A stretch of DNA of 62,911 bases, the filler included. It is 4 parts of 4 records of this genome, joined end to end, with 100 filler letters (N's around TTAATTAATTAA, not from the genome) between each part and the next. Parts side by side here need not be neighbours in the genome. Positions count along the whole stretch, not along the records: positions 43,939 to 62,911 come from SRR31156797_28474; 3 more parts are not named here. One strand, given 5' to 3'. This document shows positions 1 through 62,911 of the stretch, in pieces; the stretch's first letter is position 1, and the number at the start of each line of letters is the position of its first letter. The translations under genes were made by a program, and so were the position numbers. The notes below the pieces were generated by a model. It saw only the letters and a program-made list of their open reading frames with translations, was not told where the DNA came from and made no database searches.

Positions 1-594
1 CATGGCCTCGATCTGGTCGTGGGTAACGTAAATAGTGGTCGTTGCCATGCGTAGGTGCATCTTGCGAAGTTCCATGCGCATCTGGGTTCTGAGCTGGGCA
101 TCAAGGTTCGAAAGCGGTTCATCAAACAAAAACACGTCAGGCTTGCGGACCATGGCACGGCCCATAGCGACACGCTGACGTTGCCCACCGGAAAGCTCTG
201 AGGGTTTGCGATCAAGGTAGGGACCAAGTTCAAGAACTTGAGCGGCCTCATTAACCTTGGCTTCGACATCCGCTTTGGACTTATTACGCATCTTCAGGGA
301 AAAACCCATATTCTCACGCACGGACATATGCGGATACAAGGCATAGTTCTGAAAAACCATGGCCACGTTACGGTCCTTGGGAGACACCTGATTGACCACA
401 CGGTCGCCAATAAGGACTTCACCACCAGATATGGCTTCCAACCCTGCAACCATACGCAGGACAGTGGATTTACCACAACCAGAAGGCCCGACAAGGACGA
501 TGAATTCATTATCCTTGATATCAAGGTCGATGCCGTGAACCACTTCCACGTCGCCGTACCGCTTGACCACTTTTTTCAACTCAACATTTGCCAT
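1..594 (-). CDS. Sugar ABC transporter ATP-binding subunit (MalK/UgpC type), 3' end beyond window
   Basis: Not in ORF track. Manual translation from ATG at 594: [24 protein letters not shown]...[10 protein letters not shown] (Walker A)...[13 protein letters not shown]...[14 protein letters not shown] (signature)...[12 protein letters not shown]. Confidence 0.95.
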
Positions 595-629
595 ATCTGC
601 CGTCTCTTTAGGTTTCCTGATGCAATAAG

Positions 630-1673
630 CTATTTCACAAAAAACTTGAACAATATTGTCTGGAGAAACTCCTGCCCCGGTTCAAGGGACACCTCCGGGA
701 ATCCCGGTTGATTGGGAGCATCCACGAACCCTTGTGCTTCCAAACAAAATCCGGAGCGGGAATGATACATCAAACCACCCTTGCCCGGCAATGAATCCGG
801 GATGTAATCCCCCGAATAGAACTGCACTCCGGGACTGGTCGTCCAGACCTCCATCCCCCGTCCTGAGCCCGGCTCCAACACAGTGGCGGCCAGTCGCAAT
901 GTCGACGCGGAATCGTCCAATACATAATAATTATCGTACCCTCGACCATTGGTATTATCAGCAATCCGACGACCAATAGCCTCCGAATGCATAAAATCGA
1001 GATGTGTACCACTGACTTCTGTCATCTGCCCTGTGGGAATTAATGCGGTATCCACTTCCAATACGCGACTGGCTGGAATACACAATTCATGCCCCAGACA
1101 ATCCTTCCCCGGAAGTCCCGACAAATTGAAATAACTATGATGGGTTGTGTTCACGACAGTGGATTTATCCGTTGTGGCCTTAAAATCAAGACGCAGTCCA
1201 TCCGCAGTCAGAGTATATGAAGCCGAACATTCCAGCTTGCCGGGATACCCCATTTCCCGATCCGGGCTAACATGTCGCAAGCGTACACTTGGTCCTTCGT
1301 CAGTCTCTATCGACTCACTATCCCAGACCCGCTTATGAAAGCCATTGCAGCCACCATGCAGGTGATGCTCACCACAATTTTTCTCAAGTTCAAAGGACTT
1401 CTCATTTAATACAAAACGAGCATGACTGACCCGATTGGCAACCCGTCCAATCAGACAGCCGAAATACCATGGGTTCGCGACATATTCCTCCAAAGTATCA
1501 AAACCAAGTGTCACATCCGCCAAATTTCCATCCCGATCCGGCGCAGTCAGTCGTGTAAGGATTCCGCCATATGTAGCAATGGAGGCTTTCATACCGCCTG
1601 AATTGGTCAGGGTGAACAAATCCACCGGGGTTCCATCGTCCAAGGCACCCCATCGTGTGCGTTGAACACTCAT
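630..1673 (-). CDS. galM: Aldose 1-epimerase (galactose mutarotase)
   Basis: [23 protein letters not shown] and GFCLEAQ motifs; lies in the gal operon. Confidence 0.93.
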
Positions 1674-2692
1674 GACCGCCCCCTCGCCAAGGACGAACCA
1701 CGGACCAACAATTGGGTTTCCAATGTCACAGTCTCAGGCACAAAATTTTCACCAGCTTCAAACTGCTTAAGCAACAACTTCACAGCCATCCGTCCAATCT
1801 CGAATGCAGGCTGAAACACTGTGGTCAATGCCGGTTCGAGAAGCGCCGCAGCGGGCGTGTCTGAAAAACCGACAAGGGCCACGTCATCAGGGATTCGCAC
1901 CCCCGCTTCCTTAAAGCGTGTAAACAGGCCAACGGCCACAGGATCATTGATGGCAAGAATGGCCTCGGGCATTTCGTCCATGGCAAGATACTTTTCAGCC
2001 CCGTCTCGACCATCTTCTTCCCTGTACCCGCCATGCAAATGGAATTTGTCTTCCACAGTCAAACCATTATCACGCATGGCATCCCGATATCCCTCAAACC
2101 GATGTTGGTTCAAGGCTATACCGTCCTGTCCGGCAAGATGCCCGATACGTCGATAACCGGATTCTATAAGATGGGTCACGGCACCATACGCCGCACGATA
2201 ATCATCCACCACGACCTTGCTGGTATCCAATCCTTCCACAACCCTATCAAACTGCACTAATGGCACATTCTGACGAATGACACCGGAAAGATGTTCATGG
2301 TTCGTCGTTTCCGAAGAAATGGCGATAAGCAATCCTGCGACCTGATTGGCGACCAAGGCCTGAGTATTGATCATTTCACGGGCCAAAGTCTCGTTACTCT
2401 GACAAACCATAATAATGTAACCGTGTTCGTAGGCGACCTCTTCTATACCGCTGATGACGTTGGAAAAAAAATGATGACGAATTTCAGGAACAATAACGCC
2501 AATGGTGTTGCTCCGTTTTTTTTGCAGGGACTGGGCAAGCTGATTGGGCTGATAGTGATATTTTTCGGCAGCTTCAGTCACCTTGCGCTTGGTGGCCAAA
2601 CTGATGTCAGGGTGATCGCGCAAGGCACGGGACACCGTTGACGGAGAAACTCCAAGTTTCTTGGCGAGGTCCTTGATCGTAAACGAACTCAT
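1670..2692 (-). CDS. LacI-family transcriptional regulator
   Basis: N-terminal TIKDLAKKLGVSPSTVSRAL HTH plus sugar-binding domain; 4-nt overlaps with both neighbours. Confidence 0.95.
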   Translation of the reverse strand: MSSFTIKDLAKKLGVSPSTVSRALRDHPDISLATKRKVTEAAEKYHYQPNQLAQSLQKKRSNTIGVIVPEIRHHFFSNVISGIEEVAYEHGYIIMVCQSNETLAREMINTQALVANQVAGLLIAISSETTNHEHLSGVIRQNVPLVQFDRVVEGLDTSKVVVDDYRAAYGAVTHLIESGYRRIGHLAGQDGIALNQHRFEGYRDAMRDNGLTVEDKFHLHGGYREEDGRDGAEKYLAMDEMPEAILAINDPVAVGLFTRFKEAGVRIPDDVALVGFSDTPAAALLEPALTTVFQPAFEIGRMAVKLLLKQFEAGENFVPETVTLETQLLVRGSSLARGRS

Positions 2693-3999
2693 GAAGAAGG
2701 TGCTCCATGAAGATCATTCAGTCGAATACAATCCATACCCGGTTTACGAATTTTCAACGGCAAAACCGCTCCGGGCTTAAACACGCCATCCATGAAATCA
2801 CTATATTCCTGCACCAGTTCATTGGGAACATATGCCTGTATGGTCCCGGCGAAACCGCCGCCCTGGATACGCCACGCTCCCCTGCCGCCAAGAAAACGTT
2901 CAGTCAATGTCAAAGCCAAAGGAATCCCTTGCTCTAACGCATTGGTGGTGCTGATACAGTTTTGAAGCAATCGCCATGACGAATCACCGGACTGATTCAC
3001 CAACCGAAGAAAACCATCCATATCGCCCGTCTGCAACGCAACTGCCTGCTGTTGGGCTCTTTCGCTTTCCTCAATGAAATGAATCAGACGAAGTACCCCT
3101 CTGTCACCGGCTTCCATACGGATACCGGAGACATTCTCCATCACCTGTTGCACAGTCAAACCACGTGCCACATCCTGCCCCAGAACACGAGCAGCACGCC
3201 CCATTTCCTCGGGAATGGCGGCGTATTCAGGTGTCAGATCAGCATGACTCCCACCGGTATCCACTACCACAAGTTGATAACCGGCGGCCTCAAAATCAAA
3301 ATCAATTTGCGTCACTTGCGGGGTTTTCGGTGTCATGAAATCAATGGACAAAATCCCCTGAGTCGCACAGGCCAATTGGTCCATGAAACCACACGGTTTG
3401 CCAAAATGAATATTCTCGGCTTCACGACCGGCCGTAGCCAACTCCAACGACGTCCGCTTTCCCTCGCAATACAACTGGTTAAGAATCTGACCTATACAAA
3501 TCTCAAAAGCCGCCGAAGAACTCAGTCCTGATCCTATTGGGACATCACCTGATATACAGGCATCGAAACCACCGACATTCCACCCACGGCTCACGAATCC
3601 AGCGACAACGCCACGAACTAACGCAGTAGATGTCCCTTCTTCTTCGACTCGAGAGGCAAGGTCTGTACAGTCGACCTCAATGCTGTCGGAAAAACCTTCT
3701 GACCTCACGCGAATAACAGTCCCGTCCACAGGACACGCCGCAGCCAAACAGTCAAAATGTACGCCCGCGGCCAGGACCACACCGTTGTTATGGTCCGTGT
3801 GATTACCACCAAGCTCTGTTCGCCCCGGCGCAGTCACTAAAACAGCCCTGCTGCATCCACTCCATTTTTCCAATCGAGACAACAGGTTGCTATACCTCTG
3901 GCGTTGAATGAATAAAACAGAATCGCCATACAACTCAGTCAATGTTGCATCCAGGAAACCTGCGTTGAGCGCACGCAAATAGTCATGAATAAAAGCCAT
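2689..3999 (-). CDS. galK: Galactokinase (GHMP kinase)
   Basis: APGRTELGGNHTDHN, PIGSGLSSSA, GKPCGFMDQ and RIQGGGFAG motifs. Confidence 0.92.
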   Translation of the reverse strand: MAFIHDYLRALNAGFLDATLTELYGDSVLFIQRQRYSNLLSRLEKWSGCSRAVLVTAPGRTELGGNHTDHNNGVVLAAGVHFDCLAAACPVDGTVIRVRSEGFSDSIEVDCTDLASRVEEEGTSTALVRGVVAGFVSRGWNVGGFDACISGDVPIGSGLSSSAAFEICIGQILNQLYCEGKRTSLELATAGREAENIHFGKPCGFMDQLACATQGILSIDFMTPKTPQVTQIDFDFEAAGYQLVVVDTGGSHADLTPEYAAIPEEMGRAARVLGQDVARGLTVQQVMENVSGIRMEAGDRGVLRLIHFIEESERAQQQAVALQTGDMDGFLRLVNQSGDSSWRLLQNCISTTNALEQGIPLALTLTERFLGGRGAWRIQGGGFAGTIQAYVPNELVQEYSDFMDGVFKPGAVLPLKIRKPGMDCIRLNDLHGAPSS

Positions 4000-5048
4000 T
4001 ACCTCATCTCCAGATAATGCACTTCGCCCTGCTCTCGAAGACGAATGGCTGCGGCTTCGGCAGTCAAATCACGCTGAGGCATTGCCATCATTTCATAACC
4101 GACCATGAACTTCTTGACTGATTTTGATCGCAAAAGAGGTGGATAATAATGGATATGAAAATGCCAATGAGGATGCCCCTCGCCGTCGGAAGGAGCCTGA
4201 TGAATACCCATGGAATAAGGAAATGATGTCTGGAAAAGATTATCGTAACGAATATTCAACCGGACCATGGCATCGGCCAGATCATCCCGAATGGGAGCAT
4301 CCATTTCAAGGATGGATGTCATATGCTTCTTGGGCAAAATCATCGTCTCAAAAGGCCAGGTCGCCCAAAATGGCACCAAAACGACAAAAGAATCATTCTC
4401 AAAGATAATCCGCTCGCCCCGTTTTATTTCCGTCTCAAGATAGGAGCAGAGCAAGCAGGAATCATGCTCCTGAAAATATGCAGACTGCCGCCCACCTTCC
4501 GTGGCTGGATACATGGGCACATTCCGGGTGGCCCATATCTGTCCATGAGGATGCGGGTTGGAACACCCCATGACCGACCCTCGGTTTTCAAATATCTGAA
4601 CATAACCGATATCATCACGAACACCCAGCGCCTGAAATTCAGCACACCAGATATCCACAACCTTTCGCGCCTGAGCAGCACCGAGTCGTGCCAATGTCAA
4701 ATCATGACGGGGGGAATAACAGAGGACACGACACACGCCTGTCTCCGGTTCCGCTACCAGAAGGGAACCATTGTCAGAAGCAACTTCGGCCTCTTCCGGC
4801 ATATCCGGTAAAAGAGCTGCAAAATCATTGGTGAAAACAAATGTTTCTTCGTAGGCAGGATTGACCGCGCCACCCGCACGGACATTGCCGGGGCAGAGAT
4901 AACAACTGTCGTCGTACTCAGGAAGAGTCGCCAGATCTGGCTCCTCCTGTTGCCCTTGCCAAGGACGCTTGGTTCTATGGGGCGAAACAAGCACCCACTC
5001 ACCTGTAAGTTGATTCAACCGCCTGTGCGGATTGTCTTCGAAATTCAT
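3999..5048 (-). CDS. galT: Galactose-1-phosphate uridylyltransferase
   Basis: [32 protein letters not shown] and [10 protein letters not shown] active site. ATG at 5048 preferred over TTG at 5075. Confidence 0.96.
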
Positions 5049-5097
5049 TATTTTCCCCGCAATCCCACTATCCAATCCCTCTCTTCAAGGGCTTTTC

Positions 5098-5130
5098 GCA
5101 AACGTTACCGCAAACGTTTGCAGAACGTTA
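5098..5130. promoter_or_regulatory. Tandem LacI-family operator upstream of galT
   Basis: Perfect palindrome GCAAACGTTTGC (5110-5121), preceded by GCAAACGTTACC (5098-5109) and followed by AGAACGTTA. Central AAnCGnTT is the LacI/PurR-type core. Confidence 0.8.
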
Positions 5131-5394
5131 GAAAAAAAACACGAAATCGTCACATTGTCAATATACCGGCCTGTTTTTTCAGTACACCCAGTAAAAACTC
5201 TGCAACTTAATTCATTTTATTTAAACTGAAATAACAGAATATTAAGAAGTAGATAGTCCCAATCATATCATATTTTTAGAAGTCTTCAGCCAACAATTCC
5301 TTCTGGAGACGGAACGTAAAAAACGTACCATGAGAGCCTATCCCCCGAAAGTCACAAACTTTCCCATGACAAAGGCAATCACGACATGGGAAAT

Positions 5395-6198
5395 TCACAA
5401 CCCTGATTTATCCTCGAAATAGTCCGTCATAATTTGTTGGTACCGTCCACTTTCTTTCAGCCAACGAAGGCCATTATTAAATTTCTCCACCAATTCAAGC
5501 CCGGACGGTATTCGCCTGGAAATAATAAGATGAGACGCCCCCTTCCGTATTGGATGAGGGTGCACAACAACATGCGTCGCGTCAGGAAACCAGTTTTCCA
5601 GAATATGCAAACCAACTTCCTTATTACAGACAAACAGGTCGACCCTCCCGGCCACAAGCATTCTCATACCCTGCACATACCCTCGTGTCGTATGGATTTC
5701 CCCCGTACCGTTCTTGACCACTTTGGTAAACGTCTTCTGCGCAAGATCGCCCAACGCCGTCGCAATACGCATATCCTTGACGTCCTCTACGTTTTCCCAA
5801 TCAAATCCATTGTACCGATTATAGAAAAAGACTGTTTCCGACTCCATAACCGAATCACTGTAGAAAAAAATCTTTTCCCTTTCCCCACTTTTCAACCACC
5901 CTACAGAACCGGTTACCTCGCCATGGCTGGCCTTTTCATATGCACGTTTCCACGGCAGGCATTCGTACACAACCTCAACTCCTGAGAAGCGAAAAGCCTC
6001 TTCATATATAATTGAAGCCACTCCCTTTCCCGGAAGCTTTGAAGAGTGATAGGGGGGCCATTCTCCATATGTCAGAACGACTGTTTCCGCGGCCAAAGAG
6101 GGGACGATAAACATCATGAGAGACAGCACAAAACTGAAAACGAATTGCATACAGCACTTCAAATTCAAAGACTCCTTTGCAATCAATCCGTAGCTCAA
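5395..6198 (-). CDS. Family 3-type periplasmic substrate-binding protein
   Basis: Signal-like hydrophobic N-terminus; GEWPPY, LPWKRA, ML..GRVDLF and FNNGL..LKESGRY..I motifs. True start may be downstream of 6198. Confidence 0.8.
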   Translation of the reverse strand: MSYGLIAKESLNLKCCMQFVFSFVLSLMMFIVPSLAAETVVLTYGEWPPYHSSKLPGKGVASIIYEEAFRFSGVEVVYECLPWKRAYEKASHGEVTGSVGWLKSGEREKIFFYSDSVMESETVFFYNRYNGFDWENVEDVKDMRIATALGDLAQKTFTKVVKNGTGEIHTTRGYVQGMRMLVAGRVDLFVCNKEVGLHILENWFPDATHVVVHPHPIRKGASHLIISRRIPSGLELVEKFNNGLRWLKESGRYQQIMTDYFEDKSGL

Positions 6199-6404
6199 TA
6201 AAGGAAAGACTTACTATGAATATACCACCATAAAAAAACCATGGCGATTATAAGTAAATCATTTCAATTCCCCAAAAGTGGGCAGTCGACTACAGACGAT
6301 GATTGGGACCCACGTGATAAAACCAAATTTCTCGCTTGCAGATCATACCATTCACGATATATTGAGGCCAACCGTTCACCGTCAAACCGATGAAGAGGTT
6401 CTTC

Positions 6405-7406
6405 ATGAAAAAAATACGTTTCGGCATCCTTTCCACAGCCAAAATCGCCCGGACAAAAGTCATTCCCGCCATGCAAAAGGGAGAATTCACTGAAGTCACG
6501 GCCATAGCTTCGCGCACACTGGAAAATGCACAGAAAGCCGCCGAAGAACTGGGAATTGCCAAAGCGTATGGTAGCTACGAGAAACTGTTGGCCGACAAGC
6601 AGATTGATGCCGTTTACATCCCTCTGCCAAACCACCTCCATGTAGAGTGGACTCTCAAAGCCATGGACAAAGGTAAACACGTCCTGTGTGAAAAGCCCAT
6701 GGGATTGACCAGTGGTGAAGTAAACAGACTTATCAACGCCACAGTTACGGCCCCGGATGCCAAAGTTATGGAAGGCTTCATGTATCGATTCCATCCGCAA
6801 TGGATCGAAGCAAAGCGACTGGTAGACGAAGGGCAAATAGGTGACTTGGTCACCATCCAATCCTTTTTTTCCTACTTCAATACAGACCCTGACAATATTC
6901 GAAACAAGGCGGACCTCGGCGGTGGGGCCCTCATGGATATCGGATGCTATCCTGTGTCCCTGTCTCGATTCATTTTCAATGCTCAGCCTCGTCGCGCCAT
7001 GAGTTTCATGAATCAGGACCCCGAATTCGGTACGGATCGCGTATTTTCAGGCATGTTGGATTTCAATGGAAGGATTGCAACATTCACATGTTCCACTCAA
7101 GTAGCCGATTATCAGCGGGTTAATATTTTGGGCACGACTGGACGAATCGAAATCCTCATCCCGTTTAATGCCCCGCCGGACGAACCATGTACGATTCTCC
7201 TTCAACAAGGAGCCAAAAAGGAAATGACGGTGCAACCCCTTTCCTTTGATCCTTGTGATCAATACACCCTGCAAGGCGACGCTTTTGCCAGAGCTATTCT
7301 TGATGACACACGACCACCGGCCACCCTCATGGATGCATTCGACAACATGCACGTCATCGACGCTCTGGTGAAGAGCGCACAAACAGGTCAATGGGAACGG
7401 AGCTAA
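6405..7406 (+). CDS. Gfo/Idh/MocA family oxidoreductase
   Basis: IRFGILSTAKIA, YIPLPNHLH, HVLCEKP and GGGALMDIGCY motifs. Confidence 0.92.
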   Translation: MKKIRFGILSTAKIARTKVIPAMQKGEFTEVTAIASRTLENAQKAAEELGIAKAYGSYEKLLADKQIDAVYIPLPNHLHVEWTLKAMDKGKHVLCEKPMGLTSGEVNRLINATVTAPDAKVMEGFMYRFHPQWIEAKRLVDEGQIGDLVTIQSFFSYFNTDPDNIRNKADLGGGALMDIGCYPVSLSRFIFNAQPRRAMSFMNQDPEFGTDRVFSGMLDFNGRIATFTCSTQVADYQRVNILGTTGRIEILIPFNAPPDEPCTILLQQGAKKEMTVQPLSFDPCDQYTLQGDAFARAILDDTRPPATLMDAFDNMHVIDALVKSAQTGQWERS

Positions 7407-9703
7407 ACGTTTACTTTCTTTTTTTTCTGGACCACTTGACGTAATGATTTCAGGAGATCTTCTGTTTCAAGCGGTTTGGGAAGGTAGCCATCCATCCCCG
7501 CATCCAGAAGCTTTTCCCGATCTCCAGCCATGGTAAAAGCGGTCAAAGCATAAATAGGGACATCACGCCGGGACTCGCCAGCTTCTCCATTTCTGATACT
7601 CTTGGTGGCCGCCACTCCATCCATAACCGGCATTTGTACATCCATAAAAATGGCGTCAAACAGCTGGCTGCGCAACATTTCAACCGCTTTCAACCCGTTG
7701 GAAACAACCTGCACCGTACATCCTGCCTCTTGCAGAAAACGTTTACCAACAAGACTATTAACTCGATCATCTTCAGCCAATAAAATATCAAGTTCGAACC
7801 TCTCTCCATCCTCACCCACCAAGTCGACGGACGTTGTCAGCTCTTGCGATGAAGACTCCCCAAACGGCAACACCATGTGGATGGCACTTCCCGCACCGAC
7901 CTCACTCTCCACAGACATGCTGCCCCCCATAAGAGTCACCAAGCGCCTACAGATGGACAACCCAAGCCCTGCGCCCTGATACTTACGGGTGAAGCCCTGA
8001 CTTCCTTGTACAAATGGCTCAAACAGAGAATCAATTTTATCCTTGCTTATACCTATTCCAGTATCCACAACGGAAAAATATACTCGATGCTCTCCCGGTC
8101 TCACAGGGGAAAGAACAGCGACCTCTACACAAACCTCCCCGACATCGGTATATTTGAGAGCATTACCCACAAGATTAATAAGTACCTGTTGAAGACGCGC
8201 ACCGTCACCAACCATAAAATGCGGCACGTCATCACCCATAATGCAACGCAGTTCAACGCTGTCGGCATTAAATGAAAGATGAAAAAGATCAAAAACCTGT
8301 TTTATCAAATCCGTAAGGTTGAATGGGGCCCTTTCCATCTCCATCATTCCCGCTTCTACACGAGACAAATCAAGAATGTCGGAAAGCAATCGGTTGAGCC
8401 TCACGGCAGAATCCAATCCAGCCTGAGCATACTCATTCTGATCATCATCAAGTTCAGTGCCCAACATGAGAGACAGCATCCCTTGAATCCCATTGAGTGG
8501 AGTTCGAATTTCATGGCTCATGTTTGCCAAGAATTCAGACTTGGTCTCATTGGCCGCTTCAGCCTGCTCCTTGGCTTCAATCAATTGATTATGGATACGC
8601 TTTATTTCGGACAGGTCCACATCCAGACAATACATGAATTTATCACCAGTCGCGGTTTGCTGCATGACGTGTGAAGAGTATACCGATACGGAATAGCCAT
8701 CCTTGTGAACCAATTCCAATTCTCCAGCCGGAATCGCCACACCATCGGACAACCACTCTTCATGGCCTGCCTTCACCGCCTCGCGCATAGAATCTGGAAT
8801 TATCAAATCCTCCAGCAGTTCCCCCATGGCTTCTTCCCGGCTGTATCCATACAATTGTTCACTGGCTGGGTTCCAATACACAACCCGACGATCATGATCA
8901 TATCCCTGCACCGCGATCATGTTCACGTTCTCAAATATCTCCCTGAAACGCTGTTCACTCTCCAAAACAGCCTCTCGAGCGAGCTTCCGATCTGTAACAT
9001 CTTCAAGGCGCCCCAAGATTAAAATCTGGTCCCTTCCCTTATCCTGCGTCAACACAGTGGTCATGACATACCAGCGGCCAGTCGCTCCATGAAAAAACTC
9101 TTCACTATGTGAGCGACCTGTTCGCAAAGTTTTCAAGGCCGGACAATCTTTGCATTCCTCACCGTCTCTTTCAACGATCTGATGGCATTTCATTCCCCGA
9201 ATATCGGCATCAGGGAAAAGGACCTGCATTTGCCTGTTGTGCCACGCAACGGTCAAATCGGGATAACACAACACCAACCCCACATTGAGTGAATTCAAGA
9301 CACTGTCAAACCGATCACGCTCGACCACGACTCTCGAATACATGTTTTTTACTTCTGTAATATCACGGCCAACGAGATACACACCAAGTATCTGTCCTTC
9401 ATCCCCACGACATGGGGTGTATCTGACATCCATATGTCGCCCGCCCATCCCGGGAAAATCTATCCATCCTTCGAAGTGGACGTCTTCACCGGCAAGACAC
9501 TGCTCAAGGTATGCCTTTATGGTTGAATCAAAAACATCCTCTCCGATCACACAGGAGACGTGTGTTCCAATGATATCCTCTTGAGAAACGTCCCAATATC
9601 GACAATATTCCCGATTCACCGCAACATAATGTAATTTTTTATCAACGAACCCGATGACATCATGGAGTTGATCAAAAACTTCCTGCACCCCGCGAAAGTC
9701 CAT
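7403..9703 (-). CDS. PAS-domain hybrid sensor histidine kinase/response regulator
   Basis: Three PAS-like regions, FLANMSHEIRTPLN H-box, GAGLGL G2 box, receiver with MDVQMP. Confidence 0.95.
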   Translation of the reverse strand: MDFRGVQEVFDQLHDVIGFVDKKLHYVAVNREYCRYWDVSQEDIIGTHVSCVIGEDVFDSTIKAYLEQCLAGEDVHFEGWIDFPGMGGRHMDVRYTPCRGDEGQILGVYLVGRDITEVKNMYSRVVVERDRFDSVLNSLNVGLVLCYPDLTVAWHNRQMQVLFPDADIRGMKCHQIVERDGEECKDCPALKTLRTGRSHSEEFFHGATGRWYVMTTVLTQDKGRDQILILGRLEDVTDRKLAREAVLESEQRFREIFENVNMIAVQGYDHDRRVVYWNPASEQLYGYSREEAMGELLEDLIIPDSMREAVKAGHEEWLSDGVAIPAGELELVHKDGYSVSVYSSHVMQQTATGDKFMYCLDVDLSEIKRIHNQLIEAKEQAEAANETKSEFLANMSHEIRTPLNGIQGMLSLMLGTELDDDQNEYAQAGLDSAVRLNRLLSDILDLSRVEAGMMEMERAPFNLTDLIKQVFDLFHLSFNADSVELRCIMGDDVPHFMVGDGARLQQVLINLVGNALKYTDVGEVCVEVAVLSPVRPGEHRVYFSVVDTGIGISKDKIDSLFEPFVQGSQGFTRKYQGAGLGLSICRRLVTLMGGSMSVESEVGAGSAIHMVLPFGESSSQELTTSVDLVGEDGERFELDILLAEDDRVNSLVGKRFLQEAGCTVQVVSNGLKAVEMLRSQLFDAIFMDVQMPVMDGVAATKSIRNGEAGESRRDVPIYALTAFTMAGDREKLLDAGMDGYLPKPLETEDLLKSLRQVVQKKKKVNV

Positions 9704-9854
9704 TGCAAGCCTCTCATTGCCACATGATTAATGGATTTCTGAAAACAAATTTCACTCATATAACGATACGCCATCACCAATAAATCGCAAGTTTTAGTTA
9801 GAACTGAAATGAAAAAAACTCTATAATGGTCTGGTAAATTTCCTGTCCATAAAC

Positions 9855-9892
9855 AGGACCTCCCCAACACCCAATGGCGTTAGGGAGGTCCT
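9855..9892 (-). terminator. Probable intrinsic terminator after the 5'-nucleotidase gene
   Basis: Minus strand AGGACCTCCCTAACGCC-ATTG-GGTGTTGGGGAGGTCCT hairpin (G-U pairs only work on this strand), followed by GTTTAT. Confidence 0.7.
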
Positions 9893-9917
9893 ACTGAATA
9901 AACCCTTTCGGTTTCGT

Positions 9918-11645
9918 CTATTTTGCGGGAATAAAGGTCACGTTCGCGGAGTCTAAAGGCGAAAGAGTCTTCATCCTCTTGACGTATTCAATAAACGCCA
10001 CAGCATCAACGAACCCGGTGTCATACCGTTGAGCGGCGTTCTTCATAACGGTATAGCCATCACCCCCACCGGCGAGATAGGTATTCGTGACCACTCGATA
10101 TGAACGTCGGGGATCAAACGATTTCCATTGCCCGCCCTTCCCTTTGATTTCCAAACTTGCAACACGATCACCATCAGGTTTGTTCATGTCTGCAGTATAC
10201 CGTGCGCCGCGCACATACGGAAAAGCTCCGCCACCACGAGTCACGCCGGTTTCCAGTGCAATCTTCACCTGAGCACCGGTCATATCCATGACATTAAGGG
10301 TGTTGTTAAACGGCATAAGCGTATAAGCCGTGCCCACGGTCATGTTGCCTCGGGGGACCGAATCACGCACTCCACCGCCGTTGAGCAAGGCAATGTCCAC
10401 ATCTTCACCAGTAGATGCCATCTTGGCGAGCATGCTTTGGCAGACTATCGGAGCTATCAAACTGCCGTGGGGCAAAGAAAGCCCGGATTCATCAATTCCC
10501 GGCACTCTGATATGCGACAAAGTTTGAGCAGCAACACCGATAACATCAGTACGCATTGCATTGACGCCGTCTCTGAACGGATCAAGAAACGCTTCCGACA
10601 CAGTATCTTTGGAAACCACGCTTGCGACCGGGCTCTTCTCAATGAACTCCAACACTTTCTCTCGCTCAACACCTTCAAGCTCAACTTTCTTCTTATCTTT
10701 ATTCTTGCGCTTGAAGGTGTCCGCCAACAGCATCACGGGGTCGCCCTTCGCGGCTGTCACCCGTCCATTATCGTCGAAAGTTACATCCAGACGACCAAGG
10801 ACACGACCCCATTTCCATGCCGTGACAACATACACATCATTCCCATCAACCCCTTTGACGACCACCGGATACGTGTCGTCAGGCTTCTTCCCTAACTCTT
10901 CCATTGCATCGGAATCCCCCAGCAAGGAGTGGGAATGCCCCCCCACGATGACATCCACCCCTGACACAGTGGCAGCAAGCTGCTTGTCAGCATCCAGCCC
11001 CACGTGTGTCAGCAAAATAATCTTGTTGATGCCCTGCGCTTCCAGTTCCTTGATATACTGTCGGGCTGTCTCGGCTTCATCGGCAAAAACAACATTGCCG
11101 GGGCTGGAAATGACTGCGGTTTCTTTGGTGGTCAACCCGATGATGCCGACCCTTTCCTCTCCGTATGAAGCAATGAAATATGGAACAACTTTACTCGCCA
11201 ATGCGGGAGTAGCCGAGGCATCCACATTCGCGCTGACCACGGGAACCGTAGTATATTTGAGAAATCCCGCCAAAAAATCCGGCCCCTTGTCAAACTCATG
11301 ATTCCCCAAGGTCATGGCCGTAAAATCAAGCCTGTTCAGAAACTCCATTTCAGGCTTGCCGCCATATTTCATGAAATAAAGGTCACCCTGCACAGCATCT
11401 CCGGCATGCAAAAGCGCCACATTATGAACCTGACCACGCACACAAGAAACAGCGGTCTGCAATCGCGCCCACGCCCCTATTTTGACATACGTGGACTTCC
11501 CTTCCGGCTTCAATTCATCCTTTGTCGCATCCAGATACGAATGGGAGTCATTGACGTGCAATACTGTCAGGTCGAAACTCCACGCAGGGCCAGCAAGCAC
11601 TATCACGGACATAAAAACAGCCACAAAGCCCCATTTTCTCACCAT
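9918..11645 (-). CDS. Periplasmic 5'-nucleotidase / NAD nucleotidase (UshA/NadN family)
   Basis: Signal peptide; HVNDSHS, AGDAVQG, LGNHEFD, GGHSH and NGGGVR motifs. ATG at 11645 follows GAGGAGG. Confidence 0.93.
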   Translation of the reverse strand: MVRKWGFVAVFMSVIVLAGPAWSFDLTVLHVNDSHSYLDATKDELKPEGKSTYVKIGAWARLQTAVSCVRGQVHNVALLHAGDAVQGDLYFMKYGGKPEMEFLNRLDFTAMTLGNHEFDKGPDFLAGFLKYTTVPVVSANVDASATPALASKVVPYFIASYGEERVGIIGLTTKETAVISSPGNVVFADEAETARQYIKELEAQGINKIILLTHVGLDADKQLAATVSGVDVIVGGHSHSLLGDSDAMEELGKKPDDTYPVVVKGVDGNDVYVVTAWKWGRVLGRLDVTFDDNGRVTAAKGDPVMLLADTFKRKNKDKKKVELEGVEREKVLEFIEKSPVASVVSKDTVSEAFLDPFRDGVNAMRTDVIGVAAQTLSHIRVPGIDESGLSLPHGSLIAPIVCQSMLAKMASTGEDVDIALLNGGGVRDSVPRGNMTVGTAYTLMPFNNTLNVMDMTGAQVKIALETGVTRGGGAFPYVRGARYTADMNKPDGDRVASLEIKGKGGQWKSFDPRRSYRVVTNTYLAGGGDGYTVMKNAAQRYDTGFVDAVAFIEYVKRMKTLSPLDSANVTFIPAK

Positions 11646-11775
11646 TCGAAACCTCCTCACTATGCGACCTCCAATATCAAGCCTTTCTCAAAAAAGAAAC
11701 AGCCCCCCTTCTCTTTCCAAGTACACAAAAACCTTCTCTCCATCCCCGACTCACCAAACTCTTTTCTCTCCAACT

Positions 11776-11932
11776 GGAGCGCCTTGGGGTGCAAAGCACC
11801 CCAACAACGGCTCTCCTTCCCCGACCACGTGAGGTTTGTGAGAGTGGTGCAGATGTGCATTTTCTCGGGCGCAGTTTCACCGCAGGCGTAGCAGCGCTAC
11901 GGTGAGGATGAAACGAAGCCCGAAAAATGTGC
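11776..11932. repeat. REP/MITE-like extragenic palindromic element at contig end
   Basis: Hairpin TTGGGGTGC-AAA-GCACCCCAA (11784-11804) and a long nested inverted repeat CATTTTCTCGGGC..GTTTCA..CGTAGCAGCGCTACG..TGAAAC..GCCCGAAAAATG (11858-11929). Confidence 0.6.
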
Positions 11933-12032
11933 NNNNNNNNNNNNNNNNNNNNNNNNNNNNNNNNNNNNNNNNNNNNTTAATTAATTAANNNNNNNNNNNN
12001 NNNNNNNNNNNNNNNNNNNNNNNNNNNNNNNN
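11933..12032. other. Artificial contig linker
   Basis: N-run / TTAATTAATTAA (stops in all six frames) / N-run. Confidence 0.99.
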
Positions 12033-14450
12033 TCGGCGGAAATCATCATGTACGAGAGGGGCGAGTACATCAGCTACGCCAACTGCGGCCTGCCCTACTA
12101 TATCGGAGGCACCATAGCCGAAAGAGACAGGCTCTTCGTTCAGACCCCCGAAAGCTTTTCCCAGCTTCTGAATGTTGCGGTCAAGGTCAGACACGATGTC
12201 ATCGCCGTCAACAGGGACAGAAAGACCCTGACAATCAAGAATCTGACCACTGGAGAGATCCTGGAAGAGGGCTACGACAAGCTGGTCCTTTCCCCGGGGG
12301 CGGAGCCCCTGAAGCCGCCTATCCCCGGCATTGATTCAGATAAGATATTCACCATGAGGAATGTCCCCGACACGGACAGAATCAAGGCCTTCGTGGAGGA
12401 GAGGCAGCCCGGGCGGGCCGTGATCGTCGGCGCCGGATTCATCGGCCTGGAGATGGCCGAGAACCTCCATGACAAGGGCATCTTCGTCACCATCGTAGAG
12501 GCTGCCGATCAGGTGATGAACATCCTGGACTACGAGATGGCCGCAGAGGTCCACCAGCACCTGAAGGTCAAGGACGTGGAGTTCTACCTCAAGGACGGAG
12601 TCTCCTCCTTTTCGGACAAAGGGGAAAGCGTACACATCGCCCTTCAGAGCGGACGGGTGATAGAGGCCGATCTGATCATCCTTTCCATAGGAGTCAGGCC
12701 GGATGTCAAGCTGGCAGCCGATGCCGGACTGGAGATCGGAAGCACAGGGGGCATAAAGATCAACGAACACCTCCAGACCAGCGATCCCGATATCTACGCC
12801 CTGGGCGACGCCACCGAGTACCCCAATCCCATCACCGGAGATCCCCTGCGCGTCCCCCTGGCGGGGCCGGCCAACAAGCAGGGCCGCATGGTGGCGGACA
12901 ATATAATCGAGGGAGACAAACGCAGCTACAAGGGAACCATCGCCACGGGGATCGCCAAGGTCTTCGACCTGACCGTGGCCTCCACGGGACTGGCGGAAAA
13001 GCAGCTGGAGAGGATGGGAAAAGTCAGAAACAGGGATTTCCGGACCCTGGTCATGCACGGGACCAGCCACGCGGGCTACTATCCCGATGCCGATCCCATG
13101 ACCGTAAAGCTCATTTTCAATGACGAAAGAAAGGTTCTGGGAGCCCAGATCGTGGGCTATGACGGGGTGGACAAAAGGATCGACCTCTTCGCGGCCGTCC
13201 TGGGCTTCGGAGGGACGATAGACGATCTCCAGGAGATAGAACACGCCTATGCGCCCCCCTTCTCATCCGCCAAGGACCCTGTCAATATCGCCGGTTTCAT
13301 CGCCGAAAATATTCTGAACGGCTCCTCGAAGCATATCAGCTGGGGAGAGCTGCAGGAGCTTAACCGGGACGAGATATTTCTGCTGGACGTCCGCACCCCG
13401 GACGAGTACGGCATAGGCACCATCGAGGGGGCCGTGAATATTCCCCAGAACGAGATAAGGAGCCGCCTTGCCGAGATCCCCCGGGACAGGAAGGTCATCC
13501 TCTTCTGCGGCGTGGGCAAGAGGGCCTACATGTCCGAAAGGGTGCTCCGCCAGAAGGGCTTCGAGGAGCTGTACAACCTCTCTGGCGGTATGAAGACCTT
13601 TGAACTCTCCACCCGGAAGCAGAGCAACGAGGATATATTCGGCAGGGACTTCATCGGCGAGGACGACACCATCTACCAGGCCGATCCCCATGCGGCCGCC
13701 GGAGAGGCCGCCGGCCCCGTCAAGACTTTGGACGTGGATGCCTGCGGCCTTCAATGCCCCGGTCCGGTCCTGAAACTCAAGACAGAGATGGACTCCCTCA
13801 AGCCGGGAGAGATGATCCGGGAAACCGCCACGGATCCCGGCTTCGCCAAGGATGTCTACGCCTGGGCCAAGATGACCGGCAACAGCGTCGTTTCGGTGGA
13901 ACAGAGCGGTCCCAAGGTCATCGCCACCATCAGGAAGGGCGGCTCTCCCGCCCCCGCGCAAAGGGGAGGCGGCCCCCAGAAGGGCACCAGCCTGATCCTC
14001 TTCTCCGACGACCTGGACAAGGCCCTGGCCACCATGGTCATCGCCAACGGAGCCATCTCCGCAGGCAAGCAGGTGACCGTTTTCTTCACCTTCTGGGGAC
14101 TCTCCTTCCTCAAGAAGCGCAGGAAGCCCTCCGGCGTGAAGAAGGACTTTATGGGCAAGATGTTCGGCATGATGCTTCCCTCCCACAGCGGCAAGCTGGC
14201 CCTCTCCAAGATGGATATGGGCGGCATGGGCTCATGGATGATGAAGAAACGCATGAAGGCCCTGGGCGTGGACAGCGTGGAAGAGATGCTGGCCCAGGCC
14301 ATGGAGAACGGCATACGCCTTGTGGCCTGCCAGATGTCCATGGACGTGATGGGGGTGAAGGAAGAGGAGCTGATGGACGGCGTCGAGATAGGCGGCGTGG
14401 CGACCTTCCTGGCGGCAGCCGACGAGTCGCAGACCAATATGTTTATCTGA
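12033..14450 (+). CDS. CoA-disulfide/persulfide reductase fused to rhodanese, TusA/SirA and DsrE2-like domains (5' truncated)
   Basis: SYANCGLPY catalytic Cys, GAGFIGLE, HAYAPPFS, rhodanese LDVRTPDEY..FCGVGKRA, TusA LDVDACGLQCPGP, DsrE2 FFTFWG..ACQMSMDVMG. Confidence 0.93.
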   Translation, partial: SAEIIMYERGEYISYANCGLPYYIGGTIAERDRLFVQTPESFSQLLNVAVKVRHDVIAVNRDRKTLTIKNLTTGEILEEGYDKLVLSPGAEPLKPPIPGIDSDKIFTMRNVPDTDRIKAFVEERQPGRAVIVGAGFIGLEMAENLHDKGIFVTIVEAADQVMNILDYEMAAEVHQHLKVKDVEFYLKDGVSSFSDKGESVHIALQSGRVIEADLIILSIGVRPDVKLAADAGLEIGSTGGIKINEHLQTSDPDIYALGDATEYPNPITGDPLRVPLAGPANKQGRMVADNIIEGDKRSYKGTIATGIAKVFDLTVASTGLAEKQLERMGKVRNRDFRTLVMHGTSHAGYYPDADPMTVKLIFNDERKVLGAQIVGYDGVDKRIDLFAAVLGFGGTIDDLQEIEHAYAPPFSSAKDPVNIAGFIAENILNGSSKHISWGELQELNRDEIFLLDVRTPDEYGIGTIEGAVNIPQNEIRSRLAEIPRDRKVILFCGVGKRAYMSERVLRQKGFEELYNLSGGMKTFELSTRKQSNEDIFGRDFIGEDDTIYQADPHAAAGEAAGPVKTLDVDACGLQCPGPVLKLKTEMDSLKPGEMIRETATDPGFAKDVYAWAKMTGNSVVSVEQSGPKVIATIRKGGSPAPAQRGGGPQKGTSLILFSDDLDKALATMVIANGAISAGKQVTVFFTFWGLSFLKKRRKPSGVKKDFMGKMFGMMLPSHSGKLALSKMDMGGMGSWMMKKRMKALGVDSVEEMLAQAMENGIRLVACQMSMDVMGVKEEELMDGVEIGGVATFLAAADESQTNMFI

Positions 14451-14491
14451 TCTGAAGAGAATGCTTCGGATGATTGATAAGAAATAGCCTG

Positions 14492-14567
14492 AAGGGACGG
14501 TCCGTCGGATCGAACTCGCTTCCCGGTCCTTCGACCTGCGACACGATCCGTAATCGTCCTTTTTTTC
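14492..14567 (+). terminator. Long hairpin plus T-tract, probable terminator
   Basis: AAGGGACG/CGTCCTTT outer stem, CGGATCG/CGATCCG and GGTC-CTTC-GACC inner stems, then a T-run. Confidence 0.55.
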
Positions 14568-14647
14568 CGCTTTACCAGATATCCGGTGTTACGTTACAGT
14601 AGAAAGGGATATTCTCATCCGCACTTATAAACAACAAGGATTAATAA

Positions 14648-15211
14648 ATGGCTGTTGAATTATCGAAAGAACTGTCCGACCGGATCGTATCCATTTTGTT
14701 CAAGATTACCGAAAAACCGGTAAATCTGATCGATAAGAAAGGAGTGGTCGTTTCAGCCGCTGAAAAAGAGCGGATCGGCAAGGTTCACGAAGCGGGCAAG
14801 ATGGTGGTCAGCTCCGATGTGGAAGAACTTGCGGTAACCGAAGAGATGGCCGCCACCATGGCCAACACGAAGACCGGCTATATCGGAAGGATCATATACA
14901 AGGGACAAATCATAGGCGGCATAGGCATAGGCGGAAATCCCGAAGTCGCCAGGCCTCTTCAGAAACTGGCGGAGGTGCTGATCAAGGACGCCCTGGAACT
15001 GGAGGAGCATCAGGAGAAGGAGAGGCAGCTGCGACAGGAGATGATCTACAGCATCACCGATATCTCGGAGACCATGCAGGTGCTGTCCCTGAACGGATCC
15101 ATCCAGGCGGCAAAACTGGGACACAGCGGAGAGGCCTTCAAGGTCGTTTCGGATGAGATGAACAAACTGGCCGGTTCCATAAGCGAGGTTATTCAGCAGT
15201 TTTCAAGCTGA
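14648..15211 (+). CDS. Small cytoplasmic chemoreceptor-like protein: CdaR-type sugar-diacid recognition domain plus MCP signalling tip
   Basis: N-terminal PVNLIDKKGVVVSA..ERIGKVHEAG..IGGIGIGGNPE; C-terminal QVLSLNGSIQAAKLGHSGEAFKVVSDEMNKLA. Confidence 0.75.
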   Translation: MAVELSKELSDRIVSILFKITEKPVNLIDKKGVVVSAAEKERIGKVHEAGKMVVSSDVEELAVTEEMAATMANTKTGYIGRIIYKGQIIGGIGIGGNPEVARPLQKLAEVLIKDALELEEHQEKERQLRQEMIYSITDISETMQVLSLNGSIQAAKLGHSGEAFKVVSDEMNKLAGSISEVIQQFSS

Positions 15212-15383
15212 TTGCCACGCCAACATTGTGAACATTATATACAGAAAAAACGGTATCGAAAGAATATTGTTTAACATTTTGTTATTTTCTATATAATCGG
15301 ATTCGTCCATAATGGGCGCAGCATGATTGATTGCTGCTATGCTTTCCTTGCTTGATTTTAATACAGGAAGCACATATCCCACC

Positions 15384-15422
15384 GGGAGCAGCTTTACTGC
15401 AGAGGAGCTGCTCCCATTTTTT
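15384..15422 (+). terminator. Intrinsic terminator
   Basis: GGGAGCAGCT (15384-15393) / AGCTGCTCCC (15406-15415) 10-bp stem followed by ATTTTTT. Confidence 0.8.
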
Positions 15423-15477
15423 CAATTCAACGCTTGGCCCGTACGATCTCTGCGAAATCCTTGACAGGGAGGTCTGA

Positions 15478-16131
15478 TCAGTCCGCCTTCCTCTTCACCG
15501 CTATCAGCTGTTTCCTGATAATGGTGTAGTACTCCCTGATGACGAACTCGGCCAGCAGGGCGTTTCCCTCCTCTATGGCCTCTACGATCTTGGGACCTTC
15601 GACCAGTAGGCCGTCAACATCCTTCTCTCCGAAAAATCGGTTTTTGACGATAGAGGCAAGAAAGGGCTCAAGCAGAAAACGGACCTTCTTATCCCCCTCA
15701 ATCAGATAGGGATTCCCCGAAGCCTCCATTATGCTTTTGATGAACCGGGCACTGATTTCATCCACGAATCCGGGGTTGTTTTCGGCGACAGCCAGCTCGG
15801 TCAGACGAATGAATTCCCTCAGTTTCGCCAGCACTTCGCTCCGGTCTTCGTCCTGACTGATCTTGCGAACGGCCGTGCAGATGATGGCCACATGGAAGTC
15901 CAGGGCATGGGCCAGATCCTCTCCGGTGGGTTCCACGATCCGGCTGCCCGCATTGGGAGTCCGTATCACAAGCCCGTCCGCTTCCAGAATCCCAAGGGTT
16001 TCCCTGGCTATGGTCCGGCTGACCTTATAGCGTTCGGTCAGCAAACTCTCTTTCAGCCGCTCTCCGTGCTTGAACTCCCCTCTGCCGATGGCAAGGCGGA
16101 TAAGCGCGGCAATATTATCAGCAGATCCCAT
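15478..16131 (-). CDS. GntR-family regulator (FCD domain)
   Basis: GEFKHGERLKE..LTERYKVSRTIARETL..LEADGLV wHTH and ASGNPYL FCD motif. ATG at 16131 follows AGAGGGA. Confidence 0.88.
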   Translation of the reverse strand: MGSADNIAALIRLAIGRGEFKHGERLKESLLTERYKVSRTIARETLGILEADGLVIRTPNAGSRIVEPTGEDLAHALDFHVAIICTAVRKISQDEDRSEVLAKLREFIRLTELAVAENNPGFVDEISARFIKSIMEASGNPYLIEGDKKVRFLLEPFLASIVKNRFFGEKDVDGLLVEGPKIVEAIEEGNALLAEFVIREYYTIIRKQLIAVKRKAD

Positions 16132-16350
16132 GAACGTCCCTCTTTTCTCTGAGCTTGATCCTATTTTCTCATATGCTCCCTCTTTTCTCAACATAGGCAT
16201 TTCGTACACAATAAATACATTAATAAACTTTGCTTAACATATTGTTCTACACTTGTTTATATTCTAATTCGGATAATTTGTGTAAATTCGCTTTTTGAAA
16301 TGAGTGGAAACTATACTTCTACTCATAAGCGAAATCAAAGGAACAAGGAC

Positions 16351-17685
16351 ATGTTGAAAAAACTTAACTCCGCCCCCGCGGCCCTTATTTTCACAGTTTT
16401 ACTGCTACTGTTAGCTAATATTGACCTTCAGGCAATAGAGATCTCGGAAGACCAGGCGGTCGAATTGGCGCTCAAGGAGAATCTGAGTCTGCAGCAGAGC
16501 AGCATTGACCTTGAGATGAAAGAGAGGGCGGCCGGATCGGTATGGAACCGATTTCTCCCCGATATATATGCCGGTGCCAATCTGATGAGATCGGAATCCA
16601 GAATGGAAGACCCTCTCTACGGTCAGTTCATTACAGAGCCCTGGTACCTGAGTGCCTTTGTCAACATGGAGTTGAACCTGTCGGCCTCAACCGCCTCAAA
16701 CATCCTGGCCACCCGGCAGGAGTATGAGGGAGGGCAGATCGATTACGAAACCGCCGCCCGGGCGCTGGAAAGGGACGTGCGCATACAGTACAACGACCTT
16801 CTGATCACGAAGGAGACTATCGGCATCTACGAACAGATGGTGGAAACGGCTCTGAAGAACTACGAACGCTCCAAGCTCAACTTCGAACTGGGCAACGCCC
16901 GCAAGGTGGATATGCTTAGCTATCAGGTCAACTACGAGAGCCAGAAACCCGTATTGATCAATGCGCAGAACACCTTCGAAACCAAGATGCTGGAGTTCAA
17001 GCGTATCATAGGCCTGTCATCCGATGATCAAGTGGAACTTCAGGGCAGCATCAGCCAGGATGTCAGGTCCGCTGAAAATGCTGAAGCCCTGATCTCCAGA
17101 GGGTTGAAAAACAATCTGCAGCTCCAGTCCATCCGCAACGGCATGGAAGTGCTGAAACTTCGAAAGAGGGAGGCGGCTCTGGGGACCAGGACACCTCAGT
17201 TCGGCATCAAGTACCAATACATAGACTCGCTTTACGATCCCGCCGACGCGGACTGGGGAGACGACTGGAACGACAGCGCCAGCCAGTTGGATCTCACCCT
17301 CACCCTCCCCCTGAACGGCTTTATCCCAAACTCGGAGATGAACCTTCAGGTGAAGGATCTGAACGACGAATTGAAGAAAATGGAGCTCCTTTACAAGGAT
17401 GCCACCCGCCAGACCGGCCAGGCCATCCAGGAGATGATCCTGAATATAAACATGCTCGTTAAGACCATTGAGGTTCACCGGCTCAGTATTGAACTGGCCA
17501 GGGAAAACTACGCCATCACCGAGAAATCCTATTTTGAAGGCGCCGCCGACTATCTTCAGGTGCAAAGCGCCCAGGACGAACTCAACCAGGCGCAGATCAA
17601 TGAAAAGAACGCCGTATTGAACTACCTTTCGTCCAGGCTCTACCTGGACTATATGCTCAACGACAATCGGAAACAGGAGGAATAA
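16351..17685 (+). CDS. TolC-family outer membrane efflux protein
   Basis: Signal peptide, ISEDQAVELALKEN start, two OEP repeats; first gene of the RND operon. Confidence 0.85.
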   Translation: MLKKLNSAPAALIFTVLLLLLANIDLQAIEISEDQAVELALKENLSLQQSSIDLEMKERAAGSVWNRFLPDIYAGANLMRSESRMEDPLYGQFITEPWYLSAFVNMELNLSASTASNILATRQEYEGGQIDYETAARALERDVRIQYNDLLITKETIGIYEQMVETALKNYERSKLNFELGNARKVDMLSYQVNYESQKPVLINAQNTFETKMLEFKRIIGLSSDDQVELQGSISQDVRSAENAEALISRGLKNNLQLQSIRNGMEVLKLRKREAALGTRTPQFGIKYQYIDSLYDPADADWGDDWNDSASQLDLTLTLPLNGFIPNSEMNLQVKDLNDELKKMELLYKDATRQTGQAIQEMILNINMLVKTIEVHRLSIELARENYAITEKSYFEGAADYLQVQSAQDELNQAQINEKNAVLNYLSSRLYLDYMLNDNRKQEE

Positions 17686-18825
17686 ATGAAGGCTAAAAAG
17701 GAAATCAGAAAAAGAATGGAAGAACGTTTTCCCGATTACGAAAGCTTCTGCGCCCACAGAAGAAAAATGAGGATCATCGTCCTCGTGATAGTGGCCGCGA
17801 TTATCGTAGGCGGTCAGTTTCTGAAGAAACCGGCGGAGGTACTGGAAGAGGAGATGCAGATCCGCCCCGCCAAAGTACTGACCCTCAAAGGGGAAGACCA
17901 TATCATACGCCGGGTTTTCCCGGGCCGGGTCAAGGCCTCCCAGAATATTGACCTGACCTTTGACGTCCCCGGACGTCTCATGAAATTTGAGATACTGGAA
18001 GGGGACGCGCTGAAGAAGGGCGACCTTGTAGCCCGCCTGGAACCCGGCGACTATCAGAGCAACATGAATGCGGCCCGGGCCCAGTTTGAGAAAGCCGAGC
18101 TGGACTATAAACGCTCTGTGGAACTCTTCCAGAACGAGTTGATCGCCGCATCCAAGCTGGAGTTCGATAAGGTGAACTACGATGTGGCCAGATCGGCCTA
18201 CGATACGGCCCAGAGAGCCTATGAAGATACCTTTATCTATGCGCCCTATGACGGCGTGGTGGCCAAGAAGTACGTGGACAGCCTGATCCAGGTTTCTCCG
18301 GGAATGCCCGTGATCAACTTTCAGTCCCTGAACAAGATAGACCTCACCATCGACCTGCCCGAGAGCATGATGGTCTTTTACCCGACCCATGAAGGGCTTT
18401 TCACGGCCCGCTTCGCGGACGCGGAGAAAACCTATCCCCTGGAAGTGAAGGAGTTCTCCGCCATAGCCGACACCCAGACCAAGACCTACGGCGTCACCCT
18501 GACCATGGACCGTCCCGAGGATCAGCTGATTTTGACTGGAATGACGGCCACGGTCATACTGGAGCTGCGCCGCCAGGCCGAAGAGAGCGAAGATATCTTC
18601 TATATCCCCGCCAAGGCGGTTGTCTACGACGTGAAGTCCAGGCAGTCCATGGTCTGGGTGGTGGATGAAAACAAGGCCGTCCGGACGCGCCTGATAGAGA
18701 CCGGTTCCGTATCGGGAGACCAGATCCAGATAACCGGCGGACTGGAAAAGGGAGAGATCGTCGTGGTAGCGGGAGCCCACCAGCTCTCGGAAGGCCAGGT
18801 CATCCGCTTCTACAACGAAGGATAA
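17686..18825 (+). CDS. RND efflux periplasmic adaptor (MFP)
   Basis: TM anchor, lipoyl-like PGRL..EGDALKKGDLVARL, IYAPYDGVV and GLEKGEIVVVAG. Confidence 0.93.
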   Translation: MKAKKEIRKRMEERFPDYESFCAHRRKMRIIVLVIVAAIIVGGQFLKKPAEVLEEEMQIRPAKVLTLKGEDHIIRRVFPGRVKASQNIDLTFDVPGRLMKFEILEGDALKKGDLVARLEPGDYQSNMNAARAQFEKAELDYKRSVELFQNELIAASKLEFDKVNYDVARSAYDTAQRAYEDTFIYAPYDGVVAKKYVDSLIQVSPGMPVINFQSLNKIDLTIDLPESMMVFYPTHEGLFTARFADAEKTYPLEVKEFSAIADTQTKTYGVTLTMDRPEDQLILTGMTATVILELRRQAEESEDIFYIPAKAVVYDVKSRQSMVWVVDENKAVRTRLIETGSVSGDQIQITGGLEKGEIVVVAGAHQLSEGQVIRFYNEG

Positions 18826-18828
18826 TCC

Positions 18829-21803
18829 ATGAACATTGCAGAGTTTTCCATACAGAAAAAGACCATCGTCTATCTGTTCTCCTTCCTTCTGCTTGTGGGA
18901 GGGTATATAGGATTCGACAAGGTCGGGCGCCTGGAGGATCCCGACTTCACCATCAACGTGGTTAAGGTGATCACAGCCTATCCCGGGGCGGAACCTCAGG
19001 AAGTGGAAGAAGAGGTCACCGATATCATAGAACAGTATGTCCAGAAGATCCCGGAACTGAAATACGTCAACTCCGAATCCTCCTACGGCATGTCCATCGT
19101 GACGGTCAACTACAAGGACGGATTTAACGGAGAGGAGTACCGCCAGCTCTATGATGAGCTGCGCAAAAGGATGACCGACGCCCAGCTCTCTCTGCCGGAG
19201 GGAGTCTATCCCACATTTGTCTTCGACGATTTCAAGGATGTGTACGGCATCATGTACGCCATCACCGGCGACGGCTATACCATGAGCGAGCTCAACGACT
19301 ATGCAGAGTATGTCCAGAAACAGCTGTTGCTCGTTCCCGGTGTTTCCAAGGTGGAGCTGATGAGCGCGCCCAGGGAGGTGGTTTACCTCGAGATGTCCCG
19401 GTCCAAGCTGGTGAGCATGGGCTTATCGGAGGAGGATATCTATTCCCTGATCCAGTATCAGAACACAATCGTTGACAGCGGTACGGTACAGATGGGAGGA
19501 GAACGGATCCAGTTCCAGGTCTCCGGCAGCTTCGCAACCGTCCAGAGCCTGGGGGACATAGTCATCGCCTCGGCGGGGGACAGAAACATCTACCTTTCGG
19601 ATATAGCCAATATCTTTATGGGCTATGAGGATCCCGCGTCCGGAATCTTCCGCTACAACGGGGAGAGGGCCATCGGCCTGGGGATCTCGGTAATCACCAC
19701 GGAAAATGTGGTCGAGGTGGGGGAAAGGATCAACCAAAGGCTCAAGGAGCTGGAAGGGCTGACCCCTGTCGGTCTTGAGATGCAGAACATCTTCAACCAG
19801 CCCGATGCGGTCACCCGTGCGGTGGATAACTTCCTCATAAGCCTGGTCCAGGCGGTGGCCATAGTCATCGCCCTGCTGATGGTCTTCATGGGCCTTCAGA
19901 GCGGCATTATAATCGGAGGCATCCTGATCCTGATCATCGCGGGAACTCTGCTCTTTATGTACCTTTTCAATATCACCCTTCAGAGGATCTCCCTGGGCGC
20001 CCTGATCATAGCCATGGGTATGCTGGTGGACAACTCCATTGTCGTCACCGAGGGGATTCTCGTCCGTTACCAGAAGGGTGAAGACAGGCTTGAGGCTGCC
20101 AAAAAAGTGGTGAGTCAGAGCATCTGGCCCCTTTTCGGCGCCACCATCGTGGCGATCATCGCCTTCGCCTCGGTGGGCATGTCCCCCGACTCGGCGGGAG
20201 AGTTCACCAAGACACTCTTCTACGTCATCATCATCTCACTCATGCTGAGTTGGATTCTGGCCGTCTCCCTCAATCCCCTGGTCTGCTATCAGTTCCTCAA
20301 GGTGAAACCCCTGACCAACCGGGACGCCCAACTGGGCGGGCAGGTAATGACGGGTTACAAAGCCTTTCTTCGCAGCTGCCTCAACTTCAAATGGATTACC
20401 CTGATGGTGGTCATCGCCGTCCTCGTGATGTCTGTGAAGGGCCTGGGCTTCGTGGAAACAGCCTTTTTTCCCGACTCCACGCAGCCCCAGTTCATGATCG
20501 ACTACTGGATGCCCGAGGGAACGGATATCGATGAAACCCAAGAGGGGATGAAGGAAATCGAAAAGATTCTTCTTCAGGAGGAGCATATAACCAGGGTTTC
20601 CACTTTTGTGGGCGAGGCGCCTCTTCGCTTTCAGCTGACCTTCAGCCCCGAATCGGGAAACAGCAAATACGGCATGTTCCTGATAGAGGTGGATGACAAC
20701 GAGGTTCTGAAAGAGATGATACCCCGGCTCCAGAAAACCCTTTCGGACAGCTTCTTCGAGCCCACGATCCAGGTCCTCACCTTCGCCATAGGGCCCGGAG
20801 GAAAGGGAACCGTAGCCACCAGGATCTACGGCCCCGACCCCGATGTGCTCAGGGAGATCAGCGAAGAGATCAAGACCATCTACAAGAGCACCGAAAACGC
20901 CGCCGCCATCCGGGACACCTGGGGCGAGAGGATCAAGGCTCTTGATATCGAGGTAGACGAGTTTCAGGCCCGCCGCGTGGGCATTACAAGGCCCCAGATA
21001 AACCTGGCCCTGAAACAGGGTTTCGACGGACGGACCGTGGGCGTCTTCCGGAGCGGCAACAAACAGATGCCCATCATCTCCATCCCCCCGGAGAACGAAC
21101 GCAACGATATCGGTTTCGTTCAGGATCTTTATGTGCACAGTCCCGTGACGGGGAGCTCTATCCCACTGACCCAGCTGGTGAAGGAGCACAAGTTCGTCTG
21201 GAAGGACAAGGTTATCAACAGACGTGACAGAAGCCGAATGATCACGGTTCAGTGCGATCCCCTGGAGGGCCGCCCCAGCGTGCTCTTCGAGCAGGTGCGG
21301 CCTGCCATTGACGCGCTTGCGCTGCCTCCGGGCTATCATATAGAACACGGCGGAGAGTATGAGAATTCGAGGGACGCCCAGGCTATGGTCATGGGAAACC
21401 TTCCCCTGGCTGTTCTGGCCATGTTCCTGACCATTGTGGTTCTCTGGAACGCCTTCCGGCAGCCTATCATCATCTTCCTCTCCATCCCCCTGTCTATCAT
21501 CGGGGTGGTGATCGGCCTGCTGGTGACGGGCACGCCTTTCAGTTTCATGGCCATCATGGGGCTGCTCTCCCTCTTCGGGATGGTGATCAAAAACGCCATC
21601 GTTCTGGTGGACGAATTCGACCTGAGGATGGCTGCGGGCGGAGATCCTTTTGAGAACATCGTAGAGGCCTCTATTACCAGGGTAAGGCCCGTTATGATGG
21701 CGGCCTTTTCCACCATACTGGGAATGTTCCCCCTCCTATCGGACAGCTTCTTCCAGGGCATGGCGGTGACCATCATGTTCGGACTGGCTGTGGCCTCGGT
21801 GAT
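18829..21803 (+). CDS. RND efflux permease (AcrB/AcrD/AcrF family), 3' truncated by gap
   Basis: LEDPDF, YPGAEPQEVE, GMLVDNSIVVTE, GMVIKNAIVLVD and RVRPVMM motifs. Confidence 0.95.
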
Positions 21804-21903
21804 NNNNNNNNNNNNNNNNNNNNNNNNNNNNNNNNNNNNNNNNNNNNTTAATTAATTAANNNNNNNNNNNNNNNNNNNNNNNNNNNNNNNNNNNNNNNNN
21901 NNN
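21804..21903. other. Artificial contig linker
   Basis: N-run / TTAATTAATTAA / N-run. Confidence 0.99.
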
Positions 21904-22011
21904 AAAAAGATTCACGACTCGGGCCACACCGAAGACCAAGGAGAATCCCACAGCGAGCAGTGCATAGATGGAACTCTGTACCGCTCCGTATACGAGGATT
22001 TCAAGAAGCAT
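21904..22011 (-). CDS. Branched-chain amino acid (LivH-type) ABC permease, N-terminal fragment
   Basis: Manual translation MLLEILVYGAVQSSIYALLAVGFSLVFGVARVVNL after GGAGGT RBS; runs into the gap. Confidence 0.85.
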
Positions 22012-22075
22012 TCAAGCTTACCTCCGCCTCTATTCTCTAAAGTCGTTCCCTGAAACTGATCAGTCCAAGAGGTGA

Positions 22076-23308
22076 TTATTTTACTGGTAATTTCACCCAG
22101 TCCGGAAAGGCCGGCTCCCCTTCAGAATATTTCTCCGGAAACACAATCATACGTTTTCCACCGTCACGCCACTGCGCCCACGAAGGGGTTACGTAGTCCA
22201 CACCGAACTTGAGGTCGTGATCCTTTTCAAAGGCGATGCGGCCGTTTGTTCCTGTGTAGTCGGTTTTCTCAAGTGCGGGTATGACCTTGTCTGTATCAAA
22301 AGTCCCGGCCTTTTCCACAGCCAGCTTGTAGATATACATGGAATCATACGTGCCGAAGGCACCGATGATCGGATCCGTTTTCCAGCGTTCCACATATTTG
22401 TCCCAGAAGGGAATGGTCTTGGAGGTGATCGGGGAACGGAACACCAGGTTAGATATTATCTCCCCAACACAACGGCCGCCGGTCTGCTCATAGAAATCCG
22501 AGGACTGCGAACTCACATTGATTCCGGCGATGGGAATCGGGACTCTCTGATCGTAGTATTGTTTTATGAATGTCTCGGGAACGTGCGATGTGACCTCTAC
22601 AATGAGTTCCGCACCGCTGTTCTTGACCTTTGAGAATATGGGTGAGTAGTCGCTTGTCATCACATCGAAAAATTCCGAATAGACCACCTCCATATTGTTT
22701 TTCTTAAAAAAGCCTTCAAGGAAAGGCACTAGCCCTTCCGTCCATTTCGCCTTTTCAGCCAGAACGGCGACTTTTTTCACCCCTAATTTTTTTCCGAAGA
22801 AATTGACAACAAACTGGCCCGTGTCAAAGGCCAGCCACTTGGCGTTGAGATTTCCAACCCTGAAAGTGTATTTATATTTTTCGTAGTTTTCCTTGATTCT
22901 CTCTGTAATATTTGGGGCCGCGGCCGCAACACCCATATAGATCAGTTTGTAACGTGAAAGATAATCCTGGGAGGCAAGAGTAATACCGCTTGAGTAACCC
23001 CCGATAATAACCTTTACCCGGTCCCTTACCGCGAGTTTTTTAAGGGCGGTAATGCCCTTCTCCGGAGAGAATTCCTCATCGGCAAAGGCAAGCACCACCT
23101 TCCTGCCGAGGATGCCCCCACTCTGATTGATCTCCTCAGCCGCAATTTCCGCTGCCTGCCTCATGGCCTTTCCCGGCTTCTCCTGGAGTGGACCAATAAT
23201 TCCGATTTTCACTGTTTCCGCGTAGGCAGACCCTCCAAGCAAGAGAAAGGATGCCAAGAGGATTGCAAGGACACAAATTACTCGACCAGTGTTTATCTTC
23301 TTTTTCAT
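22076..23308 (-). CDS. LivJ/K-type (HAAT) ABC substrate-binding protein
   Basis: Signal peptide, VKIGIIGPL, EEINQSGGILGRKV and IIGGYSSG. ATG at 23308 follows AGGAGG. Confidence 0.92.
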   Translation of the reverse strand: MKKKINTGRVICVLAILLASFLLLGGSAYAETVKIGIIGPLQEKPGKAMRQAAEIAAEEINQSGGILGRKVVLAFADEEFSPEKGITALKKLAVRDRVKVIIGGYSSGITLASQDYLSRYKLIYMGVAAAAPNITERIKENYEKYKYTFRVGNLNAKWLAFDTGQFVVNFFGKKLGVKKVAVLAEKAKWTEGLVPFLEGFFKKNNMEVVYSEFFDVMTSDYSPIFSKVKNSGAELIVEVTSHVPETFIKQYYDQRVPIPIAGINVSSQSSDFYEQTGGRCVGEIISNLVFRSPITSKTIPFWDKYVERWKTDPIIGAFGTYDSMYIYKLAVEKAGTFDTDKVIPALEKTDYTGTNGRIAFEKDHDLKFGVDYVTPSWAQWRDGGKRMIVFPEKYSEGEPAFPDWVKLPVK

Positions 23309-23344
23309 TTTTCCGCCTCCTTGATGAATCAATGCCTTGAAAAT

Positions 23345-25069
23345 CTATTGCGAAATCCGGGAAACCTCTTTTGTTCCAAATTGAATATCCCCACCCAGGT
23401 TCCTAATAAGGGTGTGCTTGAGCCAATTCCCATCATCCTGTTCCGGAAACTGCCTCTTATAGAGGATGCTCACCGTTGGGGAGCGGCTCTCCTTCCTGAT
23501 GAGCGCCCCTCTCAGGCAGGCCTCGATAATGAAAAACACTGAATGGACCTCTGAAACCCTCAAAAGTTCTCTTGGGTCTCTGGCATAGAGGAGGGGTAGA
23601 TATTTTTCTTTTATCCGCTGTATGCGTGACACTCCCCGCTCGAGTTTGGGGTCCGACGTAAACGGCGGGCCGTATTCCGACACGATCTGTCGGGCCTTGT
23701 CCTCCAACTCGATCCAACTATAGCCGTCCTCCGGGCGTACTCTGGTGGCTCCAATGAGACGCTCTTTTTCCGTTTCCACCTGCTCATGGTTTATCTTCGG
23801 GTCTTTTGCCGTGGAGGCATACTCGGCTGCCCCCCTGCCGGCCCTGGCGCCGAAGACAAGTGCCCCTCCGGCGCTTTGCCGGTACCCGCCACCGATAATG
23901 TCACCCGCAACAAAAAGGCCTCCCAGGCTTGTCCCGGCATTTGCATTCATATGGACACCGGCCTGGTTGTTGTGAAGGTATGCCGGGTGCCACTCGAACT
24001 CTATGGGGGCTTGTGTGTAATCCTCCCCTCGTTCCCTCTGCCAGAGGTGATAGGCATAACTCGTTGATTCGTTTTCCTCGGCAACTAAGAACTCTTCCAT
24101 TTCGCCTTTTCTTTTCGGGAAGCCCGGAATGACAGAGGCATCCTGAAAAAGACCTTCCGTGTCTTTGCCAAAGGTGTAGGTCTGCCCATAACGCGCCAGC
24201 TTGATCGGCTCCCCCTCTCTGGGTGCTATCTCCTCTCCGTCGCCTTTCAGGTCCCGGCCCATCATGATGGGGCCGCATCCCCAGTGGGCAAAGTCTTTCC
24301 ACGAAGGAGAAAACTCCAGAAACTCAAAATTCACGAGGTCCGCACCGGCCCGAAAGGCCATGAACTGACCCTCACCGGAATTGGTAGGGCATCCGCACTC
24401 AATGAACCTGGTGGGTGCGTACAGGGTGTCCTTATGCCGCCCGATACGATACGACCCTCCGCTGGTCGCCACCACGGCTTTGGCCTTGCAAGCAGCAAAA
24501 CGTCCGGTCCGGGTTTCCATGCCCATCGCTCCCACCACGCGGGTACCGGACTTCCCGTCTTCTGTAAGGAGTCCGATGGCCGCAATGCGGTTAATCACTC
24601 GCACCCCTCTTTTGCGAACCTGTTTTGCTAAAGTGGGTTTCACGTCCTGCCACACCTTTTCACCGGGAGGCCATATAACTATGTTTCCAGGGCCGATATC
24701 CCTTGCGGATTTAAAGAGAAAGGATCCATCCCTTTTGCGGACTTTAACGCCAAAGTTCTCCAGGTCAAGGATACGATCAAGGGTATCTCTTGCGAACTCC
24801 AGGGATACGTCCTCGTCACACAACCCTGCCGCGTTCTGCACATTCAAGCGGGCGAACTCCTCAAAGGGATAGTTGTAATCAGGATGGATCAGGGGAAGTC
24901 TGTGAAGCCCCGTGCACCCGTTTCCGCTTCGGTTTATGTGTGCTTTTTCAAACACCGTTACGGAAGCACCTTGGTCTGCGGCCTTGATGGCGGCCATGCA
25001 TCCTGCGAGTCCGCCTCCCAACACCAGAACATCGGTCTCAAGATATTCCACTTCATTTTGAAAACTCAT
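23345..25069 (-). CDS. AprA/SdhA-superfamily FAD oxidoreductase (AsfA-like)
   Basis: DVLVLGGGLAGCMAA, EKAHINRSG, AVVATSGG, GLFVAGD and C-terminal RKESR..FPEQDDGNWLKH. Confidence 0.85.
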   Translation of the reverse strand: MSFQNEVEYLETDVLVLGGGLAGCMAAIKAADQGASVTVFEKAHINRSGNGCTGLHRLPLIHPDYNYPFEEFARLNVQNAAGLCDEDVSLEFARDTLDRILDLENFGVKVRKRDGSFLFKSARDIGPGNIVIWPPGEKVWQDVKPTLAKQVRKRGVRVINRIAAIGLLTEDGKSGTRVVGAMGMETRTGRFAACKAKAVVATSGGSYRIGRHKDTLYAPTRFIECGCPTNSGEGQFMAFRAGADLVNFEFLEFSPSWKDFAHWGCGPIMMGRDLKGDGEEIAPREGEPIKLARYGQTYTFGKDTEGLFQDASVIPGFPKRKGEMEEFLVAEENESTSYAYHLWQRERGEDYTQAPIEFEWHPAYLHNNQAGVHMNANAGTSLGGLFVAGDIIGGGYRQSAGGALVFGARAGRGAAEYASTAKDPKINHEQVETEKERLIGATRVRPEDGYSWIELEDKARQIVSEYGPPFTSDPKLERGVSRIQRIKEKYLPLLYARDPRELLRVSEVHSVFFIIEACLRGALIRKESRSPTVSILYKRQFPEQDDGNWLKHTLIRNLGGDIQFGTKEVSRISQ

Positions 25070-25093
25070 TGGTTGCTCCTTAATTTGGGGATG

Positions 25094-25315
25094 TCACAGG
25101 CATGCCAGGGGCAACTCCATGGTGAGGGCCCCCTCAACTGGACACTCGTATATACATGTGCCGCAAAACCAACACTCTTCCGGGTAGGCAACGGTGAGAA
25201 GTTTTAATTTCTCGTCAAAGCCAAAAATATCCGGGGGGCACATTTCATAACACGTCTTGCAGCCCACGCATTTTGAATAGTTTATCCTGATGCCTCCCCT
25301 GTATTTAATATCCAT
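25094..25315 (-). CDS. 2x[4Fe-4S] ferredoxin (AprB/AsfB-like)
   Basis: CVGCKTCYEMCP and PEECWFCGTCIYECP; ATG at 25315 follows AAGGAG. Confidence 0.92.
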   Translation of the reverse strand: MDIKYRGGIRINYSKCVGCKTCYEMCPPDIFGFDEKLKLLTVAYPEECWFCGTCIYECPVEGALTMELPLACL

Positions 25316-25436
25316 GAAACACTCCTTCAGGAATTTCAGATTATCCATGCTGTATGAATTTAAAGAGTTATTTAATGATAAAATCTATCAACAATATTAA
25401 TTGTTATAACGAATATTTTAAATGATTTATAGATAA

Positions 25437-26159
25437 CTAACATGTGTTTAACATTTTCTTTGTCATTTTTACATCTTCATATATAAGCTTTTCACAAAGA
25501 TTCTTATCTTTATGTTTCATTGCATCAATTATCGCCTTATGACGTTCATAAGACGCCTTAATAAATTCTGTTGATTGTGTTGGATTCGGGTATAGCATTA
25601 TTAAGATGTTTAAAATTGCCTCTGAAATGAGTTTTATCAATGGATTACCGGAAATTTCAGATATTTTGACATGAAATTCCATATTGTTATATGGGAATTG
25701 TTCATTGTTAACCATATCATCAAGTAGTTTTTCATTAATGGAATAAAGGGTCTCCAAATCGTCAGCCGTCACATTTTGCAATGCCAGTTGAATGCTGGTG
25801 AGTTCAATGCTTCGCCGGGCCTCGTAGAAATGCTGTAGACTCAGGTTGCCCCCATGCAGGAGGTCATATATGGAGTTGGAAAGGGGCATGTAGGTCTTAT
25901 CGGAAACAAACGATCCTCCGTTCGGTCCTGTCTGAATCTCCACAAAACCGGAAAGTTCAAGGGTGCGTAAGGCTTCCCTGACAACCACCCGGCTTACCTT
26001 CAGGGTTTCAGCAAGCTCCCTTTCAGTCGGTAACTTCTCGCCGACCTGGATCCTTTTGGAAAAGATCAGCTTCTTGATCTGGTGAGCAATTTGATCGGAC
26101 AGCCTCTCTCGGCTGGGTTGCGTTAACATGCGAAGGGTTTCTGAACTCATGTGTTTCAC
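25437..26159 (-). CDS. FadR/GntR-family regulator
   Basis: GEKLPTERELAETLKVSRVVVREAL..GPNGGSFV and FHVKISEISGN. Confidence 0.93.
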   Translation of the reverse strand: MKHMSSETLRMLTQPSRERLSDQIAHQIKKLIFSKRIQVGEKLPTERELAETLKVSRVVVREALRTLELSGFVEIQTGPNGGSFVSDKTYMPLSNSIYDLLHGGNLSLQHFYEARRSIELTSIQLALQNVTADDLETLYSINEKLLDDMVNNEQFPYNNMEFHVKISEISGNPLIKLISEAILNILIMLYPNPTQSTEFIKASYERHKAIIDAMKHKDKNLCEKLIYEDVKMTKKMLNTC

Positions 26160-26166
26160 ACCTCTT

Positions 26167-26221
26167 TTTGGTTAGTCCAACATACCAATGTTTGGTTAGC
26201 ACTTAAAATCGCCCACGTCAA
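26167..26221 (-). promoter_or_regulatory. Putative FadR-type operator and promoter
   Basis: TTGGTTAGTCCAA (26168-26180) resembles TGGT-N3-ACCA; TTTGGTTAG repeats at 26191-26199; minus-strand TTGACG at 26221-26216. Confidence 0.5.
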
Positions 26222-26601
26222 CAAAAAAAATGAAAACTTGTCCACAAAAGAATATTTGAGACAAACTGAAAGGTTAAAATGTCACCGTCCCCTCTACGGT
26301 TATTTCTTTGGCAAAACACAACAACATCATCGGAATGGTGAAAAAACCGCCTAAGATCTTCTATGCCTATGATGGTCAAGACCTTGATCTATTGGTTTTT
26401 GTTTGCCATAGGCGAAAAAAATCATTGATTTTCTGATTACGGAAGAGAGAAAAGCAGGAAAAAAAGCGGCTCAATCCATTCATTTTTAGCAAGGAAAAAG
26501 AAGATAATTTTCCGTATTGCATATTCTTTTTTTTGAGGGTATGGTTGTAAATCGTTCAAAACTTTGATTTCCCTATATTTTTTTTAAGGAGGCAACATAC
26601 A

Positions 26602-27363
26602 ATGAGTGAACCGATTCGGATTATGCCGTGTCTGGATATGCAGAACGGACGGGTGGTCAAGGGCGTACATTTCGTGGATATTCGAGATGCCGGCGATCCC
26701 GTCCAATGCGCAAGGGCCTATTGCGAAAACGGCGCTGACGAACTGGCGCTTTTGGATATTACGGCCACGGTGGAAGGAAGAGCGACCATGCTGGACGTGG
26801 TTAAAAAGGTGGCGGAGGCCGCCACTGTCCCCTTTACGGTGGGCGGCGGGATTTCCGATGTGAAATCGGCTGAGATGGTGCTGAGCGCAGGGGCCGATAA
26901 GGTGTCCACCAGCAGTGCCGCCTTTCGAAAGCCCGAATTAATTCCGGAGCTTGTGAAAACCCTCGGACCGGAGAAGGTGACGGTGGCCATCGATGTGGAT
27001 CAGAATGAAGCCATGTCTTCCGGTTACGAAGTCTATATTGACGGGGGACGAACCCCCACGGGCGCGGATGCCGTCGAATGGGCCAAACGGGTGGACGGCT
27101 ACGGGGTGCCGGTGATTCTTCCCACCAGCAAGGCGGGGGACGGCGTTCAGACCGGTTATGATCTACCCATCATCAGGGTCATCAAGGAAGCGGTGTCGGC
27201 GGAGGTGGTGGCTTCCGGCGGCGCGGGAAAACTGGAGCATTTCCATGAGGCCGTTGAAGCGGGCGCCACCATTCTGCTGGCGGCTTCGGTATTCCATTTC
27301 GGGCTCATCGGTATCAAAGATTTAAAGGATTACCTGCGGGGCCGGGGCGTCAATATCCTCTAA
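26602..27363 (+). CDS. hisF: Imidazole glycerol phosphate synthase cyclase subunit (HisF or paralog)
   Basis: RIMPCLD..GRVVKGV, GADELALLDITA, PFTVGGGI, VASGGAG and LAASVFHF. Confidence 0.88.
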   Translation: MSEPIRIMPCLDMQNGRVVKGVHFVDIRDAGDPVQCARAYCENGADELALLDITATVEGRATMLDVVKKVAEAATVPFTVGGGISDVKSAEMVLSAGADKVSTSSAAFRKPELIPELVKTLGPEKVTVAIDVDQNEAMSSGYEVYIDGGRTPTGADAVEWAKRVDGYGVPVILPTSKAGDGVQTGYDLPIIRVIKEAVSAEVVASGGAGKLEHFHEAVEAGATILLAASVFHFGLIGIKDLKDYLRGRGVNIL

Positions 27364-27430
27364 ATTTCAAAACCCTCTTTGGGGGAGTGACGGGGGAGCC
27401 GCCTTGTGCCCCCCCGAATAGGGAATATGA

Positions 27431-28195
27431 ATGACCTCCGAAATTTTCGCCTTGAAATACGCGGGACCCCTAAAAAGTTCCGGCGCCTTTGTCATGTGGC
27501 TTAAGGAGTGGAATAGAACGGTTGCGCGAAACTGCTATTTCTGGTTGATCAAAGCCGGATCCCAACACGTGATTGTGGATTCGGGCGTCACGCCCCGGTT
27601 GGCTCTAAAGAGAAATCTCAACGGTTATATACGCCCCGACCAATTGCTTCTGCAGCTGGGTATCAAAGCGGCGGATATCCAACACGTGATCCTGACCCAT
27701 CTGCACTGGGATCACGCCGGGGGGATATCCCTCTTTCCCAACGCAAGGGTCTACGTACAGGCGGAAGAGTATCGCTTCTGGCTGAATGATCCCATATCCC
27801 AAAGACCCCCTTTCAAACTCGTTTCCGATGATTCCTATAAGGATTATCTCAGAGGTCTTGAGGGAACGGAGAGTCTGGCGCTTATCCAGGGGGACCGGGA
27901 AATACTCCCCGGGATCCAATGCCTCAAAGCGCCCGGGCATACGCCGGCCCTTCAGGCCGTTTCCGTGAACACCCGGAAAGGAAGGGCCGTATTGGGTTCA
28001 GATTGCGCCCACTTTTTCCGCAATTACCGGGAAGACTGGCCCAGCTCCCTCATAACGGACCTGCCCGCATGGATGAAAACCTACGATAAACTGAGAAGCA
28101 CGGTCTCTTCCCCGGATCTGCTTTTTCCCGGCCACGATCCCCTCATGACCAGCCGGTATGAAAAGGTGACGGATCATGTGACGAGACTGGCATGA
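27431..28195 (+). CDS. N-acyl homoserine lactonase-like metallo-beta-lactamase-fold hydrolase
   Basis: THLHWDHAG, PGHT, GSD and PGHD motifs. Confidence 0.85.
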   Translation: MTSEIFALKYAGPLKSSGAFVMWLKEWNRTVARNCYFWLIKAGSQHVIVDSGVTPRLALKRNLNGYIRPDQLLLQLGIKAADIQHVILTHLHWDHAGGISLFPNARVYVQAEEYRFWLNDPISQRPPFKLVSDDSYKDYLRGLEGTESLALIQGDREILPGIQCLKAPGHTPALQAVSVNTRKGRAVLGSDCAHFFRNYREDWPSSLITDLPAWMKTYDKLRSTVSSPDLLFPGHDPLMTSRYEKVTDHVTRLA

Positions 28196-28261
28196 TGGAA
28201 ATGTTTTGCGGATATGGACGATAAAAACATTCCTGCCTGAAATATGCCGAAAGAGGACGCG

Positions 28262-29074
28262 TTAGCCCTCTTCCTTGGCAACCTCATGGATATCCAACCG
28301 GGGCGACGCCATTTTGATACCCGCCTCTTCAAACCGGGTCTTGATCTTCTCGTTGAGTCCCCAGCGCCCCACCAGGGCATATTTCTTCTCCACCCAGAAC
28401 CTCGCTTTCATCTCCATATAGCCCGGGGCAAATTTGTCGATCACCACCCGAGGTGCGGGTTTTTCCTGAACAATTTCGGATTCTTTCAGGATTTCCCCCA
28501 CAATTTCCTTTACCTTTGCCACATCCGCTTCATAGGGGATGAAAAAATCGATATCCAGACGGCGTTTGGGCCGGAGACTGGTATTGACCACCTGATCGTT
28601 CAACACCTTGTGGTTGGGGATATAGACCATTTTGCCGTCAAAGGTTCGGATCCGGGTGTGCATAATGGAAATGAGGTCCACCTTCCCCAGGGTGCCGCCG
28701 ATCATAACCACATCCCCCGTTTTGAGCGGCAGCTTGGGGATGTAGGGTTTGGCGATGACAAAAACCGCGATGAAAATCATTACGATCACCATGATCACCC
28801 GGAACAGAAGCGCCGCCGGAAATCCGATGAGGTTCAACACCACCAGGGCGCCCAGCAGCAACACCAGTATGTGCAATCCGGTCAGGGCGTAGGCGGCCCG
28901 CCGCTCCGGAACGCCCGCTTTTATCAACAGGGATGAGGTCAAATTTCCAAGGTATTTAACCAGAACCAGCACGATTATCAACAAAATCATACCTTTGACC
29001 ACCATGGGTCCCAGTTCGCCGCCCACTTGGCTGATCTTGTTCACATATCCCTCGAAGCCCGACACGTCTTCCAT
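28262..29074 (-). CDS. Small-conductance mechanosensitive channel (MscS family)
   Basis: Three TM segments; PLKTGDVV..G.V..I....TRIRTFDGKMVYIPN. Confidence 0.88.
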   Translation of the reverse strand: MEDVSGFEGYVNKISQVGGELGPMVVKGMILLIIVLVLVKYLGNLTSSLLIKAGVPERRAAYALTGLHILVLLLGALVVLNLIGFPAALLFRVIMVIVMIFIAVFVIAKPYIPKLPLKTGDVVMIGGTLGKVDLISIMHTRIRTFDGKMVYIPNHKVLNDQVVNTSLRPKRRLDIDFFIPYEADVAKVKEIVGEILKESEIVQEKPAPRVVIDKFAPGYMEMKARFWVEKKYALVGRWGLNEKIKTRFEEAGIKMASPRLDIHEVAKEEG

Positions 29075-29101
29075 AATAAAGCCTCCTCGTTTGATTATGA
29101 A

Positions 29102-31555
29102 TTATGCAATCTTTTTCCGGTACAGGCGCAGGCTGTTGCTCACCACCGTGATACTGCTCATGGCCATGGCCAATGCTGCCAGGATGGGGTGCAGCTCCCG
29201 CAGAAACCCGGGCAGAGACGCAAATGGATACAAGGCGCCCGCCGCCACGGGAATGAGAATGATATTGTAAATAAAGGCCCAGAAGAGGTTCTGACGTATG
29301 GTGGACATGGTGGCCCGGCTGATGCGGATGGCCCTGGGAACCCCTTTCAGGTTGCCGCTCTGAAGGATCACGTCCCCCGTTTCAATGGCCACATCCGTCC
29401 CCGTCCCGATGGCCAACCCCACGTCGGCCCGGGCCAGGGCCGGGGCGTCGTTGATACCGTCCCCCACCATGCCCACCTTGTCACCCTGGGCCTGTAATCC
29501 TTTGATTTTGCCTTCCTTTTCATGGGGCAGGACATCAGCCACGACCTTATCAATCCCGGCTTTATCTGCAATCACCCGGGCGGCCCGAGCATTGTCGCCC
29601 GTAAGCATAACCACTTTGAGACCTTCCTGATGGAGCTCTTCAACCACCTCCGGAGACTCCGGTTTCAGGGTGTCGGACAGGCCGATGATACCTGCCAATC
29701 TTTTGTTTACAGCCACGGCCATGAGGGTTTCCCCCTGGTCTTCCAGGGACTGGATTTGATATTCCCCATCAGGGGAAATGGCCACGCCCGTTTCTCTAAG
29801 CCATGTGGGTTTCCCCACCTGAACCAGACCCTGCCCATCAACCTGCCCCGTCACGCCATGCCCGCGCAGGGCTTTGAAGGCTTTCGGTTCCACCAATTCA
29901 ATTCTTCTATCCGAGGCTTCTTTTACCATGGCCCGCCCCAGAGGATGCTCCGACCCTTTTTCAACGGACGCGGCTGTTTTCAGGAGGCCATTTTCTTCTC
30001 CCATAAAGCCTTCGGCCACTTGAATATCCACCACCGAGGGTCTACCCACGGTCAATGTACCGGTCTTGTCCAGCACCATGGTCTTAAGGCGCGCCGCCAT
30101 CTCCAGGGCTTCACCGGTTTTAAACAGAACACCCTTTTCAGCGCCCTTTCCGGTTCCCGCCATGATGGCGGTGGGGGTGGCCAGCCCCAGGGCGCAGGGG
30201 CACGCAATGACCAGAACCGCCACCATCCGGATCATGGCGGGAACAAATTCCCCGCCGACCATCCACCACAGGATAAAGGTACAAAGGGCAATGACCATGA
30301 CACCCGGCACAAAAACCGACGCAACACGATCCGCCGTTGCCTGTATGGGGGCTTTGCTCCCCTGGGCTTCCTGGACCAGACGGATAATTTGGGCCAGGGC
30401 CGTATCTTTACCCACCTTTACGGCTTTAAATGTCAGCAAGCCTTCGCCGTTGACCGCACCGCCGATCACCTTGTCTCGGGGTCCCTTATCCACCGGAATG
30501 GGTTCACCGGTGAGCATGGATTCATCCACGCTGGATTCCCCATCCGTCACCACGCCATCCACGGGAATACGTTCCCCGGGCCTCACCAGAACCAGATCCC
30601 CCACTTTTACGGCCGCCAGGGGGATCACCCGTTCTTCTCCATCCACCACAATGGCGGCGGTTTTAGGCCGCAACCCCAAGAGCTTTCGGATGGCACCACC
30701 GGTGCGCCCCTTGGTCCTGGACTCCAGCATTTTTCCCAATTTGATGAGGGTGATGATGACGGCGGAGGTTTCGAAATAGACGTGTTTTCCCAGCAGTGGA
30801 TAAAACAGGAGGGCAAGGGAATAGAAATAGGCCACGGAGGAGCCCATGGCCACCAGGACATCCATGTTGGCGCTGCCATTTTTGAGGCTCTTGAAGCCGC
30901 CCACGTAATAATCCCAACCCGTATAGAACTGCACCGGGGTGGCCAGGGCCAGGAACAGCCAATTGACCCAGACTTCATGACTCCAGGGAGACAGCAGGCC
31001 AAAGTCACGCCCCATGCTGAGGAGAAAAAGGGGTGCTGCAAAGAGGACGCCCACCAGGAATTTCCGCGTCTGCCCCCTGATCTCGGCGTTCCGGGCCAGC
31101 TGTTCCGCGTCTTCAGCCGAATTCTCATCAGGCCGCACCGCACCGAACCCGGCCCCTTGGATGGCCGAAATCATCTCTTCCACCCCGGTCACGGAGGGCA
31201 CATAGGTCACGGTCACCTGTTCAGCGGCGAAATTGACACCGGCGTTCAATACGCCCGGAACCTTTTTCTTCAAGGCCCGCTCAATGTTCATGGCACAGTT
31301 GACGCAACTCATGCCGGTTATGGGAAAGGTCACCGTGGCCTCCGCCACATTGAAGCCCGCACCCTGAATCCCCTTGACCAGGGTGGTCAGGGGAACCTGT
31401 TCCGGGTCAAGGGTTACGGAAGCCTGTTCAGATGCAAAATTAACGTTCACGTCTTCAACCCCCGGTAATTTCCTTACGGCCCGCTCCAGATTGGCAGCGC
31501 AGTTGACACAGGTCATCCCGGTAATGGGAAGGGAGAGACGGGTCTGATGGCCCAT
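29102..31555 (-). CDS. copA: Cu(I)-translocating P1B-type ATPase
   Basis: Two GMxCxxC HMA domains, [31 protein letters not shown] and MxxSS. Confidence 0.96.
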
Positions 31556-31561
31556 GGGAAT

Positions 31562-31768
31562 CTAGTCCGATGCCGGGTAGTTGATTTCCTTGAGGGTGGC
31601 CCTGAGATGATCTTCCGTGGCCGGCGCCTCCCACTCAACTTTTATCATTTTCATGCCGGGATCTCCCTCAACCGAGGCCACCCCCGCCACTTCATTTAGT
31701 TCTTTTTGAATGGCCTTGACACAATGGCCGCAACTGATGTTCGGGATTGAAAATCGGGTTGTTTCCAT
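31562..31768 (-). CDS. copZ: Copper chaperone (HMA domain)
   Basis: ISCGHC motif, 68 aa, immediately upstream of copA. Confidence 0.9.
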   Translation of the reverse strand: METTRFSIPNISCGHCVKAIQKELNEVAGVASVEGDPGMKMIKVEWEAPATEDHLRATLKEINYPASD

Positions 31769-31807
31769 TTTTCAAATCCTCCCTATTCATTTAATTGAAA
31801 GTAAAAA

Positions 31808-33343
31808 TCATGGTTTCGCTGCCTCTATTTCATCATTGACACGCAATTTCAGCCAGTCGTACATATCCTGGATATTCTTGGACATATACCATCTGCCGTT
31901 GGCAAACACCCCGTAATCCGCACCGGTCATGGCGGAAGCCAGCCGGGTGGTGTTGGCGTAGAAAAGCCACTGCTCAACCCACATTTTTTCAATGGCTTCG
32001 TTAAAAAGACTGTCCCTCTGGGCCAAACCTTTTGCAAAACCCTTTTCCCAGGCGGACAACATGATCTTCGTGGCGGTGAGGGTCATGTCATTGGTGTACT
32101 GAACCGTTTTTTTCAGGCGCGCAAAATGACCGTCCACCCACCCCCGGCTGTGGCAGCCCAAACATATTTTCTCCATGTTTTTCAACCGCTTATTCTGCTC
32201 CTTAGGATCGATCAAATATTGGGCGGCCGGCGCCCCGGTCAGTTCCGTGGGCAATGGAAGACCCTGATCGTTCCGAATCACCGTGGTATCCGGTGATTTG
32301 GGTGACGGATGCGCATAAATCAAGCCGAACAGGCGCAGGGGGAGGCGATCGTTCATGCGGTGGGTCCGTTCCGCCAGCACATCTCCCGCTTCCGAATCCA
32401 CCCGGCTCACGTGGCATACGGCGCAGGTGGGTGCTGTAAAATCCTTTCCCAGTATCCAGGGAACGGCATCATAGTTCCACCCGCTCCCCAGGGAGGAAAA
32501 AACATTTCCGTGTTTGCTGACCGTATAAACCTTATAAGCCGGCACATCGGGTCCTTTGTGACACTCCGAACAGGTGTACGGTTTGCGGGCCATGGCCATT
32601 GAAAAACCGTGACGCGTGTGACAAGCCGTGCAGGACCCTTTCGTCCCATCGGGATTGATCCGCCCCACGCCCCGGTTGGGCCAACCGGTCAGGACGGGAA
32701 AATCCATCTCGCCGTCGGGCGTATCCCGGGTCTTGAACCCTTTGACCTCGACCTTTGTACCGTGGCAGTACAGGCAGGCATCCGCATCCATTTGCGGATC
32801 GGGTTTTGCGTGGGTGACTTTCATGTTTTCAAATGTCTGCAGACCGTTCGTGCTATCCGCCAGGGATCGATACAGTGAATTGCCCTGCAGATTGCCGTAG
32901 GCATGGCTCATGAGGTTCCCGCCGTACTGCTCCACTTCCTTTGGGTGACAGGCGGCACAGTCGCCGGGGGTCACCACCACATGAACCGAATAGCCGTTGT
33001 GCTCAAAGGTATCCTTGTGCTTTTCGGGGTTCACGGTGTGGCATTCAGCACATCCGACCACCACCTTTCCCATTTTCTCCGGCGGTTTATAGACTGAAAT
33101 GCGCCGTTTTGAAGGCGATTTTTTCATTGCGGCCTCCGGGGTCATCCGCGCCATTCTTCCCGTCTTCCATCCCGCTACTATGCCCGGCGTGGCGGTCACA
33201 TGGCAATCCAGACAGGCCTCGCTGTCTTCACTCAAGGGTGCCTTTTGCGATGGCCATGCCATAACTGAAAAAAACAGGACTCCCAGAAAGATAATCCCTG
33301 CAAAAAAAATACGGCTGCCGGCACTTCGATTCCCCTGAATCAT
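31808..33343 (-). CDS. Octaheme cytochrome c, hydroxylamine oxidoreductase (HAO) family
   Basis: Eight CxxCH motifs (CLDCH, CAECH, CAACH, CLYCH, CTACH, CSECH, CAVCH, CLGCH), signal peptide, GVGRINPDG and SKHG. Confidence 0.9.
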   Translation of the reverse strand: MIQGNRSAGSRIFFAGIIFLGVLFFSVMAWPSQKAPLSEDSEACLDCHVTATPGIVAGWKTGRMARMTPEAAMKKSPSKRRISVYKPPEKMGKVVVGCAECHTVNPEKHKDTFEHNGYSVHVVVTPGDCAACHPKEVEQYGGNLMSHAYGNLQGNSLYRSLADSTNGLQTFENMKVTHAKPDPQMDADACLYCHGTKVEVKGFKTRDTPDGEMDFPVLTGWPNRGVGRINPDGTKGSCTACHTRHGFSMAMARKPYTCSECHKGPDVPAYKVYTVSKHGNVFSSLGSGWNYDAVPWILGKDFTAPTCAVCHVSRVDSEAGDVLAERTHRMNDRLPLRLFGLIYAHPSPKSPDTTVIRNDQGLPLPTELTGAPAAQYLIDPKEQNKRLKNMEKICLGCHSRGWVDGHFARLKKTVQYTNDMTLTATKIMLSAWEKGFAKGLAQRDSLFNEAIEKMWVEQWLFYANTTRLASAMTGADYGVFANGRWYMSKNIQDMYDWLKLRVNDEIEAAKP

Positions 33344-33957
33344 GAACGCCCCTTTCCCTCTGTTACGAATTCCTCCAAAGCCGCATAGGGCTGGGCGCCC
33401 ACCAGCATCCGATCATCCACAACAAAGGTGGGCACCGCCCTTATTGCCATCTGTCCGGATCGATCCCAGTCCGCATCCACGGCGTTCTCATACGGCCGCT
33501 CCTCAAGCACCTTTCGGGCTTCATTTACGTCAAGATCCACTGAACCCGCCACCTCAACCAGGATATTGCGACTGCCGATATTGCGACCCCGGGCGAAATA
33601 GGCTTGAAACACCGCATGGTTGTAGGCCTCTATTTTCCCCTGTGCTTCGGCCCACTTGCCCAGTTCCTGGGCCAGGCGACTGTTAAACGTCATATTTCGA
33701 TCACCGAAGGGCAGCCCCTCCGCTTTTGCAGCTTCTCGAAGTCGCGCCGTCATACCGGAAATATCCACCATACGCCCTTTGAAAAGGGCTTCAAGGGTCA
33801 TCCCTTCCTTGGGCGTTTCGGGGTGTAGGGGAAAAGCGCGCCATTGAATGGTCAGTGCATGTTGTTTTGATAATCGTTCAACACGGCCCGTGATGAAATA
33901 GCACCAGGGTCACACATAATCCGAAAATATCTCAAGTGTGGTTGTTGGCATCATCAT
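33340..33957 (-). CDS. DsbA/FrnE-family thioredoxin-fold selenoprotein (UxxC)
   Basis: Frame extends upstream of the track ORF through in-frame TGA (33912-33910): MMMPTTTLEIFSDYV-U-PWCYFITGRVERL..WRAFPLHPETP..AVPTF..GAQPY. Start is one of three tandem ATGs (33957/33954/33951). Confidence 0.9.
33877..33897 (-). promoter_or_regulatory. Bacterial SECIS-like hairpin
   Basis: Minus strand TTCATCACG-GGC-CGTGTTGAA, 12 nt 3' of the TGA, with a G-containing apical loop. Confidence 0.75.
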
Positions 33958-34128
33958 TATTCTCTTTCAGAGTCCCCCCACACCGGGCAACATCACCATG
34001 ACCCGGGTCTCCTTTCCTTGATTGAATACTTCAGCCATGGGGAGATCGAACTCAAAAAATGGATTGTTTAAACAAGCATATCGAAATTAATGGAGAAAGA
34101 AAATAGAAAACCGGTTAAAACCTCCCGC

Positions 34129-35757
34129 CTAAGGAAGACGATAGACGGTAATGGGTTTACTGTACCCCTTCACCCCTCGGGGGGGCTGCTGTTCCATTTC
34201 AGGTGAAATACTCAACTGTTGCACGGTCTCCTCGCTGATGAGGATGTCACATGCCACATCCCGGGTCAGTCCCTGGATTCTGGCGGCCACATTGACCGTA
34301 TTTCCGATCAGGCAGTAGGCGGACTGGTCCTCACTGCCGGAGTTCCCCGCCAGAACACTTCCCGAGTGAATCCCGATGCCGTGGGCAAACGGCACCTTCC
34401 CCTGAGCGGTCCTCTCCCGGTTCAGAACTTCCAGGGCTTTGCGCATCTCAAGGGCCGCTCTCACCGCTAAATCCGCATGGTTCTCAAAATAGACGGGCAC
34501 GCCGAAAACCGCCTCAATCTCATCACCCACAAACTGGATCACCAGGCCCCGGTGTAATCGAATGCCCTGCTGCATGCGGGTAAAATACGCCCTCATGGAC
34601 CGCATAACCTCTTCCGGCGGATTGTTTTCCACAAAGGGGGTGAAGTTTTGAAGATCCGCAAACATCACCGTACCTTCCCGCCTCTCCCCTTCCAGGGGGA
34701 TACGACCCGAAAGGATTTCATCCCGTATCTCGGGCGTCACATACCGGCCGAATGCGGTGCGAAGGGTCTCCCGTTCCGCCAGCCCCCGGATCATGGCATT
34801 GCCGGAATCCCCCAGAATGCCGATTTCATCATTGCTCACCACCTTGATGCGGGTATCGTAATCCCCCCGTCGAATCCGGGTATTCGCCTCCAGAATGTTT
34901 TGAAGGGGCGCCACAATGGATCGAACCACCAGCCGGTTCAGGATGCCGGCGCTTACCAGGAAAATACCGCACAAAACCACCGTAAACAGTATAATCCTCA
35001 GGCCGTATTCCCTGGCGGACATGGTCCCCGGTACCAGTTCCCATTGTACGGTGATCAGGGTCACCAGAAGAATGACCAGGGGAAGGACGGTACCCATGCC
35101 ATAGAACAACCGGATGCGACGTCCGATGGCCAGGTGTTCCGCACCCTCCAGACCTGCCAACCGGCCATCAGGGAAAAAGAGCGGGATCAAGCCTTTTCGG
35201 CAGTAATCTTCAATGTGATAAAAGGCCACGGACGATGTGATGAAACCCACCATGCTGGCGCGGATGGAAAATACCACCGCCGTGCGCATATCCATCCATC
35301 TGATCAGATAGGAAGCAAAGAAAATCACGGCGGGAAGCAGCACCCATATGCATACGTGGATTCCCACAAAAAAGAAAGGCAGGTTGATAATGCGACGGCG
35401 GGCCTTTTCCAGTTTTAGGTCTTCCACTTGAAGGGCATTTTTCATCCGTGTGAGGCAGTGGGACACCGGACGAAGAAGGCCGTGCATGATGAACAGGGAA
35501 GGTACCCCGATGGAAAGGATAATCAAAAAAAATACCGCGATTCGCCCGGCCACCACAGGGGCATAGGAAGATCCCGCGGCAGCCTTCAAGTCGGCGATCC
35601 GTTCCAAAATAAAATCGGTGGGCGTGGTCACATTGAGCACAAACACGATGGCAACTCCCACGGCCATGGCCCTGACACTGATGACGTACAAGCCGGCCAG
35701 AGAGATTTTCGAGGCATTCAGTCCTTTGTTTCCCCCCGTTTGCTCGGTATTTTTCAT
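34129..35757 (-). CDS. Membrane-bound class III nucleotide cyclase with HAMP domain
   Basis: About six TM helices, HAMP (DEIGIL), FADLQNFT, FVGD, GIGIHSG and GNTVNVAAR. Confidence 0.92.
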   Translation of the reverse strand: MKNTEQTGGNKGLNASKISLAGLYVISVRAMAVGVAIVFVLNVTTPTDFILERIADLKAAAGSSYAPVVAGRIAVFFLIILSIGVPSLFIMHGLLRPVSHCLTRMKNALQVEDLKLEKARRRIINLPFFFVGIHVCIWVLLPAVIFFASYLIRWMDMRTAVVFSIRASMVGFITSSVAFYHIEDYCRKGLIPLFFPDGRLAGLEGAEHLAIGRRIRLFYGMGTVLPLVILLVTLITVQWELVPGTMSAREYGLRIILFTVVLCGIFLVSAGILNRLVVRSIVAPLQNILEANTRIRRGDYDTRIKVVSNDEIGILGDSGNAMIRGLAERETLRTAFGRYVTPEIRDEILSGRIPLEGERREGTVMFADLQNFTPFVENNPPEEVMRSMRAYFTRMQQGIRLHRGLVIQFVGDEIEAVFGVPVYFENHADLAVRAALEMRKALEVLNRERTAQGKVPFAHGIGIHSGSVLAGNSGSEDQSAYCLIGNTVNVAARIQGLTRDVACDILISEETVQQLSISPEMEQQPPRGVKGYSKPITVYRLP

Positions 35758-35962
35758 GTTTTCCCTGATATTGCCGAAACAAATTAAGTTTATATTATAT
35801 TATGCCATTATACTTATGAAAGCAAAAGGTAAAAGGATTACCCTTGATTATTTCAGATAAAAAACCGCTTTTACACCCAACCATTTTTCAATATTTTTTT
35901 AGTTATTGAAATTTCCATTCACAGACGCTAATTTGAAAGGTTATCAGCCTAAAGGAGATTTA

Positions 35963-37987
35963 ATGAAACTTATGACCTCGAATCGTATAGATACCACCAA
36001 ATCCGATCCCCTTTCAAATCCTCTTGAGGTAGGTATTCACCAATTGAAGCAAAACGAACCCTTTTTCCGGGCACTTTCCGAAAAACTGGGCGACCTCATA
36101 TGGTACATGGATCTGGAAATGCGCACCCGTTATGTGACCCCCAACATTTACGGCAAACTGGGATTTACACCCGCGGAATGGATTGCCCGAACGCTTCAGG
36201 AACAAATGGCACCTGAATCCGCCGGACGTATGCGGAAAATCTTTCAAAAAGAGATACAACGGAAACCGACGGCATCGGCAGACCCGGAACAAACCTTTCA
36301 AATGGAGATACAGTATCGACACAAAAACCAAACCGACATCTGGTTTCAAAACACCATCGTAAGGGTGGCGGATGAAACGGGGCGTGTGCTGGGCCTTAAC
36401 GGAGTTGCCAGGGACATCAGCAAACAAAAACGCGCGGAAAAGGAGTCATCCCGGAAATCCTTGGAAAGACGACTCCTGCTGGATACCATTCCCATCCAGG
36501 TCTGGTACCTGACCGATGCGAAAACCTACGGCGCCGTAAATAAAGCCCACGCGGATTTTCTTGGGCTCAACCCGAAAGACCTGGCCCATGGTCGGATTGA
36601 GAAATTCAGGTCTCAAGAAGTATCCCGGCTATGCAAAGTCGGCAACGAGACGGTTTTCCAAACCGGAAAACCCGTCCATACCAAGGAATGGATGAACGAT
36701 TCCCGGGGTCAACCCCGGCTCATCGCCGTCACCAAGACCCCCAAACTGAATGAACAGGGTGAAGTGCAATACGTGGTGTGCGCCGGCACGGACATCACCG
36801 AGGAAACCAGGCACCAGGAGTTGCAACAGCGGCTTAATCAGCTTGAAAAAACCGAAAGCCTGGGTTGTATGGCCGGGGCCATTGCCCACCATTTCAACAA
36901 CCAACTCGGCGTGGTATTGGGCAACCTGGAACTGGTCATGAGTGATATGCCACCGGATGCGGTTTCGAAAAACCATCTATCGCAGGCCCAACTCGCCGCC
37001 ACCCGTGCCGCGGATCTGAGTGGCCAGATGTTGACCTACCTGGGACAGACGCCCGGCAAACGCAAACCCCTGGACCTCTCCAAAACCTGCCGGCGCATTC
37101 TGCCCATGCTTCAGGTGGCCATCCCCTCCCATACAACCCTTAAAACGGATCTTCCTCCCTTCGGACCGGTCATTCATGGCGATACCGGTCAGGTTCAACG
37201 GATTCTGATGAACCTGCTTACCAATGCATTGGAGGCGGTAGGCGACGGACCGGGCAGAATCTTTCTGTCCATCAAAACCCTGCCCGCATCAAATCTGACA
37301 CCACTCTCCCTGGTCCCCATGGACTGGATACCGAACCGAAGCACCTATGTCTCTCTCGAAGTCAGGGATACCGGTTGCGGGATGGATGCGGGTACCGCGG
37401 CCAAAGTATTCGACCCGTTTTATACCGACAAATTTACAGGCCGGGGCTTGGGGCTCCCCGTCGTCCTGGGGCTGGTAAAAGCCTCGGGCGGCGCCATAAA
37501 CGTGGAAAGCGCCCTTGATGAAGGAAGCACATTCAGAATTTTCTGGCCCTTATCCAGGGAGGAACCCCTTCGCCGAACCGAGATATCCGGAAAAACGCCG
37601 GCTATTGAGGGGGGCGGGGTGGTGCTCCTGGTGGACGACGAAGCCCTGCTGCGTGAGCTGGGCCGTCACATGCTGGAGCGTTTGGGTTTCGAAGTATTGA
37701 CCGCCGCAAACGGGACCGAGGCGCTGACGGTTTTTCGCAAACATGAAAACGTCATTCGATGCGTTATCACCGATCTCAGCATGCCCGGAATGAATGGCTG
37801 GGAAACCCTTACGGAACTCCGGAAAATGGTTCCGGATATGCCTGTAATCCTGGCCAGCGGGTACGATGAAACAACGGCTATGAAAGGGGAACATCCGGAG
37901 AATCCCGAAGCATTTTTGGGAAAACCTTTCCAAATGTCCGATCTGAAGAACGCCCTCGGGCAAGCCCTTGGTAGAACCGCTGTTTAA
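35963..37987 (+). CDS. PAS-PAS hybrid histidine kinase/receiver
   Basis: AGAIAHHFNN H-box, NLLTNA, DTGCGM, FYTDKFTGRGLGL and receiver DLSMPGMNG. ATG at 35963 follows AAAGGAG. Confidence 0.93.
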   Translation: MKLMTSNRIDTTKSDPLSNPLEVGIHQLKQNEPFFRALSEKLGDLIWYMDLEMRTRYVTPNIYGKLGFTPAEWIARTLQEQMAPESAGRMRKIFQKEIQRKPTASADPEQTFQMEIQYRHKNQTDIWFQNTIVRVADETGRVLGLNGVARDISKQKRAEKESSRKSLERRLLLDTIPIQVWYLTDAKTYGAVNKAHADFLGLNPKDLAHGRIEKFRSQEVSRLCKVGNETVFQTGKPVHTKEWMNDSRGQPRLIAVTKTPKLNEQGEVQYVVCAGTDITEETRHQELQQRLNQLEKTESLGCMAGAIAHHFNNQLGVVLGNLELVMSDMPPDAVSKNHLSQAQLAATRAADLSGQMLTYLGQTPGKRKPLDLSKTCRRILPMLQVAIPSHTTLKTDLPPFGPVIHGDTGQVQRILMNLLTNALEAVGDGPGRIFLSIKTLPASNLTPLSLVPMDWIPNRSTYVSLEVRDTGCGMDAGTAAKVFDPFYTDKFTGRGLGLPVVLGLVKASGGAINVESALDEGSTFRIFWPLSREEPLRRTEISGKTPAIEGGGVVLLVDDEALLRELGRHMLERLGFEVLTAANGTEALTVFRKHENVIRCVITDLSMPGMNGWETLTELRKMVPDMPVILASGYDETTAMKGEHPENPEAFLGKPFQMSDLKNALGQALGRTAV

Positions 37988-38005
37988 GAGGTACTCAGGG
38001 CCTCG

Positions 38006-39010
38006 GTGAAAAATCAAGGAGGTAACCTTTTGCGAAAACCGCTTCGAAGGGGAAGGGCATTCACCCTCGTCGCCTTCATCATCATTTCAGGGGTTTTCTT
38101 CAACCCCCATGCCATGGCCCTTGAAAGTGACCAGCCCCTTTCCTGCTGGCGGGGCCATGTGAGGGAAATCCTTTTAGACTACATTTACGGGGTCTCCACT
38201 CCCGGGTCAAAAGATTTCATTCCCGCAAAAAACCGTGTGGCCGTTTTTGACATGGACGGCACCCTCATGAGCGAAAAGCCCTTCCCCTTCGTCTTTGATG
38301 CAACCGTTCATTACCTGGTCCGCCACACAGAAGCATTATCCTTGAAAGGTCCTCAATTCAAAGCCCTGTGTGAAGCCGCCCAAAAGCTTGATGTGGCCTA
38401 CCTACGGAAACATATGGACCAAACTTTCATTCTCCCTTTTAAGGGAAAAACCTATGAATTCTACAGAAACTGGTGCCTGAAACTGTTTGAAACGGACATC
38501 AATCCCCTCAAAAAACGGCCGCAGAAAGCGCTGATCTATAAACCCATGATTGAGCTCATCGACCTGCTCCATGAACACGGGTTTCAGGTCTATGTGGTAT
38601 CGGGATCCATGCAGTTCGCCATCATGGCCATCTCCCATAAATACCTCCATGTGGATGAAAGCCGCTGCATCGGAAGCATGGTGCGGGCAAAGGCAAAAAA
38701 AGACGGGGAGCGGATTGCATTTATCCGCGGAGACCTCCAGCCACCCCCCAACGTGAACAGTGGAAAAGCCATCCGCATCATGATGCGAACGGGCCAACCC
38801 CCGGTACTCGCCTTCGGCAACTCTTCAGGGGACACCTGGATGCTCGATTTCACCGCTTCGTCCCCCTACCGCCACATGGCCTTTATCATCGACCATGATG
38901 ATCCCCGTGAATTCGTCTACCACCACCCGAAGCTCCTGAAAACGGCAAAAGAGAAGAAATGGATTGTCATCAGCATGAAGGAAAACTTCAAGACCGTTTA
39001 CGGCGAGTGA
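38006..39010 (+). CDS. Secreted HAD-family phosphatase
   Basis: AVFDMDGTL motif I, VVSGS motif II, AFGNSSGD motif IV, signal peptide. TTG at 38030 is an alternative start. Confidence 0.87.
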   Translation: MKNQGGNLLRKPLRRGRAFTLVAFIIISGVFFNPHAMALESDQPLSCWRGHVREILLDYIYGVSTPGSKDFIPAKNRVAVFDMDGTLMSEKPFPFVFDATVHYLVRHTEALSLKGPQFKALCEAAQKLDVAYLRKHMDQTFILPFKGKTYEFYRNWCLKLFETDINPLKKRPQKALIYKPMIELIDLLHEHGFQVYVVSGSMQFAIMAISHKYLHVDESRCIGSMVRAKAKKDGERIAFIRGDLQPPPNVNSGKAIRIMMRTGQPPVLAFGNSSGDTWMLDFTASSPYRHMAFIIDHDDPREFVYHHPKLLKTAKEKKWIVISMKENFKTVYGE

Positions 39011-41514
39011 GGGTTGGAAAGGTGTTTCCGGTGGGACACCATCCATTTGATCTCCCCATAGGAATAACCGTCCCCCAGTTCATCCTTTGCCGCGCTCAAG
39101 AAATTGTCGGGGGCATGGTTAAGCGCCGCTTCAATGTTGGCTTGCTTCTCGGGTGAGAGCAGCCGGTTAATATCCAAGTCGCCCGTTTCGATAAAAGAAC
39201 AAAGGTGTCCCTGAATGGTGGATTCCGCCAAACCCCTTTCCTTGGCAATACCTTGGACGGTGAAGCCCCCATTGAACATATCAAAGCTGATTTGCCGGGT
39301 GTTCGAGCCGGGCGCCGATTTTACCGGGGGTGTTTTTCCCCCTGCCGCATCTTTAACCGCCGGTAATGTCACACGCTCTATGCCATGTTTTTTCCGGTAC
39401 GCCGTCACCAATGCCAGAAGTTCTTCACCATATTTTTCAAGGGTTTTTTTACCCACACCTTTGATTTTTTTCAGGTCCCTCCCGTTATCGGGCAAATTCA
39501 CGGCAATCTGAATCAATACCCGTTGATGGAGGACCTGAAAATGCGCAACGCCTTGTTCCTTGGCCTTGAGGTATCGCCACTCTTTTAGCTGCCGGAATAA
39601 TTCCGGGTGCTCAATATCGCTTTCGCCGTAGTCCGGGGCTTGAGGTTTTTTTTCTCTTTCGGGGGAAAAGTCGATTTCGGCTTTTGATACGGCACGTTGA
39701 TATTCATACGGGGAAAAGCCGTTTTCACACGATTTAACACCGGCAAGCTTTACAAGAATTTCCCGTTTAAGATGATTCAGGGTATTACCGATCTGTTTGC
39801 CAAGCTCCTTATTGTCCGTCTCCGCCTGGAAATTTTGCACAACATCATCAAAAATCAGGGAAAATTTCTCCTGGAACCATTTGGATGCCTTGCCGATCCG
39901 TTCCAGAATAAAGTCGTCCGATTCCGGCAGGGCTCCTTCGGTAAAAAGGGTCTTCAGTTGCCGTTTAAATTTTTCACTGACCGAAAAAATATCTTCCCCG
40001 GCCATCTCCCGCAACCGGCCCATGTCCGACACACCGGATACCTGGACCAGACCGGCATTCCCCAGCAGAAGCCGGACAAGGTGATTGAAACGGCTGCGTA
40101 AGGTTTGAAAATCAAAACAATCGAGCAGCAACCGCTGCTGGTATTCTATTTTGGCTGCGCGAAGCACGTTTTCCGAGGGCGGGTTCCCCCTGGCCGCTTC
40201 AACAAAGGAATGGACCGCCGCATCGATTTCAACACCCCGGGACGGGACGGGGGACCTGAGCACCATGCCCTCCAGGGTCTTGCAACGGCTTAAGGCCACA
40301 TAAAACTGACCGTGGGTAAAAGCGGATTGGGCGTCGATGACAACCTTTTCAAAGGTCAGCCCCTGGCTTTTGTGAATGGTGATGGCCCAGGCCGGTTTTA
40401 GGGGAAACTGTTTGAATTTACCGATGATGTCTTCCTGGATTTCCTTGTTTTCTTCATTCACCGTATATTTGATATTTTCCCATTCCACGGGTTCAACCAC
40501 AATTTCAGCCGGTTCACCAGGACATTGAATGCGGATTTCCTCTCTGGAAATGCGCTTTATTTTTCCGATTTTCCCATTGAAATAACGCTTCTCACCAGAG
40601 GCGTCATTACGAAGAAACATCACCTGAGCCCCTTTTTTGAGCGCCAGGGCGCCCGGAGCCGGATAAGCATGTTCGGGGAAATCTCCCGAAATTTCCGCAT
40701 CAAAGCGGTATTCTTTCTCCCCCAATGCCGCAAGCCTGGTCTTGTTGATGGCGTCGGCATTGCGGTTGTGGGTGGTCAGGGTGATATAACCCTCCCCTTC
40801 TTCAGGGGTATAATCTTTGATATACCGGCGGTTCAGCTCGCCCATGGCGGCGGCATCCAACCGGTTGTCCCGCACCCGATTCAGCAGTTTGATAAACCGG
40901 GCATCGGACTGACGGTAAATATGTTTCAATTCAATGGTCAACACGTCCGTCCGGTCAAGGGCATGGCTGCTGAAAAAATATACCGATGCATAATGTTGTC
41001 GCAAAAGCTGCCATTCATTCTGCTTTGCCACGGGCGAAAGCTGGTGAAGATCTCCGATCATGAGGAGTTGCACACCACCGAAGGGCTCTTCATTGCGGCG
41101 GTGTTGCCGCAGTACCGCATCCACGGCATCCAGCAAATCCGCCCGGACCATGCTGATTTCATCAATCACCAGCAGATCAAGGCTCTTGATAATCCGCTTT
41201 TTTTCCTTGCTGAACCTGAACATGCGCCGACGGTTTTTTTCATAAGCCTCGCTGCCGGGGATGAAGGGGCCGAAAGGGAGCTGAAAAAATGAATGGAGGG
41301 TCACACCACCGGCATTAATGGCCGCAACCCCGGTGGGGGCCGTGATGATCATCCGTTTGGCCGCCCCGGCGTTTAAAAAAGGGCCCTTCAGGTTGTGCAG
41401 AAAGGTGGTTTTACCGGTGCCTGCTTTTCCCGTCAGAAAAATATGGCGGCCGGTGGATTGAACAAAGTCCCCGGCCAGCTTCAGTTCATGGTTTATGAGC
41501 GGGGTGGAAGCCAT
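38998..41514 (-). CDS. PIF1/RecD-like helicase with HRDC and C-terminal HTH
   Basis: TGKAGTGKT, IDEISM, GDLHQL, AITIHKSQG, YVALSR; HRDC (LKKIKGVGKKTLEKYG). Confidence 0.92.
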   Translation of the reverse strand: MASTPLINHELKLAGDFVQSTGRHIFLTGKAGTGKTTFLHNLKGPFLNAGAAKRMIITAPTGVAAINAGGVTLHSFFQLPFGPFIPGSEAYEKNRRRMFRFSKEKKRIIKSLDLLVIDEISMVRADLLDAVDAVLRQHRRNEEPFGGVQLLMIGDLHQLSPVAKQNEWQLLRQHYASVYFFSSHALDRTDVLTIELKHIYRQSDARFIKLLNRVRDNRLDAAAMGELNRRYIKDYTPEEGEGYITLTTHNRNADAINKTRLAALGEKEYRFDAEISGDFPEHAYPAPGALALKKGAQVMFLRNDASGEKRYFNGKIGKIKRISREEIRIQCPGEPAEIVVEPVEWENIKYTVNEENKEIQEDIIGKFKQFPLKPAWAITIHKSQGLTFEKVVIDAQSAFTHGQFYVALSRCKTLEGMVLRSPVPSRGVEIDAAVHSFVEAARGNPPSENVLRAAKIEYQQRLLLDCFDFQTLRSRFNHLVRLLLGNAGLVQVSGVSDMGRLREMAGEDIFSVSEKFKRQLKTLFTEGALPESDDFILERIGKASKWFQEKFSLIFDDVVQNFQAETDNKELGKQIGNTLNHLKREILVKLAGVKSCENGFSPYEYQRAVSKAEIDFSPEREKKPQAPDYGESDIEHPELFRQLKEWRYLKAKEQGVAHFQVLHQRVLIQIAVNLPDNGRDLKKIKGVGKKTLEKYGEELLALVTAYRKKHGIERVTLPAVKDAAGGKTPPVKSAPGSNTRQISFDMFNGGFTVQGIAKERGLAESTIQGHLCSFIETGDLDINRLLSPEKQANIEAALNHAPDNFLSAAKDELGDGYSYGEIKWMVSHRKHLSNPHSP

Positions 41515-41771
41515 ATATCTTTTTCCAAATGATAATGTGTGAAACGATTTAATCGCGGGTAGGGGTCGTCCTTCAATAATCAGGTGTTATTTTCGCTCTC
41601 AAAGGTTTCAGACTGAGTATTATGTTATGTGGGTTTTTCATTTTTTTCGAGCCCATAGACCTGCCTTGGAGCAAGATATTAATGATTCTTTTAGAGGACA
41701 ATCCAAGCCTCATTAACATAAAACGGATCTGGAGTAAATCGGAAACGGAAATCGGCTTTGCAGGATTCAGG

Positions 41772-42746
41772 TTACACCTTTTGCTTAATGGTTTCAATGG
41801 CTTCTTTCACCGCTTCCTTTGTTTCCACATCAGTGGTATCCGATAATAGAGTCTCCAGGCGAGGAATAATATTGCCGGTTCCCGCTTCCCCCAGGATATA
41901 CACCACATCCCCCAAAACCCGTATGTTCAGGTCAGGGAATCTCTCCCAGAGCGGTTCAACGCATTGTTCGGCAAGCCCCTTGTCAAGTTCGACAATCTCT
42001 TCCATGACCACCATGGCACCCAGCCGAACCGGCCATTTTTCGTGCATGAGCATGTCAATAAAGGCGGGGAAAATCTTTCCTTCCGCCATCATCATTTGAG
42101 CCACCAAATCCGCCCTGCCGTCCCCCAGCAACCCTTCAATGGATGCGGCACTGAGCAGGGAGGGATCCTGGTTCAGCATAACATCCACGATCTCCTCCGG
42201 GGGCGTCTGACCCGTCCACCGCATGCGATCATCAAAAAAAAGCGTGGGGGCCGATTTGACATCCAGGGGTTCCGCCATTTCCGGAAAAAGGAGGCCGTCG
42301 ATGACGGTCAGTTTTATCAGATCATTTATCAACGCCAATGGTGCGAGATCCTCCACCATTTTGGGACAAAAGGGGCACTCGGCGGCAATAAACAATTTCA
42401 AGAAACAGGGGGCCTTCATGTTTTTCAAGCGGGCCTCAATATCCGGATGAACCGGCGGTGATCCATGAGAAACATGGGAGAGCACGTCCAGAAACGGCGC
42501 CAGCTCGGGCCCTTCGGGAATGGCGTGGTAGACCAGTCGTTTATTGATCTCAATGGAAGGGGGCTCCTTGGCCTCATCCGCTTTCCGGTAGGTCACCACA
42601 ACCGTTGGAGAGGGTTTCGACAACCGCTCACAAAAGGAGCGGAACATATCCGTTCGGTCATCATCCGATACATTGCACGTTATGGCAATTTCGGTGGAAA
42701 GATCCATAAACCGGTCTGCGACCGCTTTTTCTTCTTCAGGCGTCAT
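41772..42746 (-). CDS. Thioredoxin-fold (AhpF-NTD/PDO-like) protein with C-terminal HEAT repeats
   Basis: CPFC motif, VKSAPT cis-Pro loop, helical HEAT-like tail. Confidence 0.75.
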   Translation of the reverse strand: MTPEEEKAVADRFMDLSTEIAITCNVSDDDRTDMFRSFCERLSKPSPTVVVTYRKADEAKEPPSIEINKRLVYHAIPEGPELAPFLDVLSHVSHGSPPVHPDIEARLKNMKAPCFLKLFIAAECPFCPKMVEDLAPLALINDLIKLTVIDGLLFPEMAEPLDVKSAPTLFFDDRMRWTGQTPPEEIVDVMLNQDPSLLSAASIEGLLGDGRADLVAQMMMAEGKIFPAFIDMLMHEKWPVRLGAMVVMEEIVELDKGLAEQCVEPLWERFPDLNIRVLGDVVYILGEAGTGNIIPRLETLLSDTTDVETKEAVKEAIETIKQKV

Positions 42747-42791
42747 TTTTGACCCGATCCTCTCCTGAGGGATTTTGTAATGATCCCCGGT

Positions 42792-43181
42792 TTAATGACT
42801 ACCGCAGCAGTCGCCGCCGCAATCCCCTACCCGACCGGCCATGGCCCGGATGATCTCCCTTTGATCCGCATCTTCAATATTATAGACCGTGACTTTCATG
42901 AAGAAGAGATCCATCCCCCTGACTTTTTCCGGCAGGGGGAGCGTCAGACGTCCGAACATCTCGTGGAAACGCCAGCCGGGAATTTCAAAATGAAGGATAT
43001 CACCCACTTTCTTTTCCAAGAGCTCATATTCAAAAGACGTATATCCCTCGGGTCCAACCCCCACCACAAGCTCAAAAGAGACCGGTTCAAGGGTCAAATC
43101 CATTATTTTTTCATGGCTTCCCGCCTCAATGAGCAGGGTCACTTTCTTAAGTCCTTCAATTTTCGGATTTGATCCGCCCAT
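42792..43181 (-). CDS. Hypothetical protein with Cys-rich C-terminus
   Basis: RBS AAGGAAAAG; ends CGGDCCGSH; directly upstream of the thioredoxin-fold gene on the same strand. Confidence 0.65.
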
Positions 43182-43273
43182 GGAAATTTTCTTCCTTTCC
43201 CCTTACAAATATTTCTGGCCCTCGGCACATGGAACCTGTAATATTAAAAAAACAGTCACAGCAGGAGGCAAAA

Positions 43274-43807
43274 TTGACAAAGCATCTCATCTGGATCGAC
43301 CTGGAGATGACGGGGCTGGATCCCGAAACCCATGTCATCGTGGAAATCGCATCCATTGTTACCGACGACCAGCTCAACCTGGTGGCCGAGGGACCGGACA
43401 TTGCCATCAACCAACCCGATGCCGTCCTTTCCGCCATGGAACCGTGGAGCCTTGAACATCACCGGGCTTCCGGGCTGACGGATCGCATCAAGGCCTCCCC
43501 CTACACCTGTGCCCGGGCCGAAGGGGAGACCCTTTCGTTCCTTTCCGAATATTGTGAAAAAGGCGCTTCCCCCCTATGCGGCAATTCCATCGGCCAGGAC
43601 CGCCGTTTTCTGGTGAAGCATATGCCGACGCTTGAGGATTTTTTTCATTATCGCAATATCGACGTCAGCTCCGTCAAGGAGTTGGTCAAGCGATGGTACC
43701 CCACCCTTCCGGCCTTTAAAAAGGAAAAAACCCACCTGGCATTAAGCGACATCAGGGAATCCATTGATGAACTGGTTTACTACCGTAAAAACGTTTTTCT
43801 CCCCTGA
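43274..43807 (+). CDS. orn: Oligoribonuclease
   Basis: [33 protein letters not shown] and [14 protein letters not shown] start at 43274 follows AGGAGG. Confidence 0.95.
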
Positions 43808-43838
43808 ACCGGTTTCAAAACGCCCCCTTTTGCCCGAT

Positions 43839-43938
43839 NNNNNNNNNNNNNNNNNNNNNNNNNNNNNNNNNNNNNNNNNNNNTTAATTAATTAANNNNNN
43901 NNNNNNNNNNNNNNNNNNNNNNNNNNNNNNNNNNNNNN
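43839..43938. other. Artificial contig linker
   Basis: N-run / TTAATTAATTAA / N-run. Confidence 0.99.
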
Positions 43939-44022
43939 GAGGGCGACGTATACCTTAAAATCGATAAGGAGCAGGTGGAAAGTCTGCCGGAGTTTGATGT
44001 TAAGGATCTCGACAAAAAATAG
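43939..44022 (+). CDS. 3' fragment of a gene (possibly PRC-barrel type)
   Basis: EGDVYLKIDKEQVESLPEFDVKDLDKK* read from the contig edge. Confidence 0.4.
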   Translation, partial: EGDVYLKIDKEQVESLPEFDVKDLDKK

Positions 44023-44406
44023 GTACTGGTTCAGTAACAAAAGAAGAGAATTTCATTAGTTCCCAGGCTTGCTCAGGAATGAAAGGCTCCTGGCCCTTGA
44101 GGAAGTCGAAGAAGACCTGGACTCTGTCCACCTTGCCCCTGAAATACCACCTCCTCTTACGTATCCGGGGAGGGATAGCCCGCCACCGGACAAATGAGCC
44201 CTGAAAGGACGACATCGAAGAATATGCTGTCCTTTCAGGACTTGAAAATTTCGATCCTTATTCCGGTGGTTGGCCACCGGCTATACGTCTTCTCATGACT
44301 TCCTCCTCTCATTAATTTAAATTCAGCCGAATCCGCAAATTCGTATGAGGAGCCGATATAAATGTTTTTCCCCTTATCATGCCTTGCGCCAGCTAATTGC
44401 AATCGA

Positions 44407-45780
44407 TTAGTTTTTCGGCAGATACAAGGCCCAATTTGCGGCATCTCGCCCTGCGTCCATAATCGCCTCCGAAAATGTCGGATGCACCCGAATCGTATGA
44501 GCCAGTTCATCAACGGTGCACTCGAGCTGCAGCGCCATAACCGCCTCGCCCACAAGTTCCGTGGCGTTGCCCCCTACGATGTGTATTCCCAGGATATCTC
44601 CGGTTTCTGAATCCGAAACAATCTTAACAGCGCCGTCAACTTCTCCGCGACTCATGGCAAGCCCGTTTATGGCGTAGGGAAAGCTTCCTGCGTCAGTCTC
44701 AATGCCCTGCTCCTCAGCCTCTTCCTCGGATAGTCCCACTGCCCCTACCTGGGGAAACGTCCAAATCCCTCGAGGTACCAAATGAAAAGGAAAAGCATTG
44801 CCGTGATCCATAGCATTCTCCGCGGCAGTGACTCCCATGGCCGAAGCCGCGTGACTATTCATCCACCCACCGGTGAGATCCCCGATGGCATAAATGCCAG
44901 AAACTGAGGACTGAAGCGTATCATCCACCCGGACACTGCCGTCTTCATTAAGGCGAACGCCAACATTGTTCAGGCCCAAGCCATTCGTTTTGGGCATGCG
45001 CGTTGCGACCAATACCTTTTCCACCTCGACAACAGGTTCATTTGCACCGGACAATTTTGCTTCAATGCCCTTTTCGGTCTTGCTTAAGGACTCTATCGAG
45101 ACGCGTGTTACCACCTCGATACCCTGTTCTCGGAAGGCTTGGGCAACCCGCTGACTCGTCTCACCGTCTTCTTTTGGGAGAATTCGGCGATGATTTGTCG
45201 CTAATAGGACTTTACTCCCAAATATATTGAGCAAAGCAGCCATTTCCACCTCAATTGGGTTAGCATCACCCCATACCAATATCGAAGAGGGCACTTCAGT
45301 CATATCCAGTACCTGATCAGTGGTCATGCCCCCCTCTTGAAGTCCCGGAATCTCAGGTGTCACCAACGAGCTGCCGGTTGAGAGGATGATTTTGTTGGTC
45401 GTCAAAGTACGACCATCCACATCCACTTCACGTGGATTTTTCAGCCCCGCGTTGCCTCTTATGAGTTCCACGTTGTTATTGCCCAGGAGTGCTTCCATGC
45501 CCATACGGATCTCTGCGGCCACACCGTTTTTCCGCTCCACAATCGTATCAAGTCTCAAAGTTTCGACAGAAGCATTTATACCAAAATCTCCCCCCTGACG
45601 GATCAAATTAAGTATGTAGGCAGCTCTCATCCAAACTTTTGAGGGAATACACCCTCGGTTTACGCACGTTCCACCGACATCACTTTTTTCAATGACGGCC
45701 ACTTTGCCTCCCAATTGAGACGCCCTAATGGCCGCCGCATATCCTCCTGGGCCACAACCAATCACAACAACATCGTACAT
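44407..45780 (-). CDS. lpdA: Dihydrolipoamide dehydrogenase (E3)
   Basis: GCGPGGY, GGTCVNRGCIPSK and HPTFSE; NAD-binding motif atypical. Confidence 0.92.
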   Translation of the reverse strand: MYDVVVIGCGPGGYAAAIRASQLGGKVAVIEKSDVGGTCVNRGCIPSKVWMRAAYILNLIRQGGDFGINASVETLRLDTIVERKNGVAAEIRMGMEALLGNNNVELIRGNAGLKNPREVDVDGRTLTTNKIILSTGSSLVTPEIPGLQEGGMTTDQVLDMTEVPSSILVWGDANPIEVEMAALLNIFGSKVLLATNHRRILPKEDGETSQRVAQAFREQGIEVVTRVSIESLSKTEKGIEAKLSGANEPVVEVEKVLVATRMPKTNGLGLNNVGVRLNEDGSVRVDDTLQSSVSGIYAIGDLTGGWMNSHAASAMGVTAAENAMDHGNAFPFHLVPRGIWTFPQVGAVGLSEEEAEEQGIETDAGSFPYAINGLAMSRGEVDGAVKIVSDSETGDILGIHIVGGNATELVGEAVMALQLECTVDELAHTIRVHPTFSEAIMDAGRDAANWALYLPKN

Positions 45781-45820
45781 GAGTTATACTCCTTTAAATG
45801 CCTAAAATCAGGGCAAGGGT

Positions 45821-47071
45821 TTACAGGTGAAGATATTCCGGCTGCTGTATCAGCTCCATCATCTTGGTATAGAACTTACCGATGGGCACACCATCCATCA
45901 CCCGATGATCAAAGGTAATACTCATGCTCATGATCGGCCTAAGCTGGATCTTCCCCTCAACATTCCAGGGTTTCTCAAATATACCGCCCGGTTGGACGAT
46001 CACCGATTCCGGTTGGTTCAGGACCGGCGTCGATACGGTCCAGCCGGGTGCAAATCCCCCGGTATTGGAAATTGTAATCGTGCCCCCGGTGACATCATCC
46101 AGCGTAAGCTTGCCTTCCCTGGCCCGGGCAATCAAATCTTTTATGCTCCGGCTGATTTCAATAAGAGATTTTTCGGCCGCATTTTTGACGACCGGTACAA
46201 TCAACCCGCTTTCATACTCACCGACATCAAGAGCTGCCGCCACTCCGACATTAATGTCTTCCCAAATCTTGATCTCATTGTCGACCAGCGAAGAATTGAT
46301 CAATGGCACATGTTTGACCGCCTTGACCAGAGCATAAAGCAGGAGGTCCGTAAACGTGATCCGTACGCCGATTTCGTCTTCTTTTTGCAGCAGCGACTTA
46401 CGCAACCGAATCATCTCGGTCATGTCTATTTCACCCATGTAACTTAGCTGAGCGGCAACTGATAAACTGCGATGCATGTGCTCGGCAATGGCCTGGCGCA
46501 TCCCCTCAAGCGGAATGGTCGCTTTGACTCGCTTACCGTCTACGACTTCGCCGGTGAAGACCTCTTCAGTGGGCACGGCTTCGGCAACACCGGTCTCCAC
46601 TGCTTTTAATACATCTTTTCTGACAACCCTCCCGCCCGGACCGGTGCCGACTATTTTGGTAAAGTCCAAATTGTGCTTGATCGCTAATTTTTTGGCCGCC
46701 GGCGAGATTTTCATTTTACCTTTCTTCCTTGATCCGGCCGATGCTGCAACCGACGCCGCGGCAGTTGGAATCACCTCCGCTGCCTCCGTCGCCTCTATTG
46801 CCGGAAGCTTCGCCTGAATTTCAGAGAGCTCCTCCTTTGTTTCGGCAAGCCGGCCTGCCATTTCACCGACCGTTACAACATCTCCCTTCGATGTAAGAAT
46901 GCATAGAAACCCGGAGGCCGGCGCCTGTATTTCGTAAGTTACCTTTTCAGTCTCTATAACCAATACGACTTCATCTTTTTCTACCCAATCGCCTTCGATA
47001 GCTCTCCATTCTGCGATCTTCACTTCTTTCATTGTCATTCCCAATTTAGGAATGAATATTCCATAAGCCAC
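45821..47071 (-). CDS. Dihydrolipoamide acyltransferase (E2)
   Basis: Lipoyl domain (PKLGMTM..IETEKV), E3-binding ISPAAKKLA..GTGPGGRV and catalytic DHRVMDG. GTG start follows GGAGGGA. Confidence 0.94.
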   Translation of the reverse strand: MAYGIFIPKLGMTMKEVKIAEWRAIEGDWVEKDEVVLVIETEKVTYEIQAPASGFLCILTSKGDVVTVGEMAGRLAETKEELSEIQAKLPAIEATEAAEVIPTAAASVAASAGSRKKGKMKISPAAKKLAIKHNLDFTKIVGTGPGGRVVRKDVLKAVETGVAEAVPTEEVFTGEVVDGKRVKATIPLEGMRQAIAEHMHRSLSVAAQLSYMGEIDMTEMIRLRKSLLQKEDEIGVRITFTDLLLYALVKAVKHVPLINSSLVDNEIKIWEDINVGVAAALDVGEYESGLIVPVVKNAAEKSLIEISRSIKDLIARAREGKLTLDDVTGGTITISNTGGFAPGWTVSTPVLNQPESVIVQPGGIFEKPWNVEGKIQLRPIMSMSITFDHRVMDGVPIGKFYTKMMELIQQPEYLHL

Positions 47072-47168
47072 CTGTTCATCTCCCTCCAAAAAATTAGCGT
47101 ATACAGAAAAACAATCAAATAATAGACCAGTTCTTGAGGAATTGTTCTCCCCCTCACTTTATTGCCCG

Positions 47169-48131
47169 TCAGTCCATCATTGACTTTATGGCATGGAAAA
47201 CTTGCTCGGGTTGTGGAATGCAATATTGCTCCATTACCGCGCCGGCAATGGGCATATTGGCTGCACATACCCGCTTCACAGGTGCATCGAGATCATCAAA
47301 CGCCTTCTCCATAATCTGCATACCGATTTCGGCGCCAACTCCGCATCGCTCTGTATCCTCATCTACAACAACCACTCGTCCGGTTTTACGGACTGAAGCG
47401 ATGATGGTATCGATATCGAGGGGTTCCAAGGTACAGGGATCGATCACCTCCACACTCATTTCACCGGCAAGCTTTTCAGCCGCTTGCAGCGCCAAATGCA
47501 CCATATAAGATGTGGCCACCACCGTAACGTCGGTTCCCTCTTTTTTGATGTCGGCCTTCCCGAATGGAATGGTATACTCCTCCATGGGAATATGTTGTTT
47601 CATGCCCATCATTTGTTTATGGAAGAAATACAAAACCGGATTGTTGTCACGGATGGCCGTTTTCATCAAACCCTTCGCATCATACGGCGTGCTGGGCAGC
47701 GCAAGCTTCAGTCCCGGATTGTTTAGAACCAGCGCCGAAGGGATGTGTGAATGCTCGGGGCCTGTTCCGAATCCGCCGCCGGCAACGCCCATAAAAACGC
47801 AAGGCGCATTCACCTTTCCCGCCTGCGCATAGTATTGCTGGGCTGCCTTAAATAAGATCTCGTCCGCAGCACAATATACAAAATCTGCAAAACTGAGATC
47901 GCAAACAGGTCGATAACCGGCTGCCGCCGCTCCAACGGCAGCGCCGCAAATGGCCAGTTCGCTGAGCGGCGCATCCATCACGCGTTCTGGGCCAAACTTC
48001 CGAACCAGACCTTTAGTGGCATTGAATGGTCCCTCCTGAACATTTTCACCGATGACAAAAACAGTTTCATCTCTTTCCATTTCTTCAGCTATGGCTTCGC
48101 TGATTGCCTGCCAATACATTAATTCCCTCAT
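47169..48131 (-). CDS. ThDP-dependent dehydrogenase E1 beta subunit (AcoB/PdhB-like)
   Basis: AIAEEMERD, DAPLSE, PSTPYDAKGL and SVRKTGRVVVVDE. Confidence 0.93.
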   Translation of the reverse strand: MRELMYWQAISEAIAEEMERDETVFVIGENVQEGPFNATKGLVRKFGPERVMDAPLSELAICGAAVGAAAAGYRPVCDLSFADFVYCAADEILFKAAQQYYAQAGKVNAPCVFMGVAGGGFGTGPEHSHIPSALVLNNPGLKLALPSTPYDAKGLMKTAIRDNNPVLYFFHKQMMGMKQHIPMEEYTIPFGKADIKKEGTDVTVVATSYMVHLALQAAEKLAGEMSVEVIDPCTLEPLDIDTIIASVRKTGRVVVVDEDTERCGVGAEIGMQIMEKAFDDLDAPVKRVCAANMPIAGAVMEQYCIPQPEQVFHAIKSMMD

Positions 48132-48146
48132 TCTGCTCCCTCCCTT

Positions 48147-49127
48147 TTAGGCCGCATAAATTATCTTATTGAGGATAGAAGGTTCCGGATATGGGCTTTC
48201 TATGGCAAAGCGTTCGGCTTCCGCAACTTCAGCGTCCGCCTCGCTATTTATTTCATCCGCTTTTTGTTGAGTTAGAACACCGTCTTGCAACAGCTTCTCA
48301 TAAAATAATGCAACCGGATCCCGTTTTTTCCATTCCTCAATTTTCTCTTGGGATCGAGGTTCATAATGGCACACATCCGGTCTTCCTTCCGAATGGGACC
48401 GGAAACGAAAGGTCTTGCACTCGATCAATGAAGGGCCTTCCCCCGCCCGCGCTCTGTCCACTGCCGCTTGCACGGCTTCGTACACAGCAATCACATCCAT
48501 TCCGTCGACGACAACACCCGGCATGTTGTAAGCTTGAGCCATCTCCGCGATATCTTCTATTGCACAAGAATCGCAGGTCGGCGTAAACCATGCCATTTGA
48601 TTGTTTTCGACGACCCAGATGACGGGAAGCTTCCAGCATGCGGCCATGTTCATGGATTCATGGGCCTGACCACGCTGCATACCGCCATCACCCGTAAAGC
48701 AAATCGCTACCTGGCCCTCCCCTCTTTTTTGGGCGGCCAAGGCATAGCCTACGGAAAGGGGAAAGCAGGAACCGATAGTGCCACCCAAGGCCAGAACGCC
48801 ATAATCAGCATCTGCAAGATGCAAACCGGTAATACCCCCGCCCCAACCGGTAGCTTTACCCAAGTGTTCGGCAATGCAGGGTTTTGGATCCAACCCCTTG
48901 CTTAAGGCATAGGGAAGTCCGTGACCGCGATGGTGGACGTATAAATAGTCGTCTTTGCGAAGGAATGTGCAACCACCGACGCCAATGGCCTCATGGCCTT
49001 CACAACTATGGTAAAAGGTCTTGAGTTTGCCTTCTTGAGCCATTTTTATGTTCAATCTGTCGAACTTGCGGGCACGTACAAGGTTCCGATAGAGCTTCAG
49101 CAGTTCATCTTTTTTCAGTTTTTCCAT
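48147..49127 (-). CDS. ThDP-dependent dehydrogenase E1 alpha subunit (AcoA/PdhA-like)
   Basis: GHEA, HRGHG, GDG..ENN ThDP motif and TFRFRSHSEG. Confidence 0.93.
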   Translation of the reverse strand: MEKLKKDELLKLYRNLVRARKFDRLNIKMAQEGKLKTFYHSCEGHEAIGVGGCTFLRKDDYLYVHHRGHGLPYALSKGLDPKPCIAEHLGKATGWGGGITGLHLADADYGVLALGGTIGSCFPLSVGYALAAQKRGEGQVAICFTGDGGMQRGQAHESMNMAACWKLPVIWVVENNQMAWFTPTCDSCAIEDIAEMAQAYNMPGVVVDGMDVIAVYEAVQAAVDRARAGEGPSLIECKTFRFRSHSEGRPDVCHYEPRSQEKIEEWKKRDPVALFYEKLLQDGVLTQQKADEINSEADAEVAEAERFAIESPYPEPSILNKIIYAA

Positions 49128-49204
49128 TATTACCTCCAACACCGGGGATTAAGATCTAAAAGGCGGATATTGCCCGACATGGTCTCCTGTTTCTCAAATA
49201 GCAA

Positions 49205-49684
49205 CTATGCCCGGTTCGTCTTTCGTTGAATAAGCTCAATTAAGACCCCGCCGATATCCGTTGTATCCAGGTAAGCAGCAGCGGAATCGCCGGTTTCGCT
49301 CCGGCCGGATAAAATGGATTTGATTCCCATCTTCTCATACCGCTCCAACCTCTCTTGAATATCATCTACGTCAAAGCCCAGATGGTGGAGCCCTTCGCCG
49401 CGGCTGTCCAAAAAATCATAATAAATGGATTTTTTGCTGATCGGCTGGATCAGTTCCATCTCAATCGTCCCCAAAGAGCAAAACGCCATCCCCATTTTAA
49501 AATCATAATCTACGGGTTTTCCGTATTGGACAAGGTCAACATATTTTAGATTTGGCTTAGCAAATGGACCGATTCCTAAAGCCTCATAATAGGCTATCGT
49601 TTTTTCTAAATCTTGCACTACCACGCCTATTTGGCTGACACTCGGGAGATCCAAGGTTTGCTTTATTTGGCTGTTAAGTTCCAT
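49205..49684 (-). CDS. VOC-family protein (methylmalonyl-CoA epimerase/glyoxalase-like)
   Basis: QIGVVV.D, EMELIQP, GEGLHHLGFDV and IELIQ. Confidence 0.88.
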   Translation of the reverse strand: MELNSQIKQTLDLPSVSQIGVVVQDLEKTIAYYEALGIGPFAKPNLKYVDLVQYGKPVDYDFKMGMAFCSLGTIEMELIQPISKKSIYYDFLDSRGEGLHHLGFDVDDIQERLERYEKMGIKSILSGRSETGDSAAAYLDTTDIGGVLIELIQRKTNRA

Positions 49685-49749
49685 ATCGTTTCTCCTCTCT
49701 TTTTAAATCACTAATTTTCTTCTCCATTCCTTCCATGTTTTAAGTATTC

Positions 49750-50730
49750 CTACGCTTCTTCTTCGAGTCCCAAAAGCATAGCAGGATTCTTCCTGGCCAT
49801 TATATCAATCGCGTCTTCGGATATTCCACATGCCATCAGAATTCTGATGTAAACGCGTAACGCCTCAACAGGAGCATTACTGATGATTTGCCCATAATCT
49901 GTAGAAAGAGTACAGTGTTCTGGTCCTATTTTCATTATTGCATCTGCGATTTCATGTGTATTTTTATTAATGGTGAGGGGATGTAATTCAGCCGCACAAT
50001 AATTTAAATATACCCCCAGTTCTGCCATTTTCATTTGATTCTCAAAAGAGACATCAACACTATACATATGAGGATGATCTAAGATAATTTTCTTAACCCC
50101 TGCAATCTTAGCGGCTTCAACAACGGCAAACATCTCTTCGATGCCTAAATGTCCCAGGGAAAGAATGATGTCTGCTTCTGCAACCATATGGACAATATCG
50201 ACAACTTCAGGAATCAACTTGTCTCCATCAAGCACATAGTCGCCCATCGCTGGCGCACTTTCCTTCCCAATGGATCCAACATGATGAACACCCTTGGTTA
50301 TATGGCTTCTGGCCGTCGTTGTTGGAAGCCAAACACATTTAGCACCAAATTTTATCGCCAGCATAATTGCGTATGGATTTACCCCTCCATAAAGAGGGCC
50401 CATACAAATACCACCAAACAGCCGAACGGGACGTAATTCTCGCTCTTTGGCCCATGCATCGATAGCCTCCTGTGCTATTTTAGCCGGTTCCATTGTTGAA
50501 CAATGATATGATTTCAAAACAATGGCCCTCTGACCCGCATCAGAAGCCTGTTGGGCCAACGGTATAACCCTTATTCGCCCTGATGTCGCGTGAATATGAA
50601 GGTCACTGGTCCCTGCCACAATTTTCACATCCTCCTGTGGCGACCATGGGCTGTCAAGCGTTTCGTCTAAATATTTGTATACTTCCAGTTGGTATTGCTT
50701 TTCTTCTATGGGATCTCCGTTTGCAACCAT
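49750..50730 (-). CDS. TIM-barrel metallohydrolase of unknown substrate (DUF6282-like)
   Basis: DLHIH, AIVLKS, VWLPT, LGHL, DHP, LSTDYGQ and NPAMLLG. Confidence 0.8.
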   Translation of the reverse strand: MVANGDPIEEKQYQLEVYKYLDETLDSPWSPQEDVKIVAGTSDLHIHATSGRIRVIPLAQQASDAGQRAIVLKSYHCSTMEPAKIAQEAIDAWAKERELRPVRLFGGICMGPLYGGVNPYAIMLAIKFGAKCVWLPTTTARSHITKGVHHVGSIGKESAPAMGDYVLDGDKLIPEVVDIVHMVAEADIILSLGHLGIEEMFAVVEAAKIAGVKKIILDHPHMYSVDVSFENQMKMAELGVYLNYCAAELHPLTINKNTHEIADAIMKIGPEHCTLSTDYGQIISNAPVEALRVYIRILMACGISEDAIDIMARKNPAMLLGLEEEA

Positions 50731-50907
50731 TTTATTCTCCTTTCTTTAGTTAACCCCCTGATCTCCATGATCAACCAAACTCATCCGTAAATGTTTGATA
50801 ACTCTTATTTTCGGATAGCCTTCTACTATATCATTCTGTAATATTCCGTCTGGCTTTCTTTTGATAATTTTGTTAGCGATGTCTCTCAGAAAATGAATAC
50901 ATGTTTA

Positions 50908-52227
50908 TCAATTGCTCATTACCATCGGGAGCCAGAGTGAAATTTTGGGAAAAGCAATCAAAATCGCAATCGTAAGGAATTCGAGAACCAGAAAAGGCAT
51001 AGTTCCCCTAAAAACATCTTCTAGAGAAATCGTTTCAGGCGATACCGCTTTAATGACATATACATTGATACCAACGGGCGGTGTGATCATGCCCAATTCG
51101 TTGAATTTGACCAATAAAACCCCGAACCATATTGGATCATACCCGAGCGCGCCAATCACAGGGAAGATGACAGGTAGGGTGACCAACATCATCGAAATCG
51201 TGTCAACAAACATACCAAGTATAAAATATATGGCAATAATCAGTACCAGGACGACAATACGGGGAACAGACCATGCGACAATCGTCTCAGCAAACCAAGA
51301 CGGAATTCCGGCAATTGTAAGCGTAAAAGAAAAGATGCTAGCGCCGATCACCAGAAAAAACAGCATGCTCGATACCGATACTGTTTCGCGGAAGGCTTCC
51401 AGAATGTTTGGCAAAGCCTTCCGCCCCTGGAATAAACCAAACAATAAGGCGACAAAAGCGCCGATTCCAGCGGCTTCCGAAGGTGTAAACGCACCTGAGT
51501 AAATACCTCCCATGATAATCCCTGCCAGGATGAGAATACCCCATATTAGCCTGGTAGATATGACTTTTTCACGCCACGTGGTCTTTTGTCCACTGGGAGC
51601 TAGTTTGGGATTAATTCGGGCTTTGATGATTATGAAAAAAGAGAAAATGAGAAGCGTCAGCAATCCGGGAACAATGCCTGCTAACAGCAAATCTGCAATT
51701 GACGTTTCAGTTACGATCCCATACAGAACGAAAATGACACTGGGTGGAATCATAATCCCAACCAAAGCCCCAGAAGCGACCGTTCCCGTTGCGAACTTTT
51801 TTTCGTAGCCAGCCTCTAACATCTCGGGCAAGGCAATACGCCCCATGGTACCGGCAGTGGCCACACTGGAGCCTGCACAGGCTGCAAACAAACCGCACGC
51901 CCCCATTGTGGCCACGCCTAATCCTCCAGGCAACCAACTCAGCCAAGTAGAAGCCGTCCGATAGGCATTTTTGCTAATGCCAGCGGCAAAAGACAGGTGA
52001 CCCATTAAGATAAACAGCGGCACCGGTAGTAACGACCAGTTGGCCACTTTGGAATACGGAATGGTTTTTAAGGCGGTAAGCATAATACTCGTATCGCCGA
52101 TATACAATAGTCCAACTACCGCTGTAACCATGAGGGCGATGGCAATGGGTATCCGTAAGCAAATTAGAAAGAGCAACCCCATAACCATCACAGCACCGAA
52201 AACTGGGGGAGAAACCATATCAATCAC
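50908..52227 (-). CDS. dctM: TRAP transporter large permease
   Basis: PLFILMG, GSSVAT, IPPS, FTPSEA, DPIWFG and TPPVG. Confidence 0.94.
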   Translation of the reverse strand: MIDMVSPPVFGAVMVMGLLFLICLRIPIAIALMVTAVVGLLYIGDTSIMLTALKTIPYSKVANWSLLPVPLFILMGHLSFAAGISKNAYRTASTWLSWLPGGLGVATMGACGLFAACAGSSVATAGTMGRIALPEMLEAGYEKKFATGTVASGALVGIMIPPSVIFVLYGIVTETSIADLLLAGIVPGLLTLLIFSFFIIIKARINPKLAPSGQKTTWREKVISTRLIWGILILAGIIMGGIYSGAFTPSEAAGIGAFVALLFGLFQGRKALPNILEAFRETVSVSSMLFFLVIGASIFSFTLTIAGIPSWFAETIVAWSVPRIVVLVLIIAIYFILGMFVDTISMMLVTLPVIFPVIGALGYDPIWFGVLLVKFNELGMITPPVGINVYVIKAVSPETISLEDVFRGTMPFLVLEFLTIAILIAFPKISLWLPMVMSN

Positions 52228-52733
52228 GCCTCCTTTTGTCCTTTATTCCAGGCATTAACGGCGTCGTGAACAATTTCGAACAAAGACACCGCGCAAAAAA
52301 CAACCACTCCGATCGCCAGACAGTATCTTGCCGGCCAAACGGGAATTTGTCGCGTCCCGGCCCAGGTTACTTCACCGGCTTGGTACTGGGACCATGCGCT
52401 GCTGATGCTGGCGTATGCTAAAATTAGTAGGCAGGCTGTCGTAAGAGATTTCGTAAAAAGTTGCAGCACGATCTGTATGCGTGGCGGGATTTTATTAAAT
52501 ATAAATTCAACTTTTACATGGATGTCTGTGGTCTCAGCCCATGCGAGTCCCAGAAAGGCAATGAGGACCATTAACATTTCACATATTTCAATGCTGCCCT
52601 CAACTCCCTTTCCGATTAAAAAGCGTGCACCAACATCGGCTGTTGTCAGAACAACAATGCCAAACGCTGAAACCATGCCGATAATGATAAGCGTGTAGGC
52701 AAGGGTTCTGATTTTAGCTGCCAATTTGTCCAC
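52224..52733 (-). CDS. dctQ: TRAP transporter small permease
   Basis: Four TM segments, DVGARF and HVKVEF; between dctP and dctM. Confidence 0.9.
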   Translation of the reverse strand: MDKLAAKIRTLAYTLIIIGMVSAFGIVVLTTADVGARFLIGKGVEGSIEICEMLMVLIAFLGLAWAETTDIHVKVEFIFNKIPPRIQIVLQLFTKSLTTACLLILAYASISSAWSQYQAGEVTWAGTRQIPVWPARYCLAIGVVVFCAVSLFEIVHDAVNAWNKGQKEA

Positions 52734-52836
52734 GTGACTTACACCCCTCTTTGATGAAACAGGCCCTGAAGTATTTGATCAACAAAATATTTTGGAGATC
52801 ATGCCAAATGTCCCTCCACAATTCACCTGTATATTG

Positions 52837-53931
52837 CTACGGGTTTCTGTATTTCGCTAGCACGTCGAACGCGTGGGGCATGATACTTTCAGTTTCATAT
52901 TTCTTGGTTCTTTCAGATAAGAGTTTGTAAAGTTCGCGGGCCTCTTTCTCCATGCCTCTTTTTTTCATCTCATCAAAATATAGTTTTTCTCCGGCGGGAA
53001 CACATAATTGTCGCGCCTTTCGGACTTCCTCATCACTCCAGCGAATGAATTGCATATCTGTTTTGGCTAACAACTGGGCACTCGAATCAATTTCCTCATT
53101 GTAATGTTCCGCATAGAATTTCCAGGATTCGTCAGCCATGTCGTCAATCAGCTTCTTAAGGTCGCTTGGAAGAGAATTATAGAATTTCAGGGACATACAA
53201 TTACCAACGGATGGTGAGAACCTCTCACCGGTATCAACACAATATTTTACAATTTCCGGCATCTTGAGGCCATAAAAAGAAGAAAAATAAACACAGGTTG
53301 CGGCGTCGATTAAGCCGCGTTCCAATCCCTCTGGTATATCGCTAAAAGGCATCGCCACAGGTGTTGCTCCCCAGCTTTGAATAATCGCCGCAAACGGGCC
53401 ATAAGCTCTTATTTTCCAGCCGCTCATGTCCTCAACTTTGTAGGCCGGCTTGCGACATGCCAGCGGTGCTCTTTCTGGTACTGCAAGGATCAAAAGCTTC
53501 AATCCGGCTTCTTCTAATTGTTTTCTCAAGGGCTGATATTCCTTACTCATTTCCATTACGGCCCGAGACAAGGCGTCTCCCTTCATAGATAAGAAGGGTA
53601 GGTCGGCTACCCGAAATAGCGGTACCACCCCCGGCTGATACCCAAAACCAACATCGCCTGTCTGGGCAATATTCTTCGCCACATAGGTCGGTATATCCTT
53701 AGCACCGGCCAGTGTTCCGCTATGGAAAAATTTAACCTCTATTTTTCCTTGCGACCGCCTTTCTAATTCTTTATACCACTTGATAACCACCTTGGCAGGG
53801 CCGATAACCGAAGGTCCATAAGAGGCATATTTGATCGTAATCTTTTTTGATTTCCCGGCGCAAGCCATTGAATTAGTAATAATTAGTCCACCTATAATAA
53901 CAATAAAAATAAACAAAAAAGGTTTTTTCAT
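52837..53931 (-). CDS. dctP: TRAP transporter substrate-binding protein
   Basis: Signal peptide, DLPF, GWKIRA and GATPVAMPFSDIPEGLERGLID. Confidence 0.92.
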   Translation of the reverse strand: MKKPFLFIFIVIIGGLIITNSMACAGKSKKITIKYASYGPSVIGPAKVVIKWYKELERRSQGKIEVKFFHSGTLAGAKDIPTYVAKNIAQTGDVGFGYQPGVVPLFRVADLPFLSMKGDALSRAVMEMSKEYQPLRKQLEEAGLKLLILAVPERAPLACRKPAYKVEDMSGWKIRAYGPFAAIIQSWGATPVAMPFSDIPEGLERGLIDAATCVYFSSFYGLKMPEIVKYCVDTGERFSPSVGNCMSLKFYNSLPSDLKKLIDDMADESWKFYAEHYNEEIDSSAQLLAKTDMQFIRWSDEEVRKARQLCVPAGEKLYFDEMKKRGMEKEARELYKLLSERTKKYETESIMPHAFDVLAKYRNP

Positions 53932-54149
53932 GCTGTTAATTTTATCCTCCTTTAGACTTTTTAGTTAATGTTATTCGATAGTCATCCCTTAAACTCACAA
54001 TTAACTTTATAGCTCTAACAAAACATCGAAGTTTAGCTATTGAACAGTATGAAGTCGTTTTAACTAAGAGAGAGCGAAAAAAATTAGTTACTCAGCAACC
54101 TTGAAGTCCAGAAATTCAGTTCAGGTGTCCAAAGAAACCCTATTTTAGT

Positions 54150-54196
54150 TGTATAGCTTACTTATGATTCACCGACAATGACGGAAACCCGTCATT
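54150..54196 (-). promoter_or_regulatory. Operator copy 1 plus promoter of the dctP-lpdA operon
   Basis: AATGACGG-AAAC-CCGTCATT (54177-54196); on the minus strand it runs into TTGTCG-N17-TATACA. Confidence 0.82.
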
Positions 54197-54414
54197 TTTG
54201 CATTGTTATTGGTGATATTTGGAAGTTTAATATTGGTGACGAACCAAATCCTGTTCCCGCTGAAAGAATGAACGATAGGTACCTGATGGATTAACAGCCT
54301 TGGTTGCGAGGCTAAAGATTTAAGTTCGTAACGTTGGGGTATAAGGGTCCGTACACTTTAAAAATATGAAGGCTCTACTTTGTTGTCGACGAAGTAACGA
54401 AGTACTCCTTTTGG

Positions 54415-55167
54415 TTACGTAAGCCTTTCAATGACCTTGGTGCCAATACCTGCCAAAATTCCTCCGTCCACAGGAATTGCGGCGCCTGTGATATAGGCAG
54501 TTTCCGGGGCGGCCAAAAAATGGTAGACGCCGACAATATCTTCTATTTCCCCGATCCTTCCGAGAGGTGCCAGCACTTTCACCATTTCGATTTCCGGGCC
54601 TGGATTTTTTGCGAGCATTTCAGTAAGAATGCTGCCGGGACAGACCGCATTAACCCGGATACCACGGTCTCCTAATTCAATTGCTGCCGTCTTGGTCAGA
54701 CTGATGATGGCAGCCTTGCCGGCTGAATATGGTCCATGGCCCGGTACGCTAATCTGGCCCGCTATAGACGCAGTATTGATGATCGCCCCCCCGTCACGCA
54801 TGTATCGTGGGCCATGTTTGATTCCGTGGTAAACGCCTTTAAAATTGATATCAAGGGTACGATTCAAATCTTCCATCTTTTCATCGACGAGCATCCGACC
54901 GGTGTTCCCCGCACCGGCATTATTGATGATAACATCGATAGGGCCGTATCGGGCATGCACTTCCTCCAGTACCTTTTGAACTTCATTCTCTATGGCCACA
55001 TCAGCTGAAAAGGCCACCGCACCAATTTCCTTGGCAACGGCGGTGCCATCACGGCGTCCGACAATAGACACCTCAGCCCCGGCTGTCACGAAACGCGCCC
55101 CTACCGCCCGGCCGATGCCGGCCGTACCTCCGCAAATTACGGTTTTCATCCCATTGAGAGCAAACAT
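54415..55167 (-). CDS. SDR-family oxidoreductase
   Basis: GGTAGIG, NNAG, YSAGK and IRVNAVCPG. Confidence 0.94.
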   Translation of the reverse strand: MFALNGMKTVICGGTAGIGRAVGARFVTAGAEVSIVGRRDGTAVAKEIGAVAFSADVAIENEVQKVLEEVHARYGPIDVIINNAGAGNTGRMLVDEKMEDLNRTLDINFKGVYHGIKHGPRYMRDGGAIINTASIAGQISVPGHGPYSAGKAAIISLTKTAAIELGDRGIRVNAVCPGSILTEMLAKNPGPEIEMVKVLAPLGRIGEIEDIVGVYHFLAAPETAYITGAAIPVDGGILAGIGTKVIERLT

Positions 55168-55186
55168 GCATCGATCTACTTTTTTT

Positions 55187-55890
55187 CTAAATAGACGCCA
55201 TTACTTCTTGGATACTTTTTTCAAGGACATCAAATATCTCATCCATATCACTTTCGGTAACGATAAGGGGAGGTCCAACAGCGATCCAGTGGGTGCTGGC
55301 CCTGAGTAGAAGTCCGTTTTTGAGACACGCCTTGAATATCTTTTTTCCAATACCAATCTCTTCAGAAAAATGTTCCTTGGTCTTTTTGTCCTGAACGAAT
55401 TCAGCAGCAACCATAAGTCCTTTGCCTCCAGCCCTTTCAAGGTAGTACTTTTGTGACTCTAACATGCTGAATCTATGTGACACATTGATTTACCTGTCAG
55501 CAACGCCGTGCAAATGCCTTGCAGAAAACATCGATAATGCGGTCTCTTCCCTACCCACTAAGGCATTATCGCGGTAGGGATATGACGGTTTTGAAGCGAA
55601 TGAAAAAGGTTAAATTAACATCCCCCGAAAATATGCCAAATAAAACCATCAGTTAGGAAAGGCAAGTACTACCTTGAAAGGGATGGTCCTTTGCCTCTAA
55701 TGTCACCGATTATTCCAAAACGCTCATCCAGCTTCTTGTATTTGTCTTTAACATAATCCTCCATACGCTTTGTATTACCGGGCAAGTCTTGTTCAATAAG
55801 CTCTTTAATAGCAGCAATGCCTGCAGCAGCTGAAAGCCCGTTGTAGGTAAAAGTGTACCCGTCAATAATTGGATTGACTCCCTTTGATTC
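55187..55890 (-). pseudogene. Class III aminotransferase remnant (C-terminal third), interrupted by a MITE
   Basis: Removing 55429-55685 and one TSD copy restores GYTFTYNGLSAAAGIAAIKEL..FGIIGDIRGKG|LMVAAEFVQDK..GPPLIV. The N-terminal part, including the PLP lysine, is missing. Confidence 0.88.
55429..55685. mobile_element. 257-bp MITE (IS4 family, IS231-like ends)
   Basis: 22-bp TIRs CA(G/T)CCCTTTCAAGGTAGTACTT at 55429-55450 and 55664-55685; exact 12-bp TSD GTCCTTTGCCTC at 55417-55428 and 55686-55697; no transposase. Confidence 0.93.
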
Positions 55891-55996
55891 AAGTAAGACT
55901 GCAGCCTTGCGCAGGTGTTACGCCACTCTCATTCCCCTATGCAACAATGGAAAGAGGGGTAAAATGTGGCAAAAACGGTGTCCGGCTTAATGGCCC

Positions 55997-57442
55997 TTAC
56001 TCCTGTGCCTTGGCTTCAGCAAAGGCGGCATAAAAGCTCTCGGTTAACTGTGTGAGTGCTTGGCTGTATGGTAGGTGAAAGCAGTTTGCAAAGACGTTAT
56101 CATCAGCAGATTCCATAACAGTTTTGGTATGAGAAAAGTTGACGAAGCCTTCAAACCCTGAGTGACACCCTATACCGCTATTGCCACAGCCGCCAAACGG
56201 TGCGTTTGCATGAACCGTGTGCATCGCTATGCCATTAACGCAAAAGCCGCCCGAAATTGTCCCTTTGATCACCTTATCAGCCACCGCCTTATCTTTGGTG
56301 TAGACATGGGCCGCTAGTGGGCGTTCGTGGGTGTTGATATAGTTCATGGCCTCGTCTAAGGTTTTATACGTCTTGATCGGTAAAATGGGCCCGAAAGTTT
56401 CTTCCTGCATCACAAGCATATTTTCATCCGGGTTCACAATCAGCGTCATTGGAAACTGGCGCAGCTCCGGGTTCGGCGCTTCATCATGGGTGAAGATAAC
56501 GTCTGCGCCACCGGTCCGAGCGTCTTCAATGTACGATAATAACCGATCATAGTGCCGCGCATTGATAATGCCGGTCACTTCCGGATTACCGACAAATTGG
56601 GGATACGCATTTTTAAGAATTTTTGTGGCTATTGTTACAAACTGGTCAACTTTATTCTCAGGCAGCAGAACATAATCCGGACTGGTACACACCTGACCAC
56701 TTTTAACCATTTTAATAGCCAGGATGTCCCCGATCGCTTTCTCATCAATGCTGTCTTCGGTAAAAATTGTGGGGTTTTTTCCTCCCAATTCAAGCGTTAC
56801 CGGGGTCAGATTTTCACTGGCTGCCCTCATAACATGCCGAGCCACTGCAGAGTTGCCGGTATACATCAAATGGTTCCATGGCATAGCCGCAAAAGCCTTT
56901 GCCAGTTCAACATCTCCGGTAACCACAGCCAAAACCTCCGGTGAAAAGTACTCGGCCACCGCTTCCCGCATGAGGTTGGACGTGGCCGGGGAACTTTCTG
57001 ACGCTTTGGCAATAACCCGATTTCCGGCGGCCAGCATATCAACTACCGGTACTAACAGGCATTCCACGGGGAAATTCCAGGGGGCCAGGTTCCCGATAAC
57101 GCCGACCGGCTGATGCATCACGTACAACTCGGACGAGCCATGAACCGCCGGGTCAACCTCTCTCACCTGTGGCGCCATCCATTGCGGCAGCTGCGATCGA
57201 TAATACATTGATCTGGCAATAACAGCCCCGGGCTCAAGCAAATCCGAAACGACCTTGAGGTGATTACCAAAATCGTCATTGATGGCCTCCGCTATTCTAG
57301 CGCGGTAGGCAAGCAACATATTTTCCAGCGTGATCAGTCTTTCGGCCCGTTCTTCATAAGACGGATAAATGTTTTTAAAAAAAGCCTCTACCTGTTGATC
57401 AAAAAGTCTTTTTAACTCTTCTACGCTTGTGTACTCAGACAT
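55997..57442 (-). CDS. Aldehyde dehydrogenase (class 3 / coniferyl aldehyde dehydrogenase-like)
   Basis: PWNFP, YTGN, LELGGKNP, SGQVCTSPDY, EETFGP and PFGG.G.SG.G. Confidence 0.93.
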   Translation of the reverse strand: MSEYTSVEELKRLFDQQVEAFFKNIYPSYEERAERLITLENMLLAYRARIAEAINDDFGNHLKVVSDLLEPGAVIARSMYYRSQLPQWMAPQVREVDPAVHGSSELYVMHQPVGVIGNLAPWNFPVECLLVPVVDMLAAGNRVIAKASESSPATSNLMREAVAEYFSPEVLAVVTGDVELAKAFAAMPWNHLMYTGNSAVARHVMRAASENLTPVTLELGGKNPTIFTEDSIDEKAIGDILAIKMVKSGQVCTSPDYVLLPENKVDQFVTIATKILKNAYPQFVGNPEVTGIINARHYDRLLSYIEDARTGGADVIFTHDEAPNPELRQFPMTLIVNPDENMLVMQEETFGPILPIKTYKTLDEAMNYINTHERPLAAHVYTKDKAVADKVIKGTISGGFCVNGIAMHTVHANAPFGGCGNSGIGCHSGFEGFVNFSHTKTVMESADDNVFANCFHLPYSQALTQLTESFYAAFAEAKAQE

Positions 57443-57489
57443 AATGATATCTCCTTGTCAAATTATACAATGTATGCGTATAGATCCAT

Positions 57490-57733
57490 CGCCTGTTTCT
57501 CCTAATCCCAACTTCGGCAGTTGTAAGCAATTTTAAAGGGCTTTTTAAACCACTTGATATTATACATAGCGGCCCGGCCGGAAGATCACAGGGCATCTTG
57601 AAGGTCGATTTAGCCGCTTCATTTTCCACGCCTTAGACGATTTTGGCACAATCCCTTTTGGCGTTGTTTTTGCCCTGAATAACCCTTATTGTTTACTCAC
57701 CACTGTCGAACGCAAGCGGAGACTGGCATCATC
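57490..57733 (-). pseudogene. Possible degraded TctC/Bug substrate-binding protein remnant
   Basis: RBS GGAGGT-ATG near 57730, then broken frames reading VVSKQ*GLFRAKTTPKGIVPKSSKA/VENEAAKSTFK, resembling the Bug C-terminal GLFAPKGTP..IV..L..A motif. Confidence 0.35.
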
Positions 57734-57785
57734 ACCTCCCTTCTTTGGCATAGCTTGTTAAAAAGCTGCTACACCTGCGTGACAT

Positions 57786-57809
57786 TGTCAATGACGGAAA
57801 TCCGTCATT
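57786..57809 (-). promoter_or_regulatory. Operator copy 2 plus -35 of the ALDH-SDR unit
   Basis: AATGACGG-AAAT-CCGTCATT (57790-57809), overlapping minus-strand TTGACA (57791-57786). Confidence 0.82.
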
Positions 57810-57892
57810 TTCAGTCAAGTACAGTAGAGGATTATTAAAATTTCTAGAAAGGGAGGTAGCATGGAAAGGAAACCTTAATAGTGTATTTTTGA

Positions 57893-59029
57893 CTATCTAT
57901 TAGGCCAGTACAGCGGAGAAATCAGATTTAAAACCCGATGCAGCACGCTGGTGCGGTTTCTAACTTGTAGTTTGGTATAAATAGTCCGGAGATGGTTTTC
58001 CACCGTAAGTACGCTAATGAAAAGACGAGCTCCTATCTCGGTGTTTTTCAACCCCAGAAAAAGCAAGCTAATTACCTCAAGCTCGCGCTTGCTCAATCCC
58101 ATTCGCTGCAACGGTTCGGAATGCGATAAAAATGACTCATGGGGTAAAAAGCTGATCAAAAACATGGGCGGATCATCCTTCTGATTCAAGGTCAAGAGAT
58201 TTATGGATAATCGATTCCGTCCTTTGTCCTGAGAAATTTCGATCGTTTGAAAGTCCTCATCAAAAATCCTTTCATTTGTATCCATCAACTGGCGGCAACG
58301 CTCGGTGAGGCCGGAAGGTAACTGAAAATCCCCAGGAGGTTCGCTGGAGCCTCTCCCCTGCCATCCGGAGAACACCTTGAAAAAACCATCGGAAACATAA
58401 ACAGGCTCCAAGTCTTGGTCCAATATGAGCAACGCTTGGCATGGCATTTGTGTCATTAAGATATCTTTTAGTTTATCTTGGATTTTTAGGTGCTTAGTAA
58501 TAATAACGTTCTGAACGGCTTGGGTAAGATGGGGAGCGATTAATTCCGCCTGGATTCGGTCCTTCAGCGAAAATGGCTTTTGTTTTGGTGATCGATGTAT
58601 AAAAACGATACCCAAAAATTGTGATCCCAACTTCAAGCGGATCTGCATTTCGTAATGAATGAAAAGCTGTTGCATGTAATCCTTATAATATTCGGTAGAT
58701 ACCAAATCATCTAAAGAAATAAAATCGGTGGTCGTTGCCACTGTGGGCTCAGGTTTCAGACCTGACCTGATTGGATCCATAGGATGAAAGTAATCGGCAT
58801 ATCGACATATTTCTTCATTGCTTATTCCATGGTAGATACCTCCATGCATGTCCGCGAGTTTCCCTTCTTTAATCAGACAAAATCCTCCTGAAATGCATTC
58901 GAAATATTGTATTAACCATTGAAGCACTTCTTTCCCTAATTCATAAAAATCGCTGAATCGTAAAACCCTCTGAGACAAAGAAAGGATGTCCTTTAACTCT
59001 TTTTTACTGAGATTTATTGGATCGTCCAT
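57893..59029 (-). CDS. LuxR-type HTH regulator with N-terminal GAF/PAS-like sensor
   Basis: LSKRELEVISLLFLGLKNTEIGARLFISVLTVENHLRTIYTKLQVRNR; N-terminal Y.DYFHPMDP..TEYYKDYM sensor region; no receiver domain. Confidence 0.92.
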   Translation of the reverse strand: MDDPINLSKKELKDILSLSQRVLRFSDFYELGKEVLQWLIQYFECISGGFCLIKEGKLADMHGGIYHGISNEEICRYADYFHPMDPIRSGLKPEPTVATTTDFISLDDLVSTEYYKDYMQQLFIHYEMQIRLKLGSQFLGIVFIHRSPKQKPFSLKDRIQAELIAPHLTQAVQNVIITKHLKIQDKLKDILMTQMPCQALLILDQDLEPVYVSDGFFKVFSGWQGRGSSEPPGDFQLPSGLTERCRQLMDTNERIFDEDFQTIEISQDKGRNRLSINLLTLNQKDDPPMFLISFLPHESFLSHSEPLQRMGLSKRELEVISLLFLGLKNTEIGARLFISVLTVENHLRTIYTKLQVRNRTSVLHRVLNLISPLYWPNR

Positions 59030-59171
59030 TTCACGCCCTCCTTTGCCTGAAAGCTTAAGGAATTACCTATCTCGCCGTCAATAGTAAAATCGAAAGTTTA
59101 TCGCATTTTGTTCAATTTAAGCTTTTTTAAACAGCATATTTTAAACTATACAAATGTTTGGATGAACACGA

Positions 59172-59217
59172 AATGACGGGTTCCCGTCATTGACATTGAT
59201 AACCAGCCCATTATAAT
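59172..59217 (+). promoter_or_regulatory. Operator copy 3 plus sigma70 promoter of the aminotransferase pair
   Basis: AATGACGG-GTTC-CCGTCATT (59172-59191), overlapping TTGACA (59190-59195)-N16-TATAAT (59212-59217). Confidence 0.88.
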
Positions 59218-59298
59218 CTTTTGGACGACAATAGGTGCATTAAAACACTTTCAATTTTATTTTATTTAACCTGTTTAAGCTCTACTGAAAGGGAAACC

Positions 59299-60618
59299 AT
59301 GTTTGACCACTCTAAGTCAATTATACACTATCGAGATGCCCGCCAATATCTTGCCGGAGGCGTAGGCAGTGATGTGCGGTTACTCCCGGGGATGGAGCCT
59401 ATCTGCTTTGAGAGAGGATCCGGATCACGTATGTATGATGTCGATGGCAATGAATACATTGACTACATTTTGGCTTTAGGCCCTTTGATACTAGGGCACT
59501 GCCCTTCACAGATCGTGGCAGCAGTCAAAAAACAGGTTGAATTGGGGTCCATTTTCGGGGCCGCCGCCAGCGGCGAAGAACATCTGGCAAAGATGGTATG
59601 TGGATGTCTACCATCCGTTGACTTGGTTAGTTTTACAAACAGCGCTTCCGAGGCCGTTCACATGGCACTTCGACTTGCGCGCGCCTTTAACGGCAAGACC
59701 AAGGTGCTGAAATTCGAGGGCTGCTATCATGGGTGGATTGAAGATGTAATGTACAGCATTCACCCCGAGTCGCTCAATGTGATGGGCACGGAAAACAATC
59801 CACAGCCTGTTCCGGAAAGCATAGGGCTGTCAAGGAACACGCATTCAAATGTACTCATTGCCCCCTGGAACCAGCCGGATGTGTTGAAAAAGATTTTTCG
59901 CCGTCATGGGCACGAAATTGCAGCCTTAATCCTAGAGCCGATTCCGGCCAATAACGGCGTCATGCCGCCCCATGCCGGGTTTTTGGAATTTTTGCGCGAG
60001 CTGACATCATTACATGAAAGCCTTCTCGTCTTTGATGAGACCATCACCGGCTTCAGGGTTGATCTGGGGGGCGCCCAAGCCTATTACGACGTTCATCCCG
60101 ATCTTACCGTCTTTGGTAAAGCCGTCGGAGGGGGATATCCCATCGCCGGATTTGGCGGACGCAAAGAAGTGATGGACTTAATCACCAAGAGAGAGGTCAA
60201 TCGCATGGGAACATACAACTCCAATTCTTTGTGTGTTGCTGCCACAATAGCCGTTCTGGAGGAGCTCTACCGTGAAAATGGCGCGGCCATCAAACACATG
60301 ATCGCCATGGGTGAGAGGCTAATTGAAGGAATGAAGAGATTGTTTGCAGATCACGGTATTCCCTTAACCATTCAAGGCATGGGATCACTGTTCAGCACGT
60401 TTTTCACGCAAGAGCCCATCGATACCTATCGTGACACGTTTAAAATTAATACAGAGCTCTATCAACGATTCTGGACCACACTCCTGGGAAAGGGGGTGCG
60501 TATCATTTACTCAGCCCGGGCTACATGGTTGCTTTCAACGGCACATACAAAAGCAGACATAGACGAGACGCTTCAAAAAGTGTCCGATACCCTTAAGGAA
60601 CTCAAAAAAAATAAATAA
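59299..60618 (+). CDS. Class III PLP enzyme, glutamate-1-semialdehyde aminomutase-like
   Basis: YDVDGNEYIDY..GPLILGH, KFEGCYHG, FDETITGFR and FGKAVGGGYP. Confidence 0.92.
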   Translation: MFDHSKSIIHYRDARQYLAGGVGSDVRLLPGMEPICFERGSGSRMYDVDGNEYIDYILALGPLILGHCPSQIVAAVKKQVELGSIFGAAASGEEHLAKMVCGCLPSVDLVSFTNSASEAVHMALRLARAFNGKTKVLKFEGCYHGWIEDVMYSIHPESLNVMGTENNPQPVPESIGLSRNTHSNVLIAPWNQPDVLKKIFRRHGHEIAALILEPIPANNGVMPPHAGFLEFLRELTSLHESLLVFDETITGFRVDLGGAQAYYDVHPDLTVFGKAVGGGYPIAGFGGRKEVMDLITKREVNRMGTYNSNSLCVAATIAVLEELYRENGAAIKHMIAMGERLIEGMKRLFADHGIPLTIQGMGSLFSTFFTQEPIDTYRDTFKINTELYQRFWTTLLGKGVRIIYSARATWLLSTAHTKADIDETLQKVSDTLKELKKNK

Positions 60619-60966
60619 AAAAATCGACTATTTGCCAGGACATAAAAAGGGAAGCCATATGAAGAAATTCAGAGATGGATAACGTTTTGATCCGGTGTTG
60701 CTTAGAGGAGATTAGCCCGCTTCTGGAAATTGAGCTTTTTACTGTGTATTGTCTGAAAATCGATTTGAAAAAAATAACGATTTCCCGTTATTGACACCCA
60801 ATGAACAGGCCAGTCTCCATGCATATTTGGACAGCTTACAAAGATGCTCCGGACTTCGGCGGATTGATGTGCCCCGAAGTCAGGGCTTTGCTAAAGGGCA
60901 TCGCCGGGTTAGGCGAAATTATCGGGTGCGATATAACGGCCTGATGCTGAAAGGAGTACTAAAATA

Positions 60967-62325
60967 ATGGAAGCTGACAAATTGAATGAATTGAGGGACA
61001 AGGTTTATAAGGCCTATGCAGACAAGACACCAAACACTATGCGATTATTCGAAAGAGCGAAGAGTAGCATGGTAGGCGGGATTACCTCAAGTAAGAGGTA
61101 CTTCCCTCCCTATCCACTCTTTATGGTCCGCGGTCAGGGCGACAGGATTTATGATGTCGACGGCAATGAATACATCGACTGCTTCCTCAATGCAGGGCCG
61201 CTCCTTCTAGGACACAACCACCCCGAAGTTATGGATGTGGTCAGGTCCGAACTCGACCGAGGGCTGTTGATTCTGCATCTGGATATTACCGTCGAATTTA
61301 CGGAATTATTGAAAGAACTCTACCCTTGCGCCGAGAGAGTACGGCTGGCCAACACCGGTACAGAGGCCTGTCTTTTCGCGGCGAGGATAGCCCGCTCATA
61401 CACGGGGAAAAAAAAACTGATCAAGTTCCACGGCCATTTCCATGGCCTGGCTGACCAATTCTGCGTAGGTGGATACGGCACAAACGGTGGGATTGATTCG
61501 AACGGCGTTACCGCAGCTATGATCGAGGATATGGTAATGCTTTCCTACGGCGACATCGAAGCAGCCAAAAAGAAGCTGGATGAGAATGATGACATCGCTG
61601 GTGTGATCCTAGACCCCCAAATGCACGCGGGAGGTATCTGGCCGGCTTCGGTGGAATACCTAAAAGAACTCCGTATGTTGACCGAGGAAAAGGGTGTGGT
61701 TCTCATATTTGATGAGGTCATCACAGGTTTCCGCCTAGCACCTGGTGGCGCCCAGGAGTATTTTGGGGTATCTCCCGATCTAATCATCCTATCGAAGGCC
61801 ATCGCAGCCGGCGGCAAACTGGCCGTGGTTGCCGGCAAAGAGGAAGTCATGTCCGTCTTGACGCCCCAGGGAATGGAAAATGCACCCCGGAAAGCGGTTC
61901 TACAGGGTGGTACATTTATTGACGGCACAATTGGAGTCGCTGCTGGTATAGCCGCCCTCAAGGTGTACAAACGACTCGGCAAACAGGGAGCGTATGGGAA
62001 GTTGTTCGCCCGAGCCCAGAAACTGAGAAAAGGACTTGAAGAGGCTTTTGCTTACCGGAACATTCCATTCAAGATGAATCATCTTGGCCCGTCCCTTAAA
62101 ATGTTTTTTACCGAAAAACAGATTAGCTATGAATCCATGTGCAATCTGGACTACACTCTCCACGATCTCTTTTGTCTGAGCATGATTTCCGAAGGTATTT
62201 TCCTAACCCTACCGACTTTGCGATCCATCTACCTTTCGTTCATGCACACCGACGAAGATATAGACAAAATTATCGAAGTGGCTAACAAGTGTTTGGACAA
62301 ATACTGCTTCGCAGAATATGTCTGA
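60967..62325 (+). CDS. Second class III PLP enzyme, GSA aminomutase-like
   Basis: YDVDGNEYID..GPLLLGH, NTGTEA, KFHGHFHG, FDEVITGFR and LSKAIAAG. Confidence 0.92.
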   Translation: MEADKLNELRDKVYKAYADKTPNTMRLFERAKSSMVGGITSSKRYFPPYPLFMVRGQGDRIYDVDGNEYIDCFLNAGPLLLGHNHPEVMDVVRSELDRGLLILHLDITVEFTELLKELYPCAERVRLANTGTEACLFAARIARSYTGKKKLIKFHGHFHGLADQFCVGGYGTNGGIDSNGVTAAMIEDMVMLSYGDIEAAKKKLDENDDIAGVILDPQMHAGGIWPASVEYLKELRMLTEEKGVVLIFDEVITGFRLAPGGAQEYFGVSPDLIILSKAIAAGGKLAVVAGKEEVMSVLTPQGMENAPRKAVLQGGTFIDGTIGVAAGIAALKVYKRLGKQGAYGKLFARAQKLRKGLEEAFAYRNIPFKMNHLGPSLKMFFTEKQISYESMCNLDYTLHDLFCLSMISEGIFLTLPTLRSIYLSFMHTDEDIDKIIEVANKCLDKYCFAEYV

Positions 62326-62338
62326 GCGTACAGAAGAA

Positions 62339-62720
62339 TACTACTACCCGGTTAAAAACAATTAATATTAAAGGACAATTGTCCTGAATGCGGTGACATG
62401 TGTTTTATTGGAACAGGATCAAAAAGTTGCCACAAGCTCTGTCTGTTGAATAGGCTTACGTGAAGAAAAGAACATTTTTCGTTTTTACCTTCATGAACCA
62501 TTTGAAATCCATGTACGCCCGATCCATCACGACGATGGAGTAAGGGGGGGCGCTTGAGGGTTCTGGCAAACATCATGGCTGCCATCTGTCCCCAGCGTGT
62601 GAGGGATCGGCATTTTCGTTTCGGTTGAAAACCTTTTCGCTCGATCGCGTCGAACGTGTTTCGATCAAGAAGTTGTAGCAACTGACTGAAGATTGTGTTA
62701 AAGTGACTAATGGTCTGAAT
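62339..62720 (-). mobile_element. Internally deleted IS4-family element (transposase remnant)
   Basis: (ATT)SHFNTIFSQLLQLLDRNTF..RSLTRWGQMAAMMFA, a DUF4372-like N-terminus, joined to C-terminal-like SLFNRQSLWQLFDP..GQLSF; end-like CTACTACCCGGTTAAAA at 62341. Confidence 0.72.
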
Positions 62721-62911
62721 TTCCTTTCCTTTAGTGATGTTATCGTGATTCCACTATAATATGAAAGAATGATTCGGGCCTGCCTTTCTCAGTGCCTCGG
62801 AGGCTATTGGGCATCTTTTAACCCAAAGCCATAGAACTCAGGGTGGATAAAAAGAAGTTTCAAAAAATGAAGCCTTTCATCCAGGAAGGGTGGTATGCGG
62901 GGATACCGGCC

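Follow-up and report, generated by a model that had tools for sequence, protein, structure and literature searches.

The stretch of DNA analysed here (the window, 62,911 nt) carries a cluster at 44407–62325 whose combination of genes raises two questions: do these genes work together, and on what kind of compound? About 14 genes lie under a common operator. Searches with Pfam and NCBIfam profiles detect every gene family listed in the first-pass annotation, and no described pathway matching the combination was found, in line with what that annotation had claimed. The gene set is a real regulon and looks inducible and catabolic. Judged from sequence, the best explanation is that the substrate, an organic anion bearing an amine, induces a regulon for its own catabolism; this has about an even chance of being correct.

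Operator and regulator

An 18-bp palindrome, ATGACGG-N4-CCGTCAT, is present in three exact copies: upstream of dctP (54178–54195), upstream of the aldehyde dehydrogenase (ALDH) gene (57791–57808) and between luxR and the aminotransferase gene AT1 (59173–59190, plus strand). With up to 1 mismatch allowed, the 62,911-base window has these 3 matches and no others, and 100 shuffles give none. Toward their genes, the first copy is followed by TTGTCG and the second by TTGACA, while the third abuts a promoter at 59190–59217 (plus strand), TTGACA-16-TATAAT, which agrees with the consensus at 12 of 12 positions. A degenerate fourth copy with 3 mismatches lies upstream of AT2 (60774–60791). By count alone this copy is not significant, as 5 matches are seen at up to 3 mismatches where 2.9 are expected; it has the same flanking AAA...TTGACA and the same orientation as the other three. 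The earlier description of three units sharing the operator thus stands for the three exact copies, but since the fourth keeps its flank and orientation, four promoters rather than three units are counted. All four copies are joined to a -35-like hexamer pointing at the downstream gene, and the palindrome is centred ~43 bp upstream of where the promoter hexamers would place the start point.

The sole regulator gene in the cluster is of the LuxR/GerE family (57893–59029, minus strand), with a PF00196 match confined to residues 311–364. Searches with the N-terminal ~300 aa brought up neither a solved nor a named relative. A LuxR-type quorum-sensing regulator was considered and rejected, as no autoinducer-binding domain was found beside the GerE domain; by its sequence the protein is assigned to the GerE/LuxR DNA-binding family only. 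It would bind the palindrome at the four promoters, most likely as an activator.

Importer, DUF6282 enzyme and VOC protein

Unit 1 comprises nine genes on one strand with gaps of at most 177 nt. It opens with adjacent genes matching PF03480, PF04290 and PF06808, which identify a TRAP importer of the DctPQM type: the solute-binding subunit DctP (52837–53931, minus strand; PF03480, 1.2e-39) and the membrane subunits DctQ (52224–52733, minus strand; PF04290) and DctM (50908–52227, minus strand; PF06808), with a dctQ/dctM overlap of 4 nt. DctP scores above the NF037995 cutoff (94.8 against 50), and its closest solved relative is 4n6d (1.4e-37), followed by 4pgn and 4nap.

Downstream lies a probable amidohydrolase-superfamily enzyme from a rare clade (49750–50730, minus strand), which belongs to DUF6282 with a match to PF19799 of 162.1 bits against a cutoff of 26.8, spanning profile positions 1–195 of 196. 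H45, H47, K131, H194, H219 and D278 are invariant across 15 sequences and are presumably the ligands of a binuclear metal site, following the amidohydrolase pattern of HxH, Lys, His, His and Asp at the strand ends of a TIM barrel. An AlphaFold2 model (pLDDT 84.5) retrieves with Foldseek top hits that all belong to the amidohydrolase superfamily with probability 1.0, but these are generic, with TM only ~0.5. The amide or ring hydrolysis earlier ascribed to this enzyme is a guess. Its two closest relatives share 58 % and 54 % identity with it, the next one 42 %, and no mention of DUF6282 was found in the literature searched.

Two natural fusions bear on the role of the family. In P0366, a DUF6282 domain is joined to a ThDP domain like that of CDH (cyclohexane-1,2-dione hydrolase), which matches 2pgn at 1.8e-118 and 400 bits as against 240 bits for acetolactate synthase; the fusion therefore links the family to ThDP-dependent C–C cleavage. 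In P0310, a TAXI binding protein is the fusion partner of DUF6282, and distant DUF6282 relatives have a TRAP permease or MatC carrier as a neighbour; together these link the family to organic-acid uptake. The aminotransferase-based module of the present locus was absent from all four contexts of distant relatives examined, two of which have single nitrogen-related genes (RidA, aminotransferase, C–N hydrolase). For the DUF6282 protein P0001 and the AT1 orthologue P0022 (64 %), which come from the same sources, the longest contig listed is 29,807 bp in each case; this suggests that the two genes are clustered there too.

The next gene encodes a VOC (Glyoxalase_4) protein that resembles a methylmalonyl-CoA epimerase or a glyoxalase (49205–49684, minus strand; PF13669, 4.2e-19), which scores 63 bits against the TIGR03081 cutoff of 115.

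Oxidoreductases, the aminotransferase remnant and a second locus

Unit 2 begins with the ALDH gene (55997–57442, minus strand; PF00171, 4.5e-77) and ends with an SDR oxidoreductase gene (54415–55167, minus strand; PF13561, 5.4e-58). The top NCBIfam match of the ALDH is MdlD (NF045701); an assignment to the mandelate/benzaldehyde branch was rejected, the score being 276 bits where the cutoff is 550. The SDR reaches no NCBIfam cutoff. Between them, at ~55187–55860 (minus strand), lies an omega-aminotransferase pseudogene. About the C-terminal third of the gene is kept, in two reading frames that align by tblastn to residues 266–323 (67 % identical) and 302–396 (55 %) of an aminotransferase from a second locus, and the ORF 55187–55483 aligns to PF00202 positions 329–402. 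The earlier view of a dead class III aminotransferase is thus confirmed.

This second locus, L001, is one 18-kb metagenome contig and the only related locus that could be read. Its core resembles that of the window in the VOC protein (50 % identical; L001:222–725), the DUF6282 enzyme (58 %), an aminotransferase of the GSA-like type (35 %) and the SDR (32 %), and it carries the same omega-aminotransferase gene, also broken, with in-frame TAG and TGA. The TRAP importer and ALDH are replaced by functional analogues, namely an importer of the ABC type and an aldehyde:ferredoxin oxidoreductase (AOR), no operator copy was found in the contig, and no E1, E2 or E3 gene occurs within its 18 kb. In this one locus, co-conservation of the gene set is seen for the VOC, DUF6282, GSA-like aminotransferase, SDR and omega-aminotransferase genes, but not for the E1/E2/E3 complex.

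Loss of the omega-aminotransferase at both loci, each flanked by IS elements, might be read as the decay or silencing of a pathway that no longer works as a whole. This is improbable: the other 13 genes in the cluster have intact frames and full-length family matches by Pfam and NCBIfam, three operators are exact palindromes, and loss of the same gene twice fits replacement by GSA-like enzymes better.

AT1 and AT2

Two class III PLP enzymes of the branch resembling GSA aminomutase (HemL) are encoded on the plus strand, AT1 at 59299–60618 (PF00202) and the divergent AT2, 30 % identical to it, at 60967–62325 (PF00202). A longer AT1 ORF starts with TTG at 59221 (59221–60618); the ATG at 59299 is the more likely start, because orthologues measure 436–450 aa and span 94 % of that ORF. 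The 120 proteins listed include an AT1 orthologue group at 51–78 % identity, and an AT1 orthologue was found in none of the genomes searched (0/120, 0/401 and 0/9).

Both enzymes have HemL as their best family match and also as their best solved relative, and they keep the PLP lysine and the arginine of the N-terminal G-G-V-x-S-x-x-R. In contrast to HemL, their G-T-L-S-G-N-P is altered, and their genes stand in a catabolic regulon. Both fall below the hemL equivalog cutoff of TIGR00713 (404.9 for AT1 and 340.5 for AT2 against 527.3); in the looser subfamily model NF000818 (cutoff 398) AT1 is just above at 406.2 and AT2 below at 348.4. The C-terminal P-S-x-F-E of four aligned HemLs, whose Glu serves to exclude keto acids, is absent from AT1, AT2 and the L001 aminotransferase. 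In its place these have S-A-R-A-T-W, P-T-L-R-S-I and P-P-R-G-R-W, respectively, so that each has an Arg-containing stretch at the S-x-F-E site, with Arg replacing Glu in AT2. A HemL aminomutase assignment was rejected on the TIGR00713 score and the missing motif. Of the earlier description as two GSA-aminomutase-like enzymes, the family holds and the activity probably does not: both look transaminase-like and are probably true transaminases.

Some GSA-like aminotransferases are biosynthetic, and there is a sub-cutoff NCBIfam match to GntE (393 bits against 525). A cluster that makes, for example, an amino-containing natural product or solute is nevertheless highly improbable, as the importer, the NAD-linked oxidative complex and the ALDH point to breakdown, and no synthetase, ligase or exporter gene was found in the cluster by Pfam. 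Modules for omega-amino acids and diamines (GABA, beta-alanine, ectoine/DABA, 5-aminovalerate) likewise combine a class III aminotransferase, an ALDH and uptake. Here, however, no cutoff of GabT, DoeD or similar models is reached by the class III enzymes, the ALDH is nearest to the MdlD type and not to semialdehyde dehydrogenases, and DUF6282, VOC, SDR and ThDP-complex genes are added.

The dehydrogenase complex

Unit 1 ends with genes for E1 alpha (48147–49142), E1 beta (47169–48131), E2 (45821–47089) and E3 (44407–45780) of a ThDP- and lipoamide-dependent dehydrogenase complex, all on the minus strand, identified with Pfam and separated by 15–79 nt. E3 reaches its model TIGR01350 (416.8 against 408.8). 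An NCBIfam-defined pyruvate dehydrogenase (PDH) was rejected, as E1 alpha (272.6 against 393.85, TIGR03182), E1 beta (312.5 against 321) and E2 (261.6 against 449 for its best match) all stay below every NCBIfam cutoff. The E2 matches the AcoC model NF011457 over the lipoyl domain only (56.3 bits against 307), although some aco operons also have E2s of the regular type, so that this does not exclude acyloin cleavage.

Like AcoABCL and PDH systems with a heterotetrameric E1, the complex has the subunits E1 alpha and E1 beta, an E3, and a lipoyl E2 that carries an E3-binding domain, with a ThDP site and an SDR gene close by; acyloin cleavage would yield an acyl-CoA and an aldehyde, for which the ALDH would be available. 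Unlike these systems, it is preceded by genes for a TRAP importer, a hydrolase and a VOC protein, and its LuxR operator is common with aminotransferases, in addition to the subunit scores given above. Plain acetoin or 2,3-butanediol catabolism, with an AcoABCL-like complex, a butanediol dehydrogenase and unrelated neighbours, had been named at the outset as the reading that could overturn a new pathway. The SDR does have sub-threshold matches to butanediol dehydrogenase/acetoin reductase models (170 bits against 270), and one close E1 alpha homologue carries the JGI name acetoin:DCPIP oxidoreductase. The promoter region common to the complex and an anion importer, two aminotransferases and an ALDH under the same operator (three aminotransferase genes with the remnant), the LuxR-type regulator and the E2 score below the AcoC cutoff speak against this explanation, which is scarcely credible.

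A composite locus is possible, if unlikely: an older host operon of the pyruvate or acetoin type would lie behind an acquired TRAP–DUF6282–VOC module with its regulator and aminotransferases, and the complex would only serve for a general end product, for instance pyruvate, or have no role in the pathway. The VOC, DUF6282, DctP and LuxR genes have a G+C of 0.42–0.45, whereas E1 alpha to E3 have 0.50–0.52, close to the value for the remaining window (0.515), with a step exactly at the VOC/E1 alpha junction; this contrast fits a module inserted before an older operon. E1 alpha homologues are many and close (up to 93 %, with 63–70 % in a Desulfuromonadales MAG, Desulfosarcina and Geomonas), whereas DUF6282 and AT1 are rare. 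In none of five genomes with 59–70 % E1 alpha orthologues was DUF6282 found, and an AT1 query gave HemL-level matches in four of them and no match in the fifth. Given also the L001 result, the proposed co-conservation of the complex with the rest of the set is not borne out. E1 alpha–E1 beta–E2 modules at five other loci adjoin unrelated genes, and a transposase fragment (62352–62681) flanks the cluster. Against a composite origin stand the VOC–E1 alpha gap of just 62 nt without a predicted terminator, the PDH cutoffs missed by E1 alpha, E1 beta and E2, the P0366 fusion, and Novosphingobium PP1Y, in which a VOC gene and SDR genes likewise occur no more than 12 kb away from E1 alpha and beta genes.

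Proposed pathway and related systems

For a catabolic regulon acting on an amine-bearing organic anion, the gene families, the common operator with its geometry, a core that recurs in part in L001 and the non-HemL motif of the aminotransferases are observed; we infer the chemistry throughout, the sequence of reactions, the direction of regulation and the co-transcription of E1 to E3 with the upstream genes. The TRAP system would import the anion, AT1 and AT2 as ordinary aminotransferases would convert amino groups to carbonyls, and the SDR and ALDH would oxidize a neighbouring hydroxyl and an aldehyde. The putative binuclear-metal DUF6282 enzyme could open a bond (amide, lactam, lactone, ester or dicarbonyl), the VOC protein might isomerize or epimerize an intermediate, and the PDH/acetoin-type ThDP complex would in this genome cleave the resulting 2-oxo acid, acyloin or 1,2-dione, yielding an acyl-CoA. 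The anaerobic character of the pathway is suggested only indirectly, by multihaem cytochromes in the window, by best hits that are Desulfobacterota-like and by the tungsten-type AOR of L001.

A narrower variant of the speculative reading set out at the end of this section is the breakdown of pantothenate, with DUF6282 as the long-sought pantothenase. It fits the gene set and is very improbable; the classical pathway includes a dimethylmalate dehydrogenase, and the gene for this is missing from the cluster, which counts against it. The available text of PMC10393543 describes the pantothenase protein as still unidentified in 2023.

Oxygen-independent routes offer a further comparison. BqdLMS resembles PDH subunits. 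CDH of Azoarcus sp. and BqdLMS of Aromatoleum anaerobium both provide an anaerobic, oxygen-independent C–C cleavage of a dicarbonyl made by dehydrogenases, according to the available parts of PMC12247030 for CDH function and PMC10084136 for bqdLMS hydroxybenzoquinone ring cleavage. CDH is further linked to DUF6282 through P0366, whereas the window has no CDH-like gene and an E1/E2/E3 complex instead.

On a speculative and rather unlikely reading, DUF6282 enzymes would be partners of ThDP-dependent C–C cleavage, and the window would encode a route, so far undescribed and independent of oxygen, by which an amino-hydroxy carboxylate that is possibly alicyclic is degraded. Transamination and dehydrogenation of this compound would give an acyloin or 1,2-dione, which the PDH-type complex would split into an acyl-CoA and an aldehyde, with DUF6282 and the VOC protein preparing or resolving an intermediate. 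More broadly, the regulon would give the uncharacterized DUF6282 hydrolase family its first working context.

Gene content and layout

All of the genes that the first-pass annotation had named in the locus (44407–62325) were recovered by ORF listing and family scans. Unit 1 consists of nine minus-strand genes, dctP, dctQ, dctM, DUF6282, VOC (Glyoxalase_4), E1 alpha, E1 beta, E2 and E3, separated by intergenic gaps of −4 to 177 nt. In unit 2, an aminotransferase remnant lies between the ALDH and SDR genes. The LuxR/GerE-family regulator gene (57893–59029, minus strand) is divergent from AT1 (59299–60618, plus strand), and AT2 (60967–62325, plus strand) comes after AT1; both AT1 and AT2 encode class III PLP enzymes resembling GSA aminomutase. 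The AT1 start is most likely at 59299, since its orthologues are 436–450 aa long and span 94 % of the longer ORF. The aminotransferase described earlier as ‘dead’ is a genuine remnant, in which residues equivalent to 266–396 of an omega-aminotransferase remain in two frames.

The SDR is generic, the ALDH most resembles MdlD-type enzymes with a score far under the cutoff, and the nearest solved relatives of DctP are 4n6d and 4pgn/4nap. The 300-residue sensor part of the regulator is without a named relative, the protein atlas returning unnamed regulators only. No oxygenase families are present in the cluster. A DUF4372 (transposase N-terminal) fragment at 62352–62681 (minus strand) directly flanks AT2, and the G+C content of the cluster is 0.469 vs 0.515 for the remainder of the window; together these hint that the cluster may have been acquired.

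Elsewhere in the window, a galactose operon (630–5075, minus strand) encodes aldose 1-epimerase, a LacI regulator, galactokinase and Gal-1-P uridylyltransferase. An 800-aa fusion at 12048–14450 (plus strand) combines pyridine-nucleotide disulfide oxidoreductase, rhodanese, TusA and DsrE-like domains, and its domain set therefore suggests a sulfur-trafficking multidomain enzyme. A multihaem cytochrome c of 511 aa (31808–33343, minus strand) adjoins a DsbA-like gene, and a PIF1-like helicase of 838 aa with HRDC and HTH_40 domains is located at 38998–41514 (minus strand).

Operator and promoters

The palindrome ATGACGG-N4-CCGTCAT, proposed earlier as a shared operator, is exact at 54178, 57791 and 59173, and 100 shuffled windows contained no match at one mismatch or fewer. 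A further copy with three mismatches lies ahead of AT2 at 60774, and is not significant by count (5 found vs 2.9 expected at up to three mismatches). When aligned toward the downstream gene, the four operator regions have AAATGACGGnTTnCCGTCATTGACA in common (with the variant TTGTCG at dctP), so that each palindrome shares its final base with the start of a −35-like hexamer. At AT1 this hexamer is part of a 12/12 consensus promoter, TTGACA-16-TATAAT, and this geometry places the palindrome centre near −43, the known position for class II activation of the LuxR type. The −10 elements of the three remaining promoters (dctP, ALDH and AT2) are weak, and thus compatible with activation. The perfect promoter of AT1 would suit repression equally, so that control may be of either sense. 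No known riboswitch or RNA element was found in the long leaders, an Rfam search of 43800–62911 giving zero matches. Copies of the operator are absent from L001, the related locus described below.

Conservation of the core

A metagenome scan revealed a single related locus, L001, on an 18 kb contig. The gene order in L001 is VOC (product 50 % identical to that of the window), omega-aminotransferase, Peripla_BP_6-type ABC importer, DUF6282 (58 %), GSA-like aminotransferase (35 % identity to AT1), SDR (32 %), aldehyde:ferredoxin oxidoreductase (AOR) and IS elements. Thus a core comprising VOC, DUF6282, a GSA-like aminotransferase and an SDR, together with an uptake system and an aldehyde oxidiser, recurs, the last two being exchanged for analogues. 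The aminotransferase remnant of the window is closest to the omega-aminotransferase of L001 (55–67 %), which is itself interrupted by one TAG and one TGA, both in frame, within its first 50 codons (L001 755–930). As this gene is a remnant in one locus and broken in the other, it has been lost in parallel. Decay of the cluster as a whole is a minor alternative reading.

P0001, identical to the DUF6282 protein of L001, and P0022, an orthologue of AT1 (64 %), come from the same sources, and the longest contig given for either measures 29,807 bp, which hints that a true AT1 orthologue may lie near DUF6282 in the organism of P0001. Scanning genome contigs for the DUF6282 clade gave 75 pattern matches and no relatives; in the corresponding AT1 scan, among the matches listed (at least 600), 80 loci were retained at a HemL-level 35–40 % and none was an orthologue. 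AT1 orthologues were found in 0/120, 0/401 and 0/9 sampled genomes, and DUF6282 in 1 of 120, at 25 % identity. The plasmid collection held no similar cluster, the best matches being 36.7 % for DUF6282 (45 records), 40.8 % for AT1 (128 records), 36 % for VOC (45 records) and 44 % for E1a (357 records).

AT1, AT2 and DUF6282

HemL is the best family match of both AT1 and AT2, yet both fall under the HemL equivalog cutoff; their mutual identity is 30 %. When they are aligned to four HemLs, the PLP lysine and the N-terminal arginine prove to be conserved in both, but the P-S-x-F-E motif of the HemLs is replaced by an Arg-containing stretch in AT1, AT2 and the L001 enzyme. Given the meaning of this motif, AT1 and AT2 are read as putative keto-acid-dependent transaminases.

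The DUF6282 family comprises 2,140 representative clusters at E ≤0.001, in which the clade of the window protein is rare: 2,055 candidates yielded 14 relatives, of which no more than two exceed 50 % identity (58 and 53 %). Among 1.84 billion representatives, one cluster reached 54 %, four reached 41–42 % and the remainder were at 35 % or slightly higher. Residues H45, H47, K131, H194, H219 and D278 are kept in all 15 aligned sequences, presumably the pattern of binuclear-metal amidohydrolases. The structure model is confident (pLDDT 84.5) and matches only generic members of the amidohydrolase superfamily at TM ~0.5 (decarboxylases, deacetylases, peptidases and lactonases); among solved structures, profile searching returned weak matches to phosphotriesterase-homology proteins only. 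These matches therefore do not single out one type of bond as the one opened. The protein atlas gave the DUF6282 label and nothing more.

Four contexts of distant relatives (29–37 % identity) were compared. None contained the aminotransferase-based module of the window locus. Genes for RidA and an aminotransferase occur in one context and a carbon-nitrogen hydrolase gene in another, and in three of them the neighbours include organic-acid-type carriers or aldolases. Three fusions occur among the best 150 representatives: P0264 is a tandem DUF6282, P0310 joins DUF6282 to a TAXI-type TRAP binding protein, and P0366 joins it to a ThDP enzyme. The N-terminal 540 residues of P0366 score 400 bits against cyclohexane-1,2-dione hydrolase vs 240 bits against acetolactate synthase; the former cleaves a C–C bond within a cyclic 1,2-dione (PMC12247030). 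As a single Rosetta-stone case, P0366 hints at a tie between DUF6282 and ThDP-dependent C–C cleavage, a pairing that would match that of the window.

The dehydrogenase complex

E1 alpha has many close homologues, with identities of up to 93 % (70 % in a Desulfuromonadales MAG, 65 % in Desulfosarcina ovata and 63 % in Geomonas), and occurs at 51–70 % identity in 9 of 401 sampled genomes of one phylum. Their sources label the homologues as the E1 alpha subunit of pyruvate or acetoin dehydrogenase, and plain acetoin use is a minor alternative for the locus; E1a, E1b and E2 all fall under the curated PDH cutoffs.

The main rival, which we consider rather unlikely, treats the complex as a neighbour of older standing that is no specific member of the pathway. 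In the five best E1a-bearing genomes, DUF6282 was not found at E ≤1e-10, and AT1 met HemL-level matches only (36–39 %) in four and none at E ≤1e-80 in the fifth. The E1a-E1b-E2 modules of E1a-bearing genomes lie among other genes. At L109 (G418:C230:1-12000), in the closest genome, the E1a and E1b are the closest orthologues of those in the window (70 and 83 %) and belong to an uncharacterised cluster that runs Mo-oxidoreductase, SDR, M24 hydrolase, E1a, E1b, E2 and Mo-oxidoreductase, with every match of the G418 cluster genes far under its cutoff. An M24 gene directly precedes E1a on a Sphingobium plasmid also, as in the L109 order. None of the longest contigs of E1a homologues equals in size those of AT1 orthologues, which is weak evidence. 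G+C content is 0.50–0.52 from E1a to E3, close to the remainder of the window (0.515), and 0.42–0.45 in VOC, DUF6282, DctP and the regulator. Homologues of E1a elsewhere without a DUF6282 or AT1 orthologue, their other neighbours and the contrast in G+C would thus fit insertion of a module ahead of an older E1–E3 operon. The adjacency of VOC and E1a may nevertheless be functional, because the 62 nt gap between them has no predicted terminator, the PDH cutoffs are missed, and on a sphingomonad megaplasmid, too, SDR genes and a VOC gene are found less than 12 kb from E1ab.

Proposed role of the locus

The most likely reading, at about even odds in our judgement, is of an inducible regulon that handles an organic anion bearing an amine, with the proposed steps running from import to acyl-CoA; we infer every chemical step throughout. 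The anion would be imported and transaminated by AT1 and AT2, SDR and ALDH would oxidise, DUF6282 would contribute one step of hydrolysis or a related reaction, the VOC protein would isomerise once, and the ThDP complex, in this genome, would cleave the product to an acyl-CoA. A role in biosynthesis is a minor alternative. The component parts are all of known kinds. The first-pass observation holds, and its interpretation has partial support. No described pathway was found to match: DUF6282 is not mentioned in the literature searched, and E3 alone reached a curated equivalog model. The complex stands apart from the recurring core. An anaerobic setting is plausible on indirect signs, namely the AOR in L001, the multihaem cytochrome in the window, the Desulfobacterota-like relatives and the lack of oxygenase families in the cluster.

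Two bolder readings were weighed. It is improbable, though conceivable, that DUF6282 enzymes partner ThDP-dependent acyloin/1,2-dione cleavage in a new route, independent of oxygen, that handles an amino-hydroxy and perhaps alicyclic acid. BqdLMS, which resembles PDH subunits, is a precedent for such unusual cleavage. This ring-cleaving enzyme belongs to anaerobic resorcinol degradation (PMC10084136). Pantothenate is a very improbable substrate; the gene families also fit it, and the cluster lacks one enzyme of the classical pathway. As of 2023, no protein had yet been identified as the pantothenase (PMC10393543). Aromatic amino acids, 5-aminolevulinate, ectoine and beta-amino acids were considered as further candidates.

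Without a substrate, the locus is one among many uncharacterised catabolic clusters. The DUF6282 family appears to act on imported organic acids, in some lineages beside ThDP-dependent C–C cleavage, and the window locus, L001 and two natural fusions provide testable leads for this sizeable and so far uncharacterised family. With its clean operator, regulator and binding protein, the regulon lends itself to ligand screens that could identify a new substrate used in anoxic sediments.

Follow-up and report, generated by a model that had tools for sequence, protein, structure and literature searches.

A 20-bp palindrome set on the -35 element as the probable operator of a GAF-PAS-LuxR-type regulator of catabolic genes

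The window analysed here, a whole stretch of 62,911 nt, is made of contigs joined through runs of N (at 11933, 21804 and 43839), and on its last contig (43939-62911) a 20-bp palindrome recurs around the gene of a LuxR-type regulator. Which protein reads this palindrome, and does its binding switch the neighbouring genes on or off?

Palindrome copies and the genes behind them

A pattern scan of the whole window showed exact matches to AATGACGG-N4-CCGTCATT at 54177-54196, 57790-57809 and 59172-59191, which confirms the three perfect copies reported in a preliminary description of this DNA. That description had added that the palindrome occurs nowhere else in the window and that each copy precedes one of three catabolic units. 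The first statement holds for perfect arms and the second for the placement, but a degenerate fourth copy lies at 60773-60792 (three mismatches, PWM score of 24.8 bits against 11.6 for the next-best score in the window), with GACA directly after the box. The contig therefore carries four putative operator sites for four transcription units, not three, and the "island" that they had been assigned to is simply the whole 19-kb contig. Allowing up to three mismatches, the palindrome scan gave four matches in the window against 0.29 expected, a number reached in none of 100 shuffles. Among 19 distinct perfect palindromes with 8-bp arms in the window, this was the only one present more than once. 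The features of the contig are as follows.

44407..53931, minus strand: unit behind copy 1 (TRAP dctP-dctQ-dctM, DUF6282, VOC/glyoxalase-fold protein, E1 alpha, E1 beta, E2, E3)
54177..54196, minus strand: putative operator copy 1, perfect; overlaps a -35 TTGTCG, with a 17-nt spacer to a -10 TATACA; 246 nt upstream of dctP
54415..57442, minus strand: unit behind copy 2 (aldehyde dehydrogenase, 55997-57442; class III aminotransferase remnant; short-chain dehydrogenase, 54415-55167)
57790..57809, minus strand: putative operator copy 2, perfect; overlaps a -35 TTGACA, no clear -10; 84 nt past the regulator stop and 348 nt before the aldehyde dehydrogenase
57893..59029, minus strand: one-component regulator, 378 aa; GAF-like (about 1-190), PAS-like (about 195-295) and LuxR/GerE HTH (311-364)
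57986..58015, minus strand: predicted recognition-helix codons (residues 339-348, SVLTVENHLR)
59172..59191, plus strand: putative operator copy 3, perfect; between the diverging genes of regulator and aminotransferase 1, with 108 nt to the ATG of the latter at 59299
59190..59217, plus strand: sigma-70 consensus promoter TTGACA-16-TATAAT, 12/12 matches; it shares its first two bases with the end of copy 3
59299..60618, plus strand: aminotransferase 1, HemL-like class III, behind copy 3; start predicted from a purine-rich site before the ATG
60773..60792, plus strand: putative operator copy 4, degenerate; overlaps a -35 TTGACA, followed by a weak -10; 175 nt upstream of aminotransferase 2
60967..62325, plus strand: aminotransferase 2, HemL-like class III, behind copy 4

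The genes behind copy 1, whose orientation and spacing suggest co-transcription, include E1 alpha, E1 beta, E2 and E3 of the 2-oxoacid/acetoin dehydrogenase type, and E1 alpha was found beside regulator homologs at 23 of 27 loci examined. In the unit behind copy 2 the aminotransferase is broken (about 55187-55926). Substrate-specific NCBIfam models gave no match above cut-off for any target enzyme; aminotransferase 1 lies barely above the cut-off of the broad HemL subfamily (406 versus 398), and DUF6282 has no solved structural relative. The genes present point to an effector that is a substrate or an intermediate in amine/2-oxoacid (or acetoin-like) degradation, and not an acyl-homoserine lactone (AHL). 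Genes marked by the box would belong to a single uncharacterised route of catabolism, centred in most cases on a 2-oxoacid/acetoin-type dehydrogenase complex, and a box-controlled reporter would offer a direct route to the pathway substrate through an inducer screen.

The regulator and its association with the box

The C-terminal GerE domain of the regulator (PF00196) scored 54.4 bits (cut-off 23.5) over residues 311-364, and was present in all 127 aligned family members, 31 of which had GAF matches. By profile, the N-terminal part matched the GAF-A domain of phosphodiesterase 6C. No Response_reg (receiver) match was found in the regulator or among the family matches listed, which sets it apart from NarL/FixJ response regulators and implies that it is not switched by phosphorylation; nevertheless NarL, ComA, DegU and VraR gave its best HTH sequence matches among solved structures. 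The reading as a LuxR-HTH/GAF-like protein without a receiver was thus correct, but it had missed the PAS-like middle domain. No second LuxR-HTH ORF was found on the contig, none of the 14 remaining main ORFs had a match to a regulator family, and no AHL synthase was found among the main ORFs. The family comprises 464 representatives at 50% identity (E below 1e-30), mainly from Desulfobacterota genomes.

Co-occurrence of box and regulator was analysed from both directions. A pattern-only scan of genome_contigs found 61 motif loci on 58 contigs, against 40-69 by chance, so that the raw count alone is no evidence; the association with the regulator is. A full-length regulator homolog lay in the fetched flank of 12 of the 61 loci (9 contigs), and a tenth genome, with five sites, carried one 8.5 kb from the motif on the same contig, which brings the count to 10 of 58 contigs. 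Nor was the motif scattered over genomes: genome-wide scans found one to four sites per genome, and in the eight genomes with a full-length homolog 14 of 16 sites were on the regulator's contig. Starting from the protein, in a class-wide sample from which five motif-picked loci had been removed, a box lay within 1.5 kb of 5 of 8 TV[ED]NH regulators and of none of 17 T[VI]KKH regulators; in a phylum sample it was found at none of 13 non-TVENH regulators. Among 80 metagenome loci picked by helix pattern, 50 had at least 300 nt on both flanks, and in these the box adjoined 14 of 15 [YHF]TVENH regulators versus 0 of 35 with [RK]TVENH, counts which, like the others given here, overstate independence because the loci are related (L116 appears to duplicate a motif-selected genome). 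With column-permuted control matrices the match rate per locus did not exceed 0.1 of trials. These results support, from the motif as well as from the protein, the pairing of the palindrome with the adjacent LuxR-HTH protein put forward in the preliminary description, and the regulator very probably binds it. Since single-sequence locus searches of genome_contigs and metagenome_contigs found no close ortholog with flanking DNA, the link for the window regulator itself rests on relatives of about 25-35% identity.

A simpler rule, that a TVENH helix implies the box, was rejected: 62 of the 80 loci, a number of which lay on short contigs, lacked a box within 1.5 kb. Judged from these comparisons, TVENH by itself is insufficient. 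No box reached threshold in an 18-row TVENH clade, and the well-flanked loci L119 and L174 also lacked one.

Position on the promoter and mode of action

Read towards the genes, the final TT of copies 1-3 begins the hexamers TTGTCG, TTGACA and TTGACA, as described previously. Only promoter 3 among the four sites has a consensus -10 element; at sites 2 and 4 no -10 better than 2/6 was found, and two more TATAAT hexamers lie between site 2 and the aldehyde dehydrogenase start. Across genomes, the box occupied a single register at 41 sites, with a two-base overlap with the -35 hexamer facing the target genes. At least four of six -35 positions matched at 40 of the 41 sites towards the target versus 3 away from it, and at least five at 25 versus none. 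A G stood immediately 3' of the box at all 41 sites, including 24 whose search pattern lacked that G. The -10 signature peaked at a 17-nt spacer (19 of 41 sites, versus 1-7 at other spacers), with mostly weak elements (mean 2.95/6 at the best spacer). Two of the 41 oriented sites lacked an ORF within 600 nt on the side taken as the target. Assuming a start 7 nt after the -10, the box would be centred at -42.5 to -43.5, near the -42 of class II activator sites that overlap or abut the -35. The class II geometry proposed earlier thus passed a comparative test.

We propose that the adjacent GAF-PAS-LuxR-HTH protein uses the palindrome as its operator and acts as a ligand-controlled class II activator of the four local catabolic units, and we consider this reading probable. 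A regulator dimer would sit on the two 8-bp arms and contact sigma region 4 at the overlapped -35, a contact that could rescue the mostly weak -10 elements, and a small metabolite would bind the GAF-like domain. The same protein and box could instead serve repression, the bound dimer blocking sigma at -35 until an effector releases it. This would suit promoter 3, where the consensus is perfect and the need for an activator is not obvious, and the LuxR-type repressor EsaR is described as binding and repressing in its ligand-free form (PMC3376562). We nevertheless regard repression as unlikely, given that 41 sites share one register, which recurs in a sister clade whose box has another sequence, that the -10 elements are mostly weak and that the box covers just two -35 bases. 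Steric repression needs no base-exact spacing, and one register over so many sites favours class II activation. It is more improbable still that another global or unlinked regulator binds the box and that the LuxR-type gene is a mere neighbour. In its favour, the window covers a genome only in part, and in genome G601 a perfect site occurs but no full-length homolog was found; against this stand the few sites per genome, mostly on the regulator's contig, a box sequence that shifts when the recognition helix shifts, and the persistence of the box where the target genes differ (L044, L098, L105).

Two further readings carry very little weight. The repeats might be RNA hairpins, terminators or mobile-repeat remnants, given that every copy can form a stem of 7-8 bp (-5.5 to -14.4 kcal/mol) and that copy 1 looks like a terminator on the plus strand. 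We rejected the terminator/hairpin reading because the T-run lies on the untranscribed strand (the gene strand has an A-tract upstream of the box), variants that lose pairing hold the register and no Rfam family matched the contig; moreover, the flanks are unrelated except for the promoter hexamers. The chance that the regulator is a quorum-sensing LuxR solo, responding to AHL through a lux-box-like site, is slighter yet. The 20-bp box has lux-box geometry, the top Foldseek matches include RhlR, SdiA and CviR, and a Tyr..Tyr..Asp-Pro pattern is conserved. However, the structural likeness is at the level of the fold, profile matches to SdiA, RhlR and CviR were confined to the HTH, and the autoinducer-binding family was absent among the 25 of 31 Pfam families listed for the 127 members. 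In place of W57, Y61, D70, P71, W85 and G113, given as invariant in AHL-binding LuxR proteins (PMC4338825), the family has Y77 (Y/F/W), F81 (Y/F), D85 and P86, with Tyr at the W57 equivalent and, equating positions by eye, a spacing of 4 from the second aromatic residue to Asp versus 9 in AHL binders.

Known systems and helix variants

Activation from such a site is not a new mechanism but a textbook one, as at the lux box and with PimM. The lux box is described as an inverted repeat of 20 bp with its centre at -42.5 (PMC3376562; see also PMC4338825), and the regulator resembles Vibrio fischeri LuxR and SdiA-type solos in its LuxR/GerE HTH, its putative site and its GAF-like ligand-binding fold. 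Unlike them, it lacks a sequence match to the autoinducer domain, has an extra PAS-like domain and 378 instead of about 240 aa, and has as its apparent targets catabolic enzymes and transporters, with no synthase among the main ORFs of the contig. Streptomyces PimM and CfaR are likewise one-component LuxR-HTH pathway activators with a palindrome at or overlapping the -35; PimM sites are said to overlap it typically and to follow CTVGGGAWWTCCCBAG (PMC4380410), which shares its GG-AWWT-CC core with many sites here. Agreement ends at that core: the PimM box has 16 bp and other outer arms, and PimM lacks a GAF domain and governs antibiotic biosynthesis in actinomycetes. PAS-LuxR proteins, with an N-terminal PAS and an HTH only, also differ from our regulator, whose N-terminus is GAF-like and whose PAS-like domain lies in the middle. 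Two further LuxR-HTH activators of carbon catabolism are Corynebacterium RamA (GAF-LuxR HTH) and Klebsiella AcoK. AcoK controls an acetoin dehydrogenase operon, and E1/E2/E3 genes likewise stand beside most regulator homologs; AcoK, however, is a large ATP-binding LuxR protein, and RamA is a global regulator with non-palindromic sites. A literature search outside subscription journals, regulon databases such as RegPrecise, and supplements found no paper on the GAF-PAS-LuxR family or its operator; with the present analysis, this large family of unstudied regulators would gain both a likely mode of action and an operator.

Two points weigh against the pairing in the case of the window regulator: the residue before TVENH was Y, H or F at 17 of 18 box-positive metagenome loci but is Leu in this protein, which stood on a long branch without support in a quick IQ-TREE tree. 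The T[VI]KKH sister clade had a different palindrome in the same register relative to the -35, and de novo palindrome searches found no convincing box for two TVENH sister groups or for small TVETH and TVKNH groups. The evidence leaves evenly balanced the idea that the family embodies a natural recognition code for LuxR-type helices, in which few helix positions set the operator, whatever the sensor domain. By this code [YHF]-TVENH would read TGACGG half-sites and T[VI]KKH would read TATAC half-sites; the sensor might be of the GAF-PAS type, a receiver or a shorter form of 250 aa, and the position of the box on the sigma-contact element would remain fixed, also at the differing Bacteroidota promoter. 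If the code is true, operators would be predictable from the helix alone for many unstudied LuxR-HTH proteins, and the family would be a source of orthogonal activator-operator pairs and of metabolite sensors for anaerobes. The two clades, which differ in helix and in box but share the register, would provide a clean helix-swap system for LuxR-HTH specificity. The palindrome of the window was also found adjoining a response regulator of Prevotella and one of Verrucomicrobiota, with TVENH/TVDNH helices.

Proposed operator copies and the units behind them

A pattern scan of the window with AATGACGG-N4-CCGTCATT recovered the three exact copies of the preliminary description, starting at 54177, 57790 and 59172, and a fourth copy (60773-60792) appeared when up to three mismatches were allowed. 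At this tolerance, four matches compare with 0.29 expected, and none of 100 shuffles gave four. A matrix of the four copies scored them at 24.8-32.5 bits, and the next-best window position at 11.6 bits. The earlier count of three copies and three units thus held for the exact sites, but has to include the degenerate copy and a fourth unit. Since all four copies lie on the last contig, of 19 kb, the proposed 'island' is merely that contig of the joined window. It comprises four units, one per copy.

Units of the 19-kb contig and distance from box to start
Copy 1: TRAP transporter, DUF6282, VOC-fold protein, E1 alpha/E1 beta/E2/E3 of a 2-oxoacid or acetoin-type dehydrogenase; 246 nt
Copy 2: aldehyde dehydrogenase, broken aminotransferase, short-chain dehydrogenase; 348 nt
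Copy 3: HemL-like class III aminotransferase; 108 nt
Copy 4: HemL-like class III aminotransferase; 175 nt

Enzyme family comparisons linked no enzyme of these units to a specific substrate. Among 27 loci that are box-bearing or top-scoring homologs, some closely related, E1 alpha was found in 23 and aminotransferases in two, so that the conserved core is the thiamine-dependent dehydrogenase complex, to which the window would add an amine-to-aldehyde-to-acid branch. Several other features were observed in the window.

11933, 21804 and 43839: N44-TTAATTAATTAA-N44 spacers between separate contigs (tag read at 43839, N pattern identical at the other two), across which genes may be non-neighbours
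55417-55697: MITE-like insertion of about 260 bp with 23-nt terminal inverted repeats (55428-55450 / 55664-55686, 96% complementary) and a flanking 12-bp direct repeat, splitting the remnant of a class III aminotransferase, whose N-terminal part is missing as well
57443-57790, - strand: long leader behind copy 2, in which a strong ribosome-binding site precedes an ORF of 11 codons and two TATAAT hexamers lie closer to the start of the aldehyde dehydrogenase; it may represent a gene remnant or a second promoter
59050-59082, - strand: candidate promoter of the regulator gene, TTGACG-18-TAAGCT, its -35 within an operator-like half-site, a weak hint of autoregulation

Promoter register and probable mode of action

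The terminal TT of the box opens TTGTCG at copy 1 and TTGACA at copies 2, 3 and 4, reading towards the genes; the -35 overlap proposed for the three perfect copies is therefore true of these and of copy 4. A consensus -10 is found at promoter 3 alone, the best at copies 2 and 4 matching 2/6. The same register was analyzed in 41 sites oriented towards the non-regulator gene, two of which had no ORF within 600 nt on that side. G directly followed the box in all 41, including 24 found without G in the search, and an A-tract lay upstream. A -35 match of at least 4/6 was present at 40 sites towards the target versus 3 away, and of at least 5/6 at 25 versus 0. The -10 signature was maximal at a 17-nt spacer (19/41, compared with 1-7 at other spacers). 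Assuming a start 7 nt past the -10, the box centre falls at -42.5 to -43.5, in agreement with the class II position near -43 suggested before; for comparison, published work places the centre of the lux box at -42.5 (PMC3376562) and describes a typical overlap of PimM sites with the -35 (PMC4380410).

Most likely, a regulator dimer would bind both palindrome arms, and metabolite binding by the GAF-like domain would lead to recruitment of sigma-70 polymerase from the class II position. Repression had been kept open because promoter 3 is close to consensus, and its sequence does fit that reading; this promoter is nevertheless the exception. With a register held exactly from clade to clade and mostly weak -10 elements, these promoter sequences favour activation, which we prefer. 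The regulator is predicted to work like Vibrio LuxR at the lux box and like PimM, although it stands outside both the AHL-LuxR and the PAS-LuxR families.

The regulator family

The 378-aa ORF at 57893-59029 (- strand) carries a GerE/LuxR HTH at residues 311-364 and no receiver domain, as previously described, and is the only LuxR-HTH ORF on the 19-kb contig. An AlphaFold2 model built from 127 sequences (mean pLDDT 89.8) comprises three domains, beginning with a GAF-like one (Pfam GAF in 31/127 members; profile match to GAF-A of phosphodiesterase 6C, E 6e-5). The middle one may, more tentatively, be PAS-like, given the strand-helix order of the model, PAS in 2/127 members and phytochrome matches. 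Foldseek matches included RhlR, SdiA and CviR. Because the sequence match to these proteins is confined to the HTH, and the characteristic residues that define AHL receptors according to PMC4338825 are kept neither in identity nor in spacing in the family alignment, a LuxR solo in the strict sense was ruled out. The protein belongs to none of the AHL-LuxR, PAS-LuxR and response-regulator families. A profile search found 464 representatives at E below 1e-30, with only generic names among the named clusters (10 looked up), and the open-licence literature yielded no description of family or motif. All in all, the regulon prediction is well supported and concerns an unstudied regulator family with an already known mechanism.

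Association of proposed operators and predicted recognition helices

Scanning 185,579 species genomes by pattern alone returned 61 loci on 58 contigs, compared with a chance number of 40-69. Twelve of the 61, on nine contigs of Desulfobacterota-type genomes, had a full-length regulator homolog, mostly no more than a few hundred bases from the site. On a tenth contig, from an Anaerolineales genome, the homolog lay 8.5 kb off, with five sites and a gene set near that of the window (two HemL-like aminotransferases, aldehyde dehydrogenase, E1/E2, short-chain dehydrogenase). Ten pattern-locus genomes, scanned in full, gave 22 sites versus 2 control matches; eight of them encode a full-length homolog, and the regulator's contig carries 14 of their 16 sites, the association that the preliminary description had proposed to look for. 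Genome G601 runs counter to this: it has a perfect site but lacks a full-length homolog. That site (L020, 6002-6021, between dctP and dctQ) extends into a longer GC-clamped hairpin and is probably an RNA hairpin or a chance match.

Starting from the protein, a class-wide sample matched 33/209 genomes; among the best 30 loci, after dropping five chosen by motif, 5/8 regulators with a TV[ED]NH predicted recognition helix had a box scoring 15 bits or more no further than 1.5 kb away, versus 0/17 with T[VI]KKH. An additional TVDNH locus had a 14-bit site at the expected place. In a phylum sample (12/401 genomes matched), none of 13 non-TVENH regulators, two shared with the class sample, had a box. 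Of 80 metagenome loci picked by the pattern ISxxTVENHL, 18 had one. Among the 50 whose flanks are both 300 nt or longer, the residue preceding Thr separated 14/15 box-bearing loci (Y/H/F) from 0/35 (R/K); since this split was noticed before being counted and related loci are not independent, the printed P values of 0.001 and 2e-11 exaggerate the evidence. The window regulator, a long branch without support in a quick tree, has Leu at this position, a class outside the comparison. Of all these results, the covariation of helix and operator most deserves experimental work.

The T[VI]KKH sister clade carries a different palindrome, AA(G/T/C)TATAC-TTTC-GTATAAT(A/T), found at 17/21 loci (18 sites). 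Its last two bases open TAGACA (13), TTTACA (4) or TGGACA (1); the -10 peak is weaker (6/18) and the loci are close relatives. Neither the window nor any of nine TVENH loci checked contains this palindrome. This 20-bp box (L186-L202, L066, L074) keeps the -35 register and in most cases closely follows the regulator gene; aldehyde dehydrogenases are near in four larger loci.

The window box or a close variant also adjoins two response regulators with TVENH or TVDNH helices and four LuxR-HTH proteins of about 250 aa with SEFTVENH helices (L139, L142, L147, L169). The variant box of the latter ends in CCGTCACT and in two cases lies by alcohol dehydrogenase-like or TonB-receptor genes. Bacteroidota promoters have a TTG at the -33 position. 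At Prevotella locus L039 (1281-6020), four boxes, the sole matches in genome G602, lie by a NarL-type response regulator with a TVENH helix; two end in TTG, 19-20 nt ahead of a TAnnTTTG element, the Bacteroidota -7 box according to PMC9723704. A box-bearing homolog locus, L105 (8364-15087), carries a caprolactamase/hydantoinase-like pair, a HemL-like aminotransferase and a thiamine-dependent enzyme, predicted targets that hint at lactam or omega-amino acid breakdown.
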